In this document: positions 1 to 26,915 of the stretch, in pieces | Position numbering within the stretch: the stretch's first letter is position 1 | Layout: the number at the start of each line of letters is the position of its first letter | Virus record (IMG/VR): IMGVR_UViG_2541047885_000002 | Location: 1 to 26,915 of that record | Direction: 5' to 3' (one strand) | DNA from: a virus | Lineage: Duplodnaviria > Heunggongvirae > Uroviricota > Caudoviricetes | Length of the DNA stretch: 26,915 nucleotides | The notes under the pieces: model-generated | The model's database searches: none | Told to the model about the DNA's origin: nothing | The model's input: the letters and a program-made list of their open reading frames with translations, nothing else | Made by a program: the position numbers and the translations under genes

Positions 1-92
1 CAGAAAAAGCTTATTATGCTTCCATCGGAAACGATGATCTGGCAGCCTGAGTTCACAGATAAAACACTCTCCAGGAAACCCGGGGCGGTTCA
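1..92 (+). mobile_element. Right-hand terminus of an IS3-family insertion sequence (last transposase codons plus terminal inverted repeat); the element body lies upstream of the window
   Basis: Frame 3 of nt 3-50 translates to [15 protein letters not shown]-stop, continuing the transposase C-terminus read on the minus strand at the other end of the window ([45 protein letters not shown]). Positions 1-92 are the exact reverse complement of 26699-26790. The terminus ends in CA, as in IS3-family ends. I recall this C-terminus as IS3 InsF-like but cannot confirm the exact IS name. Confidence 0.75.
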
Positions 93-1053
93 GTACATCG
101 GCACGGCATCCTACTTCGACCCTGAAGAACTATACAGCGCGCGAGAGTTTTACCATGACACTATCAACGCTTTCTACGGCAAGCAGCAGTATCTGTTTAA
201 TCCACCGTGGGAATCTCTGGCAGATAAATTCCAGTTCCGTGAGGCAGAGTTGACGCTGGTCAATGGTGTGAACGGTCACGGAAAAACGGAGGTTGTCGGG
301 CATATGGCACTTGAGGCAATGCGTCAGGGTGTGAAGACATGCATCGCGTCACTTGAGCTGAAGCCTGGTATTCTCCTTAAGCGCCTTACCCGTCAGGCGA
401 CGTGCTGCAAGATGCCGCCAGTGCTGGAAATTGACTCTGCATTTAAATTTTATGACGAAAGACTTTGGGTGTTTGGCCTGACCGGAACGGCGAAAGCCGA
501 CAGGCTGATCGAAATATTCGACTACGCTCGCCGCCGATACGGGATCCAGTTATTCATCATCGACAGCCTGATGAAATGTGGCATAGGCGACGATGACTAT
601 AACGGGCAGAAGGCTTTTGTTGACTCGATTTGCGACTTCAAAAACAAAACAAACTCCCACGTCATTCTCGTTACTCACTCGCGAAAAGGAGACAGCGAAG
701 AAAAACCAACCGGGAAAATGGACGTAAAAGGCTCTGGAGCGATAACAGACCTGACAGACAACCTTTTCATCATCTGGCGTAACAAGGCTCGCGATAGAGC
801 GTTACAGAGAGTTCAGAGTGGTGAAAAGATGTCAGAGAAGGACGAACAGCTACTGGCATCTCCGGCATCTGTTTTGATGCTTGAAAAACAACGTAACGGC
901 GAAGGTTGGGAAGGTGGTGTCCCGTTGTTCCTTGACGAGCAATCGCACCAGTTCCTGCAACTTGAATCAGGATCGCCATATAGCTACATCGCCAATATGC
1001 CGAAATCGGAATATGACGAGGCGTGGAGACAGGAAAACGTGACGGAGTATTAA
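16..1053 (+). pseudogene. 3' portion of a DnaB-family replicative helicase gene (P22 gene 12 position), 5'-truncated by the IS insertion; the first 25 codons of the ORF derive from the IS end
   Basis: The ORF is open to the window start. From nt 93 on the protein shows a Walker A-like NGVNGHGKTE, a Walker B-like LFIIDSLMKCG and the RecA-fold layout of DnaB-type helicase C-terminal domains. It sits immediately upstream of the nin region. The identity break at nt 92/93 marks the IS junction. Confidence 0.7.
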
Positions 1054-1082
1054 ATGACCATCTACATCACTGAGCTAATAAC

Positions 1083-1114
1083 AGGCCTGCTGGTAATCGC
1101 AGGCCTTTTTATTT
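1083..1114 (+). terminator. Intrinsic terminator after the helicase gene
   Basis: Stem AGGCCTGC (1083-1090), loop TGGTAATC, stem GCAGGCCT (1099-1106), followed by TTTTATTT. Confidence 0.7.
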
Positions 1115-1129
1115 GGGGGAGGGGGAAGT

Positions 1130-1456
1130 GTGGCTGACTGGCAAATTCCAATCATCATTCTTGCCGGAGCGTCGCTGATTGCTGGCTTTATCCTGCTGAA
1201 AAAGCATAAAGACCGTGATCAAAAAGTCGAAGTTCTCTATGGGTATCCAGCGAACAGCACAACATGGCTGACCATTTACCACTACCGAAAATCAGGCCGC
1301 TGGGTATTCGAATGGGATGATCTGTTTGCTGAAAAGCGACCAAAGTCATGGGGAGACATCAGCGAATGCATGATGTTTGAAGAAAGAAAATCCGGCGCAA
1401 CCCGAGAAGAGTTTAACGAAGCGTGGGCGCGATTAAGTGATAGAGGGTATTTGTGA
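1130..1456 (+). CDS. Hypothetical small membrane protein (one N-terminal TM helix)
   Basis: GTG start preceded by the strong SD GGGGGAGGGGGAA. N-terminal hydrophobic stretch IPIIILAGASLIAGFILL. Function unknown. Confidence 0.55.
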   Translation: MADWQIPIIILAGASLIAGFILLKKHKDRDQKVEVLYGYPANSTTWLTIYHYRKSGRWVFEWDDLFAEKRPKSWGDISECMMFEERKSGATREEFNEAWARLSDRGYL

Positions 1457-1650
1457 GCAAGTACGAAAAATTAGATCAAAACATTCTTTCAATGCTGAGT
1501 GAAAGACCAACACCTGTTTTTGATATCTGGCTTAAATGGCGGAGCAATGGAATGTATATCGAAACCATCGATCGCCGTATGCAATACCTGAGAAAGAAAG
1601 GGCTTGTTGCAAATGTGCGTGGGAAGGGTTGGGTGAAAATTAACCTGTAA
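1453..1650 (+). CDS. Hypothetical protein
   Basis: GTG start overlapping the upstream stop (GTGA), SD GAGGGTA 5 nt upstream. 65 aa, basic C-terminus. No family recognised. Confidence 0.45.
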   Translation: MSKYEKLDQNILSMLSERPTPVFDIWLKWRSNGMYIETIDRRMQYLRKKGLVANVRGKGWVKINL

Positions 1651-1664
1651 TAACGGGGGTTGAT

Positions 1665-1985
1665 ATGGACGAATCAAGAAAGCAGTTTGAAGAAAGTTGG
1701 TTGCGACGTGGGGGCGAATCTTCAGACCTTATCCGTTACCCTGAAAATCACCATGAAATTGGCAGCGGTAATATTGGTGGTCAATACGTGATGGACGATG
1801 TTCAAGGCCACTGGCAAACGTGGCAGGCATCGCGATCAGCTATTGAAATAACCGCGCCAAAGTTTATCGACAGCAGAGAAGCATTAGCCAAAGGGTTTAC
1901 TGTTGATTATTCCAATGGCTTCGGTGATGCAATGGATGCTTATGAGGAAAACATCCGCGCTGCTGGAGTCAAAGTGAAGGAGTAA
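1665..1985 (+). CDS. Hypothetical phage protein (pre-nin position)
   Basis: ATG with GGGGG SD; 106 aa; tightly packed in the operon. No family recognised. Confidence 0.55.
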   Translation: MDESRKQFEESWLRRGGESSDLIRYPENHHEIGSGNIGGQYVMDDVQGHWQTWQASRSAIEITAPKFIDSREALAKGFTVDYSNGFGDAMDAYEENIRAAGVKVKE

Positions 1986-1987
1986 CG

Positions 1988-2398
1988 ATGAAGCAAACAA
2001 TCTTCCTCCGTGGTAAACAACAACAGCAAGCCGCAATCAACGCCATCCTCGCAACACCACTCGATAAAGAAAAGCCAGTTACCATCCGCATTACTGACTA
2101 CAAGCGCAATCTTGACCAGAACGCAAAATTTCACGCGATGCTGGCGGATATCGCTCGTCAGGTTCAATGGTGCGGCAAATGGTTAAAACCAGAACAATGG
2201 AAGGTTTTGTTGATCAGCGGTCATGCAGTGGCAACAAAACAGGAAGCTGATGTTTTGCCCGGGCTTGAAGGCGAATACGTCAACATTCGCGAAAGCAGCG
2301 CGCAGATGAGTGTGAAGCGTATGGCAAGTCTTATCGAGTACACAACAGCCTGGGCTATTGGTCATGGTGTCAGATTTACCGACAGGAGGTACGAATGA
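1988..2398 (+). CDS. ninB: NinB (Orf-family recombination mediator)
   Basis: Translation shares the motifs I recall from lambda NinB (LDQN.K, Q..W.G.WL, similar length); sits at the head of a nin cluster. Confidence 0.9.
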
Positions 2399-2571
2399 GA
2401 CGACAGCGACGAAGTATCACCGACATCATCTGCGAAAACTGCAAATACCTTCCAACGAAACGCTCCAGAAATAAACGCAAGCCAATCCCAAAAGAATCTG
2501 ACGTAAAAACCTTCAACTACACGGCTCACCTGTGGGATATCCGGTGGCTTAGAGAACGTGCGAGGAAATGA
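2395..2571 (+). CDS. ninE: NinE
   Basis: 58-aa ORF absent from the supplied track (under 60 aa): [58 protein letters not shown], essentially the lambda NinE sequence as I recall it. ATGA overlap with the ninB stop. Confidence 0.85.
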
Positions 2572-2573
2572 CA

Positions 2574-2933
2574 ATGGATTATTCACAGTTAAGTGATTTT
2601 GAAATTAACGTGGCGGTATTCGAAGCCATTCATAACGGATCACCGGATTACAAAGAAGGTGAGAATGGCGATATGGTGTTTGTCTCATTTGAGGGAGACA
2701 TTGTAAACGGAGACGCAGTTGAAGTAGAAGTTGAGCGCGGTTCCTTTAACCCATGCGCAAACCCAGCAGACGCATGGCCGATTATTGAAAAATACAGGAT
2801 TAGCATTATCAATCTCGATGAAGACGAGTGGGGTGCACGCGGTGTGGCCTACTGTAAATCTAAGCGAGCTATACATGAAAATCCCCTCCGCGCCGCCATG
2901 ATTGTCTTTCTCATGATGCAGAGAATCCAATAA
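2574..2933 (+). CDS. Hypothetical protein in the NinX position (possibly NinX/DUF2591-like)
   Basis: ATG at 2574 is 6 nt after SD GAGGAA; the ATG at 2568 abuts the SD and is less likely. Starts MDYSQLSDFEIN. Lies between ninE and ninF, where P22-like phages carry ninX. Family assignment is from memory only. Confidence 0.55.
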   Translation: MDYSQLSDFEINVAVFEAIHNGSPDYKEGENGDMVFVSFEGDIVNGDAVEVEVERGSFNPCANPADAWPIIEKYRISIINLDEDEWGARGVAYCKSKRAIHENPLRAAMIVFLMMQRIQ

Positions 2934-3109
2934 TGCTTAGCCCATCCCAATCCCTTCAATACCAGAAAGAAAGCGTCGAGCGAGCTTTAACGTGCGCTAA
3001 CTGCGGTCAGAAGCTGCATGTGCTGGAAGTTCATGTATGTGAAGCGTGCTGCGCAGAACTGATGAGCGATCCGAATAGCTCGATGCACGAGGAAGAAGAC
3101 GATGGCTAA
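2933..3109 (+). CDS. ninF: NinF
   Basis: 58-aa ORF absent from the track: [58 protein letters not shown], matching lambda NinF as I recall it; Cys-rich. Confidence 0.85.
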
Positions 3110-3713
3110 ACCAGCGCGAAGACGATGTAAAAACGATGAATGTCGGGAATGGTTTCACCCTGCATTCGCCAATCAGTGGTGGTGCTCTCCAGAGTGTGGA
3201 ACCAAGATAGCACTCGAACGACGAAGCAAAGAACGCGAAAAAGCGGAAAAGGCAGCAGAGAAGAAACGACGACGAGAGGAGCAGAAACAGAAAGATAAAC
3301 TTAAGATTCGAAAACTCGCCTTAAAGCCCCGCAGTTACTGGATTAAACAAGCCCAACAAGCCGTAAACGCCTTCATCAGAGAAAGAGACCGCGACTTACC
3401 ATGTATCTCGTGCGGAACGCTCACGTCTGCTCAGTGGGATGCCGGACATTACCGGACAACTGCTGCGGCACCTCAACTCCGATTTGATGAACGCAATATT
3501 CACAAGCAATGCGTGGTGTGCAACCAGCACAAAAGCGGAAATCTCGTTCCGTATCGCGTCGAACTGATTAGCCGCATCGGGCAGGAAGCAGTAGATGAAA
3601 TCGAATCAAACCATAACCGCCATCGCTGGACTGTCGAAGAGTGCAGGGCCATCAAGGCAGAGTACCAACAGAAACTCAAAGACCTGCGAAATAGCAGAAG
3701 CGAGGCCGCATGA
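3102..3713 (+). CDS. ninG: NinG (Rap-type recombination endonuclease)
   Basis: 203 aa beginning [33 protein letters not shown], near-identical to lambda NinG as I recall it. Confidence 0.93.
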
Positions 3714-3916
3714 CGTTCTCAGTAAAAACCATTCCAGACATGCTCGTTGAAGCATACGGAAACCAGACAGAAGTAGCACGCAGACTGAAATGTAGTCGCG
3801 GTACGGTCAGAAAATACGTTGATGATAAAGACGGGAAAATGCACGCCATCGTCAACGACGTTCTCATGGTTCATCGCGGATGGAGTGAAAGAGATGCGCT
3901 ATTACGAAAGAATTGA
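3710..3916 (+). CDS. ninH: NinH
   Basis: 68 aa [39 protein letters not shown]..., matching lambda NinH; ATGA overlap with the ninG stop. Confidence 0.93.
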
Positions 3917-4565
3917 TGGCAGCAAATACCGAAATATTTGGGTAGTTGGCGATCTGCACGGATGCTACACGAACCTGATGAAAAAACTGGAGACGATAGG
4001 ATTCGACACCAAAAAAGACCTGCTTATCTCGGTTGGCGATTTGGTCGATCGCGGTACAGAGAACGTCGAATGTCTGGAATTAATCACATTCCCCTGGTTC
4101 CGAGCTGTACGTGGAAACCATGAGCAAATGATGATTGATGGCTTATCAGAGCGTGGAAACGTCAATCACTGGATGCTTAATGGCGGTGGCTGGTTCTTTA
4201 ATCTCGATTACGACAAAGAAATTCTGGCTAAAGCTCTTGCCCATAAAGCAGATGAACTTCCGTTAATCATCGAACTGGTGAGCAAAGATAAAAAATATGT
4301 CATCTGCCACGCCGATTATCCTTGTGACGAATACGAGTTTGGAAAGCCAGTTGATCATCAGCAGGTAATCTGGAACCGCGAACGAATCAGCAACTCACAA
4401 GACGGGATCGTAAAAGAAATCAAAGGAGCGGACACGTTCATCTTTGGTCATACGCCAGCAGTGAAACCACTCAAATTTGCCAACCAGATGTATATCGATA
4501 CCGGCGCAGTGTTCTGCGGAAACCTCACATTGATTCAGGTACAGGGAGAAGGCGCGTGGGCATAA
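3894..4565 (+). CDS. ninI: NinI, Ser/Thr protein phosphatase (lambda-PPase, metallophosphoesterase)
   Basis: Starts [28 protein letters not shown] with the GDLHG, GDLVDRG and GNHE metallophosphatase motifs; SD GGAG upstream of ATG 3894. The track's longer ORF from 3819 is rejected as an upstream in-frame extension. Confidence 0.93.
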
Positions 4566-5074
4566 GAGAACTAAACCTCACCAAAGAACAGCATGAGTGG
4601 CTGAATGGCTGGCTTGAACTGTGGGGCGCATGGGTTTATTCAGGTCGTCTGGAAAAGCGCATGAGCAGCGTAATAGCGAAGTTCATGGAGAGCGTAGAGC
4701 CGGGAAGAGTTATGACAAGGCCAATGTGCAATGATGATGATGGAATGTTGATTTCTCAGGTCGTCGATTCCGTCATGTACATTGACAAAAAAGCCTTTGG
4801 CATCCTCCTCAGCTACTACGCTCATGGTTCATCTAAGCGAGCAATTGCATCCTACTATCACGCGACTGCAAAGCCACGCAAGATGTGTGGACGTGGTGGC
4901 GAGGGATGGAGAAAACCTTCACTGGCAACCTGTAGAAACGAAATTGACGACATCCTGAAAGCGTCATTATTTGTTTTATACCAGCCAATGCAAAATGCTT
5001 TCAAAATGCGTAAACGTGTTGAGAAAGTTAAGCATGTTGCTGTTAAAAGCCTTGACATGCAATTAGCCATTTAG
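4556..5074 (+). CDS. Q: Late antiterminator Q (phage 21/933W-type, not lambda-type)
   Basis: Position directly after ninI and directly before a promoter-terminator pair. N-terminal LELWGAW resembles the LERWGAW motif I recall from Q of 933W/H-19B. Start taken as GTG 4556 after GGGAGAAGG; the exact start is uncertain. Confidence 0.7.
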
Positions 5075-5081
5075 CCATAAT
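5052..5081 (+). promoter_or_regulatory. Candidate late promoter PR' (sigma70), overlapping the 3' end of Q
   Basis: TTGACA (5052-5057), 18-bp spacer, CATAAT (5076-5081). Location matches PR' of lambdoid phages, where the qut site overlaps the promoter. Confidence 0.6.
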
Positions 5082-5122
5082 ATTCACATATGCTGCTGCT
5101 TTTGCATTCAGCAACCATCACA

Positions 5123-5146
5123 AGCCCACCTCCTGTGGGCTTTTTT
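5123..5146 (+). terminator. Intrinsic terminator, candidate tR' (target of Q antitermination)
   Basis: Stem GCCCAC (5124-5129), loop CTCCT, stem GTGGGC (5135-5140), then TTTTTT; about 60 nt downstream of the predicted PR' start. Confidence 0.75.
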
Positions 5147-5268
5147 GCATTCGCGTGCAATCAAAACAAGAGTCTTAGTGATATGGGCCTGAGATATGGT
5201 GGTGGAAACATCGCTCCGCTCTTGGCTGTCATATCTACGCGAACAGGCTCTATCCCTAAGGTAAAGCG

Positions 5269-5781
5269 ATGAAAGAAATAAAATTAACGCCAGAAATGGT
5301 GCTTTCTGTTGTTGATTACAATCCATCATCAGGCGACTTTCACTGGAGATGGAGGCAGGGGAGAGAGAGGACCACTTTGACATGGAACTCTCGTTTTGCT
5401 TTCAAGAAATGCTCATCAATAAATTCTGATGGGTATTTAATGATTATGATTAATGGTAAAGCATGCCCTGCTCACAGACTGGCATGGTTGATTGTTTATG
5501 GCACCATGCCCGATGGTTTTATTGATCACATCAACAGGGTAAGAACAGATAACCGGATATCAAATCTTCGTCTTGTCACTCATTCCGAAAATATGCAAAA
5601 CAGGAAAATTCAGAAGAATAATAAATCTGGATACCGTGGCGTGTCTTGGGATGCTAAGTACGGGAAATGGAGAGCAAGAATTAATGCGTCTGGAAAGTGT
5701 ATTAACCTTGGATACCATGACACTGCCGAACTTGCCGCTGCGGCTTTTGAGGCAGCCAGAATGAAATATCATACCGTTTAA
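5269..5781 (+). CDS. HNH endonuclease with C-terminal AP2-type DNA-binding domain (moron)
   Basis: HNH core ...AHRLAWLIVYGTMPDGFIDHINRVRTDNRISNLRLVTHSENMQN... and AP2-like SGYRGVSWDAKYGKWRARINASGKCINLGYHDTAELAAAAFEAA. SD AAGGTAA upstream. Confidence 0.8.
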   Translation: MKEIKLTPEMVLSVVDYNPSSGDFHWRWRQGRERTTLTWNSRFAFKKCSSINSDGYLMIMINGKACPAHRLAWLIVYGTMPDGFIDHINRVRTDNRISNLRLVTHSENMQNRKIQKNNKSGYRGVSWDAKYGKWRARINASGKCINLGYHDTAELAAAAFEAARMKYHTV

Positions 5782-5787
5782 AGATGT

Positions 5788-5832
5788 AAGCTGCCGTTAG
5801 TGACTCTTAAGTTGCAACGGTGGCTTTTTTTA
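5788..5832 (+). terminator. Putative intrinsic terminator after the HNH gene
   Basis: AAGCTGCCGTT (5788-5798) pairs with AACGGTGGCTT (5816-5826) including two G-U pairs, 17-nt loop, then a T7 run. The large loop lowers confidence. Confidence 0.45.
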
Positions 5833-6080
5833 TTTGCACAACAGGTAAGAGCATTGAGTCGATAATCGTGAAGAGTCGGCGCGCCTGGTTAGCCAGTGCT
5901 CTTTCCGTTGTGCTGAATTAAGCGAATACCGGAAGCAGAACCGGATCACCAAATGCGTACAGGCGTCATCGCCGCCCAGCAACAGCACAACCCAAACTGA
6001 GCCGTAGCCACTGGCTATCCTGAATTCATCAGTGATAGTTACGCTGCGGCCTTCTACACATGACCTTCGTGAAAGCGGGT

Positions 6081-6115
6081 GGCAAGAGGTTGCGCTAACA
6101 ACCTCCTGCCGTTTT
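6081..6115 (+). terminator. Strong hairpin plus U-tract in the late leader (candidate terminator or RNA structure)
   Basis: GGCAAGAGGTTG (6081-6092), loop CGCTAA, CAACCTCCTGCC (6099-6110) giving 11 of 12 pairs, followed by GTTTT. Confidence 0.5.
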
Positions 6116-6215
6116 GCCCGTGCATATCGGTCACGAACAAATCTGATTACTAAACACAGTAGCCTGGATTTGTTCTATCAGTAATCGACCTTATTCCTAA
6201 TTAAATAGAGCAAAT

Positions 6216-6231
6216 CCCCTCAATGAAGGGG
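6216..6231 (+). promoter_or_regulatory. Hairpin sequestering the holin Shine-Dalgarno sequence (sdi-like)
   Basis: CCCCT (6216-6220) pairs with AGGGG (6227-6231), loop CAATGA; the 3' arm is the holin SD, 6 nt before ATG 6238. Confidence 0.5.
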
Positions 6232-6237
6232 TAGAGC

Positions 6238-6441
6238 ATGTACCGTATGGACAAAATCAGAGAATGGTTCAGTTACAGCTTCGGAGGACTGACTGCGATG
6301 GGTGGCATTCTCTCCCTGAATGACTGGGCTGTCATCATTGGTATTCTTTGTACTGTCGGCACATTTGGCATCAACTGGTACTACAAGCGCAAAGAGCGCG
6401 AGGACAGATTGAATGGCAATGTCACCGGCACTACGAAATAG
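6238..6441 (+). CDS. Holin, phage-21 S-like class II pinholin with dual-start motif
   Basis: 67 aa, two TM segments (Gly-rich [17 protein letters not shown] and [19 protein letters not shown]), charged C-terminus, N-terminus MYRMDKI paralleling S21 MKSMDKI. Immediately upstream of the endolysin. Confidence 0.8.
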
Positions 6442-6916
6442 CGTAATAGCGGCGATAAGTGGCGGGGCTATTGCTATAGCATCTGTGTTAATCACTGGAC
6501 CAAGTGGTAACGATGGCCTGGAAGGTGTCAGCTACATACCATACAAAGATATTGTTGGTGTATGGACTGTATGTTACGGGCATACAGGAAAAGACATCAT
6601 TCCCAGTAAAACGTATACCGAAGCAGAATGCAAAGCCCTCCTGAATAAAGACCTTGCCACGGTCGCCAGACAAATTAACCCGTACATCAAAGTCGATATA
6701 CCGGAAACAACGCGCGGCGCTCTTTACTCGTTCGTCTACAACGTGGGGGCTGGCAATTTCAGAACATCGACGCTTCTTCGCAAAATAAACCAGGGCGATA
6801 TCAAAGGCGCATGTGACCAGCTACGTCGCTGGACATACGCTGGCGGTAAGCAATGGAAAGGGCTGATGACCCGTCGTGATATTGAGCGTGAAGTCTGTTT
6901 GTGGGGGCAGCAATGA
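6413..6916 (+). CDS. SAR endolysin (T4-lysozyme-like, phage 21 R-type)
   Basis: N-terminal Gly/Ala-rich signal-anchor-release segment ([17 protein letters not shown]) followed by the lysozyme core [25 protein letters not shown]; near-identical to R21 as I recall it. Confidence 0.9.
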
Positions 6917-7350
6917 GCAGGGTAACCGCGATTATCTCCGCTCTGGTTATCTGCATCATCGTCTGCCTGTCATGGGCTGTTAATCATTACCGTGATAACG
7001 CCATTACCTACAAAGAGCAGCGCGATAAAGCCACATCCATCATCGCTGATATGCAGAAGCGTCAACGTGATGTAGCAGAACTCGACGCCAGATACACAAA
7101 GGAGCTTGCTGATGCTAACGCGACTATCGAAAGCCTCCGTGCTGATGTTTCTGCTGGCCGTAAGCGCCTGCAAGTCGCCGCCACCTGTGCAAAGTCAACG
7201 ACCGGAGCCAGCAGCATGGGCGATGGAGAAAGCCCAAGACTTACAGCAGATGCTGAACTCAATTATTACCGCCTCCGAAGTGGAATCGACAAGATAACCG
7301 CGCAGGTTAACTACCTGCAGGAATACATCAGGACGCAATGCCTGAAATAA
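6913..7350 (+). CDS. Rz: Rz (i-spanin)
   Basis: [34 protein letters not shown]... matches the lambda Rz N-terminus; ATGA overlap with the endolysin stop. Confidence 0.9.
7112..7297 (+). CDS. Rz1: Rz1 (o-spanin lipoprotein) embedded in the +1 frame of Rz
   Basis: [36 protein letters not shown]: lipobox LAVSAC followed by a Pro-rich segment; SD AAAGGAG 7 nt upstream; lies wholly inside Rz. Confidence 0.75.
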
Positions 7351-7411
7351 TTTTTTTGCAAATCACAAAGTCAATTTAATGAGTCTCGCGATGCGGGGCT
7401 TTTTGCAATAA

Positions 7412-7436
7412 ATGCGTACCGCAACGCATGTTTTTT
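7412..7436 (+). terminator. Intrinsic terminator downstream of the lysis cassette
   Basis: ATGCGT (7412-7417), loop ACCGCA, ACGCAT (7424-7429), then G plus TTTTTT. Confidence 0.65.
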
Positions 7437-7551
7437 ACACCGAACCTGCCCCTTTGGAATGGGCCTTTGAGGATACCAGTTAGTGCTGGCGAGCCTCGGT
7501 GGGCTGGTTTCCTATGCGGCAAAGGTTCATTTCAAATGGTAGGTAAACGTT

Positions 7552-8073
7552 ATGAATATCGTGCCACTTAATTACAAAGGTGAAATTGTCAGTTTCAACA
7601 CTGATGGTTGGATCAACGTCACAGGTGTTGCTGAGAGATTTGGAAAACGCATTGATAACTGGATGCGTTTGGCAGAAACGCTTGAATACGTTCGTGCTTT
7701 AGACGAAGCGTTGACCGGGAAAGAATCTCAAATTTTACATCCCTCACAATCGAGGTATGTAAAAACCAGCAAGGCACGAAAGGACAGGGGTGGTGGTACG
7801 TGGCTACATCCAAAACTTTCAGTTGCATTTGCCCGTTGGTGTGATGCTCGTTTTGCTGTGTGGTGCGACCTGCACATTGATAGTCTGCTTCGCGGTGAAC
7901 TGACTGAGCAGCAGAAATATGAGCAAGCATGTCGCATTCGCGATGACCGGAAATCAAAAGCCAGCAATGGGGCAAGAGAGATGGCTCGCTGGCGATGGGA
8001 TAAGCCGGTTATTGAAGCAAATGTTGAGTACTGGCGCGAGCAACTGCAGTTGACTCTCGATATCGCGTGCTGA
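7552..8073 (+). CDS. KilA-N domain protein
   Basis: Core GTWLHPKLSVAFARWCDARFAVWC fits the KilA-N/APSES-type motif as I recall it; 173 aa. Confidence 0.6.
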   Translation: MNIVPLNYKGEIVSFNTDGWINVTGVAERFGKRIDNWMRLAETLEYVRALDEALTGKESQILHPSQSRYVKTSKARKDRGGGTWLHPKLSVAFARWCDARFAVWCDLHIDSLLRGELTEQQKYEQACRIRDDRKSKASNGAREMARWRWDKPVIEANVEYWREQLQLTLDIAC

Positions 8074-8430
8074 TGGCAAACGCAAAACTGCGTTATCGGA
8101 AAAATCAAAGCATTACGAGAACTGAGCAACGGCTATCCATTACAAAGCCCATCTACGGGTGGGCTTGATAATGAAACCGGAATTTATTCTGGGTAACCAG
8201 TTACGGCAGTACAGCGAAACAACCCAAGCCAGTAAGAGGGGAAATAACACTGGCAGCCACTGAAAGATGAAGCTCCTGCCTTAAGGCAAAAAAGATTCTT
8301 TGTGGTGGCGGACTGATGGAAAGACATCGGTTATTGCAGAGGCCATTCAATGAGTGGTCTCGACAATGGCTTATACCCTACACGGGATAACTTAACTGAT
8401 ATCCCTTTTAACGGATAAACGGAGCCAACA

Positions 8431-8673
8431 ATGGCAGAGATTATTCCCATGACTGAAGAACAGAAATTCCAGTTAGAGATTTACAAACTGGTCATGAACC
8501 AGAACGCAGCCGCAGAAGAAGCATTTCAATTCATTGGCACTGACGAGCTGAAGCTTGAGCTATTCAAAATTCACTTCCAGTCAGGCGGCGCTAATTCAGA
8601 TATCACGACCCGCACTATCGAAGCGGTGCGTAAATCGAAGGAAGCGTTAGACCTGTTCACCACCGGAGCATGA
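8431..8673 (+). CDS. Hypothetical protein
   Basis: ATG preceded by SD GGAG; 80 aa, acidic. No family recognised. Confidence 0.5.
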   Translation: MAEIIPMTEEQKFQLEIYKLVMNQNAAAEEAFQFIGTDELKLELFKIHFQSGGANSDITTRTIEAVRKSKEALDLFTTGA

Positions 8674-8674
8674 T

Positions 8675-8854
8675 GTGAGCCGCGCAATCAATTTGGGTAA
8701 GGAGAAGAAATTCCCAATTACTCAAGAGCTATACGAGAGGCTGGAAAGCGTCATCCATGATTACGATGGTGAAATCAGTTTATGCGAGGCGATTGGCACA
8801 CTCGAATTGCTGAAGCAGTCACTGATTGAAGGCGCGAAAGAGTCCTCAACCTGA
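8675..8854 (+). CDS. Hypothetical small protein (59 aa, not in track)
   Basis: GTG start 7 nt after SD CCGGAG, abutting the upstream stop; translation VSRAINLGKEKKFPITQELYERLESVIHDYDGEISLCEAIGTLELLKQSLIEGAKESST; followed by a terminator. Confidence 0.4.
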   Translation: MSRAINLGKEKKFPITQELYERLESVIHDYDGEISLCEAIGTLELLKQSLIEGAKESST

Positions 8855-8879
8855 AATGACAATTAAGTGAGATGAATAT

Positions 8880-8906
8880 GGCAGCACTCAACATGCTGCC
8901 TTTTAT
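8880..8906 (+). terminator. Intrinsic terminator between convergent genes
   Basis: GGCAGCA (8880-8886), loop CTCAACA, TGCTGCC (8894-8900), then TTTTAT. Confidence 0.65.
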
Positions 8907-8917
8907 CGTTGATTAGT

Positions 8918-9157
8918 TTAACCGCGAGCTTCACGACCGTTTTCGTCTTCAGGCACACGGAAACGCCAGTACTTATCTGGCTTAACCCAAACAACACTTT
9001 CACCGCTATCAACCCTGAATTTATTAATCACTTTTGTTGATAGCGCTTGGTTGCCATCCGCATTTTCTTTGAGGTGCTGCTCGTTATGTTGTTTAACGAG
9101 ATAATCCACAACATCCTGCTGATAAAGGCAACCCTCTGTTGATAAAACGGACATCAT
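8918..9157 (-). CDS. Hypothetical protein (minus-strand moron)
   Basis: 79-aa ORF antisense to the late operon, downstream of and co-oriented with the DUF2158-like gene. Start (9157 or 9154) uncertain, no strong SD. Confidence 0.5.
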   Translation of the reverse strand: MMSVLSTEGCLYQQDVVDYLVKQHNEQHLKENADGNQALSTKVINKFRVDSGESVVWVKPDKYWRFRVPEDENGREARG

Positions 9158-9201
9158 CCATGATGAAATATCATCAAGAGTTAAGGTTGGTGTGTTTGGG
9201 A

Positions 9202-9384
9202 CTATGGCTTTGGGGTAACGCGCTCAAGAGATTCCGGTTTGAAATATCCTTGCTCAAGCTTCTTGCCAGCAAACCATTGACAAAGAAAAGAGTTACCGTG
9301 GGTAGATGAAAATGACCTGATAGTCATGTCAGGTCCGCCTGATTTCAGTTTAACAATGTCACCTGTTTTAAAGTCATCGTTCAT
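9202..9384 (-). CDS. Small YodC/DUF2158-like protein (minus-strand moron)
   Basis: 60 aa MNDDFKTGDIVKLKSGGPDMTI..., recalled as the KSGGP-motif DUF2158 family; SD GGAG 6 nt upstream of ATG at 9384. The track's longer ORF from 9417 is rejected. Confidence 0.6.
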   Translation of the reverse strand: MNDDFKTGDIVKLKSGGPDMTIRSFSSTHGNSFLCQWFAGKKLEQGYFKPESLERVTPKP

Positions 9385-9410
9385 AACAATCTCCTTATGG
9401 GAAGTAAAAA

Positions 9411-9938
9411 ATGGCACTCACCGACAAACAAGAAATGTTCTGTCGCGAGTACCTCATCGATTTAAATGCCACGCAAGCGGCTATTCGGGCGGGGTACAGC
9501 GCAAAGACAGCTAACCGTACCGCATCCGAAAACCTGTCAAAACCTGATATCAAGTTAAGAATCTCCGAACTGAAAGCGCAACGCAATGATCTTGTTGGTA
9601 TTAATGCAGAATATGTACTTAATCGCCTTATTGAAATCGACCAGATGGATGTGCTCGACATTCTCCTGCAAAACGGCGAGTTAAAGCCAATTAAAGACTG
9701 GCCTAAGGTATGGCGCACAACGCTATCAGGAATGGATGTCGTGGAGATGGTATCCGCAGATAGCGCCGCACTTCTGAAGAAAATCAAATGGCCTGATAAG
9801 GTTAAAAACCTCGAACTTCTTGGTAAGCATGTTTCTGTTCAGGCGTTTAAAGAACAAGCTTCTCACGAATTAACAGGCAAAGACGGCGGCGCAATCCAGA
9901 TTGAAACATCACCGATGAGCACTCTATTCGGAAAATGA
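9411..9938 (+). CDS. terS: Terminase small subunit (Terminase_2 family)
   Basis: N-terminus MALTDKQEMFCREYLIDLNATQAAIRAGYSAKTA is the Terminase_2 signature; directly upstream of and overlapping terL. Confidence 0.85.
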   Translation: MALTDKQEMFCREYLIDLNATQAAIRAGYSAKTANRTASENLSKPDIKLRISELKAQRNDLVGINAEYVLNRLIEIDQMDVLDILLQNGELKPIKDWPKVWRTTLSGMDVVEMVSADSAALLKKIKWPDKVKNLELLGKHVSVQAFKEQASHELTGKDGGAIQIETSPMSTLFGK

Positions 9939-11350
9939 CCTCGATTAATCCTATCTTTGAACCGTTCATTGAGGCGCATCGCTACAAAGTCGCCAAAGGC
10001 GGTCGAGGTAGCGGTAAGTCATGGGCAATTGCGAGGCTTCTTGTTGAAGCGGTGCGTCGGCAGCCTGTGCGTATTCTTTGCGCTCGTGAGCTGCAAAACA
10101 GTATCAGCGATTCGGTAATCAGGTTGCTTGAAGACACCATCGAGCGTGAAGGGTATTCGGCTGAGTTTGAAATTCAGCGTTCAATGATTCGTCATCTCGG
10201 AACGAATGCTGAATTCATGTTCTACGGCATCAAAAACAACCCGACGAAGATTAAATCGCTCGAAGGCATTGATATCTGCTGGGTGGAAGAAGCGGAAGCG
10301 GTAACAAAGGAATCGTGGGATATCCTGATACCAACCATCCGCAAGCCGTTTTCCGAAATATGGGTGAGCTTTAACCCGAAGAACATCCTCGACGATACCT
10401 ATCAGCGATTCGTCGTAAATCCTCCTGATGATATTTGTCTGCTGACGGTGAACTACACCGACAACCCGCACTTTCCTGAAGTTCTCCGTCTGGAGATGGA
10501 AGAGTGTAAACGCAGAAATCCGACACTGTATCGTCACATCTGGCTTGGTGAGCCAGTAAGCGCAAGTGATATGGCAATCATCAAACGTGAATGGCTTGAA
10601 GCCGCAACCGATGCGCACAAGAAACTCGGATGGAAAGCGAAAGGCGCGGTTGTCTCTGCGCATGACCCGTCAGATACAGGGCCAGATGCTAAAGGTTACG
10701 CATCGCGTCACGGTTCGGTGGTTAAGCGCATTGCCGAAGGCCTGCTGATGGACATCAACGAGGGTGCTGACTGGGCTACTTCGCTGGCGATTGAAGACGG
10801 CGCTGACCACTACCTGTGGGATGGCGATGGTGTCGGTGCCGGGCTACGCAGACAGACAACGGAAGCGTTCTCCGGTAAGAAAATCACCGCCACGATGTTC
10901 AAGGGCAGCGAATCGCCATTCGATGAAGATGCGCCTTATCAGGCCGGGGCATGGGCTGATGAAGTCGTGCAGGGCGACAACGTTCGCACTATTGGCGATG
11001 TGTTCCGCAATAAGCGAGCGCAATTCTATTACGCGCTGGCTGACAGGCTGTATCTGACATATCGGGCGGTTGTTTACGGTGAGTATGCAGACCCCGACGA
11101 CATGCTGAGTTTCGACAAAGAAGCGATAGGCGAGAAGATGCTGGAGAAGCTGTTTGCAGAACTGACGCAGATTCAGCGCAAATTCAATAACAACGGGAAG
11201 CTGGAGCTTATGACCAAGGTCGAAATGAAGCAGAAGCTCGGTATTCCATCTCCTAACCTGGCTGATGCGCTGATGATGTGTATGCATTGCCCGGAGTCGG
11301 CTGCGAAACCCGACTATTCCAGTTACTCAATTCCTTGTGGTGTAGGTTGA
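9935..11350 (+). CDS. terL: Terminase large subunit
   Basis: Walker A KGGRGSGKS near the N-terminus, acidic nuclease-domain residues, 471 aa, ATGA overlap with terS. Confidence 0.9.
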   Translation: MTSINPIFEPFIEAHRYKVAKGGRGSGKSWAIARLLVEAVRRQPVRILCARELQNSISDSVIRLLEDTIEREGYSAEFEIQRSMIRHLGTNAEFMFYGIKNNPTKIKSLEGIDICWVEEAEAVTKESWDILIPTIRKPFSEIWVSFNPKNILDDTYQRFVVNPPDDICLLTVNYTDNPHFPEVLRLEMEECKRRNPTLYRHIWLGEPVSASDMAIIKREWLEAATDAHKKLGWKAKGAVVSAHDPSDTGPDAKGYASRHGSVVKRIAEGLLMDINEGADWATSLAIEDGADHYLWDGDGVGAGLRRQTTEAFSGKKITATMFKGSESPFDEDAPYQAGAWADEVVQGDNVRTIGDVFRNKRAQFYYALADRLYLTYRAVVYGEYADPDDMLSFDKEAIGEKMLEKLFAELTQIQRKFNNNGKLELMTKVEMKQKLGIPSPNLADALMMCMHCPESAAKPDYSSYSIPCGVG

Positions 11351-11351
11351 T

Positions 11352-13550
11352 ATGGCAGAAAAAAAGATGACTGACTGGCATCGCAAGGTGCTGTGCAACT
11401 TTGATAATGCCTGGTCAGCAACGCAGGATATGCGTGAGCAGATTATTGAGGCTCAACGTTTCGTCCGGGTATCCGGCGCACAGTGGGAAGGCAGCACAAA
11501 CGCTGGTTACTCATTTGATGAAGGCAGGTTTGAGCATTACCCGCGCTTTGAACTGAATAAGATTGCCCGTGAATGTGATCGCATCATTGGCGAGTATCGA
11601 CAGAATCGCATCAGCGTTAAATTCAGGCCGAAGGACGATAAGGCATCGGAAGCGTTAGCCGAAAAGATGAACGGCAAATTCCGCGCTGACTATCAGGAAA
11701 CATCCGGTGGCGAAGCGTGTGATAACGCATTTGATGATGCTGTAACGGGCGGATTCGGTTGTTTCCGCATGTGTGCCGATTACGAAGATGAAATGGATCC
11801 GAGTAACGATCAGCGACGCATCAGTCTTCTTCCTGTTTACGACCCAGCGACATGCGTCTTCTTCGATCAGGACAGCAAGCAATATGACCGATCTGATGCT
11901 ATGTGGGCTATGGAAATGTTTTCCATGACGCCTAAAGCGTTCGAGGCTGAATACCCTGATTCCATCGCGGCAAGCCTTTCTCGTGATAACACTGGTACTC
12001 AGTATGACTGGTCAACGCCTGATGCCATCTATGTTGGACGCTACTACGAAGTTCGCGTAGAGAAGGTGAAGCTCACAGCATGGCGTAACCCTGTTAGCGG
12101 AGAAACGGCAATCTATGATGAAGATCAAATCAAAGATATTGTCGACGAGCTGACCGATGGCGCATTCGAACTGATTGGTGAGCGGACAGTGAAGAAACGC
12201 CGAGTTTATTGCGGTCTTCTGTCTGGCGCTGAATGGCTGGAAGAACCGAAGCGTATTCCGGGCGAACATATTCCTCTCATCCCGGTATATGGGCGTCGTT
12301 CATTTGTTGATAATCAGGAGCGAATCGAAGGCCACGCAGCAAAAGCGATGGATGCACAGCGTCTTGAGAACCTGATGGTTTCCATGATTGCAGATAACGC
12401 TACTCAGGCTGGCGGCGATGGCATTCCTGTAGTTGATGTTGACATGATTCCTGGTCCTCTTGCCACTCATTGGGCGGAGCGCAACAAAAAGCGCCCGGCG
12501 TTCCTGCCGATGGTCAGTCTGAAAAACAAAAACGGAGATATTACTGCGCAGGCTCAGGTCAGCAGTTATACACCTCCGACACAAATGCCTCCTGCTCTTG
12601 CCGGGCTATTGCAGTACACCGGAACGGCTATTCAGCAAATTACAGGTGCGTCGCAGCTTGAGAATATGCCGAGCAACGTCGCTACCGATACCGTTGATAG
12701 CATCTTTAACCGGATGGACACGCAGTCCTATATCTACATGGACAACATGGCTAAATCCATGCGCCGCGCTGGCGTCGTGTGGCTTTCTATGGCGCGTGAA
12801 GTCTATGGCAGCGATACGCCGATGCGTATCGTTAATGAGGACGGCAGCGATGACGTGGCGCTGATGACTGGTGAAGTGGTTGACCGTCAGACAGGGCAGG
12901 TTATCGCTCTTAACGACCTTTCGCAGGGTAACTATGAAGTGACTGTCGATGTTGGTCAGTCGTTCGCTACTCGCCGTGATGCAACGGTTAAGTCGTTACT
13001 TTCCATGCTGGCACTTATCCCACCGGGAACGCAGAAGCACGACCTTGTATCGTCGATGATTCTCGACAATATGGACGGCGAAGGGATGGACGACCTTAAA
13101 GAATACAACCGCAATCAGTTGCTTCTGTCTGGCGTTATCAAGCCGAGAACGCCTGAAGAACAGCAGATGGTTGAACAGGCGAAACAACAACAGGCCAGTC
13201 AGCCAGATCCGGCTATGGTTGCAGCGCAAGGTCAGCTTCTTGCAGGTCAGGCTGAATTGCAGAAAGCGCAGAACGAACAGGCAGCCATTCAGGTTAAAGC
13301 ATTCCAGGCACAGACTGATGCTCAGGTTGCAGCGGCAAACGTTGTGAAAATCCTCGCATCTGCCGATAGCCAGCAGAAATCTGATATCCGCGAGGCTCTG
13401 AAACTGCTCGGACAGTTCCAGCAACAGCAAGGAGACAATGCCCGTGCTGATGCAGAGCTTGTCCTGAAAAGTCAGGCACAGGGTCATGCGCAGCGAATGG
13501 ACATCAGCAGCATCCTGCAAAAATCAACCCAGCAACAATCACAGCAGTAA
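11352..13550 (+). CDS. Portal protein (P22 gp1-like)
   Basis: 732 aa with GEHIPLIPVYG and a long Gln-rich C-terminal helical region (PDPAMVAAQGQLLAGQAELQKAQNEQ...QRMDISSILQ) matching what I recall of the P22 gp1 barrel. Confidence 0.93.
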   Translation: MAEKKMTDWHRKVLCNFDNAWSATQDMREQIIEAQRFVRVSGAQWEGSTNAGYSFDEGRFEHYPRFELNKIARECDRIIGEYRQNRISVKFRPKDDKASEALAEKMNGKFRADYQETSGGEACDNAFDDAVTGGFGCFRMCADYEDEMDPSNDQRRISLLPVYDPATCVFFDQDSKQYDRSDAMWAMEMFSMTPKAFEAEYPDSIAASLSRDNTGTQYDWSTPDAIYVGRYYEVRVEKVKLTAWRNPVSGETAIYDEDQIKDIVDELTDGAFELIGERTVKKRRVYCGLLSGAEWLEEPKRIPGEHIPLIPVYGRRSFVDNQERIEGHAAKAMDAQRLENLMVSMIADNATQAGGDGIPVVDVDMIPGPLATHWAERNKKRPAFLPMVSLKNKNGDITAQAQVSSYTPPTQMPPALAGLLQYTGTAIQQITGASQLENMPSNVATDTVDSIFNRMDTQSYIYMDNMAKSMRRAGVVWLSMAREVYGSDTPMRIVNEDGSDDVALMTGEVVDRQTGQVIALNDLSQGNYEVTVDVGQSFATRRDATVKSLLSMLALIPPGTQKHDLVSSMILDNMDGEGMDDLKEYNRNQLLLSGVIKPRTPEEQQMVEQAKQQQASQPDPAMVAAQGQLLAGQAELQKAQNEQAAIQVKAFQAQTDAQVAAANVVKILASADSQQKSDIREALKLLGQFQQQQGDNARADAELVLKSQAQGHAQRMDISSILQKSTQQQSQQ

Positions 13551-13640
13551 TTAACCAATAACGTGCAATGGCTGTCTTTATGAGGCCTGGCACCCTATTG
13601 CCTTCCGATGGGCTGAACATCGAGTAAACAGGGGTAACAA

Positions 13641-14537
13641 ATGGACCAGATGGCAGAAAACACACCAGAAGTTGAAATAGAAACCGATACATCAGAGCAG
13701 ATTCCTGATGATGTCGAACTGGCTGAAGAAGTCGAAACAGAAGATGGCAGTGAGTCCTCCGGCAATGATGCAGAGGAAGCTACTGAAACTGATGACGACG
13801 AATCAGAACAGGAATTCTACTTTGGTGACGAAAAGCTGGATTCGCCAACCAGCGAAGATGGCGCTGAGCATGGACTGGTAAAACACCTGCGCAAGACGAT
13901 TAAAGAGAAAGACCGCGAGCTGAAAGAGCTGATGCGTCAGTCCCAGAAACCCGTCGAGCAGCAGCCGGTAATCACTCAACCACCGCGAATGCCAAAACTG
14001 GATGATGAGGACATCGGTTTCGATGAAGAAATCTACCAGCAACGCATGGCTAAGTGGGCGGAGGACAACGGCAAATACCAGGAGCAAGTACGAGAGCGGA
14101 AACGAGAGGAAGAGGCGCGTACCGCAACGCTTCAGCAGAAAGCAGCCAATTACATGCATAGAGTAAAAGCACTGAAAGTGGCTGGTTACCAGGATGCAGA
14201 GCAGGCTGTACGCGAAGATGTTCCTGTTCACATTCAGGACATGATCCTTCTTGAGTCAGAGAAGCCGGAAATCGTTGTTCTGGCACTCGGTCGCAACGCT
14301 GAACTGCGCAAGCAACTGGCAGAAGCTACCAACCCCGTAGCAATTGGTCGTCTGCTGGAACGTATCGAATCGAAGGCCAGAATCATGCCAAAAGCAAAAA
14401 CCACGGCAGCCACAACCCCGACAGTTAAGGGGAGCAACGGCGCAGTAATCAATAACCTCGACAAACTTCTCGAAAAAGCGCGCGACACCGGTGATTACAC
14501 CGAATACCGGGCGGCGAAGAACAAAGCTAAAAAATAA
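13641..14537 (+). CDS. Scaffolding protein (P22 gp8-like)
   Basis: Position between portal and coat; highly acidic N-terminus, coiled-coil middle, basic helix-turn-helix-like C-terminus (DTGDYTEYRAAKNKAKK); SD AGGGG. Confidence 0.8.
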   Translation: MDQMAENTPEVEIETDTSEQIPDDVELAEEVETEDGSESSGNDAEEATETDDDESEQEFYFGDEKLDSPTSEDGAEHGLVKHLRKTIKEKDRELKELMRQSQKPVEQQPVITQPPRMPKLDDEDIGFDEEIYQQRMAKWAEDNGKYQEQVRERKREEEARTATLQQKAANYMHRVKALKVAGYQDAEQAVREDVPVHIQDMILLESEKPEIVVLALGRNAELRKQLAEATNPVAIGRLLERIESKARIMPKAKTTAATTPTVKGSNGAVINNLDKLLEKARDTGDYTEYRAAKNKAKK

Positions 14538-14557
14538 TCCATCGGAGCTAAATACCT

Positions 14558-15817
14558 ATGTCTAACCAGTTAACAAAAGACCTCGAAATCCTCTTTGAGA
14601 GCGTCATTGATAGTTTTGAGGCGTCCAATGTCGTTTCCCGCGAGTGCAGCAAGTTCCGACCGGGCGACATTGAAATGCAGCGCGCTGGCGACGTTGTTTA
14701 TCGCCCTCAGGGCTACCACCTGAAAACCGTGAGCGGACTTGATCTGACTTCGGCCACTGCAAACTCACTCGTTCAGCGTCAGGTGCCTGCTCGCTTCCGC
14801 GAGCCAGAGAACGTCATCTACGAACTGGACGCAAAAGAAATGCGCGATCCGTGGCACAAAGAGCAGGCTGGCAAGGCGGCGGGTCGCCAGTTGGCGGCGT
14901 GGGTTGATAACATGATCGTCGATGAGGTGGTCGCTCGCTCCACCAACGTGGTCACCATTAAATCGGCGTCCACCGGTAGCACTCTCGGCGAAGAACTCTG
15001 GAACGCATCGGCTGACGTTGATGCAATGATGCTGTCCATTGGTGTGCCTCAGGGTGGTCAGCGCAAGGCGTTCTACAACCCGTTCAACTACAAAGACCTG
15101 GCTAAGGAGCTTGGCTCTCGCGCATATGCGGTCGGTGCAACTCTGACAGCCTATGAGAAAGCTCAGATTCCACCTGTGGCATCCTTCGACAGTTTCCGCG
15201 TTGATTATGCTGGCGCAATGAAGGCTGGTTCAGCTACCGCTGTAACTCTCGGCGGCGCAGTAAAACACAAAGTTACCGCGATGGATTCCAACGGCGCGCC
15301 TACCGATAACCGCCAGGGTGACATCACCGTATCCACTGCTGGCGTACTGGCTGTCGGCGATGCATTCACTATCGCAGGCGTTAACAGTGTCCACATGATC
15401 AAGAAGGTGGATACAGGTAAGCCGCAGGTATTCCGCGTCCTGGCAGTAAATGGCACTACCGTTACCATCAGCCCGAAAATTCTGCCACCAGACAACGCGG
15501 ATAAGGCGTCTATTCCTTACCAGAACGTTACCGCCAATCCGGTGGCAAACGCGGCGATCACCATCCTCAACAAGAAGGCTGCGGCTTCCAACATCTTCTT
15601 CGCTGAGGGTTCTGTTGAGCTGATGTATGGCAAGTTGGCATTCCCTACCGGCCAGGGTCCGCAGGTTATGACCGCAACGACCGAGCAGGGTGCGACCATC
15701 ATCATGGCTTACCAATTCGACGCTAAATCTGGCAAAACGTGGACTCGCTTCACCACGCTGGCTGGCGCAAGCGTACTGGTCCCGGAATTCACCGGCCTGG
15801 TACTGGCTAACCAGTAA
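14558..15817 (+). CDS. Major capsid (coat) protein
   Basis: 419 aa directly after the scaffold gene and followed by a strong terminator; assignment by synteny and size. Confidence 0.8.
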   Translation: MSNQLTKDLEILFESVIDSFEASNVVSRECSKFRPGDIEMQRAGDVVYRPQGYHLKTVSGLDLTSATANSLVQRQVPARFREPENVIYELDAKEMRDPWHKEQAGKAAGRQLAAWVDNMIVDEVVARSTNVVTIKSASTGSTLGEELWNASADVDAMMLSIGVPQGGQRKAFYNPFNYKDLAKELGSRAYAVGATLTAYEKAQIPPVASFDSFRVDYAGAMKAGSATAVTLGGAVKHKVTAMDSNGAPTDNRQGDITVSTAGVLAVGDAFTIAGVNSVHMIKKVDTGKPQVFRVLAVNGTTVTISPKILPPDNADKASIPYQNVTANPVANAAITILNKKAAASNIFFAEGSVELMYGKLAFPTGQGPQVMTATTEQGATIIMAYQFDAKSGKTWTRFTTLAGASVLVPEFTGLVLANQ

Positions 15818-15821
15818 TCCA

Positions 15822-15848
15822 AGGGGCTTCGGCCCCTCTTTTTTTTGG
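15822..15848 (+). terminator. Intrinsic terminator after the coat gene
   Basis: AGGGGC (15822-15827), loop TTCG, GCCCCT (15832-15837), then CTTTTTTTTT. Confidence 0.85.
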
Positions 15849-15856
15849 AGATCGAA

Positions 15857-16045
15857 ATGTCTCAAATCATGCTTTATAAGCCGGGAACGATGATCACCTG
15901 CGGCCCCCACTCGCTGGATTACATCATCGTTGATGACGAAGAAGTTAAATCTCACCTGAAAAAAGGCTGGGTAAAAACTCCTGAAGAAACCGCAACGAAG
16001 CAAAAAGTGGCTAAGGCGGAAGAAGATGGCGAAAACGAAGGGTGA
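15857..16045 (+). CDS. Hypothetical small protein
   Basis: ATG 6 nt after SD GGAG; 62 aa; between the coat and gp4-like genes. Confidence 0.5.
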   Translation: MSQIMLYKPGTMITCGPHSLDYIIVDDEEVKSHLKKGWVKTPEETATKQKVAKAEEDGENEG

Positions 16046-16487
16046 TCTCGTTCTAAAGGCTTTACGAAAAGCCGGGCTGTATTCCAATGCCACGTTGACA
16101 GATGCTGACCCTCAGGCAATTGAAGATGCCATTAATGACCTCGAAGACATGATGGCAGCATGGCAGGCTAAAGGTATCGAGCTTGGATATCAGTTTGCTG
16201 ATACAGAAAACGGCATCATGCCGTTACCTGACGATGATTCAGGTATCCCTGCATGGGCAAATGATGGCGTCGCTTTGAAACTCGCTGTGCAAGTGTGCAT
16301 GGATAACGTCATTCAGCCGTCAGACGCTCTCCTTACCGCTGCTGACAGTGCATATCAAACAATCTGTATCGCTTTAACCAAAATACCACCACTTGAGCGA
16401 CGAAATGACATGCCTCGCGGGGCGGGGTTAAAAAGCGCGTTTACGTGGAATCGGTTTTACATCGAGAAAGATGATCCGAGTACGTGA
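16026..16487 (+). CDS. Tail adaptor / head-completion protein (P22 gp4-like)
   Basis: Starts MAKTKGDLVLKALRKAGL...ATLTDADPQAIEDAINDLEDMMAAW, which resembles what I recall of gp4; correct position before the gp10 homologue. Confidence 0.75.
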   Translation: MAKTKGDLVLKALRKAGLYSNATLTDADPQAIEDAINDLEDMMAAWQAKGIELGYQFADTENGIMPLPDDDSGIPAWANDGVALKLAVQVCMDNVIQPSDALLTAADSAYQTICIALTKIPPLERRNDMPRGAGLKSAFTWNRFYIEKDDPST

Positions 16488-16496
16488 GGTGAATAA

Positions 16497-17915
16497 ATGC
16501 CGATTCAGCAACTTCCGCTTATGAAAGGTGTCGGCAAAGACTTTCGAAACGCCGACTATATCGACTATCTGCCAGTGAATATGCTGGCTACGCCCAAAGA
16601 AATACTCAACAGCAGCGGATATCTTCGCTCATTCCCGGGCATTGCCAAACGTTCTGATGTGAACGGCGTATCGCGGGGCGTCGAGTACAACATGGCGCAG
16701 AATGCTGTTTATCGCGTATGTGGTGGTAAGCTGTACAAAGGAGAAAGTGAAGTCGGTGACGTCGCCGGAAGTGGTCGCGTATCAATGGCGCATGGTCGAA
16801 CATCACAGGCGGTAGGCGTTAATGGTCAACTGGTCGAATACCGCTATGATGGCACGGTTAAAACCGTCTCAAACTGGCCTACAGACAGCGGATTCACGCA
16901 GTATGAGTTAGGCTCAGTCCGCGACATTACGCGCTTGCGTGGGCGTTATGCGTGGTCAAAAGACGGCACTGATTCATGGTTTATCACTGACCTTGAAGAC
17001 GAATCGCATCCTGACCGTTACAGCGCACAATATCGCGCAGAATCTCAGCCGGACGGCATCATCGGCATCGGAACATGGCGAGACTTCATCGTCTGCTTTG
17101 GCTCATCGACGATTGAATATTTCTCCCTGACGGGCGCAACCACTGTTGGTGCCGCTTTGTATGTCGCCCAGCCATCGTTGATGGTGCAAAAAGGAATCGC
17201 CGGAACCTACTGCAAAACGCCGTTCGCCGATTCGTATGCGTTCATCAGCAATCCGGCAACAGGTGCGCCGTCTGTGTATATCATCGGCTCCGGTCAGGTA
17301 TCACCAATAGCCAGCGCGAGCATTGAGAAAATCCTCCGCTCCTACACTGCTGATGAACTGGCTGATGGTGTGATGGAATCGTTGCGGTTTGATGCTCATG
17401 AGTTGCTGATTATTCACCTGCCGCGCCACGTCCTCGTGTACGACGCATCTTCAAGCGCCAATGGTCCGCAATGGTGTGTACTGAAAACAGGCCTGTATGA
17501 CGATGTGTACCGCGCTATCGACTTCATTTACGAAGGCAACCAAATTACGTGCGGCGATAAGCTTGAATCGATGACAGGGAAATTGCAGTTCGACATCAGC
17601 AGCCAGTATGGGCTACAGCAAGAACACCTGTTGTTTACACCACTCTTCAAAGCTGAGAACGCCAGATGTTTTGATCTGGAAGTTGAATCATCGACTGGTG
17701 TCGCTCAGTACGCTGACCGCCTGTTCCTCTCTGCAACCACTGACGGCATCAATTGGGGAAAAGAGCAGATGATTGAGCAGAATGAACCGTTCGTTTACGA
17801 CAAACGCGTTTTGTGGAAGCGAGTAGGGCGCATCAGGAAAAATGTCGGCTTCAAATTGCGCGTTATCACGAAGTCACCTGTCACTCTGTCTGGCGCTCAG
17901 ATAAGGATCGAGTAA
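16497..17915 (+). CDS. Tail hub protein (P22 gp10-like)
   Basis: 472 aa, the length I recall for P22 gp10, starting [49 protein letters not shown]. Confidence 0.9.
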
Positions 17916-18616
17916 TGGCTGATTCGAATCTCAACACCCCTGTTATTGTGCAGGCGACGCGGCTCGATACATCAATCCTTCCACGCAATATATTCAGCCA
18001 GTCTTACCTGCTGTATGTCATTAATCAGGGGGCTGATGTCGGCGCAATTGCCGGGAAGGCAAATCAGGCTGGTCAGGGCGCTTACGATGCTCAGGTGAAA
18101 AACGATGAACAGGACGTCGAACTGGCAGATCACGATTCAAGAATCACCGCAAACACAAAAGCGATAAATCTCCTTGAGGTCAGGTTAACAACCGCCGAAG
18201 GGAAGATAGTCGTACTGCGTAGCGATGTTGATTACTTGCTGGATGAGGTTATCGATATTCAGGCGCATCTGGTCACTGTTGACAAAAGACTGGATGGCGT
18301 AGAAAGCGATGTATCTGACATTAAGAGTGATTACGTATCGAAAACCGTAACAGAATCGCAGTCTCTTGCGTCACCGCTGGATGTAAAAACATCATATTCA
18401 GTTGATGGAATTCAGGTTGTTGGAGCAAGAAATACCGGATGGACTGCAGCCACAGGTACGCCACTTCTTGGCTCATTCAACGCTAACCAGTCATACACTG
18501 TCGGCACTACGTACACACAATCCGAAGTCGCAGCTCTCGCTACAGGTTTGCAGCAGGCGCGGCAGCGTATTCTGGCGCTTGAAACAGCACTTAGATTACA
18601 TGGGCTGATTGACTGA
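17915..18616 (+). CDS. Tail needle (P22 gp26-like)
   Basis: 233 aa; [73 protein letters not shown] and the C-terminal ...LRLHGLID match the gp26 pattern. Confidence 0.9.
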
Positions 18617-19071
18617 TGATTACATTCAAACCAACGCGAAACATCGACCTGATAGAAGCCGTGGGAAATCACCCCGACATTATCGCTGGTAGCAACAACG
18701 GTGATGGATACGACTACAAGCCTGAATGCCGTTACTTTGAGGTTAACGTGCACGGTCAGTTTGGCGGCATTGTTTACTATCAGGAGATTCAGCCGCTTAC
18801 ATTCGATTGCCACGCCATGTACCTGCCAGAGGTTCGCGGATTCAGCAAGGAAATCGGGCTGGCGTTCTGGCGATACATTCTGACTAACACCACCGTTCAG
18901 TGCGTCACATCGTTCGCTGCACGCAAATTCCGCCACGGGCAGATGTACTGCGCAATTATTGGCCTTAAGCGTGTAGGAACCATCAAGAAATACTTCAAAG
19001 GCGTGGATGACGTGACTTTTTACAGCGCCACACGCGAAGAACTAATCGACTTCCTGAATCACGGGAGATAG
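18616..19071 (+). CDS. Probable gp14-like assembly/ejection-associated protein
   Basis: Assigned by position only, between the needle and gp7 homologues; 151 aa. Confidence 0.5.
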   Translation: MITFKPTRNIDLIEAVGNHPDIIAGSNNGDGYDYKPECRYFEVNVHGQFGGIVYYQEIQPLTFDCHAMYLPEVRGFSKEIGLAFWRYILTNTTVQCVTSFAARKFRHGQMYCAIIGLKRVGTIKKYFKGVDDVTFYSATREELIDFLNHGR

Positions 19072-19073
19072 CC

Positions 19074-19766
19074 ATGTTATATGCATTTAAGCTGGGCAGA
19101 AAACTGCGCGGCGAGGAACCTTATTGCCCTGAAAAAGGCGGGAAAGGTGGCAGTTCTGATAAAAGTGCAAAGTATGCCGCAGAAGCTCAGAAGTATGCCG
19201 CAGACCTGCAAAATCAGCAGTTCAATACCATCATGAACAACCTGAAGCCGTTTACTCCTCTGGCTGGGAAGTATGTCGGCAGCCTTGAGAACTTATCGTC
19301 TCTGGAAGGGCAAGGTCAGGCACTTAACCAGTATTACAACTCTCAGCAGTACAAAGATCTTGCTGGTCAGGCTCGCTATCAGAGTCTGGCTGCAGCGGAA
19401 GCAACAGGTGGATTGGGTTCCACCGCAACCAGTAATCAGTTAGCAACAATCGCACCAACGCTTGGTCAGCAATGGCTATCTGGACAAATGAACAATTACA
19501 ACAACCTGGCAAATATCGGTCTTGGCGCTCTTCAGGGACAGGCAAACGCCGGGCAAACATATGCCAACAACATGAGTCAGATTTCACAGCAAAGCGCGGC
19601 GCTGGCGGCGGCAAACGCCAACCGACCGTCAGCATTGCGGCAGGGTGTTAGTGGTGCTGCATCCGGTGCGCTTTTGGGTGGTGGTATAGCCAGTGCTCTC
19701 GAGCTATCAACTCCGTGGGGTGCTGGTATCGGTGCTGGTCTTGGTCTGCTTGGCTCGTTGTTTTAA
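19074..19766 (+). CDS. Ejection protein (P22 gp7-like)
   Basis: MLYAFKLGRKLRGEEPYCPEKGGKGGSSDKSAKYAAEAQKYAADLQNQQFNTIMNNLKPF..., Gly-rich C-terminus ending LGLLGSLF; matches gp7 as I recall it. Confidence 0.88.
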   Translation: MLYAFKLGRKLRGEEPYCPEKGGKGGSSDKSAKYAAEAQKYAADLQNQQFNTIMNNLKPFTPLAGKYVGSLENLSSLEGQGQALNQYYNSQQYKDLAGQARYQSLAAAEATGGLGSTATSNQLATIAPTLGQQWLSGQMNNYNNLANIGLGALQGQANAGQTYANNMSQISQQSAALAAANANRPSALRQGVSGAASGALLGGGIASALELSTPWGAGIGAGLGLLGSLF

Positions 19767-19776
19767 GGGGTAATCA

Positions 19777-21120
19777 ATGGCTACGTGGCAACAGGGTATT
19801 AATTCTGGTGGTTTTCTGGCTGGAATTGGTGCGCAAAATGAGAATGCGCCAAAGGCAAGCGACATTAACGCAACGCTTGGTCTGATTCGCGAAAACAATG
19901 AACTGGCTCGCTCAGGTGCAAATAACGTTGGTCTGACCGCGTTACGTGGTCTGGCTGGAGTTGCTGATATTTATAAGCAGCAGCAACAGCAGGAGCGTAA
20001 AGCGGCATTCCAGAAAGGTTATGCGGATGCTTATGCGTCCGGCGACAGGGAGCAGATGCGTAATCTTATTACAGCATTCCCCGAAGAGTTTGAGGAAGTC
20101 CGTAAAGGCATGGGGTATGTCGATGACGCCCAGCGGGATGATTTTGGCAATCTGGCGCTCAAGGCTCAGGTAGCTTCGTCGCTTGGTCCGGGTGCATTTG
20201 GCAGGTTTATGATGGATAGCGAAAAGGAGATGCGTCGTTTAGGTATCCCTCCAGAAACTATTGCTGAAATGCAGGTTAATGACCCGCAGGGCTTCCAGCA
20301 CTTTGCAGGTAATCTGGCACTATTTTCTCTCGGCCATGAGAAGTATTTCGATATCAAAGATCAAATGGAGGGGCGTCGACTTGAGCAAGGGCGATTGGAT
20401 GAAAGCATCCGTCAGGCTGACATGGAGAATGCGAGAGGATGGGCAAATATCCAGAACGCTCAACTAGACAGGGCTCAGCGGGCACAAATGCACTCAGATG
20501 AGATGGGATTGAAGCTAATGGAGCTGGGGCAAAAAGGTAAGCCGTCAGCAGACTTAATTAAGGGATTAAATTCTGACATTACCAATTTTGGCAAAAATTA
20601 TAACTCTGTCAGAGCGGCGGCAAACTCTCTGCAAGCCCTTAGCAAGGTAAATACTGGCGCTGCCCAACTTGGGATTATCTTTAATTACATGAAGTCTCTC
20701 GACCCTCAGTCAGTTGTTCGCGAAGGTGAACAGGTTCAGGTCATGCGCTCTGATGGCATATGGGGGCAGATAAAAGGATATGTAGACCAGCTTAATGCAG
20801 GGAATGGCTTGTCACAGGAAGCGAGGGATAACATTGTCAACGCAGCAAAAATTAACGCCAACGCTATGGGGCAGCAGTTTAACCAGCAGGTAGACGAATA
20901 TCTGGATACGTATGGAGATACTATTCCTCAGGGGCTGAAAAAAAGTTTAGGGAGAAGGAAGGCCAAGCTATTTGACGATGTCCCAGCGCAGCCTACACCA
21001 CAAGGTGGTAATGGGCAGACAAAAGCTGCGCCAAGTGGGATATCAGAAGGCGCGACGGCAACGAACCCTAAAACTGGTCAGAAACTCATTTATAGGAACG
21101 GACAATGGCAACCGATGTAG
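19777..21120 (+). CDS. Ejection protein (P22 gp20-like)
   Basis: 447 aa, by position and size between the gp7 and gp16 homologues. Confidence 0.75.
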   Translation: MATWQQGINSGGFLAGIGAQNENAPKASDINATLGLIRENNELARSGANNVGLTALRGLAGVADIYKQQQQQERKAAFQKGYADAYASGDREQMRNLITAFPEEFEEVRKGMGYVDDAQRDDFGNLALKAQVASSLGPGAFGRFMMDSEKEMRRLGIPPETIAEMQVNDPQGFQHFAGNLALFSLGHEKYFDIKDQMEGRRLEQGRLDESIRQADMENARGWANIQNAQLDRAQRAQMHSDEMGLKLMELGQKGKPSADLIKGLNSDITNFGKNYNSVRAAANSLQALSKVNTGAAQLGIIFNYMKSLDPQSVVREGEQVQVMRSDGIWGQIKGYVDQLNAGNGLSQEARDNIVNAAKINANAMGQQFNQQVDEYLDTYGDTIPQGLKKSLGRRKAKLFDDVPAQPTPQGGNGQTKAAPSGISEGATATNPKTGQKLIYRNGQWQPM

Positions 21121-23261
21121 GTTTACCCGAAGGCTTTGTTCTCGATAATCAGCCTGATAACTCACAGCTTCCTGATGGCTTTGTGCTTGATTCCCAACCA
21201 GAACAGCAGCAATCTCCTTTGGTTTCACCAGAGGAAAATTCCAGACAGGAAAATGTTGTTAATAATGCTAACGGTTTCGACCGTTTTATGTATGGCGTTC
21301 TCAGTGGATTGATGGATGTTGGTAAAGGTGTTGGCCTGTTTCAGGACATGACACCAGAAGAGCAAGCCGCAATTCAGTCTCTACAGCAGAAGTTAGCGGC
21401 AAAACCATCAACCGCACAAGATGTTGGTGAGTTCGTTGGACAAGCAGCACCATTTGTTAGTGGTGGTGGGATTATTTCTCAGGTTCCGAAAGGGGCGGCA
21501 AGGCTGGCTGCCGCCGCAGGGCTTGGTGCTGGAGAAGGGGCTATTGTAGCCAATGGAACAAATAGCGATGTTGCTTCCGGCGCTGCTATTGGCGCTGTGG
21601 CTGGCCCTGTAGCCGAGATTGTTGGTCCAGCGCTTGGGAAGATTGCAGGAAAAATTAAAAATAGTGCCGGAGATATTTATCGCTCATCCGTAGGGATGGG
21701 TAGTAAATCATCTAAAGCAACGTTAAAGAAAGCTGCTGGCGCAATGGATAATAAATTTATTGGTGGGCAACGAGCTATTCAAGATTTCGCCGATGAAGTT
21801 AATCCTGATTTTAACGCGATAAATGCTATTCGTGAGCTAGAACTGGAAAATTATGCCACTCCAGGCATGATCTCTAATAATCCTGCTGTCAGGGCTCTTG
21901 ATAATGCAGTGGCAAGTCTCCCTGGAACAGAGATTAGTGAGGCGCATAAGCGTTTTATTACTGAATTAGGAAGAAAAGCTGATGAAATGATAACTTCATT
22001 TGGGGGAAACCTTGATAAGCAACTGGTTTCTGACAGGCTTGCAGATAATTTTGATAAAACCATTTCATCATTACAAAATCAGTCAGATAACATCTACAAC
22101 AAAATTGCCGAAAAGGTACCTGTAAGAGACCGGATTGAGGCAACTAATACATTGAATTTTTTAGAGGATTTTGCTGATGACATAGGTGGAATTGATGAAT
22201 TATCTCCAATAATGAAGCGGACATTGAACCGACTTGATCCAAACACCTTGCCAACGTATGGGCGTTTAGATCTCGCTAGAAAGCAGGTTGGACAAGCTAT
22301 TGGCAAAGGCTCTGGCCCATTCAAGGATGAAGAAACAGGTGTTCTTAAAAAGTTATATGCAGCCATAACAGATGACCAACAGGCTGTCGCAGAAAAATAT
22401 GGTGCAGGGGAATTATGGACGCTTGGTAAGGAGTTGGTAAAAAAACGAAAATCCATTGAAGATGATGCTGTAACCGTCTTGGGTAGAAAACTTCAGCAAT
22501 CAGCAATTCCAAAAGTTGAAAGTGCCGTTGTTAATATGGCAAAAGGAAACGGTGGTGACTTTAGGCAATTAATGAAGTCAATTCCAAAGGATATGCGGCA
22601 GGAAGTTGCGCTCACCTCAATGAATAAAGCATTTACCAGCTATGCCAAATCACCTGGTCAGCAATTAGGAGTTGATGGATTTGTAAAATGGTATAACGGA
22701 ATGTCACGCAATGGGGCCAATATGAAGGCTCTCCGTGATGCTATTGGCACAGATGCATCAAAGCGCCTTGATACGATTTATCAAGCAGCTAAGGCTATGA
22801 ATAGACTCAATACTGGTAAGCAGTATGCTAGTAGCCTTGTGGATCAGCAAGTTAATAACTTTCTGAAAGAAAAGGGTAGTCTCGCAAAAATTTATGGAAT
22901 AGTCTCAAAAGCTGCTGCGGCGGAAGGAATTACAAGCTCATTTGGCCTTTTGGGAGCAGGTGCTTCAGGGGTAATATCGGCTGCATTGATGTCAGGGAAA
23001 ACAAGCAGGATAAAGGCTGCTGATGCTCTACTGTCTTCTCCTGAGTTTAAATTAATGCTATTTCGCCTGCAAAACGCACCAGTAGACAGAGCAGAAGTGA
23101 GACGCGTAATAGAAAGGAAGCTGATGCGATCTAATGCATTTAAGATATGGGAGAAAACCCTGTCAACAGATGAAGCAAAAACCATTTCTCGCACGGGGTT
23201 TATCACATGGTTATCTCAGCAAGATACTACAGCCAGTGACGACCAACCCAAAATGCAATAA
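21105..23261 (+). CDS. Ejection protein (P22 gp16-like), with an N-terminal tandem repeat
   Basis: 718 aa, last gene of the ejection block, overlapping the gp20 stop. N-terminus carries two copies of LP(E/D)GFVLD(N/S)QP. Confidence 0.7.
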   Translation: MATDVGLPEGFVLDNQPDNSQLPDGFVLDSQPEQQQSPLVSPEENSRQENVVNNANGFDRFMYGVLSGLMDVGKGVGLFQDMTPEEQAAIQSLQQKLAAKPSTAQDVGEFVGQAAPFVSGGGIISQVPKGAARLAAAAGLGAGEGAIVANGTNSDVASGAAIGAVAGPVAEIVGPALGKIAGKIKNSAGDIYRSSVGMGSKSSKATLKKAAGAMDNKFIGGQRAIQDFADEVNPDFNAINAIRELELENYATPGMISNNPAVRALDNAVASLPGTEISEAHKRFITELGRKADEMITSFGGNLDKQLVSDRLADNFDKTISSLQNQSDNIYNKIAEKVPVRDRIEATNTLNFLEDFADDIGGIDELSPIMKRTLNRLDPNTLPTYGRLDLARKQVGQAIGKGSGPFKDEETGVLKKLYAAITDDQQAVAEKYGAGELWTLGKELVKKRKSIEDDAVTVLGRKLQQSAIPKVESAVVNMAKGNGGDFRQLMKSIPKDMRQEVALTSMNKAFTSYAKSPGQQLGVDGFVKWYNGMSRNGANMKALRDAIGTDASKRLDTIYQAAKAMNRLNTGKQYASSLVDQQVNNFLKEKGSLAKIYGIVSKAAAAEGITSSFGLLGAGASGVISAALMSGKTSRIKAADALLSSPEFKLMLFRLQNAPVDRAEVRRVIERKLMRSNAFKIWEKTLSTDEAKTISRTGFITWLSQQDTTASDDQPKMQ

Positions 23262-23324
23262 GGAACGCGATAATCCAACCAACTGTTACCATGTTAATCT
23301 CCATAAAGCCAAGGATGGCTTCGG

Positions 23325-23747
23325 CTAACCATCGGATAGGCGCTCTTTTGCCTCTTCGATTAAATCAGCACAAATAAAAGGTAGCTCTGATGAAACAACT
23401 TCCCAGCCAGATTTTTTAACAACTTCATTTAGCCACTCTTCTCTATCGCGAGTTCCTCTCCTTTTTTCCAAGAGGAAAATTTGCGAGTAAATTTGAATGG
23501 CTTTTTCGTTTAGATAAAACGCATATTGTCTGTTTAAAACAACATCTGCAAGTATATTAACGCCTTCTTGAGTTTTTGCCGCTACATCTGGCTCTACCCC
23601 CATACGAATAGATAGGTCGCATAACTCAACGAATGCACGCTCTTCAGCGTCGTGTTTCATTTTGTAAAAATGTGAAGCTAATTTTTGTGTTTCGGCAAGT
23701 TCCGCCCTTAATTTTTTTATCTTGCTTCTCGTTAATATGCCAAACAC
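23325..23747 (-). CDS. Hypothetical protein, visibly AT-rich gene (accessory)
   Basis: GTG start 5 nt after a strong SD AAGGAGG, giving 140 aa; the track's ATG at 23822 has no SD and is disfavoured. N-terminus charged and probably helical. No family recognised. Confidence 0.55.
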   Translation of the reverse strand: MFGILTRSKIKKLRAELAETQKLASHFYKMKHDAEERAFVELCDLSIRMGVEPDVAAKTQEGVNILADVVLNRQYAFYLNEKAIQIYSQIFLLEKRRGTRDREEWLNEVVKKSGWEVVSSELPFICADLIEEAKERLSDG

Positions 23748-23812
23748 ACCAACCTCCTTAGTTTTGAGCAGGATACCAGATGATAATGTGTAGTTGGAGT
23801 AGCGCGGTTGTA

Positions 23813-23902
23813 ATGCAAGCATTTTGTTTTGGTTTTATGCTTGCTTGTATGTGTGTACAGTGTATATAATGCAAGCATACATCACAACAAAGGTGCTTGC
23901 AT
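23813..23902. promoter_or_regulatory. Divergent promoter region with four copies of a near-palindromic 10-bp motif ATGCWWGCAT, plus a sigma70 promoter for the rightward gene
   Basis: Motif copies at 23813-23822, 23837-23846, 23869-23878 and 23893-23902. Promoter TTGCTT (23841-23846), 18-bp spacer, TATAAT (23865-23870). Motif copies overlap the -35, the -10 and the RBS/start region. Confidence 0.65.
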
Positions 23903-23903
23903 T

Positions 23904-24872
23904 ATGACTGAAAAGAAAAGTGGCGAAGGGAAAGCTAAGGGCGGGATCGCTCGCGCAAAGTCGCTGACTAAAGAGCAGCGTTCTGAAATAGCAAAGAAAG
24001 CAGCTGCTGCAAGATGGAAAAGTAAGATTCTCAGGGCAACTCATCGTGGTAACTTTTTAGATGATTTTGGCATTGATGCTGAATGTTATGTACTGGATGA
24101 CGAGTCGAAAACTGTCGTTGTTACGAAAACTGGATTATCTCAGTTGCTAGGGATTGGTGAACATGCCAGGGATTTAGATCAACTGCTTGGCGCTCAGTAT
24201 ATGAGCAAATACCGAGATCTAGAATTGCAGCGAAAAATGGAAAATCCCTATAAATTTCAACTTACTTCGAAGTCTAAAACCGTTCATCAAGCGTTAGGTT
24301 ATGACATTACAGCAATTGTTGATATTGGTAGGGCACTAATAGAAGCCAAAGATAATGACGATCTACCACAATCACGGTTAAAGGCAGCCGCCGCAGCACA
24401 GAGACTTATTAATGCCTCCGCTAAGGCGGGAATTAAGGGGGTTGCGTATGCGCTTGCTGGTTATCGTCCAGAAGTTCAGGCTGTCATTGACGAGTTCAAA
24501 GCGTTTGTTCGTGAAGAGGCTCGTCAATATGAAAAGGAATTTCCAGATGAGCTATACGAGGAGTGGTATCGACTGTACGGCCTGAATAGGCCAGAGAAAG
24601 GACGGCCTATTCGTTTTGGGCAGCTAACCAACATGCAGATATACACCCCGCTAGCAAAGAGTAAAGGTAAAATCCTTGAACAGATTCGAGCCAGCCGAGA
24701 CGAGAACGGAAAACAATCTGATAAGTTGCATCTGTTCCTTTCTGAAATTGGTGTCAAGGCTTTGCGTCAGCATATCGGTAAGCTTCTTGGTGTCGCAGCG
24801 ATGAGTGAGACAAGAGAAGAATACGAAAAAGGAATAGAAAAGGTTTTCGGAAGAATGAAACCAGAAATCTAA
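23904..24872 (+). CDS. Hypothetical protein, possibly P63C-domain family
   Basis: 322 aa from ATG 23904. N-terminal basic motif KAKGGIARAKSLTKEQRSEIAKKAAAARW followed by ILRATHRGNFLDDFGIDAECYVLDD, which I recall as typical of P63C-domain phage proteins (memory only). Followed by a terminator. Confidence 0.5.
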   Translation: MTEKKSGEGKAKGGIARAKSLTKEQRSEIAKKAAAARWKSKILRATHRGNFLDDFGIDAECYVLDDESKTVVVTKTGLSQLLGIGEHARDLDQLLGAQYMSKYRDLELQRKMENPYKFQLTSKSKTVHQALGYDITAIVDIGRALIEAKDNDDLPQSRLKAAAAAQRLINASAKAGIKGVAYALAGYRPEVQAVIDEFKAFVREEARQYEKEFPDELYEEWYRLYGLNRPEKGRPIRFGQLTNMQIYTPLAKSKGKILEQIRASRDENGKQSDKLHLFLSEIGVKALRQHIGKLLGVAAMSETREEYEKGIEKVFGRMKPEI

Positions 24873-24877
24873 TTATG

Positions 24878-24902
24878 AAACCCACCGTCAGGTGGGTTTT
24901 TT
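24878..24902. terminator. Hairpin terminator between convergent genes (probably bidirectional)
   Basis: AAACCCACC (24878-24886), loop GTCA, GGTGGGTTT (24891-24899), with T-run to 24902; A-rich on the opposite strand. Confidence 0.8.
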
Positions 24903-24927
24903 ATAAGGAGTAATCATGATTTACCCA

Positions 24928-25464
24928 TCAAACAACCCACCAGTTTGCCTGATTGGATACCAGCCTTGCAGTTTTTATGGAATTAATTATGCCATGCTCA
25001 AGAGCCTTGTTAGCATCCAAAATGGTCGAGTCTGCTATCAGGGATGCCCACCTAATATGGGTTCCGATGTCGATATTGAACGTCTCAACGAAGCGATCAA
25101 GATCGTTATCGAGGCATTTCCCGTACTCTCTCAATCTGGCATGGTCGGCGGCTGGGGTGGCAAAGCCCCATAATAGAGGATGTAACAGGAATCTTGATAA
25201 TGGGTTTGCGAAACGTTCTGAGCCAGCCAGGAAAACGATATTAGCTATGGATTCAACATTGCTTATGTTGTGAGTTCTAACGGTAACAGGGAGTGACTTA
25301 AGAAAGTTATACGCAGTAAAGCCAGCGGCAGTTTCCCCTCCCTGACTTGATATATGGATATTTAATTCAGTTGCGCCTTGAGATAATGCGGTGAGACAGT
25401 GGTTCTGAAGTTGCCCAACAGTGGCAGTGTTAACGGGGCATAAGAAATGAATTGTGTGCAGCAT
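24928..25464 (-). CDS. ClpP-family (S14-like) serine peptidase homologue, translationally coupled to the mnt-like gene
   Basis: 178 aa aligning by eye to E. coli ClpP: SQGGETAAG vs SPGGVITAG, catalytic-Ser region ESIANIVFLAG vs ASMGAFLLTAG, His in RFLLHPL vs RVMIHQPL, and an Asp in the IADSTILD region. Its ATG overlaps the mnt stop (TAATG). Confidence 0.65.
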   Translation of the reverse strand: MLHTIHFLCPVNTATVGQLQNHCLTALSQGATELNIHISSQGGETAAGFTAYNFLKSLPVTVRTHNISNVESIANIVFLAGSERFANPLSRFLLHPLLWGFATPAADHARLREYGKCLDNDLDRFVETFNIDIGTHIRWASLIADSTILDANKALEHGIINSIKTARLVSNQANWWVV

Positions 25465-25712
25465 TATTTTTCATCCTTACCATACATGGTCTTTAGCGTC
25501 TCAAGCAGCGCCTCTTTGAATTTGTCAGCTTCTTGCTGAGCAAATGACTCAACTGACTTTGGCGACCTATCTTCATCAATCGCGGCTTGCAAAATCATGA
25601 CGATCTCGGAGTTAACAGAGCGACCATTTTTTGATGCTCTGACAGCAAGAGCCTCGCGTAAAGATTCAGGGATTCTTACCGTAGTTGGAGAAATTGACAC
25701 ACCCTTTGCCAT
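25464..25712 (-). CDS. mnt: Mnt-like ribbon-helix-helix repressor
   Basis: 82 aa with RHH core VRIPESLREALAVRASKNGRSVNSEIVMILQAAI (the NGRSVNSEI signature of the Arc/Mnt family) and a helical C-terminus, same architecture and length as P22 Mnt; divergent from the arc-like gene. Confidence 0.8.
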   Translation of the reverse strand: MAKGVSISPTTVRIPESLREALAVRASKNGRSVNSEIVMILQAAIDEDRSPKSVESFAQQEADKFKEALLETLKTMYGKDEK

Positions 25713-25732
25713 ATCACACCTTTGGTATTCAA

Positions 25733-25744
25733 TTTGATATCAAA
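25733..25744. promoter_or_regulatory. Perfect 12-bp palindrome TTTGATATCAAA in the mnt-arc intergenic region (candidate operator)
   Basis: Lies 21 bp upstream of the mnt start and about 80 bp upstream of the arc-like start, where the P22 immI operators lie; a TTGACT -35-like hexamer is at 25762-25767. Confidence 0.5.
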
Positions 25745-25826
25745 GTGTATGCAAAAAAATTTTGACTAGATATACTCACTTTGCTATCTTTTGTATTCTA
25801 AAAGAGTTGTTTGTGTGGAGGGTAAC

Positions 25827-25979
25827 ATGGAGAAAGAAATAAGTAAGATTTTGGTAAGGATGCCGCAGTCGTTAAAGGATGCTATCGGTAGCAGGGCAAA
25901 GGAAGAGTGCAGGTCGTTTAACTCAGAGGTTATCAAGCGCCTGATAGACAGCCTGAAGAGAGAGGGGATAACGGTATGA
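25827..25979 (+). CDS. arc: Arc-like ribbon-helix-helix repressor
   Basis: 50 aa [50 protein letters not shown], the P22 Arc pattern and size; SD GGAGGG 5 nt upstream. The track's longer ORF from 25791 is rejected. Confidence 0.75.
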   Translation: MEKEISKILVRMPQSLKDAIGSRAKEECRSFNSEVIKRLIDSLKREGITV

Positions 25980-26179
25980 GTAAAGAATGTTGTTTCTGCG
26001 GCATTAGCGAATCAGACGCTGATCAAACATACATTTACTCTAAAGAAACAGGTCGGATGCTGTGTAGTGACTGCGTGTTGGACATCATAAGATACAAGCA
26101 TCTTGGATGTTCTGCCAGCATTAGCAATATAGGTGAAGTATACGAAGGGAAAGATATAACTGATAGAGCAGAAAGTTGA
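25976..26179 (+). CDS. Small Cys-rich (zinc-ribbon-like) protein
   Basis: 67 aa with CCFCG ... CSDC; ATGA overlap with the arc-like stop; between arc and the antirepressor gene. Confidence 0.5.
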
Positions 26180-26241
26180 AGCCCCAACTGCTGGAACAGT
26201 CAGGGCTTCGGTATCAACAAATCGGCTTAGGAAATATTGAC

Positions 26242-26698
26242 ATGAAAAGTATAGCAAAGGCACAAAACGATTTCACCATCTTCAAATTTGGCGACAGTGA
26301 AATTCGCGTCATTAACAAGTGCGGCGAGCCGTGGTTTGTAGCTAAAGATGTTTGTGATGCTTTAGCTTTGACTAACTCACGCAAGGCGCTTACTGCACTT
26401 GATGACGATGAAAAGGGAGTAACTTTAAGTTACACCCTTGGTGGTGAGCAGAATCTAAGCATTGTGAGCGAATCAGGTATGTATACATTGGTTCTGCGCT
26501 GCCGCGATGCAGTCAATAAAGGTTCAGTCCCGCACAAATTCCGCAAGTGGGTAACAGCAGAAGTTCTGCCTTCAATTCGCAAACATGGCGAGTATGTAAA
26601 AGGAAAGAAAACCACTGTTGAGGAAAGAACACCGCTACGCGATGCAGTAAACATGCTGGTAGGAAAGAAAGGACTTCGCTATGACGATGCATACAATA
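26242..26698 (+). pseudogene. ant: Bro-N domain antirepressor (ant position), 3'-truncated by the IS insertion
   Basis: From ATG 26242: [60 protein letters not shown]...[14 protein letters not shown]...[17 protein letters not shown] is a typical Bro-N domain. The ORF runs into IS sequence at 26699. Confidence 0.8.
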
Positions 26699-26915
26699 TG
26701 AACCGCCCCGGGTTTCCTGGAGAGTGTTTTATCTGTGAACTCAGGCTGCCAGATCATCGTTTCCGATGGAAGCATAATAAGCTTTTTCTGCTTCTGCCGG
26801 AGGAGTATGGCCCAGCCTTTCCAGCAATCGTCGATTGTTATACCAGTCCACCCACGTGAGTGTGGCCAGTTCCACTTCTGCACGGTTTTTCCAGCTCTTA
26901 CGGTGTATTACCTCC
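26699..26915 (-). mobile_element. Right-hand end of a second copy of the same IS3-family element, inverted relative to the copy at the window start; the transposase 3' end is read on the minus strand
   Basis: 26699-26790 is the exact reverse complement of 1-92. The minus strand of 26741-26915 encodes ...[45 protein letters not shown]-stop, an IS3-family OrfB C-terminus. The element continues beyond the window. Confidence 0.8.

Follow-up and report, generated by a model that had tools for sequence, protein, structure and literature searches.

Two oppositely oriented copies of an IS629-type element, very probably inserted independently, in a P22-like prophage of Escherichia coli

The analysed stretch of DNA, hereafter called the window (26,915 nucleotides), is one contig of scaffold KE701649.1 (GCA_000460275.1) from a draft Escherichia coli genome and covers a P22-like prophage, integrated beside ybhB-bioA, over its replication-distal two thirds. 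The scaffold was identified by exact matches of the Ant fusion protein and of a protein of the nin region. The window is bounded by N on both sides, with 1000 N directly before its first base and 1200 N directly after base 26915. The features of the window and of its two edges are the following:

1-92, plus strand: 3' tip of the left IS copy (IS629/IS1203-type), the remainder of which lies in the 1000-N gap and the preceding contig
3-47, plus strand (frame 3): last 15 orfB codons of the left IS, with the stop codon TGA at 48-50
about 68-92, plus strand: right terminal inverted repeat (IRR) of the left IS, ending in ...GGTTCA
93-96: right-hand copy of the 4-bp target-site duplication GTAC of the left IS (empty site in CP031215)
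97-1053, plus strand: 3' part of the primase-helicase gene, codons 309-626 of 626 aa (Toprim_2 and AAA_25/DnaB_C), split by the left IS
1130-5074, plus strand: nin region up to the late antiterminator, with NinB, NinE, NinX, NinF, NinG, NinH, a Ser/Thr phosphatase and the Q-type protein (Pfam)
4556-5074, plus strand: Q-type antiterminator (Pfam label)
6238-7350, plus strand: lysis cassette with holin, lysozyme and Rz-like protein (called genes)
9411-23261, plus strand: P22-type morphogenesis block with small and large terminase, portal (732 aa), scaffold, coat, gp4, gp10, needle, gp14 and the ejection proteins gp7, gp20 and gp16
24928-26240: immI-type region, its members following by strand
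within 24928-26240, minus strand: ClpP-like gene
25464-25712, minus strand: Mnt/Arc-family repressor
25721-25756: palindromic operator-like site
25827-25979, plus strand: Arc-family gene
26174-26240, minus strand: sar antisense RNA (Rfam, 69 bits)
26242-26698, plus strand: 5' part of ant, the first 152 codons (Bro-N) of a 292-aa antirepressor, split by the right IS
26696-26698: left-hand copy of the 3-bp target-site duplication ATA of the right IS (empty site in CP024256)
26699-26915, minus strand: 3' 217 nt of the right IS copy, the remainder of which lies in the 1200-N gap, with the IRL end on the next contig
26699-26723, minus strand: terminal repeat of the right IS
26741-26743 and 26744-26914, minus strand: stop codon and last 57 orfB codons of the right IS

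The affiliation with P22-like phages is documented by the Pfam families P22_portal, P22_Tail-4, Phage_stabilise, P22_gp7, Inj_translocase, Arc, Bro-N and P22_AR_C together with the sar RNA. The DNA matches CUS-3, E212, Sf101 and others at 92-94% and E. coli prophages at up to 98%, and the comparison of the whole window with complete E. coli genomes yielded mosaic P22-like relatives but no locus identical to it. The late genes that were compared, ranging from the large terminase to gp16, have the lengths of their counterparts in uninterrupted relatives with a single exception (230 versus 229 aa). A PADLOC scan of the accessory genes returned only homing-endonuclease matches and one weak match.

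A repeat search of the window showed that positions 1-92 and 26699-26790 are reverse complements over 92 nt with 100% identity, separated by 26606 nt, in agreement with the initial annotation, which had described perfect reverse-complement arms with identical ends facing inward. A perfect inverted match of this length within 27 kb cannot have originated by chance. The left element ends with ...CCCGGGGCGGTTCA at position 92, the right copy starts with TGAACCGCCCCGGG at position 26699 on the opposite strand, and in either copy the inner end, pointing towards the phage segment, is the transposase-distal one (IRR). The repeat is only 92 nt long because the window is a contig whose ends lie at N gaps inside the IS; both gaps fall within IS copies, and the localization of IS tips at the very edges of the window is thus the result of the draft assembly. 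On the right, the IS sequence runs on to position 26915 (217 nt), and the true repeat presumably comprises the whole IS of ~1.3 kb, most of it within the N gaps. The IS copies span 1311 and 1510 bp of the scaffold, but these values include the estimated gaps of 1000 and 1200 N, and the second one exceeds the IS length of 1310 bp by 200 bp. The sequenced parts of both copies are mutually identical (93 nt at the 5' and 92 nt at the 3' side), while the mid-part of ~1000 nt is N in each of them, and their full length, intactness and overall mutual identity are assumed.

The termini of the element (TGAACCGCCCCGGG...CCCGGGGCGGTTCA) are of the TG...CA type and include a 25-bp imperfect inverted repeat, whose left (IRL, TGAACCGCCCCGGGAATCCTGGAGA) and right (IRR, TGAACCGCCCCGGGTTTCCTGGAGA) versions are alike at 23 of the 25 positions in both copies. 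The N-terminus of orfA matches HTH_Tnp_1 within its sequenced part (1.3e-7), and the C-terminal 57 aa of orfB match positions 327-369 of NF033516 (1.5e-8) as well as rve_2/rve_3; the frameshift site and the DDE core of both copies are located inside the N gaps. Strain M15 contains a complete 1310-bp copy, annotated as a transposase of the IS3 family with a programmed frameshift and flanked by the target duplication CTA, to which the 217-nt 3' piece is 99.1% identical; the fragment is ~97% identical to O157:H7 copies that are named IS1203 by RefSeq. The termini, the inverted repeat, the orfA/orfB profile matches and the 99.1% match to an annotated copy identify the element as a member of the IS3 family, as had been proposed from the last ~15 transposase codons and the terminal repeat; 15 codons and a stop codon can indeed be read. 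We assign the element to the IS629/IS1203/IS3411 type and leave the isoform name unfixed.

The left copy, whose transposase reads rightward, is inserted into the primase-helicase gene. Its IRL end (TGAACCGCCCCGGGAATCC...) is located on the preceding contig directly after ...GGCAGTAC, and its IRR in the window is directly followed by GTAC. The other copy of this duplication closes the phage sequence of the preceding contig (...ctggcaGTAC, then TGAACC). In silico removal of the IS together with one GTAC restores a 626-aa ORF with Toprim_2, AAA_25 and DnaB_C, and the uninterrupted gene of CP031215 has the same length and a single GTAC. A by-product of the insertion is an ORF at positions 16-1053 that reads in frame out of the IS end and encodes a 345-aa IS-helicase fusion. 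In the genome annotation this ORF appears as a partial gene that extends into the gap, and an exact search with the fusion protein gave no match.

The right copy, with its transposase reading leftward, is inserted into ant. Its IRR end lies after ...CAATA, its IRL end is located on the next contig followed by ATATGG, and the other ATA copy opens the phage sequence of that contig (GGTTCA, then ATAtggttc). The removal of this IS and one ATA restores a 292-aa ORF with the Bro-N and P22_AR_C domains, which corresponds to the uninterrupted gene of the same length with a single ATA in CP024256. The called ant gene of the window runs on into the IS and ends at position 26859 as a 205-aa fusion. A 4-bp reading of the duplication (ATAT) was rejected; only the 3-bp removal restores the 292-aa ORF, and other offsets break the frame.

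It is very likely that the two oppositely oriented IS copies were inserted independently of each other, each of them into one phage gene. The flanking contigs provide a separate IRL end for each copy, together with flanks and a target-site duplication that it does not share with the other, and the length of the duplications, 4 bp on the left and 3 bp on the right, corresponds to the 3-4 bp that are expected for the IS629/IS1203 group. The halves of both split genes are moreover collinear across their IS in the scaffold. Transposition by copy-out-paste-in has been described for the IS3 family (bioRxiv 10.1101/2023.06.07.543989), and two 1.3-kb copies would have transposed separately into the prophage by this route, one into the primase-helicase gene and the other into ant. 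Short reads, which are unable to cross a multicopy IS, would then have caused a contig break inside each copy, so that the contig tips retained 92 nt and 217 nt of an identical IS end. Searches of 5426 complete E. coli genomes, metagenome contigs and GTDB species representatives retrieved neither junction (exact patterns with 0 matches in the latter two), and since both are absent from these collections the insertions appear to be strain-specific. Several proposals of the initial annotation are borne out by these data. The view of two separate inverted copies that both interrupt phage genes is corroborated by the separate IRL ends, flanks and duplications and by the two ORFs regained upon excision; the target-site duplications it had suggested to look for are present; and the proposed comparison with uninterrupted prophages revealed the empty sites in CP031215 and CP024256. 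The extension beyond both ends recovered the outer junctions but not the full IS copies, whose mid-parts consist of N.

A scenario in which the 26.6-kb segment is already inverted, or present as a mixture of both orientations, with the late region flipped relative to the early region, is improbable. RecA recombination can act on inverted repeats as long as ~1.3 kb, and inversions between inverted repeats have been documented in prophages of E. coli O157 (PMC7430833). Short-read scaffolding provides the majority orientation only. The orientation of a contig between inverted repeats depends on the mate-pair scaffolding of the assembler, in which mixed inversion isomers would be invisible. However, both split genes are collinear across the IS and each IS is located between its own duplication copies, whereas after an inversion both copies would have GTAC on one side and the complement of ATA on the other, and the gene halves would lie on opposite strands. 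The only available scaffolded orientation is the parental one, and no inversion was seen in this single orientation of the draft assembly. If RecA recombined the two inverted copies, the 26.6-kb nin-Q-late-immI segment could be flipped, and Q would thereby be detached from pR transcription. It is nevertheless very unlikely that the IS pair serves as a RecA switch that couples or uncouples the late genes from the early operon in a mixed population, or that it mobilises the P22-type virion gene set as a 29-kb compound transposon.

Even less credence can be given to a functional composite transposon, formed by both IS copies and the intervening DNA, that brought in the phage late genes or is able to mobilise them. 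The presence of one IS in inverted orientation on either side of a segment does recall Tn5 and Tn10, and compound transposons built on copy-out-paste-in IS have been discussed (bioRxiv 10.1101/2023.06.07.543989). However, the flanking contigs revealed neither a shared outer target duplication nor foreign cargo: the outer duplications differ, with GTAC at the left and ATA at the right copy, each being equal to its own inner flank; the gene order continues collinearly from the bracketed DNA into the surrounding phage genes, and excision restores two intact ORFs. This argues that the segment neither arrived nor moved as a unit. The junctions are absent elsewhere among the genomes and contigs searched, the same IS-bounded unit was found neither in the 5426 E. 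coli genomes nor in metagenome contigs or GTDB representatives, and a 29-kb unit would be very large for the formation of an IS3-type circle. The composite-transposon-like geometry that had been pointed out initially is thus real with respect to the arrangement, but the differing outer duplications contradict its movement as a unit. An assembly artefact, in which both ends stem from one IS copy or from a collapsed or misjoined repeat and no bracketing pair exists, is scarcely conceivable: the window does end at N gaps in a multicopy repeat, where drafts are least reliable and of which an E. coli genome contains up to 50 IS629-type sites, but the IRL-side contig of each copy has a unique flank that continues the interrupted gene in frame, each copy has a matching duplication (GTAC or ATA) in accordance with the empty sites of other genomes, and four different unique flanks are impossible for a single permuted or misassembled copy, the situation named in the initial annotation as incompatible with its proposal.

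Two independent simple insertions would have unequal consequences for the phage. Judged by gene identity, the split primase-helicase gene would leave the prophage unable to replicate, and the loss of Ant is predicted to be neutral or even stabilising for lysogeny. Since Ant is dispensable in P22, only the primase-helicase insertion is likely to cripple the phage. The classification of the prophage as decaying or domesticated is in this respect overstated; a likely crippling insertion is present, but the compared late genes have retained the lengths of their homologues in intact relatives, apart from the one with 230 instead of 229 aa. The damage was assessed over 46 kb, a range that ends short of the left prophage end with int and attL.

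The significance of the locus beyond this strain is small, but it provides a clean example of a multicopy IS disabling a replication gene and an antirepressor gene. Multicopy IS fragment short-read assemblies, and a contig that ends in IS tips can mimic a special structure. Contig boundaries should hence be checked first whenever genome scans detect inverted identical ends at the edges of a window.

The gene order of the prophage, from nin via Q, lysis, terminase, portal, scaffold, coat, gp4/10/26 and ejection proteins to immI (mnt, arc, sar, ant) and tailspike, is that of the P22-like phages of the CUS-3, E212, Sf101 and HK620 group, with which it shares a nucleotide identity of 92-94% in the structural block and the sar RNA. 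It differs from them by its mosaic composition outside this block (<=50% of the query covered) and by the two IS insertions. With the compound transposons Tn5 and Tn10 the locus has in common two inverted copies of one IS around a segment, but it lacks a shared outer duplication, its cargo is native to the surroundings, and the unit is absent elsewhere. An isoform of IS629, IS3411, flanks the citrate transposon Tn3411. The element itself resembles IS629, IS1203 and IS3411 of E. coli and Shigella in its termini, the 25-bp repeat, the HTH of orfA, the rve-type C-terminus of orfB and the duplications of 3-4 bp. IS1203 and IS3411 are isoforms of IS629, and 62% of the IS629 copies of O157:H7 are located in prophages or prophage-like elements (PMC3271280). 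Unlike those O157 hosts, the strain investigated here is not O157, judging from its prophage with a K1-type endosialidase tailspike. IS629-type insertions in prophages are already well documented, and the current case is an ordinary one. It shares the type of IS, the preference for prophages and the interruption of phage genes with the lambdoid prophages of O157:H7 (stx2::IS629, Sp5, Sp12), whose IS629 insertions vary from strain to strain (PMC7430833). In contrast to these examples, two inverted copies reside in a single P22-like (podovirus-type) prophage, in the primase-helicase gene and in ant, at insertion sites that are unseen in the other genomes searched.

Two independent IS insertions of an ordinary kind bound the 26.6-kb block of prophage DNA, and they are visible here through the ends of a draft contig. 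A repeat search of the window recovered arms at 1-92 and 26699-26790 (92 nt, 100% complementary, spacer 26606 nt). The left arm reads as 15 transposase codons at 3-47 followed by TGA at 48-50, and its terminus at position 92 is ...CCCGGGGCGGTTCA. The right-hand copy starts with TGAACCGCCCCGGG at 26699 on the opposite strand, and IS sequence continues to the window end (217 nt). Direct reading of both arms thus shows that each inner end is the transposase-distal end of one and the same IS type and that both point inward, and it confirms the perfect inverted IS3-family ends described in the initial annotation.

The window is one contig of the scaffolded draft (scaffold KE701649.1, GCA_000460275.1), the only record with an exact-sequence match to the Ant-IS fusion protein (26242-26859); a nin-region protein leads to the same scaffold. 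Runs of 1000 N directly before base 1 and 1200 N directly after base 26915 show that the contig is broken on both sides within a multicopy IS, and the 92-nt limit of the repeat is the contig end and no biological boundary. The chromosome to the right of the prophage is ybhB-bioABFC of E. coli, a gene group that 5425 of 5426 complete genomes carry.

Where both copies are sequenced they do not differ (5' pieces of 93 nt, 3' pieces of 92 nt; the interiors are unsequenced). In strain M15 a complete copy (1310 bp, CTA duplication), which RefSeq annotates as IS3 family transposase with programmed frameshift, shows 99.1% identity to the 217 nt that can be compared. Of the 25 positions in the terminal repeats 23 match, with TG...CA at the ends; the orfB C-terminus matches NF033516 (IS3 family transposase, positions 327-369 of 369) and rve_2/rve_3, and the orfA N-terminus matches HTH_Tnp_1. 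Copies in O157:H7, named IS1203 by RefSeq, show about 97% identity; IS1203 and IS3411 are isoforms of IS629, and 62% of the IS629 copies of O157:H7 sit in prophages, their preferred location (PMC3271280). Transposition of the IS629 type is copy-out-paste-in, as in other IS3-family members (bioRxiv 10.1101/2023.06.07.543989).

The left copy splits the primase-helicase gene. The preceding contig terminates ...GAAATCTGGCAGTAC|TGAACCGCCCCGGGAATCCTGGAGACTAAAC... and contains 219 nt of the IS including the orfA start; beyond the gap, at the window start, 92 nt of its other end are followed by GTACATCGG. The target duplication is GTAC. When the IS and a single GTAC are taken out in silico, the flanks form one 626-aa ORF, as long as the 'toprim domain-containing protein' genes that stand uninterrupted in other E. 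coli prophages, with the following domain matches:

Residues 209-296: Toprim_2
Residues 355-594: AAA_25/DnaB_C

The break lies after codon 308 between these domains, and the truncated 5' part stops at TGA, the first three IS bases. The empty site in genome CP031215 (...CTGGCAGTACATCGGC...) has GTAC once only. The primase-helicase gene is the replication gene of the phage, and its split between domains should block replication of the prophage after induction.

The right copy interrupts the antirepressor gene ant. The window reads ...GCATACAATA|TGAACCGCC at the junction, and the next contig provides 93 nt of the left terminal repeat (IRL) end, followed by |ATATGGTTCATC. ATA is the target duplication, as supported by a frame test: removal of the IS and one ATA restores a 292-aa Bro-N + P22_AR_C antirepressor, and the frame is lost if two or four bases are removed instead. 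In CP024256 the empty site (...CATACAATATGGTTCATC...) likewise holds ATA once only. P22 grows without Ant; loss of the protein should be neutral or stabilise repression. In a related prophage of strain AF14 (NZ_OZ546925.1), from another E. coli lineage, ant is independently split by a different IS3-family element with IS2-like ends (TGGATTTGCCCC...) and a 5-bp CATAT duplication (locus positions 5420-6752), which suggests that ant is an IS target repeatedly tolerated or favoured.

Both events are clean simple insertions without adjacent deletion, because excision restores the ORFs and the empty sites hold the duplicated bases once. Insertion as a composite transposon is ruled out by the different outer flanks (GTAC vs ATA) and by the bracketed DNA continuing outside as phage genes. 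The reading given in the initial annotation holds for the most part: the inverted IS pair and the interruption of both genes stand. On both sides of each IS the gene halves are on the + strand, an orientation that rests on scaffolding, and each IS has its own duplication; the assembled molecule has thus undergone no recombination between the copies.

The bracketed DNA represents the right two thirds of a P22-like prophage, ranging from the helicase part of the replication gene via the nin region, Q, the HNH-AP2 ORF, lysis genes, a KilA-N gene and the terminase genes to portal, scaffold, coat, head-completion genes, ejection proteins, P63C and ClpP-like genes, mnt/arc/sar and the ant start. Further features of the window are:

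16-1053 (+): chimeric ORF, 345 aa, IS end read in frame into the helicase domain
5269-5781 (+): HNH_3 + AP2 homing-endonuclease-like ORF, 170 aa, between the Q antiterminator and holin genes
8918-9417 (-): small DUF6953 and DUF2158 genes opposing the late operon, directly upstream of the small terminase gene
21105-23261 (+): 718-aa protein at the gp16 position, no Pfam match
23325-23822 (-): 165-aa ORF after the ejection-protein genes, no Pfam or PADLOC match
24928-25464 (-): ClpP-like protease gene (PF00574, 4.4e-12) in the immI region
25464-25712: Mnt/Arc-family repressor gene, the ClpP-like gene directly downstream with a one-base overlap
25721-25756: overlapping palindrome TTTGGTATTCAATTTGATATCAAAGTGTATGCAAAA between divergent Arc-family genes, probably the Mnt/Arc operator region
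26174-26240 (-): sar RNA (Rfam RF00262, 69 bits, E 1.3e-12), antisense, just upstream of the ant start
26242-26859 (+): chimeric ORF, 205 aa, first 152 codons of Ant plus IS antisense, a gene call in the public annotation

The sar RNA documents that P22-type antisense control of ant is present despite the broken gene. Other P22-like prophages of E. coli (M15, AF14) have the ClpP-like and Mnt/Arc pair too. The DUF6953/DUF2158 pair looks like a moron-type insertion and recurs in another prophage, where a related HNH_3/AP2 gene follows the primase-helicase gene.

The late genes compared (terminase 471, portal 732, coat 419, gp10 472, gp20 447, gp16 718 aa) have the lengths of their uninterrupted relatives, save one (230 vs 229 aa). 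Neither IS junction was found in 5426 complete E. coli genomes, metagenome contigs and GTDB representative genomes. Together with the intact late genes and the absence of both an inversion and a composite unit, this indicates that the insertions are recent and strain-specific. Recombination between the inverted copies could flip the 26.6-kb block, and prophage inversions driven by inverted repeats are documented (PMC7430833); a flip would part nin-Q from pR, and Q would stay with pR' and the late genes. An IS629 insertion need not be polar under antitermination, and a stx2::IS629 prophage still gave functional phage (PMC7430833).

Phages such as E212, CUS-3, Kapi1 and Sf101 share 92-94% identity with the structural block, and for prophages in E. 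coli chromosomes the figure rises to as much as 98%. On the far side of the right IS follow the remainder of ant, a tailspike gene with endosialidase domains and then ybhB-bioA. The tailspike, beyond the right end of the window (flanking-locus positions 12493-15438), comprises End_N_terminal, End_beta_propel, End_tail_spike and Peptidase_S74; such endosialidase domains imply a K1-type host, and they are found likewise in K1-capsule-specific phages such as CUS-3.

Follow-up and report, generated by a model that had tools for sequence, protein, structure and literature searches.

The locus examined here raises the question of what kind of gene is represented by the open reading frame (ORF) that opens it, in which the codons of an insertion sequence (IS) run in frame into those of a phage helicase, and of whether the prophage carrying it could still replicate. 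The window, i.e., the whole stretch of 26,915 nt that was analysed, is a complete assembly contig of E. coli UMEA 3139-1, broken at either end inside a copy of the IS629 repeat. The fusion ORF lies at its left edge, at 16..1053 on the plus strand, and codes for 345 aa, made up of 25 IS codons (16-90), a junction codon CAG (91-93), and codons 308-626 of a primase-helicase gene.

The fusion ORF and the IS/phage junction

The last base of IS629 is base 92, as given by identity to the annotated 3' end of the element; codons 1-25 of the ORF are therefore entirely IS sequence, and codon 26, the CAG at 91-93, straddles the junction between the IS and the gene. From this codon onward, the product is 95% identical, over its full length and in frame, to residues 307-626 of 626-aa phage proteins. 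The first-pass annotation had described an ORF that begins within the IS terminus and passes after 25 IS codons in frame into the helicase gene, and both its coordinates and its translation were confirmed, together with the recurrence of the same 25-residue IS peptide in the minus-strand ORF 26635..26883 at the other end of the window. The latter is a spurious ORF, given that it follows an alternative frame of the second IS629 copy, exits into antisense ant, and stops after 23 non-IS codons. Frame analysis placed the fusion ORF in frame 1 and the transposase gene orfB in frame 3; the 3' end of orfB occupies 3..50 on the plus strand and closes with a TGA at 48-50, as seen from its translation and from the OrfB annotation of the reference element in LC567824.

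That the ORF starts at position 16 is due in part to where the window begins: in the 217 nt of IS629 that are visible at the far end, the same frame remains open for 44 further codons and has a GTG 35 codons upstream of that start. Of the three frames that lead outward from the IS629 right end, a single one has start codons; any insertion in that phase produces an ORF of this sort, the in-frame fusion being a chance outcome of one in three. In GenBank, the gene is deposited as EQW96715.1/WP_021557664.1, a 350-aa product called from the gap edge, which explains why exact-protein look-ups returned no match for the ORF, whether taken as 345 aa or as 339 aa. Its deposited name, "AAA family ATPase, partial", also departs from the earlier expectation that an automated annotation would call an intact helicase here. 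In a search for the exact IS/helicase junction among 5,426 complete E. coli genomes, there was no match spanning bases 1-90 plus the gene, and the GTDB species representatives, scanned for the exact pattern, yielded 0 matches.

Two IS629 copies at the contig edges

The element was identified by comparison with the fully annotated 1310-bp IS629 copy in LC567824 (IS3 family, orfA/orfB, TG...CA), H72 holding only a partial IS copy. The right end (IRR) of the left copy covers 1..92 on the plus strand, with its inverted repeat ending in ...CCCGGGGCGGTTCA at base 92, and these bases are a perfect inverted copy of 26699-26790, which belong to the last 217 nt of the second IS629 (26699..26915, minus strand), an inverted copy whose right end faces inward; the remainder of each copy lies in an assembly gap. 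The visible IS ends differ from the annotated IS629 at 0/92, 0/217, 2/219, and 1/93 positions, the 2/219 belonging to the 5' end of the left copy, which begins at position 7653 of the KE701649.1 locus (L007), and the terminal inverted repeats start with TGAACCGCCCCGGG and end in ...CA, as those of IS629 do. The coding sequence that can be seen comprises the 5' end of orfA (L007 7707-7871, HTH_Tnp_1) and the 3' end of orfB (window 3-50), the interiors being runs of N.

Window positions 1-11456 correspond to L007 8872-20327 (GCA_000460275.1, KE701649.1) with 0 mismatches, directly after a gap of 1000 N, and in KE701649.1 both window edges, 1 and 26915, abut such runs (1000 and 1200 N, respectively). 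The left copy measures 1311 nt between its IS ends, including the 1000 N, against the 1310 nt of IS629, and the right copy, with its 1200 N, comes to 1510 nt against the same real length; the gap sizes in the scaffold are therefore estimates only. Because the IS interiors are runs of N, it is from the scaffolding of the depositors together with the matching target duplications, rather than from contiguous sequence, that the two gene halves are taken to be adjacent.

These duplications were found at both copies as direct repeats of the 3-4 bp expected for IS629, the reference element in LC567824 being itself annotated with a 4-bp duplication, CCAG. The left copy is flanked by GTAC (4 bp), at 93..96 on the plus strand and, as its partner ahead of the IS left end, at L007 7649-7652, and the second copy by ATA (3 bp, 26696..26698, plus strand), with an empty site that is intact in 3 related loci. 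The empty site left by precise excision of the left IS629 reads AGGATGAAATCTGGCAGTACATCGGCACGG, and removal of the IS with one copy of GTAC yields a 36-mer that was found intact in 7 related loci. Given the GTAC on both sides and these 7 intact homologous sites, the left IS629 arrived by simple transposition and not through a deletion.

Two identical IS ends that flank the window in inverted orientation, with interiors that are gaps so that the orientation of the segment depends on scaffolding, might also suggest that the 26.6 kb between them were inverted by IS-IS recombination or are mobile as a composite unit. However, the duplications in the scaffold differ between the two copies and match on the two sides of each (GTAC/GTAC and ATA/ATA), removal of either IS restores an intact gene, and the gene order from int to tailspike is canonical for lambdoid/P22 phages. 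We consider an inversion or a composite transposon very improbable and rejected it on account of the matching duplications and the two restored genes; the fusion ORF would in any event be unchanged by an inversion because its junction sits inside the contig.

The interrupted primase-helicase gene

The portion of the gene that remains in the window, 93..1053 on the plus strand (320 codons, residues 307-626), is 96-98.5% identical in DNA to genes of phages Sf101, mEp043, APC_JM3.2, and others, which are annotated as "bifunctional DNA primase/helicase" or "toprim domain-containing protein". The intact gene has 1881 nt and codes for 626 aa, and its 90%-identity protein cluster counts 5632 members, most of those among the members listed having 626 aa and the name "bifunctional DNA primase/helicase". 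In a full-length homologue with 95% identity, Pfam places Toprim_2 at 209-296 and AAA_25/DnaB_C at 355-594, and phmmer matches the protein to T7 gp4 (E 5e-23), to Twinkle (6e-14), and to the T7 primase fragment 1nui (2e-13). By the same method, the helicase half matches Twinkle at 2e-10 and T7 gp4 at 3e-5, and it contains the set of motifs that characterises the SF4 RecA-type helicases (Walker A, Walker B, H3, and H4), namely Walker A GHGKT (residues 87-91 of the ORF), IID (181), THSRK (220), and KGSGAI (238). The Toprim domain, present on the same polypeptide in the intact orthologues, is absent from ORF 16-1053 and sits in a separate ORF of 308 aa, and because of this the locus is a disrupted member of the T7 gp4/Twinkle-like family and not an intact one.

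With T7 gp4 and Twinkle, the gene shares the succession of Toprim primase, linker, and SF4 RecA-type helicase with motifs H1-H4, and it resembles them both in sequence and in fold; the retained fragment corresponds to about residues 252-566 of T7 gp4, and the helicase fragment that was crystallised (1e0j) comprises nearly the same residues, 241-566. It differs from them in that identity reaches only ~16-22%, in its lambdoid context beside an O-like initiator gene (PF04492), and in being physically split by an IS. The direct orthologues are the genes of Sf101 (gp45), mEp043, and epsilon34, with 82-98% DNA identity over 93-1053, a length of 626 aa, and the same neighbours; unlike the prophage gene, these are intact.

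This family assignment replaces the one proposed in the first-pass annotation, according to which the gene was a truncated P22 gp12/DnaB-type helicase deprived of its DnaB N-terminal domain. That reading draws on a weak match to Pfam DnaB_C (26.4 bits, slightly short of the 27-bit cut-off) and on the gene order, since the lambdoid slot of the gene is the one occupied by DnaB-type genes in related mosaic prophages (L005, L010, and L012), whose products also share the helicase superfamily fold. Nevertheless, the DnaB-type protein from the same slot of a related prophage shows no significant similarity to the ORF (BLASTP E = 0.31), the full-length homologues, of 626 aa, carry Toprim_2 at the place where P22 gp12-type proteins have the DnaB N-terminal domain, PF00772 being found neither in the fragment nor in the full-length orthologue, and the top matches in sequence as well as in fold are T7 gp4 and Twinkle. 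We thus rejected the DnaB/P22 gp12 identity, to which we now give hardly any credence.

The break falls between the two domains, 10 residues past the Toprim match and 48 residues ahead of the helicase match. Residue 307, the first one after it, aligns with about residue 252 of T7 gp4 (phmmer alignment; offset from the Walker A residue K318). The linker of T7 gp4 reportedly comprises residues 246-271 (Guo et al. 1999), which would place the break within it. T7 helicase fragments comparable to the retained piece (241-566) reportedly still form hexamers. T7 gp4 requires the linker to make active hexamers, and a role in initial DNA binding and in loading has been proposed for its primase domain (PMC9198812).

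Residues 307-626 were modelled in AlphaFold2 from an input of 40 homologues; the model reached a mean pLDDT of 87.9 and shows a helix at model residues 17-29, ahead of the helicase core. Its best PDB matches by Foldseek were Twinkle helicase chains (probability 1.00, TM 0.82 normalised to the target), and against T7 gp4 241-566 (1e0j) it gave a TM of 0.70-0.73 with 305-311 aligned columns over a target of 287-288 residues; for Twinkle and T7 gp4 alike, the superposition extends over the entire helicase-domain chain. Because the break is in the inter-domain linker, the helicase domain is complete within 93-1053, together with most of the linker, and what the ORF lacks is the whole Toprim primase half, residues 1-306. 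The helicase domain set, taken at first sight to be incomplete, is thus present, as indicated by the span of the Pfam and phmmer matches, the motifs, the model, and the Foldseek alignments. The earlier claim that an N-terminal domain is missing stands as far as ORF 16-1053 is concerned, but the domain was not lost from the prophage: across the IS in KE701649.1 there is a 308-aa Toprim ORF that consists of residues 1-306 plus QY, has ...EDEIWQY as its last residues, and takes its stop codon from the TGA at the start of the IS629 left end. This N-terminal half was deposited under the name "hypothetical protein".

A contig from another sequencing run (L032; SRR35601302, 1507 nt) ends exactly at the junction between primase and IS629 and encodes the same 308-aa product, and the UMEA 3139-1 scaffold contains no exact match to its first 200 nt; judging from this sequence, a second isolate may carry the same insertion allele. 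In other genomes, helicase-only homologues of 330-368 aa (L025, L026, L027, and L028) lie beside deletion scars, with cro or early-left genes directly adjoining the fragment and, in one case, with a 110-aa Toprim remnant, and the primase half of this gene appears to have been lost repeatedly in decaying prophages.

Expression, replication and the prophage

Most probably, and with good confidence on our part, IS629 split the only replicative helicase gene of the prophage at its linker, leaving the helicase half in the "fusion" ORF and the prophage likely deficient in replication. In this reading, IS629 transposed, in the orientation of the gene, into the inter-domain linker of the primase-helicase, duplicating GTAC. 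The upstream product is the 308-aa primase-only ORF, which keeps the native expression signals, and the downstream piece, residues 307-626, retains a complete helicase domain without its promoter-proximal context and ribosome-binding site. The phase of the insertion happened to meet the open outward frame of IS629 with its ATGs, and ORF finders consequently report a 345-aa "fusion". The helicase piece would then be made poorly or not at all and, if made, would be uncoupled from the primase, and the prophage would be unable to replicate autonomously unless the IS were excised.

The signals around the junction bear directly on this proposal. A consensus scan of the plus strand found no sigma-70-like outward promoter at the IS end or junction, either in window 1-1300 or within IS629, which does not bear out the earlier suggestion that an outward promoter of the IS might drive the fragment. 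The Shine-Dalgarno (SD) pairing of the IS-internal starts amounts to -1.9 kcal/mol at ATG16, -3.5 at ATG34, and -3.9 at the GTG farther upstream, as compared with -6.1 at the native start. Such weak sites do not exclude translation, however, because several genuine phage genes in the window score equally low (-1.9 to -3.9), and read-through transcripts that begin at pR, or at the promoter of the IS itself, could extend across the ORF. Downstream, a terminator-like GC hairpin followed by a T run was picked up at 1083..1106 (plus strand), 30 nt past the helicase stop, by consensus scan only. The strongest SD of the region, and the only strong one nearby, is AACGGAGG (-10.2 kcal/mol), ahead of an ATG at 304-306 (codon 97 of the ORF); this start lies just past the Walker A motif, a product initiated there would be devoid of the P-loop, and the same SD/ATG site is also found in the intact orthologues.

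As to other sources of a helicase, the gene and Pfam lists from int to tailspike contain no other helicase gene, and in this respect the first reading of the prophage, which had supposed no intact helicase gene elsewhere in it, holds. We infer that the prophage is likely replication-deficient because the SD sites are weak, there is no outward promoter, and no other helicase is encoded in the prophage. This conclusion is weakened by the equally weak SD sites of genuine genes, by the possible antiterminated read-through from pR, and by the two domains being intact, and a break placed in the linker could conceivably leave a two-piece enzyme that works.

The last point amounts to an explanation of its own, namely that the insertion turned one gene into a two-gene system of primase and helicase, with the helicase translated from an ATG within the IS (16 or 34) on read-through transcripts, assembling into hexamers by way of the linker that it has kept, and sustaining replication jointly with the free primase fragment. 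The position of the break, which leaves both halves as whole folded domains, is consistent with it; the ATGs lie 14 and 32 nt ahead of the orfB stop in an open frame, and termination-reinitiation is conceivable; an N-type antitermination system (N36 gene) in the prophage could take pR transcripts through the IS; and the contig from another run that ends at the same junction gives a hint of the allele persisting beyond a single isolate. Against this, neither an SD of native strength nor an outward promoter is present, and the primase domain of T7 is thought to contribute to loading (PMC9198812). Moreover, a search for a stable two-gene layout among the natural helicase-only homologues gave no support, since the 330-aa and 368-aa cases inspected lie in deleted prophage remnants and do not stand beside a separate primase gene. 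On balance, such a functional split seems unlikely, and somewhat less likely still is its most specific form, in which the IS629 right end serves as a portable translation start and thereby provides a stand-alone, hexamer-competent helicase with a 25-residue IS tag, besides a stand-alone primase, that together support replication. If true, an IS would here have split a bifunctional replication enzyme in nature without abolishing its capacity to support replication.

From left to right, the prophage comprises a lambda-type int, xis, early-left genes with RecT, N, cI, cro, cII, and the O-like initiator; then primase / IS629 / helicase, the nin genes, Q, HNH-AP2, lysis genes, and P22-type morphogenesis genes; and finally the immI region, ant / IS629 / ant, and an endosialidase tailspike, followed by host ybhB and bioA. 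The tailspike, encoded to the right of the window (12493-15438 of the right-hand locus, L023), is an endosialidase of 981 aa with End_N_terminal, End_beta_propel, End_tail_spike, and Peptidase_S74 domains. On the basis of this predicted endosialidase, the lambdoid/P22-like prophage is assigned as K1-capsule-specific and CUS-3-like.

The second IS629 splits the antirepressor gene ant into a Bro-N and a P22_AR_C part (window 26242-26915, L023 10001-12392). The N-terminal part, Bro-N, extends over 26242..26698 on the plus strand, and the ORF called from it runs to 26859 inside the IS and was deposited as a 205-aa "hypothetical protein" (EQW96755.1), so that this ant fusion also ends within the IS. 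The sar RNA, which in P22 is the antisense regulator of ant, is intact just upstream of the disrupted gene (26174-26240, minus strand), where the sequence matches Rfam RF00262 over its full length (69 bits, E 1e-12). This K1-type P22-like prophage therefore carries two IS629 lesions, one in a replication gene and the other in the antirepressor gene, and plausibly both of them lock the prophage in the chromosome.

IS629 is a frequent cause of prophage gene disruption in E. coli, and IS lesions of this sort are a well-documented path of prophage decay in that species. The closest precedents are the IS629 insertions in Stx phages of O157:H7, which involve the same element (99-100% end identity, 1310 bp, orfA/orfB, TG...CA), 3-4 bp target duplications, and an interrupted prophage gene, with notes such as "interrupted by IS629" in the records. 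The present case differs from them in that UMEA 3139-1, a clinical isolate, does not belong to O157 and its P22-like prophage is of the K1-endosialidase kind, and in that the target is the linker of a primase-helicase, with an insertion phase that gives an in-frame ORF. It is, then, an ordinary prophage-disrupting insertion and no new kind of gene, and the primase-helicase family is well characterised. Its value lies in an IS-generated fusion ORF that had been correctly spotted; corrected here are the family to which the gene belongs, the domain that the ORF lacks, and what became of the 5' half. It also calls for caution in annotation: what stands at a contig edge as an "AAA family ATPase" of 345-350 aa is the helicase half of an IS-split primase-helicase, and the apparent boundaries of the window are assembly breaks in the IS629 copies.

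Two mosaic accessory genes, both of them also present in related prophages, were noted in the remainder of the window: an HNH/AP2 endonuclease-like gene at 5269-5781, between Q and the lysis genes, and a ClpP-like protease gene at 24928-25464 on the minus strand, in the immI region beside mnt/arc.

Follow-up and report, generated by a model that had tools for sequence, protein, structure and literature searches.

A candidate free-standing homing-endonuclease-type cassette, preceded by a conserved pseudoknotted leader RNA, in the late-operon leader of a P22-like phage with a phage-21-family Q switch

Among solved structures the best match to the protein described here is I-HmuI of phage SPO1 (PDB 1U3E), which is group I intron-encoded and ends in a helix-turn-helix, whereas our protein comes from a free-standing gene within a non-coding leader and has AP2 as its last domain. 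The match covers residues about 1-115 (Foldseek E 1.2e-3, probability 1.0) and brings the D-H...N...N catalytic positions of the two proteins into alignment, with marginal sequence similarity (phmmer E 0.79). The same two domains at the same size, with 41-45% identity, are found in the HNH-AP2 endonucleases of the Xanthomonas phages Xp10/Xop411, Felixounavirus and others; these genes are annotated as homing endonucleases, often occur in several copies per genome and lie between genes of lytic phages, and we know of none reported in a Q-dependent late leader. T4 I-TevI and mobE of phage Aeh1 reportedly combine late or read-through transcription with an mRNA structure that hides the ribosome-binding site. 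In lambdoid phages the Q-pR'-tR' region is a cargo slot, holding tRNAs in phage 21 and stx in 933W-type phages, and the usual cargo sits downstream of a single tR'. The closest described copies of our gene, HK629 gene 61 (JQ182735, 'HNH endonuclease') and a gene in an E. coli E2348/69 prophage, share 99-100% nucleotide identity with it and occupy the same place after the same Q; we found no functional study of either in the literature. In this sense the gene is ordinary among phage HNH endonucleases, with annotations existing for HK629 and for E. coli prophages.

Here we analysed a 26,915-nucleotide stretch of a Caudoviricetes genome (IMG/VR record IMGVR_UViG_2541047885_000002), referred to as the window, in which such a gene follows Q. 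The reading we favour, with rather more confidence than doubt, is that the gene belongs to a free-standing homing-endonuclease-type cassette in the late-operon leader of a P22-like phage whose Q switch is of the phage-21 family. Its position and expected dependence on Q read-through are those of the lambdoid cargo slot.

The late switch itself could be placed with some precision. Q (172 aa, 4556-5074, + strand) matches Pfam PF06530 (Phage_antitermQ, E 1e-25) and aligns with the solved Q21 structures 6JNX/6P18 at E 1.6e-92, residues 1-102 being nearly identical and the C-terminus diverged from that of crystallised Q21. The pR' promoter, TTGACA-18-CATAAT (5052-5081, +), overlaps the 3' end of Q, has 11/12 consensus matches and is the top-scoring site in a consensus scan of 4000-7000. 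That scan returned 6 promoter-like sites against 4.7 +/- 2.5 in shuffles, i.e. no excess, so by itself it is weak proof of pR'; stronger support comes from the pR' annotated in HK75 and Sf6, whose sequence is the same base for base. Among Q21-family variants the -35 element does not vary. Between -35 and -10 lies an 8-bp direct repeat, ATTAGCCA / TTTAGCCA (5062-5077, +), which, read from the sequence, is a probable Q-binding element (QBE). Yin et al. (bioRxiv 10.1101/651190) describe the QBE of Q21 as two directly repeated 8-bp subsites and report Q-loaded complexes from a PR'21 segment covering -40 to -1 together with the pause element. The sequence of the repeat varies by Q lineage, for example TGAGCAA, TGAGCCA or TTTACCYA.

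Downstream of pR' the initial transcribed region of what we term leader A (5082-5121, +) contains a predicted -10-like pause element, TATGCT (5089-5094, +), at the same spacing as in relatives: TATGCT or TAAGCT begins 8 nt past the -10 hexamer in all aligned Q21-family leaders. Its stretch ACATATGCTGCTGCTTTTGCATTCAGC is shared by all orthologous loci and by yong1, a Hafnia phage that lacks the HNH gene. Leader A continues with the first late terminator, the tR' of leader A (5122-5146, +), identified by a terminator scan as a stem AAGCCCAC/GTGGGCTT and then six T (hairpin 5122-5142, T-run 5141-5146). The fold of 5088-5150 has a free energy of -21.5 kcal/mol (z = -3.2, 0/200 shuffles as stable), the stem has a compensatory variant, ACCCGCC/GGCGGGT, in one other locus (L054), and in yong1, whose late terminator it is, this hairpin is the only T-run hairpin between Q and the holin gene. 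With Q homologous and the repeat, pause element and terminator in register with those of relatives, the segment appears to be a Q21-family cassette. A first-pass annotation of the window had proposed a near-consensus PR' and a strong tR' directly after Q, and both proposals hold up. The HK629 record labels the first hairpin merely as a terminator and places a 'putative pR'' within the leader RNA; we rejected this placement, which would have told against the first-pass reading, as the hexamer given, TCTACG, lies in an invariant RNA segment with no consensus site and fits neither promoter hexamer consensus.

Beyond this terminator the window encodes an intact 170-aa I-HmuI-like endonuclease (5269-5781, +) with two Pfam domains above their curated cut-offs, HNH_3 (E 3.8e-18, 65 bits against 24.8) and AP2 (E 1.6e-8, 35.1 bits against 33.3), as had been proposed for the interval between Q and the lysis genes. 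The protein also matches PHROG 99 (E 2e-72), whereas a search of NCBIfam returned no named family. Across 40 homologues D86, H87 and N99 are invariant and N108 nearly so, and these four residues line up with D74/H75/N87/N96 of I-HmuI; with the general-base His and the metal-binding Asp/Asn present, the HNH catalytic core is intact. Synonymous sites among homologues are saturated, so that dN/dS is not computable and pN and pS are given instead (pN 0.19-0.32, pS saturated). An AlphaFold2 model (pLDDT 91) has I-HmuI 1U3E as its top PDB fold and AP2 domains next; the predicted AP2 fold matches those of ERF1, TEM1 and WRI1 (probability 1.0), and would provide an additional, sequence-reading DNA-binding module. 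Homologues occur in 3,222 phage records, often several per genome and often labelled homing endonucleases. The gene looks like a free-standing I-HmuI-like homing-endonuclease cassette.

The AP2 matches, which for WRI1 extend to the sequence level (E 2e-6), could also be taken to mean that the protein is a transcription factor, akin to CasPR-like silencers or plant AP2/ERF proteins, with a vestigial HNH domain. AP2-containing phage proteins can indeed be silencers (bioRxiv 10.64898/2026.02.23.707548). However, the HNH catalytic residues are invariant or nearly so in the 40 homologues, and CasPRs are CapR+AP2 proteins of Bacillota that lack HNH; we consider this explanation very improbable. Explanations through CasPR or Pas-sRNA were set aside for their different domains or different Q family.

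Alignment to HNH-less phages of the Sf6/HK75 type delimits an inserted segment of 705 bp (5082-5786, +) where those phages have 7 bp (TAGAAGG). The left junction, at 5081/5082 just after the -10 hexamer, is sharp in every HNH-less relative, and the empty site of the HK75/Sf6 type reads CATAAT followed directly by TAGAAGGTAAGCTGCC. Between one occupied locus (L006) and Sf6 the flanks are 99.0% and 98.0% identical over 600 bp, with 705 against 7 bp between the anchors, and across the matched pairs with and without the gene the flanks are 95-99% identical. In phages of the yong1 type a matched pair differs by a clean 669-bp insertion, and the empty site reads GGGCTTTTT followed by GCATTTAGCG. As judged from these comparisons, the insert arrived with an initial transcribed region and a terminator that belong to it, a point absent from the first-pass annotation. 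This sets it apart from the usual lambdoid cargo: the insert lies upstream of the resident tR' and adds a second initial transcribed region and terminator, giving two tandem terminators.

The hairpin that follows the gene has to be read in this light. A canonical tR' (5788-5826, +; T-run 5825-5831) folds at -20.2 kcal/mol (z = -4.3, 0/200 shuffles as stable), and was missed by the simple terminator scan, its stem having a bulge. It is part of a remnant of an Sf6/21-type leader that starts at TAAGCT (5787-5831, +, by alignment) and is 98-100% identical to the annotated tR' of HK75/Sf6 and to the hairpin after the Q21-type Q of an O157:H7 Stx2 prophage. The hairpin and T-run previously assigned to the HNH gene as its own do exist, but since the same hairpin stands directly after pR' in the HNH-less HK75 and Sf6, it appears on this comparison to be the resident tR' and not the gene's own. 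In yong1-type phages, by contrast, the insert carries its own downstream hairpin. The lambda-like late leader that runs on to the holin gene (5832-6237, +) is 97-100% identical in HNH-less and HNH-bearing relatives and lies outside the cassette. Holin (6238-6441) and endolysin (6413-6916) genes follow, which agrees with the earlier placing of the gene in the Q-to-lysis position where stx is carried; stx2 fills the same slot downstream of a Q21-type Q in the O157:H7 prophage, and tRNA cargo uses this slot as well.

The gene was found in 39/5,426 complete E. coli genomes, against ~415 with an empty junction of the Sf6/HK75 type. It thus occupies only about 9% of compatible sites, is absent from about 90% of sister phages, and comes and goes sporadically at a fixed site between collinear relatives. 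One decayed copy retains only the first 68 nt of the ORF. The identical protein always lies 194 bp after the 172-aa Q, while what follows downstream varies, with 3 types of holin and at least 4 of terminase. Orthologues with 52-75% identity were found in E. coli, Pantoea, Serratia and metagenomes, every one of them preceded by a Q of the Q21 family, by leader A and by that leader's terminator. A 17-mer by itself, scanned against species genomes, hit unrelated phyla mostly by chance, and the Enterobacterales matches alone were real. By this distribution the gene is linked to Q and not to any terminase type. These data bear directly on whether the protein might help terminase to cut the genome, like HK97 gp74. 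Some cos-type packaging machines are known to include HNH proteins (Kala et al. 2014, cited in PMC12315714), a precedent for such a role, and as described there these proteins are small and terminase-adjacent, unlike the HNH_3+AP2 protein of the window. Here terS is 3.6 kb downstream of the gene, beyond the lysis cassette and a KilA-N gene; the packaging genes of this phage are of the P22 headful type; the systems found alongside the identical protein include Sf6-type, P22 gp3/Terminase_6, lambda Nu1/A and Terminase_2/3; and most sister phages do without it. A packaging role, which would have overturned the first-pass reading, is effectively refuted.

Ordinary lambdoid exchange needs more careful weighing. 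The right boundary of the insert, TAAGCTGCC, is a recurrent mosaic boundary, present in ~330 further E. coli records that include HNH-less sampled Stx2 prophages. The gene could therefore be passive cargo, an accessory late gene or moron in a loose sense, spread by homologous or boundary recombination with no role for the nuclease; module exchange at conserved boundaries could by itself give the same presence and absence. The tRNAs and stx that use this slot move without nucleases, and the terminator-leader-gene layout also carries non-nuclease KilA-N and Rha genes. We nevertheless think passive carriage unlikely. Catalytic residues and both DNA-binding modules are under purifying selection despite saturated synonymous sites, the lineage has stayed fixed at one site in three genera while downstream content and Q subtype changed, and the closest characterised relatives are homing enzymes. 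It should also be considered that the two empty-site types differ, insertion being after the -10 hexamer in the Sf6 type and after the terminator in the yong1 type, so a single recognition site does not obviously explain both. The case for homing is, like that for the cleavage sites and the transcript ends, comparative throughout.

The position of the gene also bears on its expression. A sigma-70 consensus scan of 5147-5268, between terminator and ATG, found no site with at least 9/12 matches, though the scan is a simple one and an unusual promoter within the leader could escape it. A moron in the strict sense is expressed from the prophage and has a promoter and a terminator of its own; immediately upstream of this gene, where such a promoter would lie, the stretch is structured RNA. 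As no promoter was found for it, the gene falls outside that strict definition, even with a terminator after it. The earlier label of moron therefore fits loosely, by cargo position, while presence and absence together with site fidelity across genera suggest a homing cassette. Expression would most plausibly depend on read-through under Q, in keeping with the earlier proposal of expression mainly under Q antitermination, and the gene, lying between two terminators just past the late promoter, is likely a product of lytic growth only. Such timing would also suit a nuclease kept for a late attack on the genomes of rival Q21-type phages or on some target in the host, with gene conversion as a by-product. 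A precedent is well established in marker exclusion by the Seg and Mob enzymes of T4, and both the low occupancy of compatible sites and the conserved non-coding target candidate shared by relatives would be compatible with it. PADLOC, however, matched the protein to no defence system, giving only generic homing-endonuclease models, and we regard exclusion as its main role as improbable, even if sequence alone cannot separate it from homing.

Ahead of the ATG lies a conserved pseudoknotted leader RNA of ~125 nt (5145-5268, +), delineated by RNAalifold and covariation, which appears to be undescribed. It consists of a P1 hairpin (5145-5150 with 5155-5160, +), whose loop UUCGCG (5150-5155) forms a pseudoknot with CGCGAA (5238-5243, +), a main stem (5186-5195 with 5233-5249, +), inner helices (5197-5200 with 5228-5231 and 5201-5206 with 5215-5220, +) and an outer helix (5174-5176 with 5259-5261, +) that buries the Shine-Dalgarno AAGG (5258-5261). 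In RNAalifold alignments and pair counts 99.0% of cells are paired, against 32-53% when the pairing is slid, and 9/29 pairs show double changes; wider alignments show them in 15/29 and 21/34 pairs. The pseudoknot helix is 96.9% paired through six complementary sequence variants, and the leader, which contains invariant unpaired bases, keeps 78-97% identity even where synonymous changes have reached saturation. Homologous leaders differ by indels of one or two bases that disrupt any reading frame, so the leader is not coding. A 60-aa ORF (5090-5272, +) was rejected as a gene on this ground, as was a 91-aa ORF on the opposite strand (5108-5383, -), where in addition the G-U pairs fit RNA of the + strand only. 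A search of Rfam 15 gave no + strand match in 5145-5268, or in a KilA-N-type copy of the leader, at E up to 10.

The conserved multi-helix fold, the pseudoknot and the closing helix that holds the Shine-Dalgarno give a riboswitch-like architecture. The covariation suggests that the leader sequesters the Shine-Dalgarno and we infer a regulatory role, translational repression. I-TevI and mobE have simple hairpins, whereas here, with the Shine-Dalgarno likewise in a helix, the structure is a multi-helix pseudoknot common to non-nuclease genes. Members of the same RNA class also stand before KilA-N, GIY-YIG and Rha-type genes of other late operons, and since neither KilA-N nor Rha-type genes are nucleases, homing endonucleases are not the only genes that the leader serves. 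The first-pass annotation made no mention of the leader or of its Shine-Dalgarno.

The window itself provisionally holds a second, diverged member of the class (7412-7551, +), ahead of a KilA-N gene (7552-8073) and preceded by a terminator at about 7382-7404. Its P1 (7412-7429) has a loop CCGCA (7419-7423) that would pair with UGCGG (7515-7519), and its outer helix, ACCU (7444-7447) with AGGU (7541-7544), covers the Shine-Dalgarno. Our covariance model R1 failed to detect this copy, which was found by homology to a weak R1 match in another locus (L024, 5534-5684) and by inspection. Its pseudoknot covaries in relatives, CCGCA/UGCGG against CCGAAA/UUUCGG, provisionally on 4 distinct sequences.

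Taken as a homing cassette, the locus would be expected to work as follows. The pR' promoter would fire constitutively and, without Q, transcription would stop at the first terminator to give a short RNA of about 60 nt. Q would bind the direct repeat in pR' and, during the pause at TATGCT, load onto RNA polymerase, which in its modified form would pass both terminators, so that HNH mRNA would be made late in lytic growth only, as the first cistron of the late transcript. The pseudoknotted leader would throttle translation, its outer helix holding the Shine-Dalgarno. The protein, with its I-HmuI-like N-terminal region, HNH core and C-terminal AP2 domain, would nick or cut the HNH-less Q21-family late leader of a co-infecting or resident relative, and recombinational repair would copy the cassette in along with its own leader and terminator.

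We tentatively raise a broader possibility, which we hold to be doubtful in its full form: that the leader represents a new type of riboregulator, responsive to a factor or ligand, by which DNA-binding genes of a selfish or accessory kind (HNH, GIY-YIG, KilA-N, Rha) are gated in translation in the late operons of enterobacterial temperate phages, and jointly that the HNH lineage homes to the non-coding Q-loading/terminator leader, where the late switch is controlled, and not to a conserved protein-coding gene. HK629, with the gene, and HK75, without it, have flanks that are almost the same and form an existing pair for a direct test of homing. At present the leader RNA, which accompanies four or more unrelated gene families, is a candidate for a new class of cis-regulatory RNA restraining toxic or selfish phage genes. 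With the cassette inserted, the late leader acquires a tandem pair of terminators, and control of the late genes could become tighter. Over Escherichia, Pantoea and Serratia one HNH-AP2 lineage has remained in the Q21-family late leader while synonymous sites saturated, and if homing is indeed the explanation its target would be conserved, regulatory, non-coding sequence.

By gene content the window corresponds to the late half of a P22-like phage or prophage of E. coli, with nin-region genes, Q, a lysis cassette, Terminase_2/Terminase_3 and P22-type portal, scaffold and coat genes; its closest phage relatives align with about half of its length, at ~94% identity. All the elements named in the first-pass annotation were present: the phage-21 family Q gene (4556-5074), the promoter pR' overlapping its end (5052-5081; TTGACA-18-CATAAT, 11 of 12 consensus matches), a first terminator (hairpin 5122-5142 and a six-T run; -21.5 kcal/mol, z = -3.2), the HNH-AP2 gene (ORF 5269-5781, its HNH_3 and AP2 domains both above Pfam cut-offs) and a second hairpin followed by seven T (5788-5826; -20.2 kcal/mol, z = -4.3). 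The holin and endolysin genes start at 6238 and 6413. The proposal that this is the slot in which related phages carry stx was confirmed by the Stx2 prophage of E. coli O157:H7 MB41-1 (locus L012, 2458-4192). There a 163-aa Q21-type Q is followed by the same tR' hairpin, by three tRNA genes and lastly by stx2A/B.

The late switch is of the Q21 type and apparently intact. Q matched the solved Q21 structures 6JNX and 6P18 (E 1.6e-92) as a mosaic, residues 1-102 being nearly identical to the crystallised protein and residues 103-172 clearly diverged. The same Q occurs in HK75 and Sf6, whose records annotate exactly the 5052-5081 promoter as pR', and the Sf6 record states that its own pR' is almost the same as the late promoter of phage 21. 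The GenBank 'putative late promoter pR'' of HK629 (locus L001, 2178-2183) is the hexamer TCTACG, which falls within the invariant part of the leader RNA described below, and was rejected in favor of the HK75/Sf6 placement. Yin et al. (bioRxiv 10.1101/651190) report that the element bound by Q21 consists of two 8-bp subsites in direct repeat, and that Q-loaded complexes were obtained with PR'21 from -40 to -1 when a -10-like pause element was kept in its native place. The sole direct repeat of this two-subsite kind here, ATTAGCCA/TTTAGCCA (5062-5077, between -35 and -10), is a putative Q recognition element. Compared with the pR' regions of other phage and prophage loci (L009, L012, L013, L028, L030, L036, L054), the repeat differed by Q variant (TTAGCCA, TGAGCAA, TGAACAA, TGAGCCA or TTTACCYA) while the -35 and pause elements stayed constant, which fits a recognition role; Q specificity and binding site thus look as if they co-vary. 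Because the window repeat differs from that of phage 21, the diverged half of Q (103-172) may hold its DNA-reading part. A -10-like hexamer begins 8 nt past the -10 element in all aligned leaders, TAAGCT in the phage-21, Sf6 and HK75 types and TATGCT in the window (5089-5094). Just 3' of it, GCTGCTGCTTTTGCATTCAGC (5095-5115), which could fold as a small hairpin, hardly varies among deeply diverged loci and is likewise kept in the HNH-less Hafnia phage yong1.

Relative to HNH-less phages of the HK75/Sf6 type, 705 bp (5082-5786) stand in place of 7 bp. In HK75 and Sf6, CATAAT is followed by TAGAAGG and then directly by TAAGCTGCCGTTAGTG...GGCTTTTTTT, their annotated tR'; in the window this tR' lies 3' of the HNH gene. 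Across the phage collection the match ended at 5081, the final base of the -10 hexamer, in every HNH-less relative, and in a matched pair (the plasmid-borne prophage L006 versus Sf6) the 600-bp flanks were 99.0% and 98.0% identical. The segment holds more than the gene: at its start are another initial transcribed region and another terminator (leader A). Phage yong1 has leader A and lacks the HNH gene, and the leader A terminator stands alone between its Q and holin genes, so the first hairpin is a genuine tR'-type terminator. The earlier reading of this locus was correct in what it observed and partly right in its interpretation: the first hairpin is of the tR' type as proposed, and the second, taken for the gene's own, is the resident tR' of HK75/Sf6. 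In yong1-type phages with an orthologous HNH gene, a clean 669-bp insert carrying the RNA leader, the gene and its own hairpin sits immediately after the T-run, with flanks 96.5% and 94.9% identical to yong1. In PhiR12 phages (PhiR12_1, PV340549) and in E. coli NCTC9112, pR', leader A and the RNA leader are retained, but the HNH ORF breaks off after its first 68 nt and the sequence passes into a CP-933V-like region that carries a gene for a SASA-family esterase. These are decayed or recombined copies of the cassette.

The HNH gene is a known, already annotated and ordinary-looking HNH endonuclease. Among 40 homologues (38-94% identity) D86, H87 and N99 were invariant and N108 nearly so, aligning with D74, H75, N87 and N96 of I-HmuI, which was also the best solved-structure match to the AlphaFold2 model (pLDDT 91; 105 columns); the C-terminus of the model matched plant AP2 domains. 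The protein matched PHROG 99 (E 2e-72) and, in PADLOC, homing-endonuclease models and no others, and a search of NCBIfam gave no match. Homologues below 60% identity occurred in 3,222 phage records, where multiple copies per genome and annotation as a homing endonuclease were both frequent. Against orthologues, pS was 0.78-0.89 (saturated synonymous sites) and pN 0.19-0.32, which indicates purifying selection. Additional free-standing genes of the HNH_3 or HNH_3+AP2 kind lie elsewhere in the same prophages, again at module boundaries: in the ninF-ninG interval, downstream of the primase/helicase gene, or immediately ahead of Q (L015 1458-1964, L021 1302-1868, L017 178-789, L024 1776-2297, L028 959-1549, L030 1544-2098). 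In two chimeric predicted proteins, P0019 and P0020, half of this HNH-AP2 protein (99% identical) is fused to other phage domains (PF11650 with HNH_3 in one, AP2 with PF05269 of the Phage_CII family in the other), which could reflect either recombination or faulty assembly.

Phage HK629 carries the gene at 99.7% identity, annotated 'HNH endonuclease', and it was found in 39 of 5,426 complete E. coli genomes (98.8-100% identity); the empty Sf6/HK75-type junction occurs in ~415. An identical protein was present in 896 blocks of a large assembly collection, and in all 10 places listed it began 194 bp past a 172-aa Q, upstream of three holin types and at least four terminase types (Sf6-type; P22 gp3/Terminase_6; lambda Nu1/A; Terminase_2/3). 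This variety excludes a role in packaging, which the first-pass annotation had named as a refuting condition. Orthologues only 52-75% identical were found in E. coli, Pantoea, Serratia and metagenomes. Each lay ~225 bp past a Q21-family Q and had pR', leader A and the leader A terminator ahead of it, which we regard as the most telling of the distribution and context evidence. Judging from these comparisons, the lineage has stayed at a single genomic position through changes in nearly all of its surroundings.

The interval from the first T-run to the ATG is a 125-nt leader RNA (5145-5268), 78-97% identical across loci in which HNH protein identity is as low as 52-71%, and conserved despite the saturated synonymous sites of the gene; single-base indels rule out a coding sequence. 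From 24 distinct copies, RNAalifold predicted a hairpin at the 5' end (P1), a long main stem around two inner helices, and an outer helix with the Shine-Dalgarno sequence as its 3' strand. The fold is supported by pair counts in three successive alignments, although these were partly fitted to structure and their copies fall in few clades, so that the numbers overstate independence: 99.0% of cells paired (slid 32-53%) with double changes in 9 of 29 pairs (slid controls 0-2) for 24 sequences; 97.6% (33-49%) and 15 of 29 (2-5) for 28 distinct, model-fitted sequences; and 94.3% (32-52%) and 21 of 34 (2-8) for 69 distinct sequences with the pseudoknot included. None of 500 shuffles reached the covariation score observed in the first alignment. 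The pseudoknot joins the P1 loop to a complementary internal loop in the main stem, a pairing kept in six sequence versions (UUCGCG/CGCGAA, UCGCA/UGCGA, UUCACC/GGUGAA, UCUCAC/GUGAGA, CUGACAU/AUGUCAG and UCGUAC/GUGCGA); in the largest alignment this helix was 96.9% paired, with double changes in four of six pairs.

Across the loci sampled (the window, L010, L077-L079 and L129-L266), the leader RNA is ~125-145 nt long, always 3' of an intrinsic terminator and co-oriented in the late operon. Downstream of the sampled copies, 66 of 84 distinct proteins were KilA-N and 10 HNH-AP2, with GIY-YIG/T5orf172-like, Rha/Ant-like and another HNH type also found, in phages of Escherichia, Klebsiella, Serratia, Pectobacterium, Symbiopectobacterium, Hafnia and other genera. 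A looser pattern gave at least as many matches in the viral collection as are listed, so the family is larger than our sample. A third, more diverged subfamily precedes the window's own KilA-N gene (7552-8073) at ~7412-7551, with a terminator ahead of it (~7382-7404); the covariance model built on the leader RNA missed it. The window copy shows the same layout, with a P1 hairpin, a CCGCA/UGCGG pseudoknot and a helix burying the Shine-Dalgarno, and the pseudoknot of the subfamily covaries; with four distinct sequences the assignment is provisional. A search of Rfam 15 gave no match to the leader RNA, and no description was found in the literature searched for it.

From homology and comparative anatomy we infer the following as the most likely course. 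pR' would be read constitutively, with transcripts ending at the first terminator when Q is not loaded; Q-modified polymerase would pass both terminators, so that the HNH message would be made in lytic growth only. The folded leader would hide the ribosome-binding site and keep translation low. The enzyme would then nick or cut the Q21-type leaders of related genomes that lack the HNH gene, and the cassette would be copied into them during repair. The chief alternative is passive exchange through the recombination by which lambdoid modules are shuffled in any case. The right-hand junction is a recurrent mosaic boundary that is also found in phages without the HNH gene, and the two kinds of empty site are not obviously one recognition sequence.

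New here are the fidelity of the HNH lineage to the Q21 late leader, the rebuilding of that late leader with tandem terminators and, most importantly, a pseudoknotted leader RNA shared with other late-operon genes.

What the first reader, a model, noticed from the sequence alone, without database searches (positions are those of the whole stretch)
5782..6237. About 450 bp without a convincing ORF between the HNH moron and the holin, containing a strong hairpin plus U-tract
I found no ORF of 60 aa or more and no tRNA-like sequence here, yet the stretch contains a 12-bp-stem hairpin followed by GTTTT (6081-6115) and the interleaved repeats above. In lambdoid phages this slot often holds tRNAs or toxin cargo, so this may be a remnant of a deleted insert or encode a small RNA.
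Basis: seen in the sequence. Interest (0 to 1): 0.35.

Follow-up and report, generated by a model that had tools for sequence, protein, structure and literature searches.

The report
Lambda-type late-operon leader with LPR2 sRNA
The "empty" 450 bp between the HNH gene and the holin is the well-conserved untranslated leader of a lambda-like phage's late operon; it is a chain of folded RNA modules that includes a copy of the small RNA LPR2 recently found in phage lambda, so it is neither a deletion scar nor a gene-free accident.

Summary
There is no ORF of 60 aa or more and no tRNA, and an 11/12-bp hairpin (6081-6092/6099-6110) is followed by GUUUU.

The stretch is not a remnant. Window 5822-6220 is 97.3% identical to phage lambda 44771-45170, the leader between terminator tR' and holin gene S. 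It recurs in 201 phage records and in 1484 of 5426 complete E. coli genomes.

It reads as a chain of RNA modules:
- an intrinsic terminator (5788-5833);
- a 21-bp "clamp" stem (5836-5913) that encloses the homolog of lambda LPR2, a ~63-nt Hfq-bound sRNA whose published northern probe matches 5866-5900 at 34 of 35 bases;
- conserved hairpins H3, H4 and H5;
- the stem-loop that masks the holin ribosome-binding site at a dual start (M-Y-R-M).

The flagged hairpin is the top of a three-tier structure that is also present in P22-like leaders. Its U-run is not conserved there, so it is probably not a terminator.

The small-RNA idea is right, but at different coordinates. The LPR2 interior is complementary to the seed of the lambda sRNA PreS (-33.8 kcal/mol, z -3.75), and PreS is also present in this prophage.

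Across related phages the clamp arms covary while the interior falls into at least 27 unrelated classes. This looks like an undescribed modular RNA family.

The parts
5052..5081 (+). PR'-type late promoter (TTGACA-18-CATAAT) at the end of the Q gene. It is the presumed source of all + strand transcription through the region.
   Evidence: 11 of 12 consensus matches. Q family PF06530 for 4556-5074. Same position as the annotated P late in P22.
5122..5148 (+). First intrinsic terminator after PR', upstream of the HNH-AP2 insertion.
   Evidence: 8-bp stem with 5 GC pairs, followed by T6.
5788..5833 (+). Second intrinsic terminator (tR'-type): stem 5788-5826 followed by U7 at 5827-5833.
   Evidence: -20.2 kcal/mol, z -5.4. 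The same sequence directly follows PR' in CUS-3.
5836..5913 (+). LPR2-type clamp element. 5' arm GCACAACAGGTAAGAGCATTGA, a 36-nt interior, and 3' arm CAGTGCTCTTTCCGTTGTGC, forming an imperfect 21-bp stem.
   Evidence: -34 kcal/mol, z -3.8. Arm covariation. Family census.
5844..5906 (+). Inferred mature LPR2 homolog (63 nt). The ends are inferred from the ~63-nt size reported for lambda and have not been mapped.
   Evidence: The reverse complement of probe P844 equals 5866-5900 with one mismatch. The interior 5858-5893 pairs with PreS nt 18-51.
5920..6000 (+). C-rich, G-poor, A-rich spacer specific to the lambda-type leader; possibly rut-like.
   Evidence: GC skew -0.2 to -0.28. It is absent or replaced in CUS-3.
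6001..6050 (+). Hairpin H3.
   Evidence: The basal stem is kept in 30 variants, and changes are of the A-U/G.U and C-G/U.G type. The inner helix is degenerate in lambda itself.
6066..6137 (+). Three-tier hairpin H4.
6135..6175 (+). Hairpin H5 (GAACAAAUC / GAUUUGUUC). Its 3' arm can alternatively pair with 6205-6217.
   Evidence: repeats I7 and I2. (both pairings 92-100% kept in 59 variants).
6216..6231 (+). sdi-type stem-loop (CCCCU/AGGGG) that occludes the Shine-Dalgarno sequence of the first holin start.
   Evidence: arms covary: CCCC/GGGG, CCUCAC/GUGAGG, CUCC/GGAG. The role in lambda S is as stated in PMC3369941.
6238..6441 (+). Holin (HP1-family, 67 aa) with a dual start at ATG 6238 and ATG 6247 (M-Y-R-M).

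Best explanation
The stretch is the untranslated 5' leader of the late (lysis and morphogenesis) operon of a P22-like lambdoid prophage; an identical copy lies in E. coli VR50. It is transcribed rightward from PR' only when Q lets RNA polymerase read through two terminators (5122-5148 and 5788-5833). The leader is a chain of folded RNA modules.

(1) Directly after the second terminator lies a 21-bp clamp stem (5836-5913). It carries the homolog of lambda LPR2, a ~63-nt Hfq-bound sRNA that accumulates in lytic growth. LPR2 is most likely cut out of the read-through transcript (inferred: a double-strand-specific cut in the clamp, for example by RNase III, or RNase E plus trimming). Its 36-nt interior base-pairs with the seed region of the early sRNA PreS/LPR1, which this prophage also encodes, so it probably acts late in infection as a sponge for PreS.

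(2) Next come conserved hairpins H3, H4 and H5. The flagged hairpin is the top of H4. H4 is a conserved structural element of the mRNA leader and not a dedicated terminator.

(3) The leader ends in the sdi-type stem-loop, which masks the ribosome-binding site of the first of two holin start codons and so sets the antiholin/holin ratio.

What is shown: sequence identity to lambda, the folds, covariation, the probe match, complementarity to PreS, and absence of coding signal. What is inferred: expression in this prophage, the processing route, the sponge function, and the role of H3-H5.
For: Identity to lambda: 5822-6220 is 97.3% identical to lambda 44771-45170, between orf-64/tR' and S. There are 201 phage records, and 1484 of 5426 E. 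coli genomes, with nothing annotated at the matching positions in the rows listed.

LPR2: it is reported as a ~63-nt Hfq-enriched RNA next to 6S RNA in the late operon, mainly lytic, with RIL-seq partners PreS and fliC. Its probe P844 matches window 5866-5900 at 34 of 35 bases on the + strand.

Clamp: it folds with z -3.8. Across 35 arm variants, 87.7% of cells are paired, against 38-53% when partners are slid. Seven pairs change on both sides, the covariation score is 0.196 against 0.112+-0.008 (0 of 500 shuffles), and in the inner stem (pairs 14-22) nearly every departure from the commonest pair is a G.U/U.G wobble or another standard pair, which fits a + strand RNA.

LPR2-PreS pairing: LPR2 interior nt 1-36 pairs with PreS nt 18-51, including the region removed in the authors' seed deletion. 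The duplex is -33.8 kcal/mol, z -3.75, reached by about 1 in 1000 shuffles. The window's single substitution lies in an unpaired bulge. PreS is 100% identical over 79 nt in the same VR50 prophage.

No internal + strand promoter is predicted.

H4: it is kept in P22, ES18, g341c and an Enterobacter phage at about 75% identity. Compensatory changes occur at pair 10 (U-A to C-G) and in the outer stem (C-G to U-A). The loop is invariant, and the U-run is replaced by UGAUCU/UGAUUU.

sdi: the hairpin arms covary and the dual start is present.

Non-coding: variable columns fall 7/8/10 by codon position, the GTG start of the 50-aa ORF is GTA in lambda, and Pfam is empty.
Against: LPR2 has been shown only in lambda and only in one preprint. 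Its ends, its processing and its function are unmapped.

In a scan of the whole lambda genome, several windows pair with the LPR2 interior as well as or better than PreS by raw duplex energy (-35 to -38.5 against -33.8 kcal/mol). The complementarity is therefore suggestive, not unique.

CUS-3 has PreS (97.7%) but a different clamp interior with no PreS complementarity (z -0.3) and no standout target in its own genome. Sponge function cannot be general to the family.

Within lambda-like sequences the H4 inner stem tolerates many A.C/C.A mismatches, and its pair 6085/6106 varies independently. Selection on that helix as + strand RNA is therefore weak or complicated.

No expression data exist for this prophage.
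Confidence: 0.75

Rival explanations
1. The flagged hairpin plus GUUUU (6081-6115) is a second-line intrinsic terminator. It stops polymerases that leak through tR' without Q and so keeps the lysis genes silent in lysogens. Q-modified polymerase ignores it.
For: It is a GC-rich 11/12-bp stem followed by four U. One automated phage annotation (MG40) lists a terminator feature among those lying somewhere under a 173-nt match (window 6065-6237) that includes this hairpin (H57). From my own memory, unverified, older lambda work described tandem terminators downstream of p'R; a literature search found nothing.
Against: It has only 4 U and fails the consensus terminator scan. In P22-like leaders the tail is UGAUCU/UGAUUU while the hairpin is kept. 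The tail is predicted to be an internal loop closed by a conserved outer stem (6075-6080/6116-6121) and a base stem, and this competes with terminator function.
Confidence: 0.2
2. The block is kept mainly at the DNA level as a 'boundary sequence': a stretch of near-identical DNA between exchangeable modules that serves as a crossover site for homologous recombination among lambdoid phages. It has no RNA function of its own beyond the sdi hairpin.
For: Identity is 95-99% across Escherichia, Salmonella, Klebsiella and Shigella phages that carry different Q and holin genes. CUS-3 annotates the 3' 241 bp as 'bsq3; boundary sequence' and the post-Q piece as bsq4. Mosaic joints fall exactly at the clamp arms and at the sdi loop. 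The clamp and the H4 block occur independently: 31 of 105 loci have the clamp without H4, and P22 has H4 without the clamp.
Against: A pure DNA role does not explain several results: the arms are inverted repeats of each other with compensatory and G.U-only changes; the strong excess of RNA structure (z -6.1); covariation in the H4 outer stem and the sdi hairpin across 75%-identical leaders; and a discrete Hfq-bound RNA from this spot in lambda. The two roles are not mutually exclusive.
Confidence: 0.25
3. The stretch is a degenerate remnant of a tRNA or cargo insert that once occupied the Q-S slot.
For: Relatives carry tRNA-Thr/Asn/Arg here. Some clamp interiors in other phages end in tRNA T-arm-like GGTTCGAnTCC minihelices. 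tRNA genes abut the clamp in L005 and L062.
Against: The sequence is the full-length canonical lambda leader with no truncation relative to lambda. ARAGORN and the Rfam tRNA model find nothing here. The window's interior has no T-arm motif.
Confidence: 0.04
4. A small protein is encoded, for example the 50-aa ORF at 6032..6184.
For: Some phage records annotate 'hypothetical protein' under the match.
Against: The GTG start is GTA in lambda. There are one-base indels relative to P22-like leaders. There is no third-position excess of variable sites (7/8/10). Pfam finds nothing. The ORF runs through conserved stems.
Confidence: 0.03

Closest known systems
Phage lambda late leader (tR' to S, nt 44771-45185), including sRNA LPR2 (Silverman et al., bioRxiv 10.1101/2024.10.31.621285)
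   Same: 97.3% nucleotide identity over 399 bp. It occupies the same position after a tR'-type terminator and before the holin. The LPR2 probe region matches at 34 of 35 bases. The PreS-complementary interior is the same.
   Different: Here the leader is flanked by a different Q (PF06530 type, as in CUS-3), by an inserted HNH-AP2 gene with an extra terminator, and by a different holin (HP1 family, 67 aa) and a SAR endolysin. One substitution (A to C at 5882) lies in the LPR2 interior.
Lambda S / P22 gene 13 sdi stem-loop with dual-start motif
   Same: A stem-loop ending in the Shine-Dalgarno sequence lies 6 nt before ATG1. A second ATG lies three codons later, with a basic residue (Arg) between them.
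   Different: The holin belongs to an unrelated family. The loop is longer (CAAUGA against UUAUU), and the starts are at codons 1 and 4 rather than 1 and 3.
Anti-sRNAs AgvB/AsxR of EHEC lambdoid prophages (Rfam RF02702/RF02703; Tree et al. 2014, PMC4104026)
   Same: They are encoded in the same moron slot 3' of PR', are Hfq-bound and short, sponge another sRNA, and consist of a conserved part plus a variable targeting part.
   Different: There is no Rfam hit even at E<=10. AgvB and AsxR are primary transcripts of 51-60 nt with a conserved 3' terminator and a variable 5' end, often antisense to the late operon. LPR2 is sense, lies between two conserved arms and lacks a terminator.
StxS and the Pas sRNAs (PasA/C/D) of Stx-type and EPEC prophages
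   Same: They are sRNAs arising next to PR' and the holin-lysozyme operon.
   Different: StxS is the tR'-terminated PR' transcript itself. The Pas sRNAs end in intrinsic terminators. The STnc100/PasD-type model does not hit the window.
'Boundary sequences' bsq3/bsq4 of HK620/CUS-3-type phages
   Same: Window 5990-6237 corresponds to bsq3 of CUS-3, and 5786-5833 corresponds to part of bsq4.
   Different: That annotation proposes only a recombination role. The RNA folds, the covariation and the sRNA are not part of it.

Membership tests
Lambda late-operon leader (tR'-S) | Nucleotide homology to lambda 44771-45185 across its full length | tested here: met
   97.3% over query positions 41-439; alignment.
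Lambda late-operon leader (tR'-S) | Position downstream of Q, PR' and an intrinsic terminator, and immediately upstream of the holin | tested here: met
LPR2 sRNA | Sequence matching the published northern probe, on the strand of the late operon | tested here: met
   The reverse complement of P844 equals 5866-5900 at 34 of 35 bases.
LPR2 sRNA | A discrete ~63-nt RNA, enriched on Hfq, expressed in the lytic cycle | not testable with these tools
   Shown only for lambda. No expression data exist for this prophage.
LPR2 sRNA | Interaction with PreS (RIL-seq chimeras) | tested here: inconclusive
   The predicted duplex is -33.8 kcal/mol and z -3.75 against shuffles, and PreS is present in the prophage. 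It is not the best-pairing site in the lambda genome.
Intrinsic (Rho-independent) terminator, for 6081-6115 | GC-rich stem-loop | tested here: met
Intrinsic (Rho-independent) terminator, for 6081-6115 | A U-tract directly after the stem (at least 5 of 8) that is conserved among homologs | tested here: not met
   GUUUUGCC has 4 U and is not called by the scan. The tail is UGAUCU/UGAUUU in P22-like leaders.
tRNA / tmRNA | Cloverleaf detected by ARAGORN or the Rfam tRNA model | tested here: not met
AgvB/AsxR anti-sRNA, STnc100, int-alpA and other Rfam families | Match to the covariance model | tested here: not met
   No hit within the leader modules in 5000-6300 at E<=10. int-alpA is found only in other loci.
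sdi / dual-start holin control | [quoted passage not shown] | tested here: met
   Hairpin 6216-6231, ATG at 6238 and 6247, M-Y-R-M. The definition follows PMC3369941. The effect on translation was not tested.
Protein-coding gene | A conserved ORF with codon-position bias | tested here: not met

The most novel reading that the evidence does not exclude
The LPR2 clamp is one member of an undescribed family of modular phage RNAs. A near-invariant, covarying ~21-bp stem sits just after the late terminator and presents an exchangeable 23-141-nt 'payload'. There are at least 27 unrelated payload classes among 158 elements. Some occur in tandem arrays, some are tRNA-minihelix-like, and one (lambda type) mimics the target of PreS. 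On this reading the clamp is a processing and stabilising scaffold, comparable to a pri-miRNA stem or an expression cassette, that lets lambdoid phages swap late-expressed regulatory RNAs by recombination at the arms.
Probability: 0.35. Interest if true: 0.7.

Novelty: new member of a known kind. Interest (0 to 1): 0.45.

Why it matters
At face value the finding is ordinary. It is one more copy of the long-sequenced lambda late leader, and its only experimentally supported product (LPR2) has already been reported.

Three things make it worth keeping.

First, about 400 bp that annotation pipelines leave blank in roughly a quarter of complete E. coli genomes can now be read as defined RNA modules with coordinates.

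Second, the LPR2 interior is complementary to the PreS seed, and both RNAs co-occur in an unrelated P22-like prophage. This gives a concrete, testable mechanism, a late sponge that switches off an early sRNA, for an RNA whose function is open.

Third, the conserved-clamp, variable-payload architecture is absent from Rfam and suggests a general way for temperate phages to carry and exchange small regulatory RNAs.

Tried and rejected
- Rfam at gathering scores and at E<=10: nothing within the leader modules (only a chance-level ctRNA_p42d row over the terminator).
- tRNA search: none.
- Protein reading: Pfam is empty, the start codon is not conserved and there is no codon-position bias.
- Idea that the clamp interior always matches the phage's own PreS: rejected. 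CUS-3 has PreS but an unrelated interior with z -0.3.
- Idea that each interior has an obvious antisense target in its own genome: no standout hit for CUS-3. For lambda, PreS is not the top site by raw duplex energy.
- Idea that clamp elements with T-arm motifs are cryptic tRNAs: ARAGORN calls none.
- Looked for the clamp or the H4 block in the E. coli K-12 cryptic prophages DLP12 and Qin, to use K-12 annotation or RIL-seq: absent.
- Search for the old lambda 'tandem terminators' paper: not in the library. That recollection is unverified.
- RNAalifold on the 59-sequence alignment gave an implausible consensus for H4, so I counted pairs on my own named stems instead.
- Resemblance of the arm ends (GCACAAC...GTTGTGC) to integron attC R''/R' boxes: dismissed as coincidence. 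There is one mismatch to each consensus, no integrase, and the arms are conserved over their full length, unlike attC.

Full report
**1. The observation**

The sequence at 5782-6237 lies between the stop codon of an HNH_3+AP2 ORF (5269-5781) and the ATG of a 67-aa HP1-family holin (6238). No ORF of 60 aa or more starts inside it. The longest are a 50-aa GTG ORF on the + strand (6032..6184) and a 52-aa ORF on the - strand. ARAGORN finds no tRNA in the whole window. Rfam finds nothing here at gathering scores, and nothing within the leader modules at E<=10 (the only in-range row is a chance-level ctRNA_p42d match over the terminator).

The flagged hairpin exists. Its arms are 6081-6092 and 6099-6110, with 11 of 12 pairs (A6085.C6106 mismatch), a loop CGCTAA, then GTTTT at 6111-6115. 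It folds at -25.8 kcal/mol, z -3.46. The whole stretch is much more structured than dinucleotide shuffles (z -6.1).

**2. What the stretch is**

Window 5822-6220 is 97.3% identical to phage lambda 44771-45170. That is the segment between the end of orf-64/tR' and the S start at 45186.

- 201 phage records match at 90-99% identity. They come from Escherichia, Salmonella, Klebsiella and Shigella and include both lambda-like and P22-like phages.
- 1484 of 5426 complete E. coli genomes match, and none of the listed rows has an annotated feature under the match.
- The window itself is 100% identical to a P22-like prophage next to torS in E. coli VR50.
- In CUS-3 the 3' 241 bp is annotated 'bsq3; boundary sequence'.
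- An exact 21-mer from the leader occurs in Yersinia, Klebsiella, Kluyvera, Superficieibacter, Acerihabitans and E. coli. It also occurs in many unrelated taxa, on tiny contigs or ~48.4-kb contigs at coverage ~1, which I read as lambda DNA contamination.

The stretch is therefore the canonical late-operon leader, not a deletion scar. Compared with CUS-3, the novelty in this window lies upstream. About 700 bp, comprising a new terminator (5122-5148) plus the HNH-AP2 gene, has been inserted between the PR' -10 element (5076-5081) and the ancestral tR'-type terminator (5788-5833).

**3. Anatomy**

From 5' to 3':

(a) Terminator 5788-5826 plus U7 (-20.2 kcal/mol, z -5.4).

(b) Clamp element 5836-5913. 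The 5' arm GCACAACAGGTAAGAGCATTGA and the 3' arm CAGTGCTCTTTCCGTTGTGC form an imperfect 21-bp stem around a 36-nt interior (-34 kcal/mol, z -3.8).

(c) A C-rich, G-poor spacer at 5920-6000.

(d) Hairpin H3 at 6001-6050.

(e) H4, a three-tier hairpin. Its base stem is 6066-6072/6131-6137, its outer stem is 6075-6080/6116-6121, and its inner stem is the flagged hairpin.

(f) H5 at 6135-6143/6167-6175. Its 3' arm can alternatively pair with 6205-6217.

(g) A stem-loop at 6216-6231 whose 3' arm is the Shine-Dalgarno sequence for ATG 6238. A second in-frame ATG lies at 6247 (M-Y-R-M).

**4. The small RNA**

A RIL-seq study of lambda infection reports LPR2. It is a ~63-nt Hfq-enriched RNA next to 6S RNA in the late operon, it is seen by northern blot mainly in the lytic cycle, and its only chimera partners are PreS (LPR1) and fliC. 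The authors suggest it may sponge PreS (bioRxiv 10.1101/2024.10.31.621285).

Their probe P844 is the reverse complement of window 5866-5900 with a single mismatch. The window therefore carries an LPR2 homolog on the + strand inside the clamp. If the ends lie in the clamp stem, 5844-5906 is 63 nt; this is inferred and not mapped. No + strand promoter is predicted inside the region. The element starts 3 nt after a terminator's U-tract. This fits release from Q-dependent read-through transcripts, as does the lytic-only signal in lambda.

I folded the interior against PreS. LPR2 interior nt 1-36 pairs with PreS nt 18-51 at -33.8 kcal/mol, z -3.75, reached by about 1 in 1000 shuffles. The paired PreS segment includes UGUUCUGAUUAUUGGAA, the part removed by the authors' seed-deletion primers. 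The window's A-to-C change at 5882 lies in an unpaired bulge of that duplex. PreS is present at 100% identity over 79 nt in the same VR50 prophage, outside the window.

Two cautions apply. Several other lambda windows pair as well or better by raw energy. And CUS-3 carries PreS but a different interior that does not pair with it.

**5. The clamp family**

A scan of viral contigs with the 5' arm gave 119 loci. In nearly all of them the 3' arm, which the query did not force, follows within 200 nt, while the interior differs completely. A reciprocal scan with a variant 3' arm gave 47 loci with conserved 5' arms and, again, diverse interiors.

In total I collected 158 sense-strand elements with 66 distinct interiors. 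These fall into 27 clusters at 70% identity, range from 23 to 141 nt, and have a median between-cluster identity of 0.49.

On 35 distinct arm pairs the named 21-pair stem is 87.7% paired, against 38-53% for slid partners. Seven pairs change on both sides; for example the outer stem switches C-G/A-U, C-G/G-C and G-C/C-G between arm types. The covariation score is 0.196 against 0.112+-0.008, with 0 of 500 shuffles as high. In the inner stem (pairs 14-22) nearly every departure from the commonest pair is a G.U/U.G wobble or another standard pair, as expected for an RNA read from the + strand. The double changes mostly separate two arm clades, so they represent few independent events.

Other features of the family:
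- The element usually sits just after a terminator; T5 occurs within 40 nt upstream in 122 of 169 cases.
- Elements can occur in tandem about 240 nt apart with different arm types.
- tRNA genes sometimes abut the element.
- Five interior classes end in tRNA T-arm-like minihelices, yet none is called a tRNA.
- Rfam has no model that hits these elements.
- P22, ES18 and g341c lack the clamp, and 31 of 105 informative loci have the clamp without the H4 block. The modules are therefore separable.

**6. The flagged hairpin, H4**

Leaders of P22, ES18, g341c and an Enterobacter phage are only about 75% identical here but keep the structure:
- the loop CGCUAA is invariant;
- pair 10 switches from U-A to C-G;
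- the outer stem switches from C-G to U-A;
- the base stem UUCGUGA/UCACGAA is invariant;
- GUUUU becomes UGAUCU or UGAUUU.

The tail is predicted to be an internal loop. This argues against a terminator or an sRNA 3' end.

Within lambda-like sequences the picture is less tidy. Partner positions 6085 and 6106 both vary, and almost independently (GC 15, AC 15, GA 12, UA 5, UC 5, AU 4, AA 3). Most other changes hit the 5' arm and give A.C/C.A (55 cells) rather than G.U (3 cells). The outer and base stems, by contrast, use G.U pairs that work only on the + strand.

The 5' arm is Shine-Dalgarno-like (AGGAGGU in lambda) and the 3' arm is anti-SD-like (CCUCCU). I leave the role of H4 open. It is a structural element of the leader, possibly linked to mRNA processing or stability or to holin translation.

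**7. Holin start**

The stem-loop before the ATG covaries across leaders: CCCCU/AGGGG here, CCCC/GGGG in lambda, CCUCAC/GUGAGG in P22 and CUCC/GGAG in the Enterobacter phage. In lambda, an RNA stem-loop that includes the S ribosome-binding site sets the S105:S107 ratio of the dual-start motif (PMC3369941). Here the same leader end has been joined to an unrelated holin that also has two starts with an Arg between them.

The sequence GGAUUUGUUC (6166-6175) can pair either upstream (H5) or downstream with GAGCAAAUCC, which overlaps the sdi stem. Both partners are kept in all 59 variants. This could be a switch, but it is untested.

**8. Coding test**

Variable alignment columns within the 50-aa ORF fall 7/8/10 by codon position. 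Its GTG start is GTA in lambda. One-base indels separate the lambda-like and P22-like leaders. Pfam finds nothing.

**9. Comparison and verdict**

The region is a member of the lambda late-leader family, by sequence and by position. It contains an LPR2 homolog by sequence, with expression untested.
- It is not an AgvB/AsxR, STnc100/PasD or int-alpA member (model tests negative).
- It is not a tRNA.
- The flagged hairpin does not meet the U-tract criterion for a terminator.
- The DNA-level 'boundary sequence' idea remains a compatible partial explanation for the extreme nucleotide conservation and for mosaic joints at the arms. It does not account for the RNA-specific covariation or for the Hfq-bound RNA.

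As a finding this is a new copy of a known thing, with moderate interest. The wider observation is more novel: LPR2 sits in a conserved clamp that carries many unrelated payloads. That observation rests on my own analysis of about 160 elements and needs experiments.

Noticed in passing
window 26174-26240 (-): sar RNA (Rfam RF00262, 69 bits, E 1.3e-12), the antisense RNA of the P22 immI region. Together with the capsid and tailspike genes of the VR50 record, it shows that the window is a P22-like prophage carrying a lambda-type late leader.
   Followed up: partly
window 5082-5785: Relative to CUS-3, about 700 bp (a new leader, terminator 5122-5148 and the HNH_3+AP2 homing-endonuclease-like ORF 5269-5781) is inserted between the PR' -10 element and the ancestral tR'-type terminator. 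The late promoter is therefore followed by two terminators in series.
   Followed up: partly
L172 15643-15721 (-) = NZ_CP011134.1 1089642-1089720, outside the window: The same VR50 prophage encodes a 100%-identical copy (79 nt) of the lambda sRNA PreS/LPR1 in its early-left region. CUS-3 also has one, at 97.7% identity.
   Followed up: yes
L005 6793-6890 and 7029-7107; L037 10277-10360 and 10520-10600; L051 3707-3825 and 3954-4070: Tandem clamp elements lie about 240 nt apart with different arm types (for example ACACAACATGAAAGCGCAC...GTGCGCTTCCAGGTGTG, where A-U in the stem becomes C-G). In L005 a tRNA-Arg gene begins inside the last 3 nt of the 3' arm.
   Followed up: partly
L131, L150 and other loci (clamp interiors): Five of the 27 interior classes end in a tRNA T-arm-like minihelix (GGTTCGAnTCC). 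One interior (L051) also contains CTGATGAG...GAAAC, which recalls a hammerhead core, but Rfam calls no ribozyme there.
   Followed up: partly
L094 2579-2645 (+); L018 264-330 (-): The int-alpA RNA motif (RF02996) lies 130-160 nt downstream of the clamp in some phages. It is another structured RNA of unknown function in the same Q-S slot.
   Followed up: no
window 6085 and 6106: The two partner positions of one base pair in the flagged hairpin are both hypervariable and vary almost independently across lambda-like sequences, in an otherwise near-invariant 240 bp. The arms resemble SD (AGGAGGU) and anti-SD (CCUCCU) sequences.
   Followed up: partly
window 6135-6143 / 6166-6178 / 6205-6217: GGAUUUGUUC has two conserved, mutually exclusive partners. 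The downstream partner overlaps the sdi hairpin at the holin ribosome-binding site, so this may be a structural switch.
   Followed up: partly
window 5837-5843 and 5920-6000: The 5' clamp arm contains CACAACA, which PMC4104026 quotes as the GcvB R1 target consensus used by the sponge AgvB. The spacer downstream is C-rich and G-poor (GC skew to -0.28), which is rut-like.
   Followed up: no
Genome-contig loci L173-L202: The exact lambda leader sequence occurs in assemblies of Pseudoxanthomonas, Psychrobacter, Oceanobacillus, Shewanella, Bradyrhizobium, Kitasatospora and others, on tiny or ~48.4-kb contigs at coverage ~1. I read this as lambda DNA contamination of public assemblies.
   Followed up: no

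Follow-up and report, generated by a model that had tools for sequence, protein, structure and literature searches.

Structured leader of the lysis genes

There is about an even chance that segment 6135-6187 of the window (the whole stretch of phage DNA analysed, 26,915 nucleotides) belongs to the structured leader of a Q-dependent late mRNA, in which alternative RNA pairing would set the fold of the holin initiation region. A sequence-only reading had described this segment as two interleaved inverted repeats with pseudoknot-type topology. When conservation was checked across 32 leader classes, which cover lambda, P22 and dozens of their relatives, the first helix (a:a') was kept, whereas the second (b:b') was not. 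In this comparison, GAACAAATC and GATTTGTTC proved to be the two arms of a conserved, predicted hairpin stem. The analysis removed a pseudoknot that is in all probability false, and it identified an unannotated structured module of ~170 nt that is covered by neither Rfam nor annotation pipelines.

The segment lies 51-103 nt 5' of the holin ATG at 6238, in the leader that precedes the lysis genes on the late mRNA. Its placement in a lysis-gene leader, 5' of the holin and in a gene-free interval, was borne out. This interval (5782-6237) separates the HNH-AP2 ORF from the holin gene and contains only short unconserved ORFs; the gene order is Q, HNH-AP2, leader, holin, lysozyme and Rz (Table 1). 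From tR' to S, the leader shared 96.6% identity with that of phage lambda. The holin had a dual-start N-terminus (M-Y-R-M, start codons at 6238 and 6247), with a basic residue encoded between the two in-frame starts, and the holin N-termini in other leader classes were MKM, MKKM, MFRM, MKNM, MNKM or MKRM. The leader had no match in Rfam 15 at the gathering score and only two chance-level matches at E ≤ 10 (ctRNA_p42d, 14.7 bits; CRISPR-DR10, 12.9 bits). Covariance-model matches to AgvB, AsxR, STnc100 and Esr41 were absent from the leader in the Rfam search, and ARAGORN found no tRNA remnant in it. A leader-peptide attenuator was rejected: no ORF was conserved, and loops of 21, 22, 42 and 43 nt break a common frame. 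ORF 6032-6184 of the window had no lambda counterpart, and lambda has just a 24-codon GTG ORF inside the upstream hairpin.

Table 1. Positions of the leader elements and of the lysis genes in the window.
Feature	Position	Strand	Sequence or product	Remarks
Island z	6066-6072	+	TTCGTGA	First conserved island of the leader module; complement of TCACGAA (6131-6137)
Upstream hairpin domain	6075-6121	+	Core stem GGCAAGAGGTTG (6081-6092) with CAACCTCCTGCC (6099-6110)	Outer stem CGGG/CCCG
Island a+	6131-6143	+	TCACGAACAAATC	6131-6137 pairs with z; arm a GAACAAATC (6135-6143) pairs with a' (predicted)
Arm b	6144-6151	+	TGATTACT	In the predicted fold, TTACT (6147-6151) and AGTAG (6158-6162) make up the apical stem of the a:a' hairpin
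Island a'	6166-6175	+	GGATTTGTTC (also as GGAUUUGUUC)	Shared 3' arm; partner either a (6135-6143) or c (6208-6217)
Arm b'	6180-6187	+	AGTAATCG	Complementary to b in the lambda-type leader class only
Spacer motif	6194-6201	+	TTCCTAAT	Semi-conserved, consensus AUUCYUAAU; anti-SD-like; in the loop of the a':c helix
Island c	6205-6217	+	ATAGAGCAAATCC	Core GAGCAAATCC (6208-6217); direct repeat of a, complement of a'
Start stem-loop	6216-6231	+	CCCCT/AGGGG	−7.5 kcal/mol; 3' arm a putative G-rich SD-like run
Class II holin gene	6238-6441	+	Pfam PF16080 (HP1 holin family)	E 4e-21
Lysozyme	6413-6916			3' of holin
Rz	6901-7350			3' of lysozyme

Interleaved repeats and conservation of the first helix

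Both inverted repeats were present as described. Arm a is the perfect reverse complement of GATTTGTTC (6167-6175), a helix that can be extended by one G.U pair into 6144, and TGATTACT pairs with AGTAATCG through seven Watson-Crick pairs plus T6144.G6187. The arms follow the crossing order a-b...a'...b' with linkers of 0, 15 and 4 nt. The exact design (crossing helices of nine Watson-Crick pairs and of 8 bp with no gap between them, no more than one G.U in the second, span ≤60 nt) had a single occurrence in the 26.9-kb window, and none of 40 dinucleotide-shuffled windows contained it. When the requirement was relaxed to 8+8, a crossing design was seen in 5% of the shuffled windows, and the looser test with unlimited G.U pairs gave a crossing design in 5.5% of shuffled 456-nt leaders. 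The helix 1 hairpin (6135-6175) had a predicted energy of −12.5 kcal/mol with a z-score of −4.65, and none of 200 shuffles was as good. The corresponding values for the helix 2 hairpin (6144-6187) were −7.3 kcal/mol and −1.17, and 27 of 200 shuffles were as good.

The 7-bp core of helix 1 was paired in 223 of 224 cells across the 32 leader classes; six cells were variant, all of them A→G changes that gave G.U pairs. The variants of arm a among 93 unique leaders (GAACAAACC, GGACAAACC, GAGCAAACC, GAACAAGCC and GAGCAATCC) were mostly A→G, forming G.U with a', and positions 8-9, outside the 7-bp core, were the exceptions to the A→G-only rule. The predicted MFE fold was a single nested hairpin (−13.9 kcal/mol vs. 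−7.9 kcal/mol for the 9-bp helix alone). The apical part of the a:a' hairpin differed freely between phage classes, with a loop of ~21-43 nt, and the arm b segment was exchanged for unrelated sequence in the non-lambda classes. Two natural variants had lost a through b' together and retained c and the start hairpin.

Helix 2 was paired in ~43% of the cells (32 classes); controls with the partners displaced by 1-3 columns gave 25-45%. Two of the 32 classes kept the central pair of helix 2. Complementarity between loop and spacer reached −7.9 kcal/mol in the lambda-type class only; the median of the 66 other unique leaders was −3.0 kcal/mol, which equalled the shuffled control. The b' segment was replaced in the P22-type and other classes. 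None of the natural b/b' variants (AGTAACCG, AGTAATAG, AGAAATCG and TGTTTACT) was compensated, and the first three, which are variants of b', occurred without a matching change in b. The b:b' complementarity was specific to the lambda type and represents at most a class-specific alternative hairpin. The whole stretch from a to b' was nearly invariant in lambda-type leaders, and b:b' may formally have a role specific to this class.

It is extremely improbable that the lysis leader folds into an H-type RNA pseudoknot with a:a' and b:b' present simultaneously. In favour of such a fold, the two complementarities do cross, in a design not found in the 40 shuffled windows, with summed stacking energies of about −12.9 and −11.4 kcal/mol, and the order S1-5', S2-5', S1-3', S2-3' is shared with classical H-type pseudoknots of the frameshift and autoregulatory kinds. 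However, L1 = 0, L2 = 15 and L3 = 4 nt with stems of 9 and 8 bp misfit the stacked fold. Judged from A-form geometry, a stacked H-type pseudoknot would be sterically impossible because L3 (4 nt) must span ~17 bp (~48 Å) and L1 is 0, so that the two stems would lack loops long enough to form together; a strained bent form alone would be conceivable. Stem 2 was also neither conserved nor covarying above the control level across the homologues of the 32 classes, the variants that disrupt it were uncompensated, and the b:b' hairpin by itself was no better than shuffles. The nested alternative, in turn, gains −6 kcal/mol and carries no pseudoknot penalty. On comparative grounds, the pseudoknot model is largely refuted.

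Conserved islands and their mutual complementarity

In at least 33 leader classes, which lie 5' of holins from at least eight families (the great majority dual-start), the islands z, a, a' and c and the start hairpin were shared, and the loop and spacer were swapped. Every one of the 33 classes could form z:a and a':c, and 32 of them could form a:a'. In the RNAalifold consensus, z and a were paired over 7 nt in 20 of 20 leader classes with G.U variants only, and this pairing was part of the full-module MFE of the window. About 10 of 80 lambda-type leaders carried TTCGCGA in z, a T→C change that gives an uncompensated C.A mismatch.

Island a' was unchanged in 35 of 36 unique leaders in a scan that was anchored on a and c and left a' free, the sole variant being a terminal C→A; among 80 loci retrieved by way of the holin, 79 had it unchanged and one carried G6166→T. 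Its complementarity with c extended over 13 bp in the window, including one G.U pair, and the predicted fold of 6166-6217 reached −14.5 kcal/mol (z-score −4.63; 0 of 200 shuffles as good). The RNAalifold consensus of the class alignment was the a':c helix, with a' and c fixed beforehand by the search pattern. As a partner of a', c was as well conserved as a; its core, written GARCARATCC, abuts and overlaps the SD-containing start stem-loop, and variants of this island were A→G only. At the paired positions of arms a and c, the + strand changed by A→G only, and pairing with the U-rich a' was preserved. A→G is anyway the commonest available transition in A-rich arms. RNA structure was the best reading of the signal.

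No double-compensatory covariation was found in the helices of a, a', c and z across the leader classes, because the islands hardly vary; RNA pairing was therefore deduced from complementarity, conservation and wobble-only changes. The leaders of distant holin relatives (Yersinia, Klebsiella Mulock, Morganella, APSE-7, Enterobacter and mEp021) were unrelated and lacked the module, and therefore no compensatory evidence was obtainable from them. The module occurs within a single recombining gene pool, so that shared ancestry inflates its apparent conservation. A contig search with GGATTTGTTC N{15,45} CARATCC was too unspecific and gave at least 120 matches; all those listed were at chance level and in unrelated phyla.

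Two explanations that dispense with RNA pairing were weighed against these patterns. The first treats the repeats as DNA. Two inverted-repeat protein sites had been offered as an alternative to the pseudoknot, and they were disfavoured by the unconserved b/b', the constant a' and the RNA-pairing-preserving transitions in the A-rich partners. A modified version, in which a, a' and c (possibly with z and its complement) are three ~10-bp sites for a host or phage DNA-binding protein, is quite unlikely. The three near-identical 10-mers in direct and inverted orientation, and the retention of the islands while their flanks were swapped, would fit such sites; equivalent sites should vary alike, yet the U/G-rich a' was constant and the A-rich copies changed by A→G only. 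A chain of overlapping complementarity that includes z, with its different sequence, is also unexpected for protein sites, and a roadblock in a Q-antiterminated operon would have no obvious role. We know of no protein-binding motif that can be recognised in the copies a, a' and c.

The second explanation, to which we give little credence, is that the islands are functionless short homologies kept as crossover points between mosaic lambdoid phages. Mosaic junctions did lie between the islands, the same islands flanked unrelated loops, spacers and holins, and the module was limited to one recombining pool. Crossover points would, however, leave unexplained the ordered chain of mutual complementarity, the invariance of a' and the pairing-compatible changes of a and c, and the hairpins were far more stable than shuffles.

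Upstream hairpin and explanations based on transcription

The hairpin domain between z and a had a predicted fold of −17.8 kcal/mol with a z-score of −3.98, and it showed real compensatory changes between classes (pair 26:37 was UA in 11 and CG in 8; pair 12:57 was UA or CG). It was the most polymorphic part of the module within the lambda type, where it is followed by GTTTTG. The upstream hairpin with GTTTTG and a:a', arranged as A-tract, hairpin and U-tract, might instead be additional weak or bidirectional intrinsic terminators that block leaky, Q-independent or antisense transcription into the holin or Q, and the likeness of a, a' and c would then reflect A- and U-tracts. This is unlikely. 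The + strand scan for intrinsic terminators gave no site at a:a' (6135-6190) and no call at the upstream hairpin (6081-6110 plus GTTTTG), although the latter may still be a terminator. Without the A:U-tract pairs, the apical hairpin 5' of a' reached just −1.2 kcal/mol; the P22-type upstream hairpin has no T-run; and the exact 10-nt identity across classes is left unexplained by generic A- and U-tracts. In favour of terminators, terminator-like sequence lay on the minus strand, in the start hairpin followed by ATTTG(C/T)TC (6231-6216; L002 930-915) and, in non-lambda classes, as a clear terminator at the 5' edge of the module. Luk and Szybalski are said to have described tandem terminators in the lambda late leader in 1983.

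This edge terminator, which had compensatory stem changes and was conserved 5' of the module in most non-lambda classes, is also a point in favour of an antisense origin, in which a minus-strand sRNA would run over c, a' and a and end there, like the convergent prophage sRNAs near PR'. The moron site is known to carry convergent sRNAs (PMC4104026), and Pas sRNAs adjoin holin operons (bioRxiv 10.64898/2026.05.13.724894). Such an antisense RNA is nonetheless very improbable. The edge terminator was absent from the window and from lambda, a search of the module for sigma-70-like promoters on the minus strand found none, Rfam gave no match to the four prophage sRNA families named above, and the A→G changes would become C.A mismatches in a minus-strand RNA. 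For P22, a survey of small RNAs during infection includes none that is antisense to the leader of gene 13 (PMC13397905).

Known sRNAs of the region were rejected as counterparts of the module. AgvB and AsxR (PMC4104026) and the Pas sRNAs (bioRxiv 10.64898/2026.05.13.724894) occur in the same lambdoid-prophage neighbourhood, but had no Rfam match here. The P22E sRNA has a reported 3' end 48 nt from gene 13 (PMC13397905), but its sequence contains neither a nor a'; it ends in a hairpin at the 5' edge of the module, ~170 nt upstream.

Start stem-loop and alternative leader states

The stem of the start stem-loop covaried between classes (CCCC/GGGG, CCTCAC/GTGAGG and CCTCC/GGAGG), as in an SD stem-loop, and in three classes the hairpin after c was without an SD, the holin start lying ~70 nt further on. 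Segment 6135-6187 ends 29 nt 5' of this stem-loop and is not part of it. Its sole link is that a' can pair with c, and the last two C of island c are the first two residues of the stem-loop.

The lysis timing of the lambda S holin is a textbook molecular clock, and the sdi stem-loop at the start codons is, to our knowledge, the only RNA-level control described for S. The original work on sdi and on the dual-start motif of lambda S, as well as P22 gene 13, is reportedly that of Blasi, Nam and Young. The stem-loop here resembles sdi in its G-rich SD-like 3' arm directly 5' of two in-frame starts, and the lambda sdi itself occupies the homologous position of a nearly identical leader. The present finding differs in that 6135-6187 sits 30-100 nt upstream, outside the stem-loop, and in that the holin is of class II (HP1 family) rather than lambda S. 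As far as can be established, the upstream partners a, a', c and z are undescribed as part of sdi, and no description of the leader module was found in Rfam or in the literature that was accessible.

Here, we propose that the four islands are linked by a chain of helices that exclude one another, and that two states of this chain are self-consistent. State A would combine a:a' with a closed start stem-loop; in state B, z:a and a':c would form, and the latter would take part of the anti-SD arm and loosen the start stem-loop. The spacer motif TTCCTAAT pairs with the SD region in the predicted state A of lambda, where it may act as an anti-SD element. The two exclusive, conserved helix sets were of comparable predicted stability and lay at the initiation region, as in an alternative-structure switch. 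The ensemble ddG(B-A) had a median of +2.4 kcal/mol, and state B was favoured in 9 of 33 classes; it was the MFE of the window by 1.8 kcal/mol. These energies come from nearest-neighbour models and depend on the cut points of the constructs. Predicted SD openness, compared in full-module constructs with ORF-verified holin starts, was 0.41 in B vs. 0.31 in A (Wilcoxon p = 0.0015), a change that was small and class-dependent.

Folding of successive prefixes gave the order z:a, then a:a', then z:a with a':c, and finally a:a' with the start hairpin. The preferred pairing would toggle in this way during transcription as each island emerges. The balance or the kinetics of the states would set the folding of the dual-start initiation region, with a downstream effect on the amounts of holin and antiholin and on lysis time. 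Our models further raise the possibility, doubtful at present, that in lambda, P22 and their relatives this toggle lies atop sdi, is driven by transcription or by a signal, and sets the holin:antiholin initiation ratio and the lysis clock. Such a toggle would, if real, add a new layer of regulation to a lambda gene that is among the most intensively studied. If the islands compete for the anti-SD side of sdi, the leader would exert a second, longer-range control that is absent from earlier work.

Comparable switches are known from other RNAs. According to Altuvia and colleagues, alternative mRNA structures reportedly control translation initiation of lambda cIII. Like cIII, the proposed leader would have two exclusive phage mRNA conformations that are similarly stable, with the initiation region occluded in one of them. 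The two sequences are unrelated, however. In cIII the switch acts close to the start codon and responds to RNase III and temperature, whereas the competing helices here reach ~170 nt upstream. The folding pathway of hok mRNA involves the tac, ucb, dcb and fbi elements, and the MS2 maturation-gene leader likewise depends on its pathway. Both have overlapping complementary boxes whose pairing shifts as the RNA grows, comparable to the toggling seen here in prefix folding. The hok chain controls translation of a small membrane-damaging protein, and the MS2 leader allows initiation only before the final fold forms. The present leader is not homologous to either, has no antisense RNA and shows no sign of 3' processing, and kinetic control is hypothetical here. 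Successive overlapping complementarity with two alternative helix sets is also typical of trp-type attenuators (1:2, 2:3, 3:4); in the present leader, the upstream ORF is not conserved and the last helix is an SD hairpin instead of a terminator.

The same element precedes at least eight unrelated dual-start holin families, and about a fifth of the complete E. coli genomes (1,110 of 5,426) carried the module of ~170 nt.

Genomic setting of the leader

The gene order of the region was derived from Pfam and ORF analysis and is listed below with the leader features. Leader positions 5825-6233 shared 96.6% identity with the tR'-to-S interval of phage lambda (L001; S is the lambda holin gene). A sub-module at ~6065-6233 was common to HK022, HK106 and Sf101 at 95-96%, and the stretch 6065-6179 matched P22-like Salmonella phages at 74-84%. 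This gene order and the lambda, HK022 and P22-like matches show that the sequence-only reading rightly placed 6135-6187 in a lysis-gene leader; the element is a piece of lambda's own sequence, directly 5' of S.

Features of the lysis region and its leader (energies in kcal/mol; SD, Shine-Dalgarno run)
Feature	Position	Description
NinI-like phosphatase	3819-4565	Pfam/ORF
Q antiterminator	4556-5074	Pfam/ORF
pR'-like promoter	5052-5081	
First terminator	5122-5142	
HNH-AP2 endonuclease ORF	5269-5781	HNH_3 + AP2; Pfam/ORF
Leader	5782-6237	456 nt
Second terminator	~5790-5833	+ strand
Long imperfect hairpin	~5836-5915	GCACAACAGGTAAGAGCA...TGCTCTTTCCGTTGTGC; identical in lambda
rV5/P7-like stretch	5916-6002	
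z	6066-6072	TTCGTGA
Upstream hairpin	6081-6110	enclosed by z:a
Island a+	6131-6143	TCACGAACAAA; first in island order, all classes
Arm a	6135-6143	GAACAAATC
Arm b	6144-6151	TGATTACT
Loop after a+		~21-43 nt; freely swapped, apical stems class-specific
Island a'	6166-6175	GGATTTGTTC; all classes
Arm a'	6167-6175	GATTTGTTC
Spacer after a'		swapped between classes; semi-conserved AUUCYUAAU inside
Arm b'	6180-6187	AGTAATCG
Hairpin a:a'	6135-6175	-12.5; z-score -4.65; shuffles as good 0/200
Hairpin b:b' context	6144-6187	-7.3; z-score -1.17; shuffles as good 27/200
Helix a':c	6166-6178 with 6205-6217	13 bp including one G.U; -14.5; z-score -4.63
Island c (core)	6208-6217	GARCARATCC; all classes
Start stem-loop	6216-6231	arms covary (CCCC/GGGG, CCTCAC/GTGAGG, CCTCC/GGAGG); SD inside except in three classes
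HP1-family class II holin	6238-6441	N-terminus M-Y-R-M; Pfam/ORF
Lysozyme	6413-6916	Pfam/ORF
Rz	6901-7350	Pfam/ORF
sar RNA match	26174-26240	minus strand; RF00262, 69 bits, E 1e-12

A conserved hairpin in place of a pseudoknot

The complementarities reported earlier were confirmed: a and a' (helix 1) are perfect reverse complements, b and b' (helix 2) form seven Watson-Crick pairs plus T6144.G6187, and the order a, b, 15 nt, a', 4 nt, b' makes the helices cross on paper. Counted as nine perfect pairs abutting an 8-bp crossing helix within a span of 60 nt, this design occurred once in the window and never in 40 windows shuffled by dinucleotide; under a relaxed 8+8 criterion it was present in 5% of shuffled windows. 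The crossing-repeat design is no chance product.

In the minimum-free-energy fold of the leader, b:b' was unused, and a local pair between TTACT (6147-6151) and AGTAG (6158-6162) extended a:a' into one nested hairpin. The nine base pairs of a:a' alone gave -7.9 kcal/mol and -13.9 with the nested apical stem, against -4.6 for b:b' alone. The summed stacks came to ~-12.9 (helix 1) and ~-11.4 (helix 2) kcal/mol, and pseudoknot formation also costs an initiation penalty. Geometrically, the 4-nt linker would have to cross a stacked 17-bp helix (~48 A) with no linker at the a-b junction, and the two helices together would be conceivable only as a strained, bent arrangement.

Leaders were collected in four samples, anchored on (i) the upstream hairpin, with all arms free (98 unique sequences); (ii) a'...c, with a, b, b' and the loops free; (iii) a...c, with a' free; and (iv) an identical holin protein, with the whole leader free (80 loci, 57 unique leaders). 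They yielded ~50 leader classes, which stand ahead of holins from eight or more families; dual-start N-termini occur in the great majority of these holins. Among lambda-type leaders the entire 6131-6240 was almost invariant, and only comparison between classes discriminates. In a 32-class alignment, helix 1 had its first seven pairs intact in 223 of 224 cells, with G.U in all six variant cells. Helix 2 was formed in ~43% of cells, compared with 25-45% when the partners were slid by 1-3 columns, and its central pair was kept in 2 of 32 classes. The best loop-to-spacer duplex reached -7.9 kcal/mol in the lambda-type class, and the median of 66 other unique leaders (-3.0) equalled that of the shuffled-spacer control. 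The b/b' point variants AGTAACCG, AGTAATAG, AGAAATCG and TGTTTACT showed no compensation.

With helix 2 at control level and its variants uncompensated, the pseudoknot proposed by the sequence-only reading was unsupported; the expected conservation of paired segments held for helix 1 and failed for helix 2, and the broader idea of a conserved RNA structure in the lysis leader was supported. Judged by these alignments, b:b' is clearly no conserved feature, and a:a' behaves as a conserved hairpin stem, not as part of a pseudoknot.

A chain of complementary islands

The islands followed the same order in every class: a+, loop, a', spacer, c, stem-loop and start codons. Island c repeats a in direct orientation and is the complement of a'; the start stem-loop begins with the two C residues that end c. 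Upstream of a+, z is the complement of TCACGAA (6131-6137), whose last three nucleotides are also the first three of a; z:a was the RNAalifold consensus in 20 of 20 classes. The hairpin it encloses showed genuine compensatory changes between classes. With z complementary to a+, a to a', a' to c, and c/anti-SD to the SD, the islands make up a chain of overlapping complementarities, in which a', besides a, has another conserved partner next to the start stem-loop. A reading of the islands as recombination 'linkers' leaves this complementarity unexplained.

With a' unconstrained, 35 of 36 unique leaders kept this island unchanged, as did 79 of 80 loci of the holin-anchored sample; the A-rich partners of a' showed only A->G variation inside paired positions. 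DNA protein-binding sites are not favoured, given this asymmetry between a' and a/c and the overlap of the complementarities. The A->G changes keep G.U pairs in plus-strand RNA; a minus-strand RNA would get C.A mismatches. A minus-strand small RNA would accord with the good terminator that most non-lambda classes carry on that strand, at the 5' limit of the module, but this terminator was absent from the window and lambda, no minus-strand promoter was found, and a P22 small-RNA survey had no antisense RNA at the site (PMC13397905). The edge terminator at L002 751-767 (a non-window leader, minus strand) is a canonical intrinsic one, a hairpin followed by TTTTCTTTT, with compensatory stem changes. 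The survey placed the P22E sRNA at P22 19,716-19,816, ending ...AAAACCCAGAAC and 48 nt from gene 13, the P22 counterpart of S (PMC13397905). On alignment with leader L004, its 3' end lay inside the edge hairpin, ~170 nt upstream of gene 13 and not 48 nt; P22E probably represents the 5' portion of the late leader transcript.

Extra or bidirectional terminators would fit some minus-strand terminator-like calls and the tandem terminators reported in the lambda late leader, but a:a' without its A:U-tract pairs reached only -1.2 kcal/mol and no plus-strand site was called at a:a' or the upstream hairpin. A leader peptide was excluded.

Two prophage contigs of IMG/VR (L078 and L121) had a natural deletion equivalent to window ~6120-6190 (a, b, a', b'), with GCCC fused to TTATTCC and with c, the start hairpin and the holin retained. 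The joint loss is consistent with a and a' working as partners. In L275, L277 and L373, the z/a/a'/c module and a CCCC...GGGG hairpin preceded a different holin family and a GH19-like endolysin, with ~70 nt of extra leader and the SD outside the hairpin. Some phages had an apparently flipped upstream hairpin loop (CGCTAA versus TTAGCG or TTGGCG; L480 and L252/L271 classes), as though a DNA-level inversion of the palindromic hairpin had taken place.

Leaders of distant holin relatives were unrelated to the module, which occurs in a single recombining gene pool only. It was carried by 1,110 of 5,426 complete E. coli genomes, and RefSeq had no annotation under it in those 1,110. No Rfam 15 family matched the leader, even at E <= 10, and no description of the module was found in the full texts searched, which comprised papers other than the classic S-gene work.

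Two predicted states and their possible role

The islands are inferred to form alternative helices in the leader of the late mRNA. When the two states were forced over the whole module in 33 classes, z:a and a':c (state B) were possible in all 33 and a:a' (state A) in 32, the exception being L259. The ensemble ddG(B-A) had a median of +2.4 kcal/mol (range -5.6 to +11.9), and state B was favoured in 9 of 33 classes. Lambda favoured state A by 4.7. The window's minimum-free-energy structure was state B, by 1.8 kcal/mol, in part because of a long-range helix, 6143-6149 with 6252-6258; this pairing of TCTGATT with AATCAGA in the holin coding region was seen in this window only. In growing 5' prefixes the optimum passed from z:a to a:a' once a' existed and to z:a + a':c once c existed; when the SD arm had been added, lambda, the P22 type and L252 went back to a:a' with the start hairpin.

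We suggest that a' exchanges partners, a in state A and c in state B, and that the balance or folding kinetics of the states would set the conformation of the dual-start initiation region. This conformation may in turn govern holin and antiholin synthesis and hence lysis timing. Predicted SD openness was slightly greater in B (0.41 vs 0.31, Wilcoxon p = 0.0015), a small effect, and the hairpin after c lacked the SD in three classes. The islands showed no double-compensatory change because they do not vary, and in ~10 of 80 lambda-type leaders an uncompensated T->C disrupted z:a.

In function, the leader module comes closest to the MS2 maturation-gene leader, the folding pathway of hok mRNA and the alternative structures of lambda cIII mRNA. 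The start stem-loop, together with M-Y-R-M, is clearly analogous to the lambda sdi, a stem-loop at the S start codons, and its dual-start motif (PMC3359269), whereas the interleaved repeats (6135-6187) lie upstream of it. The conserved a:a' hairpin belongs to a longer, apparently undescribed alternative-pairing leader.

Other features of the region

The HNH_3 + AP2 ORF separates the Q gene, the pR'-like promoter and the first terminator (5052-5142) from the lambda-like leader and lies next to the second terminator; it resembles an insertion of the homing-endonuclease type at the classical 'moron' site. The long imperfect hairpin resembles an RNase III-type substrate, and RNase III sites have reportedly been mapped within the lambda late leader. 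It contains CACAACA, the GcvB-target consensus (PMC4104026). The stretch 5916-6002 was 83-98% identical to rV5-like myophages, phage P7 and several records labelled Campylobacter phages, some of which annotate it as tRNA-OTHER or tRNA-TERM. ARAGORN found no tRNA in window 5000-6300, and the stretch may be a tRNA-gene remnant or mobile fragment. The sar RNA, the P22 antisense regulator of ant, had an Rfam match far downstream; the window therefore contains a P22-type immI region.

Follow-up and report, generated by a model that had tools for sequence, protein, structure and literature searches.

Does a holin gene with two in-frame start codons, situated in a lambdoid prophage of E. coli, encode both a holin and its inhibitor, and does an RNA hairpin over the ribosome-binding site set the proportion of the two? 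Lysis timing determines burst size and phage fitness. Dual-start holins with sdi-type control, known since 1989-1999 from lambda S, P22 13 and phage 21 S, are the textbook case of a gene that encodes its own inhibitor. The question was raised by an initial annotation of a 26,915-nt stretch of viral DNA (positions 1 to 26,915 of IMG/VR record IMGVR_UViG_2541047885_000002; "the window" refers below to this whole stretch), which read from the letters of the sequence a holin gene, a dual start and a hairpin similar to that of lambda.

The gene annotated as a holin proved to be one, given that its product matches the HP1 holin family, PF16080, with 75.1 bits (cut-off 28.8, E = 4.4e-21) and that it lies within a cassette composed of Q, leader, holin, SAR endolysin and Rz/Rz1. 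The features of the cassette and its surroundings in the window are as follows.

4556-5074, plus strand: late antiterminator of Q type, responsible for transcription of the lysis cassette (PF06530, E = 1e-25)
5269-5781: HNH/AP2 endonuclease gene, upstream of the holin gene
5825-6233, plus strand: late-operon leader including the sdi hairpin, orthologous to the lambda tR'-to-S region
6238-6441, plus strand: class II holin gene, HP1 family, PF16080 (Phage_holin_2_3), with two transmembrane domains (TMDs)
6413-6916, plus strand: SAR endolysin, a near homologue of phage 21 R21 and DLP12 RrrD (PF00959), overlapping the 3' end of the holin gene
6901-7350, plus strand: Rz i-spanin (PF03245, E = 1e-36)
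7106-7297, plus strand: Rz1 o-spanin, inside Rz in the +1 frame (PF06085, E = 2e-19)

Further downstream, the larger ORFs resemble a P22-like head and injection module by size and order. The TMDs of the holin correspond to residues ~10-28 (TMD1) and ~30-49 (TMD2). TMD1 is rich in G, A, S and T (47%) and weakly hydrophobic, with a mean hydropathy of 0.78 compared with 1.34 for TMD2, and is EssD-like in composition only. No strict GxxxG motif was found on reading the holin sequence. The form that would begin at the second Met codon opens with MDKIREW, giving an N-terminal tail of 6-7 residues with four charged residues before TMD1. The match of the holin to PF04971 (Phage_holin_2_1, the family of phage 21 S) reached 19.5 bits, below the cut-off of 26, and involved the TMD2 region only. 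The endolysin matched PDB entries 4ZPU (RrrD, E = 1e-103) and 3HDE (R21, E = 8e-103), 3HDF being also R21; it is ~95% identical to RrrD in the aligned region, the PDB homologues align from its second ATG (6419), and its N-terminal SAR helix is A/G/S-rich, with a stretch of 55% G/A/S/T. The holin is most likely a pinholin, given that its partner is an R21-type SAR endolysin, that its TMD1 is weakly hydrophobic and G/A/S/T-rich, and that HP1 Hol, the founding member of PF16080, was found experimentally to be a pinholin acting with a SAR endolysin (PMC7312051).

The host element of the cassette is a P22-like/lambdoid E. coli prophage. The cassette is common. Several complete E. coli genomes contain a 351-nt stretch around the holin gene without a single difference, and 82 of 5426 genomes gave a match to 80% or more of the query; in many P22-like phages of Salmonella, SPN9CC, BTP1, ST104 and Emek among them, the identity was 94-97%. 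The copies in the Salmonella phages are annotated merely as "holin" or "class II holin." For this gene, automatic annotation lists a single product, mostly of 67 amino acids and in some records of 64.

The start region itself, positions 6216-6249 on the plus strand, is made up as follows.

6216-6220, plus strand: CCCCT, 5' arm of the hairpin, the same as the 5' arm of lambda sdi
6221-6226, plus strand: CAATGA, loop of the hairpin; the lambda loop is shorter and different (~4-5 nt, TATT or TTATT)
6227-6231, plus strand: AGGGG, 3' arm of the hairpin and Shine-Dalgarno (SD) sequence for ATG1, with a spacer of ~5-6 nt
6232-6237, plus strand: TAGAGC, single-stranded, occupying the place of the lambda UAAG SD for the second start
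6238-6240, plus strand: ATG1, start of the 67-amino-acid form (predicted antiholin)
6241-6246, plus strand: TAC CGT, codons for Tyr2 and Arg3, with Arg3 as the added positive charge of the long form
6247-6249, plus strand: ATG4, start of the 64-amino-acid form (predicted holin), matching the family-wide N terminus M-[DE]-K

Both ATG codons, at 6238 and 6247, share the frame of one 67-codon ORF (6238-6441), whose product opens with MYRMDKI, and the two in-frame Met codons of the initial annotation are thus present. The Met codons had been described as separated by a basic residue; the basic Arg is there, but the spacer is Tyr-Arg and not a single residue. The proposed parallel between the M-x-R-M start and the MKSMDK start of S21 type also held, in that the S21-like essD of E. 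coli K-12 begins with MKSMDKL.

In the minimum free energy (MFE) structure from RNAfold, and likewise in the centroid structure, CCCCT and AGGGG form a stem of 5 bp capped by a loop of 6 nt, in agreement with the earlier reading of the SD as the 3' arm of a hairpin. The stem may be lengthened by two weak outer G-C pairs. Relative to ATG1, the stem-loop lies at -22..-7 and AGGGG at -11..-7, the latter being the sole strong anti-SD match in the leader (best duplex, -7.0 kcal/mol). The hairpin in isolation had a predicted energy of -6.8 kcal/mol compared with -8.7 kcal/mol for lambda sdi. The MFE of the 36-nt leader was -8.7 kcal/mol for this locus, -9.7 kcal/mol for lambda and -10.2 kcal/mol for SPN9CC, which has a stronger stem (AGGGGG), and the predicted cost of opening the SD region was 8.7, 9.5 and 10.1 kcal/mol, respectively. 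Opening of TAGAGC (6232-6237) was predicted to cost 2.5 kcal/mol. Natural variants of the present cassette have CAATAA or CTATGA in the loop.

As a single sequence, the hairpin departs modestly from chance. The 36-nt leader had a z score of -2.07, with 8 of 200 dinucleotide shuffles folding equally well, and in an 81-nt context the z score was only -0.47. The validated sdi of lambda gave a z score of -1.86 in the 36-nt leader shuffle test, no better than this locus. When the upstream 30 nt were shuffled with the SD held fixed, SD pairing was not significant here (p = 0.42), in lambda (p = 0.33) or in most sequences, a test of little power, since most arrangements of a C-rich leader can pair with a G-rich SD. 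A search of the leader against Rfam matched no family. The convincing support is comparative, and consists of orthology with lambda sdi and of the retention of a dual start and an SD hairpin behind unrelated leaders.

The leader is that of lambda. Positions 5825-6233 aligned by blastn with 44775-45181 of lambda (NC_001416) at 96.6% identity over 409 nt, and the homology breaks off 4 nt 5' of ATG1, just past the 3' arm of the hairpin. The hairpin had been called reminiscent of lambda sdi, which understated the relation: given the identity of the leader, the stem is the orthologous sdi stem, carrying a new loop and joined to an unrelated holin. In a four-way alignment, this locus, lambda, SPN9CC and BTP1 are identical through AAATCCCCT, differ in the loop (TATT in lambda, CAATGA here, CAATAA in SPN9CC and BTP1) and agree again from GGGGTA; the mosaic joint falls at the hairpin (loop/3' arm). 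Two cassettes follow this leader among the 119 IMG/VR loci listed, one with lambda S (MKM...) and the other with the present holin (MYRM...).

The two starts of lambda are governed by four elements according to the account in bioRxiv 10.1101/2025.05.14.654169, which summarises Chang et al. 1995 and Blasi et al.: GGGGG at -12..-7, the SD for Met1 (antiholin S107); UAAG at -6..-3, an unusual SD for Met3 (holin S105); a stem-loop further 5', at -21..-7, that governs access to GGGGG; and, as the fourth, an intragenic stem-loop at +31..+47. The Met1 SD and the upstream stem-loop are present at our locus in orthologous form. In place of UAAG, the SD of the second start, there is a weaker UAGAG, and analysis of nine homologues with RNAalifold found no conserved pair in -6..+78 that would correspond to the intragenic stem-loop. 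Apart from the leader, the two regions share the CCCC(U) 5' arm, a run of G as SD (-11..-7) within the 3' arm, an unpaired stretch of purines separating the stem from ATG1, two in-frame ATGs, a basic residue in the extension and a similar hairpin strength. They differ in the holin, which is of class II with 67 amino acids and two TMDs (PF16080) here but of class I with 107 amino acids and three TMDs in lambda; in the distance between the starts, three codons (M-Y-R-M) here and two (M-K-M) in lambda; and in the partner, a SAR endolysin here and a soluble transglycosylase in lambda. The fact that the stem is lambda sequence, with the join at the loop/3' arm and with two cassette types behind the leader among the loci listed, is also what would be seen if the hairpin had come with the lambda leader by recombination and had no selected role for the present holin. 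The relatives of the holin bear on this reading as well as on the use of the two starts.

Relatives were collected by a scan with a degenerate pattern, one genome per species, which yielded 40 loci with 50-82% protein identity and 35 distinct leader/start sequences. They represent ~15 enterobacterial genera, including Citrobacter, Raoultella, Yersinia, Photorhabdus, Serratia, Pectobacterium and Yokenella as well as Kluyvera, Klebsiella, Phytobacter, Erwinia, Izhakiella and Symbiopectobacterium. A dual ATG was present in all 35 distinct sequences, as M-x-[RK]-M in 24 and as M-[RK]-M in 11. The codon before the second ATG was likewise basic in 35 of 35 (AGA in 18, CGA in 7, CGT in 5, CGC in 3 and AAA in 2), and position 2 was free (T, Y, Q, A, K or I) or absent. 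No dual-start motif was found at a Xenorhabdus locus (L159), which may be frameshifted. Arg or Lys has thus been kept through synonymous and two-step codon changes (CGN versus AGA), which points to selection on the extension as translated sequence and makes the use of Met1 likely. Met4 is the ancestral start, given that the N terminus of the family aligns there and that HP1 hol lacks a dual start (PMC7312051). When 1.84 billion representatives were searched with a profile, many of the 50%-cluster representatives proved to start, with M-[DE]-K, at precisely position 4 of the profile, and only a subset is extended. The holin in the lysis cassette of Y. entomophaga has been reported without a dual start.

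These data weigh on the main alternative to a two-product gene, in which a single start is functional, no antiholin is made, and the hairpin merely throttles holin synthesis and so sets the lysis time. Several observations favor it. PGAP gives a single product of 67 amino acids. The locus has one strong SD, that in the hairpin, which lies 14-15 nt from ATG4; the SD for ATG4 itself amounts to a weak GAG within TAGAGC, 10 nt upstream, and no anti-SD duplex of -3.5 kcal/mol or better was centred on TAGAGC (6232-6237). Because the SD for Met4 is poor here, closure of the hairpin might lower initiation at both starts and not shift their ratio. Lysis time in lambda, moreover, is set by the rate of holin translation alone, according to the account in bioRxiv 10.1101/2025.05.14.654169. 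On the other hand, retention of both ATGs and of a basic codon in 35 of 35 divergent loci, through five different Arg or Lys codons, would be unexpected with an unused ATG. Met4, in turn, is the family-wide N terminus, and many relatives have a second SD, GAGG or GGAG, properly spaced at 5-9 nt upstream of the second ATG. One natural variant of the present cassette has TGGAGC in place of TAGAGC. We therefore regard use of one start only as unlikely, and it seems likely that both starts are used.

The leaders of the relatives showed that the SD hairpin is not confined to lambda sequence. In most of them the SD, usually GGAGG, lies in the 3' arm of a hairpin, including in leaders without sequence likeness to lambda, and the inner stems vary by lineage (UCCGA/UCGGA, UCCGU/ACGGA, CGC/GCG, CCGA/UCGG, CCGU/ACGG, CCCC/GGGG, GCC/GGC and CCAUC/GAUGG). 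The stem CACCCGC/GCGAGGUG of the S21-like essD leader of E. coli K-12 also holds the SD (z = -2.84), and a near-identical stem with a different loop precedes PF16080 holins of Raoultella and Citrobacter. Fitting one covariance model to every leader preserved the register of the sequences and left hairpins of the lambda and S21 types structurally out of line with each other, and this model was set aside; we therefore relied on comparison lineage by lineage and on a MAFFT alignment that had not been fitted to structure. In this alignment, 80% of cells pair, compared with 39-54% when the 3' partner is slid by 1-3 columns, and 14 cells have changed on both sides, a number reached by 1 of 500 shuffles. 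The hairpins of the relatives are thus conserved with compensatory change.

The holin leaders also differed from other translation starts in the same loci. Their median MFE over -36..-1 was -11.3 kcal/mol, compared with -5.2 kcal/mol for 153 other SD-bearing ORF starts (Mann-Whitney P = 2e-15), and upstream pairing of the SD had a median probability of 0.99 compared with 0.41 (Mann-Whitney P = 2e-11), values for which the holin sequences are mutually related and not phylogenetically independent and the control set includes unverified ORFs. Each of the 34 holin leaders that could be scored (-6.1 to -13.7 kcal/mol; seven leader types when grouped by eye) exceeded the control median in stability. 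Opening of the SD was predicted to cost much the same in all leaders, 6.6-10.1 kcal/mol. Within the cassette itself, leader variants in 80 protein-selected loci fell in the loop, in the flanks or where they extend the stem, and none fell within the 10 stem nucleotides, although the numbers are small. That holin homologues behind unrelated leaders have SD hairpins of their own, similar in predicted strength but different in stem sequence, and that the present stem is free of variants in those loci, makes passive carriage of the hairpin with the lambda leader quite improbable. The hairpin and the dual start are, with high confidence, real and under selection.

An inverted repeat at this position might also serve another purpose, as a minus-strand terminator, as a site for RNase or in stabilising the mRNA. 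In a pattern scan, minus-strand positions 6231-6216, followed by ATTTGCTCTA, were called terminator-like. The T tract is poor, however, the scan gave 3 such sites compared with 1.1 expected by chance, and no minus-strand gene converges on the site, the antisense ORFs there being spurious. Given the poor T tract and the lack of a converging gene, the terminator reading was rejected. With the hairpin placed on the SD in relatives and with no match in Rfam, we consider a purpose of this kind in general to be highly improbable.

The explanation that best fits these data is that the hairpin limits initiation at Met1, for the antiholin, relative to Met4, for the holin, in a dual-start holin gene, and we consider it probable. 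The lambda leader, with the sdi stem-loop in it, would be part of the late mRNA, and the SD serving ATG1 forms the 3' arm of this stem-loop. The closed hairpin would block access of the ribosome (30S) to this SD and so hold down initiation at Met1. Initiation at Met1 would produce, in limited proportion, the 67-amino-acid form MYRMDK..., with one more positive charge (Arg3), and initiation 9 nt downstream, at Met4, would produce the 64-amino-acid form MDK... as the active, lethal holin. By analogy with the pairs S107/S105 of lambda and S71/S68 of phage 21, the added charge of the long form may delay the topological change or the oligomerisation needed for triggering. The holin, as a pinholin, would then depolarise the membrane and free the SAR endolysin.

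That the long form is an antiholin is somewhat probable by this analogy. In lambda and phage 21, according to secondary accounts, what makes the long forms antiholins is an extra basic residue, which prevents TMD1 from changing topology until depolarisation; the added Lys in the long form of S21 is described as limiting the exit of TMD1, and the 3-residue N-terminal tail of S21-68 as critical. The short form of our holin has a longer tail than S21-68, so the S21-type mechanism of TMD1 exit may not transfer directly. The poor SD for Met4 and the lack of strict GxxxG motifs likewise weigh against carrying the lambda/phage 21 scheme over unchanged. The likeness to phage 21 S21 (S71 antiholin/S68 pinholin) and DLP12 EssD is otherwise extensive, and comprises class II topology with two TMDs, the start M-x-x-M-D-K-[IL], one basic residue in a 3-residue extension, an SD within a stem-loop, a G/A/S/T-rich TMD1 and essentially the same R21/RrrD SAR endolysin downstream. 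In S21 a stem-loop over the SD reportedly regulates the start ratio, a finding ascribed to Barenboim et al. in 1999. The proteins belong to different Pfam families (PF16080 here, PF04971 for phage 21 S), the basic residue is Arg at position 3 here but Lys at position 2 in S21, and the N-terminal tail is longer and more charged here, without strict GxxxG motifs.

Haemophilus phage HP1 provides the comparison within the family. HP1 Hol and the present holin both belong to PF16080 and have two TMDs, and both genes precede and overlap a SAR endolysin gene. HP1 hol has neither a dual start nor a known antiholin (PMC7312051), whereas the enterobacterial clade has both a dual start and an SD hairpin. 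In the literature searched, we found no description of a dual start or hairpin for the present PF16080 holin; two products have not been reported for any PF16080 member, the sole characterised one, HP1 Hol, being without the motif.

The locus is a lambda sdi leader driving a class II holin of the HP1 family that has a conserved dual start of its own, a combination that would not surprise a specialist, and the current understanding of lysis control is unchanged by it. Three aspects are mildly new: the device, its hairpins covarying, has been retained by the whole enterobacterial branch of the HP1 family, two leader types are common to different holin families, and the mosaic joint falls at the hairpin. 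The device of dual start and SD hairpin is thereby extended to a third holin family. A broader reading, which we put forward as tentative and a little short of probable, is that the SD hairpin, a proximal second SD and the start M-(x)-[RK]-M-D-K constitute a portable lysis-timer module kept by selection. Such a module would occur in two holin families (S21/PF04971 and HP1/PF16080) and on at least two leader backbones unrelated to each other (lambda-type CCCC/GGGG and S21-type CACCCGC/GCGAGGUG), with exchange of cassettes at the hairpin and an SD-opening energy kept within narrow limits, ~7-10 kcal/mol. The natural series of hairpin variants is available for relating stem stability to the antiholin:holin ratio. 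If the module is indeed portable, hairpin strength would be a tunable and evolvable setting of the antiholin:holin ratio across the enterobacterial pinholin clade, one that the founder HP1 is without.

Similarity to phage lambda, which covers the leader upstream of the holin gene, resumes in Rz, where positions 6913-7161 (+) of the window align with lambda 45966-46235 at 78% identity. Between these two blocks of homology lie the holin and endolysin genes, which have no relationship to lambda S and R, so that the replaced segment has the sdi hairpin as one boundary and the start of Rz as the other. The endolysin ORF within this segment begins with two in-frame ATGs (M-A-M; 6413-6421, +), and the alignments of the phage 21 endolysin R21 and its DLP12 homologue RrrD to the window's endolysin begin at the second of these, at 6419. 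From either ATG, the endolysin ORF overlaps the 3' end of the holin gene, whose stop codon is at 6441.

Three features were located in the region from the end of the late antiterminator gene Q to the lambda-type leader:

5052-5081 (+), a promoter-like site with a near-consensus TTGACA-18-CATAAT arrangement (11/12 matches) that overlaps the end of Q
5122-5142 (+), an 8-bp GC-rich hairpin followed by a T run, approximately 40 nt downstream of the promoter-like site
5269-5781 (+), a homing-endonuclease-like gene with HNH_3 and AP2 domains, between Q and the leader

The first two are candidates for the late promoter pR' and its Q-dependent terminator, respectively. The Salmonella phages SPN9CC and BTP1 carry tRNA-Asn and tRNA-Thr genes at the position of the endonuclease gene, whereas the window contains no tRNA genes at all. 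The endonuclease gene looks like a mobile insertion within the late leader.

A holin variant of approximately 86-89 amino acids was found in loci L134-L155 and L160-L162, from Kluyvera, Citrobacter, Klebsiella, Phytobacter, and Symbiopectobacterium. It shares the COOH-terminal transmembrane domain and KEREDRLNG tail with the window's holin, and differs from it in a longer NH2-terminal part (MTRMSTIYSRLSYGTG...AKAYA...); its M-x-[RK]-M opening and Shine-Dalgarno (SD) hairpin are nevertheless retained. The holin homologue of Xenorhabdus szentirmaii (L159, about 2429-2470) lacks the in-frame dual-start motif. Comparison of its sequence, ATATGTGTGTGGACAAATAC, with that of Photorhabdus, ATGCGTATGGACAAATAC, suggests a frameshift in L159, which may thus be a decayed copy. 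A natural variant of the window's cassette in IMG/VR (L205) has the leader GGGGTGGAGC in place of GGGGTAGAGC, with the result that GGAG is positioned 10 nt upstream of ATG4, the second start codon, for which it would be a stronger predicted SD.

A second copy or remnant of the holin leader hairpin together with ATGACC/ATGCAT was present in a Citrobacter/Kluyvera group of three loci, 450-1150 nt upstream of the true holin start:

L145, 1883-1921
L141, 1673-1706
L152, 1207-1243

No long holin ORF followed the leader copy in the ORF listing of L145. The extra copies in the three loci look like duplicated leaders that were left when added genes were inserted between leader and holin.

Follow-up and report, generated by a model that had tools for sequence, protein, structure and literature searches.

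Two independently recombining genes between gene 16 and immI of a P22-like Escherichia coli prophage: a gene in the sieA slot and a P63C cassette with remote similarity to BstA

Lambdoid prophages carry morons, which are insertions made up of a promoter, a gene and a terminator. In P22-like phages, the position after gene 16 is held by sieA, whose product is an inner-membrane protein with several predicted transmembrane helices and a conserved cytoplasmic motif, FxRYPxEAxxFNK, that stops P22-like phages from injecting their DNA (PMC10883804), and prophage BTP1 encodes BstA, an abortive-infection protein that blocks phage DNA replication and is accompanied by the self-immunity element aba (PMC8585504). 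Here we analyse a 26,915-nucleotide stretch of a P22-like E. coli prophage (hereafter the window), in which the interval between gene 16 and immI holds two divergent genes, a minus-strand gene for a 140-residue protein (orf140) and a plus-strand gene for a 322-residue P63C-domain protein, separated by a 156-bp spacer (Table 1). We propose that the two are independent accessory cassettes that became neighbours by chance at a gene 16/immI hot spot, with orf140 doing a sieA-like job and the P63C protein a BstA-like one, and we give this reading as a whole a probability of roughly 45%.

Table 1. Coordinates and base composition of the features discussed (window numbering)
Feature	Coordinates	Strand	GC	GC3	Details
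Whole window			0.478
Packaging-to-gp20 block	9401-21100		0.507
Gene 16 (adjoining)			0.435	0.325
Gene 16, in part	from 21801		0.415
orf140	23325-23747	minus	0.388	0.31	soluble all-helical 140-aa protein, orphan family; sieA slot, convergent with gene 16
Slot-gene leader and RBS	23748-23810	minus			window copy (orf140) near-identical to those of L002 and L033 (both sieA)
Intergenic spacer	23748-23903		0.391
O1	23811-23844				inverted repeat TAATGCAAGCAT (23811-23822) / ATGCTTGC (23837-23844), 14 nt between arms; right arm overlaps the -35
Candidate P63C promoter	23841-23870	plus			TTGCTT (23841-23846), 18 nt, TATAAT (23865-23870); read from sequence
O2	23866-23905				perfect 12-nt inverted repeat ATAATGCAAGCA (23866-23877) / TGCTTGCATTAT (23894-23905), 16 nt apart
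P63C gene	23904-24872	plus	0.440	0.37	P63C-domain protein, 322 aa; ATG at 23904 after AAGGTG
Intrinsic terminator	24878-24903				AAACCCACC-GTCA-GGTGGGTTTTTT; -18.5 kcal/mol, z = -3.95
immI side	24905-26915		0.443

Two genes with separate histories

Both genes are real, and their boundaries agree with the original prediction. The minus-strand open reading frame extends over 23325-23822, and the true start of orf140 is the internal GTG that lies 5 nt after a strong Shine-Dalgarno sequence, AAGGAGG; all orf140 homologues begin at the aligned residues MFG, PGAP gives the same 423-nt coding sequence, and alleles show 18-20 synonymous versus 6-8 non-synonymous codon differences, a synonymous excess that marks a real gene under purifying selection. 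The same prediction had placed the pair where P22 carries sieA, at what is a sieA/immI accessory-gene hot spot, and this agrees both with the published position of sieA and with two related prophages (L002 and L033) in which sieA fills the post-gene-16 slot. Neither protein proved to be of characterised function, as had likewise been anticipated: a PADLOC search returned zero matches for orf140, the P63C protein and ST104 orf23, an NCBIfam search returned nothing for orf140 or the P63C protein, and the literature searched (for P63C and L0095) held no functional data on either family. A single weak PADLOC match to the P63C homologue of phage 933W was set aside as irrelevant. Structural or tail identity, the homology that would have spoken for ordinary virion genes, was rejected for both proteins after Pfam and PHROG profile searches gave no such match. 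An Rfam search of the gene pair likewise yielded nothing real, and a sub-threshold match to a miRNA family at 23806-23911 merely reflects a palindrome. A putative role in superinfection or defence was a reasonable lead and is plausible.

The pair had further been described as clearly more AT-rich than the flanking structural genes, which stands for the comparison with the head genes (GC of 0.39 and 0.44 versus 0.51) and falls for the immediate neighbours, from which the pair is not compositionally distinct. Because gene 16 (0.435) and the immI side (0.44) are equally AT-rich, the compositional case for joint horizontal acquisition fails; the lowest-GC 500-bp segment (0.384) is in fact located within gene 16, and the low-GC block therefore spans gene 16 to the end of the window.

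The distribution of the two genes already contradicts the idea that they form a shared module. Of 5426 E. coli genomes, 326 carry the P63C cassette (window 23741-24905) and 30 carry orf140; only about five have them side by side, and at least 80% of the pair is covered at one place in only four records, so that each gene is far commoner without the other. In other prophages (L004-L020) orf140 lies beside different cargo or directly after mnt, lambdoid prophages L037-L039 carry an 80%-identical P63C gene just 3' of CI-like repressors, and elsewhere an identical P63C cassette adjoins sieA or a gene for a 134-residue protein in place of orf140. Furthermore, the E. coli matches and the locus alignment both place a recombination junction exactly at the orf140 start codon. 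The two genes are separate mosaic units, each recombining independently, and not a module gained together. It is true that they are adjacent and divergent, that the space between them contains the inverted repeat O1, some 65-100 bp ahead of the orf140 start codon, and that the same pair recurs in a handful of E. coli genomes (H14-H17 and L001). A co-acquired, co-functional divergent module for defence or lysogenic conversion under a shared control region, as originally envisaged, is nevertheless highly improbable in view of the many occurrences of each gene without its partner, the start-codon junction, the substitution of orf140 by sieA or the 134-residue gene next to an identical P63C cassette, and a composition that fails to single out the pair. 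The lack of co-inheritance also led us to reject a toxin-antitoxin pair.

A soluble protein in the sieA slot

By alignment, orf140 replaces exactly the coding sequence of sieA, the leader and ribosome-binding site in front of it being those of sieA loci. That leader is common to prophages with sieA, orf140 or other genes in the slot; it includes a candidate -10 element, TATCAT, at 23780-23785, and in the E. coli matches the shared module begins at window 23741-23745. Downstream of orf140, a hairpin was not significant (z = -0.8). As is the case for sieA, orf140 lies between gene 16 and the tailspike gene of a P22-like prophage, on the opposite strand. It always adjoins gene 16, in four genera and with at least four gp16 types, its frequency in E. 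coli approximates that of one sieA allele (30 versus 35 genomes), and other prophages have it at the end of the mnt operon.

The encoded protein shares with SieA its slot, strand, leader and ribosome-binding site and is of somewhat similar length (140 versus about 164 residues), but it differs in being acidic and soluble, with neither transmembrane helices nor sequence similarity to SieA. A 19-residue Kyte-Doolittle scan of orf140 peaks at 0.75 and stays below 1.6 in every window, whereas the SieA of L002 peaks at 2.58 and has 40 windows of 1.6 or more; the SieA motif, present in the L002 protein as FGRYPGEAKVFNK, is missing from orf140; and precomputed annotation assigns the SieA family PF26849 to the slot gene of L033 and to no orf140 homologue. 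Homology to SieA was rejected on the absence of a transmembrane segment and of the SieA motif. Pfam holds no family for orf140 or its 14 relatives, PDB sequence profiles gave only keratin and designed-protein noise, and the AlphaFold2 model (mean pLDDT 80; helices 2-49 and 60-95) is a generic helical hairpin that suggests no mechanism.

From its place behind the sieA leader and ribosome-binding site, and at the end of the mnt operon in other prophages, we infer that orf140 would be expressed in the lysogen and would do a sieA-like job, namely exclusion of, or defence against, incoming phage. It could not do so as the membrane protein SieA does, since it is a soluble cytoplasmic helical protein.

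Homologues of orf140 were also seen outside this setting, one of them (L007) in a non-phage chromosomal context and others in a tail-region island of a different phage type, and the slot region also gathers toxin-antitoxin-like cargo.

These contexts, the generic hairpin fold and the lack of similarity to any exclusion or defence protein would also suit a lysogen-expressed accessory protein with no part in superinfection, such as a regulator, an anti-defence factor or a modifier of host physiology, housed in a permissive slot. We consider this quite unlikely, given the exact exchange of orf140 for the sieA coding sequence behind one leader and the constant adjacency to gene 16 over diverse gp16 types and four genera.

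The P63C cassette and its half-sites

Profile searches assign the 322-residue protein to the P63C family, both by Pfam PF10546 (52.7 bits against a cut-off of 26.1, E = 6.8e-14, residues 199-286) and by phrog_2384 (E = 1.7e-104, residues 6-321). As judged from an AlphaFold2 model and the comparisons below, the protein comprises an N-terminal basic two-helix motif (approximately residues 10-39), a central alpha/beta region of putative Bro-N/KilA-N-like kind (approximately 40-190) and a helical P63C region (199-286 and beyond), and has homologues in more than 1,600 clusters at E <= 1e-5. PDB sequence profiles returned nothing for it at E <= 1. The basic motif, GGxARAxxLTxEQRSEIAKKAAAARW, spans about 30 residues and has no family match in Pfam, NCBIfam or the PHROGs function labels; as a DNA-binding module it would be previously undescribed.

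Four TGCAAGCA half-sites, arranged as O1 and O2, cover the candidate P63C promoter and the start codon; O2 extends across the -10 element and the Shine-Dalgarno sequence into the first two nucleotides of the ATG. The 26.9-kb window has three exact TGCAAGCA matches, each of them inside 23814-23901. The locus alignment shows no change in the half-sites from one context to another, whereas the spacers have diverged, and the -10 region is kept. A consensus promoter and terminator scan found no excess of sites over shuffled sequences and none between the genes; in its strict form it did not call the candidate promoter TTGCTT-18-TATAAT. At its other end, the cassette is bounded by the intrinsic terminator, which ends the P63C gene, faces a convergent ClpP-like gene and coincides with the point at which the E. 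coli cassette matches stop (window 24902-24905).

The same four-site layout is found in ST104 orf23, Pseudomonas phage Lodos, Gordonia phage Barco and metagenomic loci, and for ST104 the identity is 78% in the control DNA but about 30% in the protein. Half-sites occur at 16.6 per kb in the -150 to +20 region versus 0.75 per kb elsewhere; they accompany the gene in E. coli as well as in phages of Pseudomonas and Gordonia, they are found together with the N-terminal basic motif, and the two family members that lack the motif have none. We therefore suggest that the P63C protein may be a sequence-specific DNA binder whose basic N-terminal motif reads the TGCAAGCA half-sites. Since the half-sites cover both candidate promoter elements (-35 and -10) along with the Shine-Dalgarno sequence and start codon, such binding would repress P63C synthesis, and the 322-aa gene is probably a self-contained, self-regulating cassette of operators, promoter, gene and terminator.

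The inverted repeats could instead act as RNA. Read-through RNA covering 23806-23915 is predicted to fold at -45.8 kcal/mol (z = -7.0) with the Shine-Dalgarno sequence and AUG buried, a transcript that starts near 23877 is unstructured (-4.6 kcal/mol, z = +0.8), and nested pairing is predicted for L037 and L041 as well, as if the hairpin insulated the cassette from outside transcription. Mere complementarity would not, however, account for an identical 8-nt sequence in all four arms across phages of Enterobacteria, Pseudomonas and Gordonia; compensatory changes are absent, spacer pairing is lost in L037, and the half-sites co-occur with the N-terminal motif. A role as RNA in place of a protein operator is accordingly very unlikely in our estimate, though the two are not mutually exclusive.

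The cassette is dispensable and patchy among close relatives, and it moves between unrelated phage backbones and slots. Homologues lie directly 3' of repressors in ST104 (orf23), SI8 and Javan515, the 933W homologue sits in the nin region beside roi, in a lytic operon, and the copy in the window follows gene 16 rather than a repressor.

BstA, KilA-N-type regulators and morons as points of comparison

An hhalign comparison of the P63C and BstA profiles aligned 113 columns (BstA residues 30-162) with a probability of 59.5% and E = 9e-5, a signal obtained with a broadened P63C alignment and falling to a probability of 5-6% with a narrower one. The real score was 40.4, versus at most 20.2 in 25 controls that were reversed, unrelated or shuffled. 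Direct BLASTP and the narrow profile gave nothing significant against BstA, and hhalign found nothing beyond P63C residue 201 or BstA residue 162. The profile similarity to BstA is thus remote and confined to one domain. In keeping with this, precomputed annotation places the BstA C-terminal domain PF26567 on BstA homologues and only PF10546 on P63C homologues.

We propose that the P63C central domain may share ancestry with the KilA-N-like domain of BstA, and this putative kinship, together with the occurrence of P63C homologues in the same prophage slots as bstA, points to a BstA-like role as the most likely one. The P63C protein would then bind the DNA of superinfecting phages and abort their replication, and its operator DNA could serve as a self-recognition element comparable to aba.

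Foldseek searches of BFVD place the P63C protein mostly next to Bro-N, antirepressor-N, "repressor domain" and KilA proteins; Pfam Bro-N, KilA-N and Rha have no match in 35 P63C members at E <= 10. These structural neighbours fit an alternative in which the protein is a regulator, antirepressor-like, that tunes the phage's own lysis-lysogeny or early genes, its operators merely serving autoregulation; a DNA-binding domain of Bro-N/KilA-N type would then be coupled to a C-terminal module that binds a partner. Bro-N, KilA-N and Rha N-termini with shuffled C-terminal modules are typical of antirepressors and regulators, phrog_1136 combines a Rha-like N-terminus with a P63C-like C-terminus, the gene stands beside mnt/arc/ant here and beside roi in 933W, and the conserved operators can be taken as a sign of binding to its own gene. 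Such a regulator is less easily reconciled with a gene that is dispensable and patchy among close relatives, with an insulated cassette that shifts between unrelated backbones and slots, or with a recurrent place right after a repressor or beside an integrase, as is typical of lysogen-expressed accessory genes; moreover, an antirepressor with its own promoter in the lysogen would destabilise lysogeny. On balance, we regard this alternative as rather unlikely.

More ambitiously, P63C could represent a widespread BstA-like single-gene prophage defence family in phages of Proteobacteria, Actinobacteria and Firmicutes, with the N-terminal motif reading TGCAAGCA, the operators acting both as autorepressor site and as aba-like self DNA, and orf140 being a soluble exclusion or abortive-infection protein interchangeable with SieA. 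This extended scenario appears doubtful to us in its entirety. Should our main reading hold, one short region would yield two new candidate anti-phage genes. With orf140, the sieA expression cassette would exist in a version whose product is not a membrane protein, so that the slot would select for function over protein family; the P63C protein would be BstA-like in spite of its other C-terminal domain, extending the idea of a defence protein with cognate DNA self-immunity to more than 1,600 clusters, with 326 of 5426 E. coli genomes for this cassette alone. The conserved pairing of half-site and N-terminal motif is directly testable and would give a DNA-binding function to the basic motif. 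Should a defence role fail, the region would still present a well-defined case of start-codon-precise cassette exchange in P22-like prophages.

Set against BstA, the P63C protein is of similar size (322 versus 307 residues) and has a two-domain build, with a remote hhalign match between the family's central domain and the KilA-N-like domain of BstA. Some of its homologues are likewise found directly downstream of prophage repressors, its gene likewise forms a single-gene cassette with its own terminator, and a specific DNA element lies across the start codon in both. The two systems differ in the C-terminal domain (PF10546 in P63C, PF26567 in BstA), in the additional N-terminal basic motif of the P63C protein and in the form of the DNA element, which for BstA is a 63-bp element with CCCGCC direct repeats and here consists of four inverted half-sites over the promoter; bstA follows cI, whereas the P63C copy in the window follows gene 16. 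With the Bro-N, KilA-N and Rha proteins (P22 Ant, Roi and Rha), P63C shares a putative alpha/beta domain of DNA-binding type, N-terminal or central, followed by a variable C-terminal module, and phrog_1136 links the two groups; its own predicted operator array and insulated cassette set P63C apart. Finally, in common with lambdoid morons, the P63C cassette is self-contained with a terminator, present or absent between otherwise collinear prophages and lower in GC than the head genes, but it differs from them in its conserved, predicted autoregulatory operator array, which is kept across phyla.

Layout and composition of the prophage region

The sequence is from a P22-like (Lederbergvirus-type) prophage of E. 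coli, of which it makes up the right half, and near-identical DNA is carried by E. coli chromosomes and by phage vB_EcoP-611R6. It runs from the 3' end of the primase/helicase gene through the nin genes, Q and the lysis genes to the terminase, portal, scaffold, coat and ejection genes; the gene for a gene-16-type protein is followed by the pair under study and then by a ClpP-like gene, mnt, arc, a 67-aa ORF and ant. The original prediction of two diverging genes holds, both being present with a real divergent layout, while the distinctive composition claimed for them does not. Specifically, orf140 (GC 0.388), the spacer (0.391) and the P63C gene (0.440) are indeed AT-rich relative to the packaging-to-gp20 block of head genes (0.507), but AT-richness does not set the pair apart from its flanks, as gene 16 (0.435; GC3 0.325) and the immI side (0.443) are equally low and the 500-bp window of lowest GC falls within gene 16.

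The minus-strand reading frame extends back to 23822, but its actual start is GTG 23747, 5 nt downstream of AAGGAGG; this start is supported by the aligned MFG that begins all relatives and by the identical 140-aa CDS called by PGAP. Comparisons of orf140 alleles reveal 18-20 synonymous versus 6-8 non-synonymous codon changes.

Several further features were observed. The clp start overlaps the mnt stop at 25464, so that the immI region here carries a translationally coupled, lysogen-type mnt-clp operon, an arrangement also present in locus L040 and in E. coli GF66.2 (H18). The ant gene matches that of locus L019 across its first ~180 residues only and then runs into the apparent C-terminal end of an IS3-family transposase, suggesting that an insertion sequence has cut ant short and taken the place of the prophage's tailspike side. 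Finally, an HNH endonuclease gene of GC 0.41, lying between Q and the lysis genes, looks like a separate insertion.

Coordinates of the features discussed in the text
Feature	Position	Strand	Details
Q	4556-5074		
HNH endonuclease gene	5269-5781	+	
Rha-like regulator	7552-8073	+	
Gene-16-type protein gene	end at 23261		718 aa
orf140	23325-23747	-	140 aa
O1 inverted repeat	23811-23844		
O2 inverted repeat	23866-23905		perfect 12-nt arms
P63C gene	23904-24872	+	322 aa
Strong intrinsic terminator of P63C gene	24878-24903		z = -3.95
ClpP-like serine protease gene	within 24928-25712 (mnt-clp)	-	178 aa; PF00574 E = 4.3e-12
sar antisense RNA of P22 immI region	26174-26240	-	Rfam RF00262, 69 bits vs gathering score 43
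ant	within 26176-26915		
Apparent IS3-family transposase end	26741-26875	-	

Exchange of orf140 at the sieA slot

Of 5426 complete E. coli genomes, 326 match a 1.8-kb query spanning the pair. Nearly all of the matches run from window position 23741-23745 to 24902-24905 and thus take in the P63C gene together with its terminator and control region. Only 4 records cover 80% or more of the query at one place, and orf140 on its own is found in 30 genomes; the pair is not the co-acquired two-gene module of the original prediction, whose locus was nevertheless right and whose defence role is plausible. Beside an identical P63C cassette, the slot between gene 16 and immI is occupied by sieA in loci L002 and L033, by a 134-aa protein in phage 611R6, and by an unannotated 161-aa gene in L034 and L035. 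The orf140 relatives of E. coli, Serratia and Citrobacter prophages, in turn, are invariably next to gene 16, which comes in at least four gp16 sequence types, and have other cargo alongside; in some prophages orf140 is placed directly after mnt. The mnt-to-orf140 stretch contains a 199-aa gene and a YafO-family toxin (PF13957 E = 1.1e-11) in L008 (5684-7423), and a 140-aa gene and a 149-aa protein, SocA/Panacea-like as judged by eye alone, in L015 (4522-7423); such varied cargo identifies this stretch as a general hot spot for accessory and toxin-antitoxin genes.

In alignment A7, sieA and orf140 are preceded in the slot by the same 63 bp (23748-23810), ribosome-binding site and GTG included, so that the swap is confined exactly to the coding sequence; replacement of sieA precise to its start codon is a new observation. 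Published SieA criteria include membrane helices and an FxRYPxEAxxFNK motif (PMC10883804), both of which, when used to test orf140, are present in the L002 SieA and missing from orf140. The latter is instead modeled confidently by AlphaFold (mean pLDDT 80) as all-helical, with a long hairpin (2-49/60-95) and two short helices, and its family shares the conserved core motif ILSEVVLNRQYAFYLNExAIQ. This family is tiny: a search of 5.8 billion proteins gave five clusters, a profile search of 1.84 billion gave 14 representatives, and the 50,697 phage records searched contain no member. Within E. coli, orf140 is about as frequent as the L002 sieA allele (35 genomes), and we infer that it would be a lysogen-expressed, cytoplasmic protein selected for SieA's niche. 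A relative with 36% identity in Enterobacter sp. BIGb0383 (L007 7001-7420) has chromosomal neighbours, namely genes for a hydrolase, a cupin, a LysR regulator, an alcohol dehydrogenase and an ABC transporter, and phage genes were not detected near it in that locus. Other relatives (L022) sit in an accessory island adjoining genes that read as tape-measure-like in the ORF list, from which they appear to belong to a different phage type.

The P63C cassette and its putative operator array

The P63C protein falls into two families with no assigned function, PF10546 (E = 6.8e-14) and phrog_2384 (E = 1.7e-104), and its relatives at E <= 1e-5 number more than 1,680. In the searched literature both its family and that of orf140 are uncharacterised, and the functions proposed here for the two proteins are inferred. 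Upstream of the gene, TGCAAGCA or its complement occurs four times to form the inverted repeats O1 and O2, which overlap a candidate TTGCTT-18-TATAAT promoter, the Shine-Dalgarno sequence and the ATG; within the 26.9 kb of the window, the octamer is matched exactly three times, each time in this array. In Klebsiella-type lambdoid prophages the cassette lies directly downstream of CI-like repressors and encodes an 80% identical protein, with unchanged half-sites, diverged spacers and a terminator upstream of the half-sites. The same repeat layout precedes ST104 orf23, where the protein is ~30% and the control DNA 78% identical, as well as P63C relatives in Pseudomonas phage Lodos, Gordonia phage Barco and metagenomic loci, and in the DC1 and 933W homologues both the repeats and the N-termini are variant. 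Over 13 loci, half-sites occur at 16.6 per kb in the -150 to +20 interval versus 0.75 per kb elsewhere, and they are absent from Javan515 and SI8, the two members without the N-terminal basic motif. Such pairing of operators with the P63C N-terminal motif across phyla is new, and the motif would read the half-sites, with the protein repressing its own promoter.

The array could possibly have a second, insulating role at the RNA level, as read-through RNA across it is predicted to fold into a -45.8 kcal/mol hairpin that hides the start, a structure not predicted for the cassette's own transcript. The half-sites are, however, kept by sequence identity rather than covariation, which makes protein binding the more likely conserved constraint.

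Three observations concern individual relatives. In one Salmonella prophage (L034 ~4897-5001) a deletion takes out O1 and the promoter region, leaving O2 alone before an intact P63C gene. The annotated start of ST104 orf23 falls within operator half-site ATGCAAGCAC (L025 3917-3955), and alignment with relatives suggests a true start at an ATG ~36 nt downstream (MSDKESK...), overlapping the last half-site as in the window. Lastly, distant members share the motif VGIIALVDEATGYQ (broadened alignment A6; residues 173-190 of the window protein), in place of which the window's clade has AGIKGVAYALAGYRPE and has lost a conserved Asp-Glu pair; should these residues matter for function, activity may be different in the enterobacterial clade.

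Relation of the P63C protein to BstA and phage regulators

The AlphaFold model of the P63C protein (mean pLDDT 73; block means of 72-94 for residues 40-190) features a beta-beta-beta/alpha-alpha-alpha/beta-beta/alpha central domain followed by helices. The main rival reading is that of an antirepressor-like regulator, in line with phrog_1136, in which a Rha-like N-terminus is joined to a P63C-like C-terminus, and with the 933W homologue adjoining roi in the nin region. The window also encodes a Rha-like regulator; its match in phrog_1136 is to the N-terminal half and that of the P63C protein to the C-terminal half, which indicates that the P63C domain is a C-terminal module also fused to Rha-type N-termini.

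In BTP1, bstA lies just after the repressor, exactly the place of the P63C homologues ST104 orf23, SI8 and Javan515, and the P63C (A6) and BstA (A5) profiles were therefore compared. They align over 113 collinear columns (Prob 59.5%, E = 9e-5) covering BstA 30-162, its KilA-N-like domain (limits from PMC8585504), with a score of 40.4 versus at most 20.2 in reversed, unrelated and 20 column-shuffled controls, a remote link that is likewise new. The C-terminal half of BstA (PF26567) is unrelated to that of the P63C protein (PF10546), and membership of the BstA family is not supported. BstA blocks phage DNA replication, thereby aborting infection, and is counteracted by aba, a DNA element of 63 bp across bstA's own start codon (PMC8585504). 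The resemblance supports, as the leading hypothesis over the regulator alternative, that the P63C protein would work like BstA, and the P63C array occupies a place analogous to that of aba but differs from it in structure.

Follow-up and report, generated by a model that had tools for sequence, protein, structure and literature searches.

A short ClpP-fold peptidase gene joined to an mnt-like repressor gene in a P22-like prophage, with relatives in diverse temperate phages

Introduction

The closest described counterpart of the protein considered here is 'ClpP1' of Pseudomonas plecoglossicida (PpClpP1; PDB 9UXT), for which a cryo-EM structure was reported in 2026 (PLoS Pathog; PMC12900304). 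PpClpP1 lacks more than 15 N-terminal residues and carries Ser73-His96-Pro151 in place of the catalytic triad; it assembles as a homotetradecamer with an unusually wide axial pore of 42.7 Å, and its catalytic efficiency lies 13-fold below that of the canonical paralogue (PMC12900304). Substitution of the Ser or the His abolishes activity, whereas a change of the third residue merely lowers it; the protein does not bind ClpX, and with canonical ClpP it forms mixed tetradecamers having higher peptidase and ClpX-dependent activity (PMC12900304). The same report describes Listeria ClpP1 and P. aeruginosa ClpP2 as weak paralogues with a non-canonical site that are active only in hetero-complexes, and it makes no mention of phages (PMC12900304).

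A further point of reference is the immI, or 'ant moron', region of phage P22, which is highly variable (PMC2629481). In the prophage of APEC O1 this 'ant moron' has been drawn as a six-gene region, and the text of that account names no Clp or peptidase gene within it (PMC2629481). The term moron is used below as defined there and in PMC3594210.

Here we describe a stretch of viral DNA of 26,915 nucleotides (IMGVR_UViG_2541047885_000002), referred to in its entirety as the window, in which a gene for a ClpP-like protein directly follows an mnt-like repressor gene. An initial annotation had drawn attention to this pair as a translationally coupled repressor and peptidase. We define the fold and catalytic residues of the ClpP-like protein, document its distribution among prophages and phages, and weigh the roles that it may serve.

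Results

The window and its immI region

Matches to PHROGs and the order of genes identify the window as the late region of a P22-like prophage, in which genes for the small and large terminase subunits, portal, scaffold, major head protein, head-closure proteins and three ejection proteins occur in P22 order. Portal, scaffold and coat genes are consecutive by PHROG assignment, with no protease between portal and coat, which bears out the earlier view that the ClpP-like gene lies outside a head module that has no prohead protease of its own. Downstream of the late genes are an unassigned 165-aa ORF on the minus strand, a 347-aa gene encoding a P63C domain, and a GC-rich hairpin (24878..24903) that separates the P63C gene from the convergent ClpP-like gene. 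Either strand can form this hairpin (-18 kcal/mol with z -4.1, and -17.7 kcal/mol with z -3.0), which is likely a two-way terminator, stronger for the plus strand. Its counterpart in phage Emek carries a 'terminator' annotation. A scan for consensus promoters and terminators did not find Pmnt, and missed the hairpin even though RNA folding confirmed it.

The ClpP-like gene (24928..25464, minus strand) encodes 178 residues and is preceded on the same strand by a gene for an 82-aa ribbon-helix-helix (RHH) repressor resembling Mnt (25464..25712; Pfam Arc PF03869, E 9.6e-11; PHROG_2685, E 4.7e-32). Beyond it lies a divergent mnt/arc control region of 114 bp (25713..25826), containing two palindromes (25721-25756, and 25736-47 with 25777-88) and a sigma70-like rightward promoter (25762-25790). 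On the plus strand follow a 50-aa arc-like repressor gene (25827..25979; Pfam Arc, E 5.5e-12), a 67-aa ORF with a CxxC...CxxC pattern (25976..26179; PHROG_7150, of unknown function, E 3.4e-50) and an ant antirepressor gene lacking its 3' end (26242..26700; Bro-N, E 5.8e-20; PHROG_245, E 1.6e-59). The antisense RNA sar is encoded on the minus strand at 26174..26240, where the Rfam model RF00262 scores 69 bits (gathering score 43; E 1.9e-13). An inserted element, an insertion sequence, cuts ant from position 26701, the match to the intact IMG/VR loci L027 and L028 ending at 26700. Since mnt, arc, sar RNA and ant share the divergent arrangement of P22, we regard this as a genuine immI region, and the placement of the ClpP-like gene within it, as first proposed, holds.

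The 67-aa ORF between arc and ant bears, by eye, a likeness to the zinc-binding domain of ClpX. This candidate assignment was rejected: BLASTP aligned 11 residues (E 0.027), a phmmer search of PDB sequences gave weak RING-finger matches, and Pfam returned nothing.

The junction between mnt and the ClpP-like gene

The coordinates, strand and overlap originally given for the two ORFs are exact. On the minus strand the TAA stop of mnt (25466-25464) and the ATG start of the ClpP-like gene (25464-25462) overlap as TAATG, and an AAGGA Shine-Dalgarno sequence (25478-25474) is located within the last mnt codons, 9 nt before the ATG, so that the whole junction (25462..25478), read from the sequence, is AAGGATGAAAAATAATG. 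Among IMG/VR loci all 33 that are coupled share this same junction, A(A/T)AATAATG. The Mnt C-terminus ...ETLKTMYGKDEK is common to every Mnt allele linked to the ClpP-like gene, and it is the codons of this segment that contain the ribosome-binding site of the gene that follows.

Fold, catalytic residues and missing N-terminus

Assignment of the product to the ClpP family, as the initial annotation had it, is supported concordantly by profile search and structure prediction. The Pfam CLP_protease profile (PF00574) is matched from position 37 to 180 of its 182 with a score of 46.7 bits, the cutoff being 20.2 (E 4.3e-12). The top match by phmmer among PDB sequences is 9UXT, aligned over residues 3-175 (E 4.6e-35), with ordinary ClpPs trailing at E 1e-8 or weaker; identity to PpClpP1 is 39.7% by tblastn and 38% by Foldseek. 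An AlphaFold2 model computed from a 43-sequence family alignment (pLDDT 93.5) displays the ClpP alpha/beta fold with its handle region, and Foldseek comparison of this model gave TM scores of 0.94 to 9UXT and 0.83 to E. coli ClpP. In the BFVD library of viral structures the matches were all distantly ClpP-like, at 13-24% identity. The NCBIfam ClpP models score far below cutoff in every case (22-41 bits against 228-361). Ratios of dN/dS, computed against homologues of 53-79% identity and with dS saturated, range from 0.08 to 0.14 and indicate that the minus-strand frame is under strong purifying selection.

To locate functional residues the family was mapped onto E. coli ClpP, the sequence of which was verified against PDB 1TYF. 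Ser72 and His95 are invariant in the 43 family sequences and align with E. coli Ser97 and His122; the oxyanion Gly43 and Arg91 are likewise invariant. The column of E. coli Asp171 is occupied by Ser146, and in the family as a whole by Ala (21), Ser (18), Thr (2) or Gly (2) (n=43); the adjoining Asp145, which faces Arg170 in the alignment, is not a conserved residue. The triad of Ser, His and Asp that had been proposed thus stands for its first two members and falls for the third. A comparable amendment applies to the idea that the protein aligns with ClpP across its length: the alignment is sound from strand beta-1 onward, at which the protein begins, and approximately 24 N-terminal residues of mature ClpP are missing, so that the N-terminal axial loops and helix A are absent. 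The docking pocket for ClpX and ClpA has become polar (Y60N, Y62H, F82S, I90H, L114N, L189K and F49A in E. coli numbering). The ORF is therefore a real gene, encoding a short ClpP-fold subunit of a PpClpP1-like subfamily.

An exhaustive search of 1.84 billion cluster representatives (50% clustering) retrieved 525 relatives at E<=1e-10, eight of which reach E<=1e-30. Among the best 150 of the 525, the majority are approximately 180-190 aa in length and align from residue 2-5, from which we conclude that N-terminal truncation is a trait of the family. In Pseudomonas, Azotobacter and Stutzerimonas the clade of PpClpP1 itself is a conserved gene on the chromosome, encoding 183 aa and adjoining genes for a KGG stress protein and DUF6555; this chromosomal context rules out PpClpP1 as a prophage-borne gene.

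Distribution and the mnt-coupled clade

The ClpP-like gene occurs, at 99% nucleotide identity or more, in 128 of 5,426 complete E. coli genomes, always on the chromosome, and is also present in the APEC O1 prophage, in phages EC.P3, phiv205-1 and E212, and in the lambda-like phages PhiR12_1, PhiR12_4 and PhiR12_5. In the PhiR12 phages the entire mnt/ClpP-like/arc/ant cassette resides between tail genes L and K. A gene for a YafO-family toxin neighbours the ClpP-like gene in APEC O1-type prophages.

The initial annotation had suggested a survey of immI regions for this gene. From 80 IMG/VR loci, retrieved and analysed by script, a clade sharing at least 79% identity emerged in which every one of the 33 loci with intact upstream sequence joins the gene to an Mnt-like gene through TAATG. 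By their N-terminal, DNA-binding part the linked Mnt proteins sort into at least six types, with identities of 36-100% to Mnt of the window; the ClpP-like protein is 98-100% identical across the coupled loci, except in L035 (79%). Variable Mnt types beside a near-invariant ClpP-like protein indicate that the gene moves together with the 3' end of mnt and recombines with different immunity specificities. One of the linked types bears what we take to be the N-terminus of P22 Mnt itself, and sequences upstream of the P22-type alleles presumably represent the P22 mnt and arc operators, which they match. In a prophage of E. coli G749 the P63C gene leads straight to mnt and the ClpP-like gene is absent, marking it as an accessory insertion or deletion.

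Uncoupled relatives and moron character

In relatives of 50-74% identity no RHH ORF is coupled upstream of the gene. Most stand alone, antisense to their neighbours and with approximately 200 bp of upstream sequence of their own, in several settings: lambdoid prophages have the gene between the terminase genes and the lysis cassette (Rz/LysC); L051 has it between a Q-type antiterminator and holin; it also lies between a tape-measure gene and Mu-like baseplate genes, and beside tail-fibre genes and one for a Gin/Hin-type invertase; in Chromobacterium lysis genes flank it on one side and tail-fibre genes on the other; and in Proteus prophages it is found within the leftward early (PL) operon, between N and erf/ssb. 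These more distant relatives belong to lambdoid, Mu/P2-like and other prophages, and in another clade a faint Abi_2/HEPN-like ORF adjoins the gene.

At 28 of 44 uncoupled loci the gene runs antisense to its flanking ORFs (those of at least 110 aa) on both sides, and at 12 more on one side. Such stand-alone antisense placement in most uncoupled loci constitutes a moron signature; the gene of the window is itself antisense, and is lacking from the otherwise syntenic G749 prophage. Inspection for LexA boxes upstream of stand-alone homologues yielded sporadic, loose CTG-N10-CAG matches at non-conserved positions, and makes no case for SOS control.

Existing names and published descriptions

The gene had at first been taken to be unrecorded, which proved incorrect. 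It is designated 'ATP-dependent Clp protease proteolytic subunit' in RefSeq (128 E. coli genomes) and 'head maturation protease' in the GenBank entry of phage phiv205-1, and its homologue PpClpP1 has had a structure since 2026. Both existing product names are misleading or unsupported. Across 8 million papers and preprints, nothing relevant came up on ClpP morons of phages or prophages, on RHH partners of ClpP-like proteins, on Clp in connection with immI or on the PhiR12 phages. What looks undescribed is the context, namely that temperate phages widely carry this subfamily as an accessory gene, and that one clade of it is hard-wired to the Mnt maintenance repressor.

Discussion

A probable role in the lysogen

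We favour, as somewhat more probable than not, the explanation that the gene provides a prophage accessory subunit of ClpP type, made in the lysogen and having a general role that is neither head maturation nor specific to immI. By analogy with PpClpP1, the protein would assemble into open-pore heptameric or tetradecameric rings acting as a weak, ATPase-independent peptidase dependent on its Ser and His; it would be unable to dock ClpX or ClpA by itself, and may co-assemble with host ClpP. The homologue that forms the basis for these expectations of oligomeric state, activity and ClpP interaction is 39.7% identical, chromosomal, and situated near stress genes. Gene anatomy and comparative context further suggest that a moron was captured into the mnt operon in the coupled clade.

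In P22 lysogens mnt is expressed to hold ant off; given translational coupling, the ClpP-like protein would then be made in the lysogen as well. On the strength of this linkage to mnt, we expect expression from the repressed prophage, with transcription from Pmnt and translation together with Mnt whenever the prophage holds ant off. The general task might be to shift the fate of host Clp-type substrates, or to degrade unfolded or incoming proteins, to the benefit of prophage or host. Such a general role in the lysogen appears most likely, and strict coupling to mnt within the clade could still reflect a functional link with immI.

Alternative roles

One more specific proposal, that the peptidase is a superinfection-exclusion or abortive-infection effector that destroys incoming ejection or replication proteins or triggers host shutdown, overlaps with the general lysogen role rather than opposing it, and we hold it tentatively as a minority possibility. 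The gene occupies the 'ant moron' slot that in P22 holds sieA (PMC2629481), its relatives populate classic hotspots of accessory and defence genes, and their neighbours include the YafO-family toxin and the faint Abi_2/HEPN-like ORF; against this, in the Pseudomonas branch the gene is conserved on the chromosome and set among stress genes, and PADLOC-DB 2.0 contains no family matching the ClpP-like protein at E<=0.1 (nor was there a PADLOC match for Mnt, the P63C protein or the 165-aa ORF). A protease dedicated to immI, setting the stability of Ant, Arc or Mnt, had also been suggested at the outset. The constancy of coupling to mnt within the clade (33/33 loci) speaks for it, yet most family members live in contexts without immI, which makes a dedicated role unlikely; moreover, the Mnt, Arc and Ant alleles have been swapped while the ClpP-like protein stayed near-invariant, and in the window ant is disrupted and the ClpP-like gene intact. 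We therefore disfavour this idea. An RHH gene with an overlapping downstream gene is also the typical layout of a type II toxin-antitoxin pair, in which the Mnt-like protein would be the antitoxin to a toxic protease. This explanation fails because the ClpP-like protein is mostly found without a partner: homologues largely stand alone with no upstream RHH gene, the RHH protein here is a full Mnt with divergent arc, sar and ant and a freely exchanged DNA-binding half, and the Pseudomonas homologue was expressed and purified without any partner (PMC12900304). We consider a toxin-antitoxin function very improbable.

The functions implied by the existing names fare no better. For an ordinary ATP-dependent subunit acting directly with ClpX or ClpA there are the RefSeq product name and the ClpP fold itself, to be set against the subthreshold NCBIfam ClpP scores, the absent N-terminal loops, the polar docking pocket and the failure of PpClpP1 to bind ClpX (PMC12900304), and it too must be counted a slender prospect. 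The label in phiv205-1, together with matches to PHROG_94 (E 5e-21) and NCBIfam NF045542 (E 3.7e-13), would make the product a prohead protease for head maturation; the NF045542 score of 49.7 is, however, far from its cutoff of 120, and the gene lies antisense to the late operon, 9 kb downstream of coat and beyond the ejection-protein genes, and recurs among the tail genes of lambda-like and Mu-like phages. In P22-type heads the scaffold exits intact. We find head maturation scarcely credible. Least plausible of all, and given almost no credence, is that the real gene is an 85-aa ORF on the opposite strand (24916-25173, plus), an outcome that the initial annotation had named as one that would overturn its proposal. 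That ORF is indeed present, but the minus-strand frame has the family matches, the confident fold and the low dN/dS (about 0.08), and open stretches of 61-95 codons occur opposite all homologues whatever their sequence, which fits base composition; the antisense ORF thus finds no support.

Implications

Among the substrates of ClpXP and ClpAP are host regulators and key phage proteins, the latter including lambda O and variants of the Mu repressor. A phage ClpP subunit expressed with the repressor that maintains lysogeny would let the prophage alter host proteolysis, and the present comparison ties a newly characterised Pseudomonas ClpP 'paralogue' to a sizeable set of prophage accessory genes, a tie that offers the phage and ClpP fields a concrete, testable hypothesis. 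More speculatively, and with considerable doubt on our part, temperate phages of Enterobacterales may spread a lysogen-made truncated ClpP that inserts into or stacks on the host ClpP barrel and so rewires ClpXP and ClpAP. If so, rewired proteolysis could hasten the breakdown of proteins that superinfecting phages use for replication or ejection, or could adjust induction of the prophage, and these genes would represent an unrecognised class of phage-encoded host-protease modulators, wired in the coupled clade to the Mnt maintenance circuit.

Comparison with known systems

Viewed against P22, the window has mnt, arc, sar RNA and ant in the same arrangement, and differs in the appended ClpP-like gene, the 67-aa ORF between arc and ant, and the insertion sequence that cuts ant; we know of no gene translationally coupled to mnt in P22. 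Uncoupled relatives occupy the slot of lambda bor, antisense and just downstream of the lysis genes. The bor product is a lipoprotein, unrelated to the ClpP-like proteins.

Canonical E. coli ClpP (MEROPS S14) shares with the ClpP-like protein its fold (TM 0.83), the catalytic Ser and His, the oxyanion Gly and Arg118; the ClpP-like protein differs from it in having approximately 21% identity, no propeptide or N-terminal gating loops, a replaced Asp171, a polar IGF/IGL-loop pocket and a handle three residues shorter. The ClpP-related head maturation proteases (PHROG_94, NF045542) likewise have the ClpP-like domain, but the protein described here has no fused scaffold or capsid domain and belongs to a P22-type phage without a prohead protease. 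Listeria ClpP1 and P. aeruginosa ClpP2 provide a parallel as second isoforms with a non-canonical active site and without unfoldase binding, although they are chromosomal and distant in sequence, PDB matches to such paralogues being at E 1e-5 or weaker. The resemblance is closest to PpClpP1: both proteins are of about 180 aa, lack the axial loop and helix A, retain Ser and His, and have a residue other than Asp at the third position. They differ in the identity of that residue, Ser146 in the ClpP-like protein of the window and Pro in PpClpP1, and in genomic setting, the PpClpP1 gene being chromosomal and near KGG genes, and the gene of the window being prophage-borne and joined to the mnt operon.

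Transfer of the cassette between phage backbones

The immI genes and the ClpP-like gene are not confined to one type of phage genome. In lambda-like siphoviruses the entire mnt/ClpP-like/arc/ant cassette is inserted between the tail genes L and K, as in phage PhiR12_1 (locus L002, positions 6048-8060) and in loci L015-L019 and L025; the immI module, ClpP-like gene included, therefore travels between the backbones of podoviruses and siphoviruses. Phage E212 (locus L003) retains an intact, unannotated ClpP-like gene (6021-6557), but only a remnant of 41 codons is left of mnt, and the stretch up to the tailspike gene lacks the other immI genes.

In the window, the variable region that extends from the last ejection-protein gene to mnt also contains a 165-aa ORF (23325-23822, minus strand), for which no match was found in Pfam, PHROGs, NCBIfam or PADLOC, and a gene encoding a 347-aa P63C-domain protein (23829-24872, plus strand; PHROG_2384, function not assigned) occupies what remains of it. 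In prophages of the APEC O1/ATCC 11775 type, the P63C-domain gene is replaced by one that likewise converges on the ClpP-like gene and whose annotation reads YafO-family toxin (3553-4002 in the E. coli APEC O1 locus, L098).

Other elements of the immI region and interruption of ant

Between arc and ant lies an ORF of 67 aa with a CxxC...CxxC pattern (25976-26179, plus strand; PHROG_7150, function not assigned), replaced in other prophages by a different allele of 57 aa; P22 is not known to have a gene between arc and ant. A likeness of this ORF to the ClpX zinc-binding domain was unsupported by BLASTP, PDB phmmer and Pfam. The sar antisense RNA, overlapping the start of ant, was clearly matched at 26174-26240 on the minus strand (Rfam RF00262, 69 bits).

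Comparison with intact immI loci showed that homology stops at 26700, inside ant, which is interrupted, and the antirepressor of this prophage is probably inactive. The inserted sequence, noted within 26700-26915, runs from 26701 onward, opens with TGAACCGCCCCGGGTTTCCTGGAGAG and encodes on the minus strand (26741-26875) the C-terminus of an IS3-family-type transposase, which we take to be IS629/IS1203-like.

Surroundings of stand-alone homologues

Stand-alone homologues have in common a conserved upstream block, at about -130 to -1 in loci L042-L048 and L060 and noted also in L050, L053 and L084. In it a hairpin, GAGCCACCTCTGGAAGTGGCTC, precedes a palindrome that lies roughly 100 nt ahead of the start codon and reads TTCATGAAATTATTTCATCC or, in a second upstream type, CATGAGAATATTTCATG. 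This is a candidate operator for some regulator. In loci L064-L070 a 182-aa ORF on the homologue's strand ends 78 bp upstream of it, bearing an RNKRSH motif (HEPN-like Rx4H) and a faint, below-cutoff match to Abi_2 (Pfam E 0.042); in this one clade of E. coli prophages, the ORF and the ClpP-like gene may together constitute an accessory unit of two genes.

Conserved residues of the ClpP-like family

In the alignment of the family (window numbering), Glu113, Asp121 and Arg124 of the handle helix are invariant, and the enterobacterial phage branch has a conserved C-terminal NWWV(x)C motif (residues 173-177). Glu71, immediately before the nucleophile Ser72, is kept in at least 90% of sequences, whereas canonical ClpP has Ala at this position.

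Follow-up and report, generated by a model that had tools for sequence, protein, structure and literature searches.

The window, that is, the whole 26,915-nucleotide stretch of viral DNA analysed here, contains at positions 25464-26700 a region whose gene content and homologies identify it as a P22-type immI antirepressor switch with one extra cargo gene (Table 1). A leftward mnt is followed by a Pant-like promoter, arc, a 67-aa Cys-rich ORF, a leftward sar and ant, in that order. The genes arc and ant form a single rightward unit together with the ORF between them, and the sar antisense RNA spans the start of ant.

Table 1 Features of the immI region and its borders, with positions in the window.
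Feature	Position	Strand	Evidence or detail
ClpP-like serine protease gene, 178 aa	24928..25464	-	Pfam CLP_protease, 4.3e-12
mnt-like ribbon-helix-helix repressor gene, 82 aa	25464..25712	-	Pfam Arc, 9.6e-11
Extended imperfect dyad, 18-nt arms, 78% complementary, palindrome at its centre	25721..25756		Repeat search
One-mismatch copy of GATAKCAAAGTG	25730..25741	-	Repeat search
Perfect 12-bp palindrome TTTGATATCAAA	25733..25744		Sequence; polymorphic among relatives
12-mer GATAKCAAAGTG, copy 1	25736..25747	+	Repeat search
Pant-like sigma-70 promoter, TTGACT-17-TATCTT, TG upstream of the -10	25762..25790	+	Promoter scan
12-mer copy 2 (GATAGCAAAGTG)	25777..25788	-	Repeat search
arc-like ribbon-helix-helix repressor gene, 50 aa	25827..25979	+	Pfam Arc, 5.5e-12
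arc-sar cargo ORF, 67 aa; putative stand-alone ClpX-type zinc-binding-domain-like protein	25976..26179	+	Cys5, Cys8, Cys30, Cys33, Phe7
sar antisense RNA	26174..26240	-	Rfam RF00262
ant antirepressor gene, Bro-N domain, cut after about 153 codons	26242..26700	+	Pfam Bro-N, 4.7e-20
Psar-like promoter, GTGAAA-17-TATACT, inside the start of ant	26248..26276	-	Promoter scan
End of an IS3-family insertion sequence (terminal TGAACCGCCCCGGG...), interrupting ant	26699..26915	-	Database copies

The preliminary description of this DNA had recognised an immI-like switch with divergent mnt and arc, and this reading holds: the Pfam Arc family matches both products, and BLASTP relates both ribbon-helix-helix repressors to their P22 counterparts. 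The mnt product is 36% identical to P22 Mnt over 74 aa (7e-14), an alignment that extends into the C-terminal part; this includes the region homologous to the Mnt tetramerisation domain. The arc product shares 39% identity with P22 Arc (9e-10). As in P22, sar lies over the ant ribosome-binding site and the antirepressor gene lies downstream of arc. Gene order, orientation and protein families are thus those of the P22 immI region (mnt, Pmnt/Pant, Oarc, Omnt, arc, sar, ant). The window differs from P22 by the additional ORF between arc and sar, by the IS-cut ant, and by a dyad and repeat cluster upstream of the -35 in place of the Omnt dyad; its mnt-arc intergenic region measures 114 bp, against 90 bp in P22.

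Beyond the elements recorded in the preliminary description, the window holds the sar RNA, the insertion sequence that cuts ant and a ClpP-like gene coupled to mnt. The sar RNA is found over its full length (1-68) at 69 bits, above the Rfam gathering score of 43 (E = 8e-14), and occurs in other loci too. It folds into two stable hairpins (-28.3 kcal/mol, z = -5.8), with a 5' portion complementary to the ribosome-binding region of ant. The Psar-like promoter matches the annotated P22 Psar in relative position. Up to 26700, ant runs collinear with its intact E. coli O145 counterpart, which encodes an Ant of 292 aa; the sequence that follows recurs thousands of times across E. coli genomes, where it is annotated as IS3 family transposase. 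The truncated ant is probably non-functional in the window prophage.

The ClpP-like gene is a neighbour that lies outside the switch proper. A 1-nt overlap between its ATG and the mnt stop (TAATG) places it in the mnt operon. Its product also matches an NCBIfam ClpP-related head maturation protease domain, below the cutoff (3.7e-13), and is 27% identical to E. coli ClpP; of the catalytic residues, Ser and His align and Asp is ambiguous.

The Pant-like promoter is preceded by an A7T4 tract (25753-25761) and occupies the position of P22 Pant, with which it shares 11 of 17 spacer bases. Inspection by eye finds 14 of 21 positions shared between the spacer region and P22 Oarc, and an outer dyad AGATA-N12-TATCT. 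For mnt, the promoter scan returned no leftward candidate of at least 9/12, none is convincing by eye, and the P22-homologous Pmnt hexamers, also inspected by eye, are poor (6/12). The sequence TGnTATCAA within the palindrome was considered as an extended -10 of Pmnt and rejected: its final T is missing and it is not kept in all immI types.

The perfect 12-bp palindrome, which had been proposed as a candidate operator, is present as described. The whole window holds four perfect 12-bp palindromes, against 7.2 ± 2.8 in dinucleotide shuffles. Since 4% of shuffles of the 114-bp intergenic region contain at least one (P about 0.04), the palindrome by itself is only marginally significant, and taken alone it is weak evidence. 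In addition, it is replaced by TTTGATAGCAAA in 14 of the 39 loci that share this intergenic type. In these comparisons the conserved unit is the 12-mer GATAKCAAAGTG and not the perfect palindrome. The 12-mer occurs in three copies at 0-1 mismatch, all of them intergenic and none elsewhere in the 26.9 kb. Similarly, four of the nine window matches to TTTGNTATY fall within the 114-bp intergenic region, where about 0.01 are expected (2.6 per window). Copy 2 is inverted relative to copy 1, at a centre-to-centre distance of 41 bp. It overlaps the Pant spacer and the -10, and by annotation and sequence comparison its positional homologue is the right half of P22 Oarc. The extended dyad around the palindrome can be read, by eye, as three tandem pseudo-palindromic subsites of about 11 bp: TTGGTATTCAA, TTGATATCAA and GTGTATGCAA.

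The window does not share the operator layout of P22. P22 and loci L004, L008 and L009 have a 17-bp Mnt dyad just downstream of the Pant -10. In the window the repeat search finds no dyad at the P22 Omnt position (25791-25826); the sole one lies upstream of the -35 and of the A-tract, unlike in the P22-type loci. Other immI types carry type-specific dyads at the same upstream position, and half-site copies in the Pant spacer and -10. Against an operator role, the centre of the site lies about 59 bp upstream from where Pant presumably starts, which is not the position expected of a simple Pant repressor. Altogether, the 12-mer cluster around Pant is a credible candidate for a ribbon-helix-helix operator cluster with a layout unlike that of P22. 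The palindrome lies at the centre of this cluster of 9-12 bp motifs, and most likely serves as an operator for Mnt and/or Arc. Assignment of the repeats to one repressor by covariation failed, as both repressor types always change together in the available loci.

The 67-aa ORF had been described with its CCFC...CSDC motif and its ATGA overlap with arc, as lying outside the P22 immI set. All of this agrees with our analysis, including the coordinates. CCFC occupies residues 5-8 and CSDC residues 30-33; the ATG (25976-25978) overlaps the arc TGA (25977-25979), and the Shine-Dalgarno sequence is provided by the final arc codons (AAGAGAGAGGGG...). In P22, arc (14861-15022) abuts sar (15021-15090), ant starts at 15091, and there is no ORF in between. 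Conservation in related prophages, which had been suggested as a check, is found: homologues at 35% identity sit in the identical slot in Salmonella (536 index blocks), Pectobacterium and Citrobacter, and the position of the zinc-ribbon ORF is strictly kept in related phages of four bacterial genera. A group of about 300 E. coli genomes was represented by one O145 genome, and there a frameshift has turned the ORF into a pseudogene; at least some prophages can therefore dispense with it.

The slot itself is precisely bounded. The start of the ORF overlaps the arc stop, and its own stop is a TGA within the sar terminator stem (26178-26209). Identity to phage EC.P3 breaks off precisely where arc stops and returns at the sar-stem TGA; EC.P3 and strain PM4-5 have near-identical flanks, but the ORFs that they carry from the arc stop to the sar hairpin are unrelated. 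In every checked locus with a canonical sar stem, P22 excepted, that same sar-stem TGA also terminates the upstream ORF. Among 78 IMG/VR loci, the slot is empty in 36, holds a 57-aa ORF in 17, C4 zinc-ribbon ORFs in 20 and other ORFs in 5. The C4 ORFs, which account for about half of the filled slots, come in six sequence forms, and the remaining five loci contain three other ORFs. This makes 11 slot states, with about ten alternative small ORFs. Content is thus gained, lost or swapped between collinear relatives at sharp boundaries, as in a phage moron or cargo cassette, and on this comparison the 67-aa ORF is one of several alternative cargo ORFs in the arc-sar slot. Since unrelated non-zinc ORFs also fill the slot, the switch does not depend on the zinc-ribbon ORF.

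Between gene 16 and the tailspike gene lies a stretch that has been presented as a hypervariable 'ant moron', containing immI and assorted genes (passages of Villafane et al. 2008, PMC2629481). The arc-sar slot is a finer-grained case of this flux; neither the slot nor zinc-ribbon genes appear in the passages of that paper on the 'ant moron'. A statement there holds that CUS-3 and HS-1 apparently lack arc. We find, contrary to it, that CUS-3, an inducible relative whose ant is intact, has an unannotated arc together with a gene identical to the 67-aa ORF, which is likewise without annotation in the phage record.

The product of the 67-aa ORF had been called zinc-ribbon-like. It is indeed a protein of the zinc-ribbon type, but the generic label is too broad: from profile and fold comparisons, we regard it as a free-standing relative of the zinc-binding domain at the ClpX N-terminus (PF06689; structures 2DS5 and 1OVX). 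It has the C-x2-C...C-x2-C ligands (C5, C8, C30 and C33) within the pattern C-x2-C-x(about 18-22)-C-x2-C, and a CxFCG motif with F7 and G9, in which Phe7 is equivalent to ClpX F16. The Phe kept in the window protein is part of the docking patch in ClpX. Cys5, Phe7, Cys8, Cys30 and Cys33 are invariant in eight divergent slot proteins, whose forms are 16-37% identical. The protein differs from ClpX by the lack of an AAA+ module, a spacing of 21 instead of 18 between the Cys pairs, a second Cys, at position 6, and a 27-residue tail that is unrelated. This C-terminal tail (residues 41-67) is unmodelled and differs between subfamilies.

Two of the six C4 slot forms exceed the Pfam zf-C4_ClpX threshold of 27 bits, with 43 and 42.6 bits. 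Salmonella relatives remain below it (E = 0.086-0.75); the window protein does not match zf-C4_ClpX even at E ≤ 1, and lies under every Pfam threshold. A joint profile of the slot proteins retrieves seven ClpX structures as its top seven PDB matches (best E = 5.5e-9), and a profile built on just the window subfamily ranks ClpX 6vfs first (E = 0.012). Compared directly with the ClpX-type profile, the window subfamily gives an hhalign probability of 87% (E = 4e-6). The UniRef name of the Salmonella homologue is 'ClpX-type ZB domain-containing protein'. The predicted fold, beta-beta-beta-helix over about 40 residues, comes from a five-sequence AlphaFold model of moderate confidence, better than the poor single-sequence model (pLDDT 56); a fold search with the predicted structure ranks the ClpX zinc-binding domain top. 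The evidence for profile-level homology to bona fide ClpX N-domains is moderate, not overwhelming.

Other searches with the 67-aa protein were less productive. BLASTP against E. coli ClpX matched the CxFCG motif alone, and Foldseek gave no significant match among viral structures. Direct Pfam, NCBIfam and PADLOC scans returned nothing usable; the sole recognition among direct family scans is PHROG 7150, 'unknown function'. A HMMER search of 1.84 billion representatives found one true homologue of 68 aa. The other matches were mainly spurious, consisting of long TPR and repetitive Ser/Thr/Cys-rich proteins aligned on the low-complexity tail, and were discarded. A 112-aa Arc-zinc-ribbon fusion (P0001) was also set aside as a functional linkage: it occurs on one short contig, and its simplest reading is a frameshift. 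Searches of the open-access literature turned up no description of a free ClpX zinc domain encoded by a phage or of the arc-sar slot, and no paper or experiment tying slot zinc-ribbon proteins to ClpX.

The 67-aa protein would be made from Pant along with Arc, for a short time after infection or in any situation without Mnt, and not in a stable lysogen; read-through from the late operon would probably add to its expression. Our best guess is that it acts as a decoy of the ClpX N-domain. By mimicking this domain, it may soak up N-domain partners, such as the adaptors SspB and RssB or substrates that, like lambda O, depend on the N-domain, or it may pair with ClpX's own N-domain. The outcome would be a brief shift in ClpXP degradation targets that favours the phage. 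Such a decoy, whether titrating adaptors and substrates or capping ClpX N-domains, could stabilise a phage protein on which the choice between lysis and lysogeny depends, or block toxin-antitoxin or abortive-infection responses triggered by ClpXP. Two reports bear on this. [quoted passage not shown] Against this reading stand the sub-threshold Pfam result for the window protein, the frameshifted O145 copy, the filling of the slot by unrelated non-zinc ORFs and a tail that differs between subfamilies. On balance we find it somewhat more probable than not that the region combines a P22-type switch with a cargo ORF acting as a ClpX N-domain mimic. The wider proposal, that P22-like enterobacterial phages carry a free-standing copy of the substrate- and adaptor-docking domain of ClpX as a decoy, made among the first products of incoming DNA, that briefly reprograms ClpXP, is tentative, and we hold it to be possible rather than probable.

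Small proteins that redirect or block an ATP-dependent protease through its recognition component, and not its active site, are exemplified by the anti-adaptors IraP, IraM and IraD. The phage protease inhibitors T4 PinA and T7 Gp4.5 are also small and bind the recognition component rather than the active site. None of these copies the protease's own recognition domain; a ClpX N-domain mimic would be a different strategy, and we found no described virus that disarms an AAA+ protease in this way. IraM, according to the abstract of 10.1101/2023.01.07.523045, prevents the delivery to ClpXP that depends on RssB.

The ClpX N-domain is a dimerisation domain. The slot protein could accordingly be an adaptor or anti-adaptor: its ClpX-like domain would pair with the N-domain of ClpX, and its variable tail would either bring one particular protein to ClpXP or shield it from ClpXP, with the prophage repressor, Arc, Mnt and Ant as examples. 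The dimerising nature of the N-domain is in favour of this, as is the combination of a conserved zinc domain with residues 41-67 that vary between subfamilies as a specificity tail would. All members examined also lie in the antirepressor operon, which suggests a tie to the lysis-lysogeny decision. However, one protein form co-occurs with three Ant types and two Arc types, which argues against an Ant- or Arc-specific tail; the tail is short and predicted to be disordered, and any target of it is hypothetical. We consider this role unlikely. Less likely again is a generic C4 zinc ribbon with a function unrelated to ClpX, a nucleic-acid-binding or translational regulator comparable to Mu Com that would tune ant expression or sar pairing. 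The PDB sequence-profile search, the profile-profile comparison and the fold search, independently of one another, all place ClpX first, and sister slot proteins are clear ClpX-type fingers. Moreover, non-zinc ORFs share the TGA end, so the geometry towards sar is that of the slot and not of the zinc-ribbon protein.

Both the zinc-ribbon and ClpP-like genes lie within the same 1.3-kb immI region in the window and many relatives, and the 67-aa protein might be conceived as a substrate-recognition module for the prophage ClpP-like protease. This idea was dropped because the two genes assort independently. The zinc-ribbon ORF occurs without the ClpP-like gene in CUS-3, L074, L091, L008, L092 and L094, and the ClpP-like gene occurs with an empty slot in L047-L052, L057 and L058, or with other cargo in EC.P3 and PM4-5. 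Their regulons are opposite, the mnt operon being on and the Pant operon repressed in lysogens, and a zinc domain without an ATPase cannot unfold substrates. We judge such a partnership highly improbable. The same low probability applies to the view that the ORF has no function, being carried along or decaying as a remnant, and that the palindrome arose by chance in AT-rich intergenic DNA. The frameshift in the O145 representative, the IS-destroyed ant of the window prophage and a polymorphic palindrome of a common kind are in line with it. Against decay stand the four Cys and the Phe, invariant across such divergent forms, the position kept in four genera, and the coupled start with its own Shine-Dalgarno sequence; against chance stand the confinement of the 12-mer to the intergenic region and the equivalent type-specific dyads of other immI types.

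P22 immI is a textbook system of gene regulation whose Arc and Mnt serve as model DNA-binding proteins. In a large group of E. coli relatives, putative operator repeats lie upstream of Pant, with no dyad at the Pant start. Small genes plug in at a precise point, the arc-sar junction, and the commonest kind among them is a stand-alone relative of the ClpX docking domain. If interference with ClpXP is false, the zinc-ribbon ORFs are still a well-delimited family of small genes that was previously unannotated. If it is true, they would link the antirepressor circuit to host proteolysis, and would amount to an inhibitor of natural origin, genetically encoded and specific for those ClpXP substrates that depend on the N-domain.

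In the window lies the late region of a prophage like P22 (Lederbergvirus-type). Genes for terminase, portal, scaffold and coat come first, then those for the ejection proteins and then the immI region, the antirepressor switch of P22. The preliminary description saw divergent mnt and arc genes there, and a 67-aa Cys-rich ORF coupled to arc and foreign to the P22 set. The table bears out both the arrangement and the coupling, and the P22 annotation indeed has nothing between arc and sar. The predicted fold of the sar RNA has two stable hairpins (z -5.8). The Pant-like and Psar-like promoters match the annotated P22 positions.

Features of the immI region and its flanks in the window
Feature	Position	Strand	Remarks
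ClpP-like gene	24928-25464	-	start overlaps mnt-like stop (TAATG)
mnt-like gene	25464-25712	-	Pfam Arc match; 36% identity to P22 Mnt
mnt/arc intergenic region			114 bp
Pant-like promoter	25762-25790		TTGACT-17-TATCTT; promoter scan
arc-like gene	25827-25979	+	Pfam Arc match; 39% identity to P22 Arc
67-aa Cys-rich ORF	25976-26179	+	ATG overlaps arc TGA
sar antisense RNA	26174-26240	-	Rfam full-length match, 69 bits (gathering score 43)
Psar-like promoter	26276-26248		promoter scan
ant	from 26242	+	collinear with intact 292-aa Ant only to 26700
IS3-family insertion sequence	26699-26915		end TGAACCGCCCCGGG...; cuts ant after ~153 codons

The extra ORF is a cassette occupying a defined slot that runs from the arc stop to the sar hairpin. 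Phage EC.P3 and strain PM4-5 are ~98% identical to the window on either flank and carry unrelated ORFs in the slot, of 89 and 57 aa, respectively. With the window's Mnt as probe, 80 IMG/VR loci were fetched and arc was found in 78; the slot is empty in 36 of these, and holds a 57-aa ORF in 17, the window's 67-aa form in 11, five other C4 zinc-ribbon forms in 9 and three other ORFs in 5, counts that are descriptive only, the loci being redundantly sampled. All cargo ORFs overlap the arc stop with their start, as ATGA or GTGA, and their ribosome-binding site lies within the 3' end of arc (AAGAGAGAGGGG...). On the right, in all checked loci with a canonical sar stem except P22, the upstream ORF ends on one common TGA, and the last two bases of this codon form the start of the sar terminator stem. 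Seven slots of 98 bp (L075, inspected directly, and L077, L080, L083, L085, L087 and L089, assigned by the equal gap) seem to be what an internal deletion has left of the 57-aa ORF: its start 'ttcgcttggatg' and its end 'gcggcaaagaaatcaaaacagTGA' are kept, which points to decay of the cargo in place.

The case for the 67-aa ORF had been made to depend on its conservation in related prophages, which we find. A search of 5.8 billion proteins gave a family of ~20 clusters, 41-112 aa long and all from Enterobacterales; the Salmonella members (35% identity; spread over many genomes, in 536 index blocks) sit in the same slot, as do those of Pectobacterium and Citrobacter, and in the loci tested (L004, L092) sar follows the zinc-ribbon ORF immediately. 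All eight forms compared, otherwise 16-37% identical, keep Cys5, Phe7, Cys8, Cys30 and Cys33. This sequence conservation marks the ORF as a genuine gene; its protein matches phrog_7150, annotated 'unknown function'. In phage CUS-3 (CP000711.1), positions 3364-3701 of the fetched locus encode a 46-aa Arc and an identical (100%) 67-aa protein, both unannotated, under the sole label 'bsq2 boundary sequence'; a 2008 comparative paper had inferred that CUS-3 has no arc (PMC2629481). Against indispensability of the gene counts the unannotated ORF of E. coli O145 RM9872, whose first CxxC holds a +1 frameshift; this strain is the one representative examined from a group of ~300 E. coli genomes (O145, O157 and O55) that share a module 87.8% identical to the window's.

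The mnt-arc-ant module of the O145 strain (2992-4650 of the fetched locus) lies inside a lambdoid prophage tail cluster, between the genes for minor tail protein L and a C40 peptidase. On a single Logan contig of 2564 bp, an Arc of MKVKTLRMPEKLEK type is fused in frame to the 67-aa zinc-ribbon protein, giving a protein of 112 aa (P0001); the simplest explanation is a short deletion at the ATGA overlap.

Profile comparisons relate the cargo to the zinc-binding domain of ClpX. Two slot forms exceed the Pfam ClpX C4 zinc-finger cutoff (43 bits vs 27), and a profile of all eight forms retrieves seven ClpX structures as its top seven PDB matches (best 5.5e-9). A profile of the window's subfamily alone also places ClpX first in the PDB (E 0.012), and its alignment to a ClpX-type profile has a probability of 87% (E 4e-6). 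The Salmonella homologue bears the automatic UniRef name 'ClpX-type ZB domain-containing protein'. Since the window's own sequence falls below the Pfam threshold, we call its protein a divergent relative of the ClpX-type domain, a quite probable assignment, and not a proven member.

The 12-bp palindrome reported at 25733-25744 as a candidate operator is exact (TTTGATATCAAA). Such palindromes are common: the window has 4, against 7.2 +/- 2.8 in dinucleotide shuffles, and at least one arises in 4% of shuffles of the intergenic region. More weight falls on its membership in a repeat and on its non-conserved symmetry. The 12-mer GATATCAAAGTG (25736-25747, + strand) recurs on the opposite strand as GATAGCAAAGTG at 25777-25788, where it spans the Pant spacer and -10. 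A copy with a single mismatch lies at 25730-25741, and at up to one mismatch there are no further copies in the 26.9 kb. The dyad around the palindrome continues imperfectly to 36 bp, and we read it as three possible tandem subsites of ~11 bp, as is usual for ribbon-helix-helix proteins. The symmetry is perfect in only some of the 39 loci of the window's intergenic type: the centre is GATATC in 25 and GATAGC in 14, and in 4 of the latter the T/G difference is exchanged between the two 12-mers. The operator proposal stands for the repeat cluster, very probably an operator array for the Mnt-like and/or Arc-like repressor with a layout unlike that of P22; the conserved unit is the 12-mer, not the perfect palindrome. 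The centre (25736-25741) is also an EcoRV site, lost in the common GATAGC variant and probably irrelevant to function.

In P22 and three Salmonella variants, a type-specific 17-bp dyad, annotated in P22 as the Mnt operator, lies directly downstream of the Pant -10. In the window, E. coli O145, L045 and L046-L056 types, by contrast, the type-specific dyad lies directly upstream of the A-tract and -35, and its half-site is repeated within the Pant spacer and -10, in some cases again downstream. The right half of P22 Oarc is positionally homologous to the copy at 25777-25788. Across the loci compared, the Mnt type never changes without the Arc type, so that the array may belong to either repressor. 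In the IMG/VR loci L046-L056, a single immI type, the N-terminal DNA-reading strands of both repressors are nearly identical (RDI[A/S]PLGIRIP), and CAC[A/G]GTGTAG occurs three times: once within a perfect dyad of 13 bp that lies upstream of Pant, once over the -10 and once downstream. The two repressors thus appear to recognise common sites. The promoter scan gave no convincing mnt promoter. Some prophages have two different mnt genes in tandem (L055, L056 and CUS-3, at 2729-3258 of its fetched locus); in CUS-3 one is P22-type and the other of 'MSDRKYKNPQVNLRLP' type.

The antirepressor of the window prophage is probably non-functional, as an IS3-family element begins at 26700, where collinearity of ant stops. 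None of the complete E. coli genomes in our collection covers at least 80% of 22000-26700, so that this mosaic is unrepresented there. The ClpP-like protein has 178 aa; its catalytic Ser and His align with E. coli ClpP, and the Asp is ambiguous. Given the TAATG coupling to mnt, its gene would be expressed from the prophage. It has no PADLOC match, and is common downstream of mnt in P22-like prophages of E. coli and Salmonella, many of which have other genes instead. Between it and the ejection-protein genes, a 322-aa ORF (23904-24872, +) with a P63C domain (Pfam 6.8e-14) likewise belongs to the variable genes of the 'ant moron'.

The 67-aa gene lies within the Pant unit, translationally coupled to arc. 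By analogy with P22, its protein would be made when Pant is open, directly after infection before Arc accumulates or when Mnt is missing, and would be absent from a stable lysogen. Late-operon read-through probably contributes, because the late operon includes the ant region (PMC2629481). A partnership with the ClpP-like protease was rejected: the two genes assort independently and belong to opposite regulons. The isolated ClpX zinc domain inhibits RssB-mediated sigma-S degradation in trans (PMC7226468); lambda O degradation requires this domain, whose F16/I46 hydrophobic patch is the docking site of SspB, RssB and trigger factor (PMC7804408). The Phe of that patch has a likeness in the invariant Phe of the eight zinc-ribbon forms. 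The 67-aa protein may thus mimic the ClpX N-domain: it could act as a decoy, titrating partners such as SspB, RssB, trigger factor or lambda O, or pair with ClpX's own N-domain as a poison or adaptor. Among the functional readings we favour such a decoy or mimic role, though at less than even odds; the identity claims are much firmer.

The immI region, sar, morons and the ClpX zinc domain are already known. In the open-access literature searched we found no description of the exact arc|sar slot, of the way ClpX-type zinc domains dominate its cargo or of the alternative operator layout, and within that literature all three appear to be undescribed. Were a ClpX-mimic function confirmed, the importance of the finding would rise sharply.
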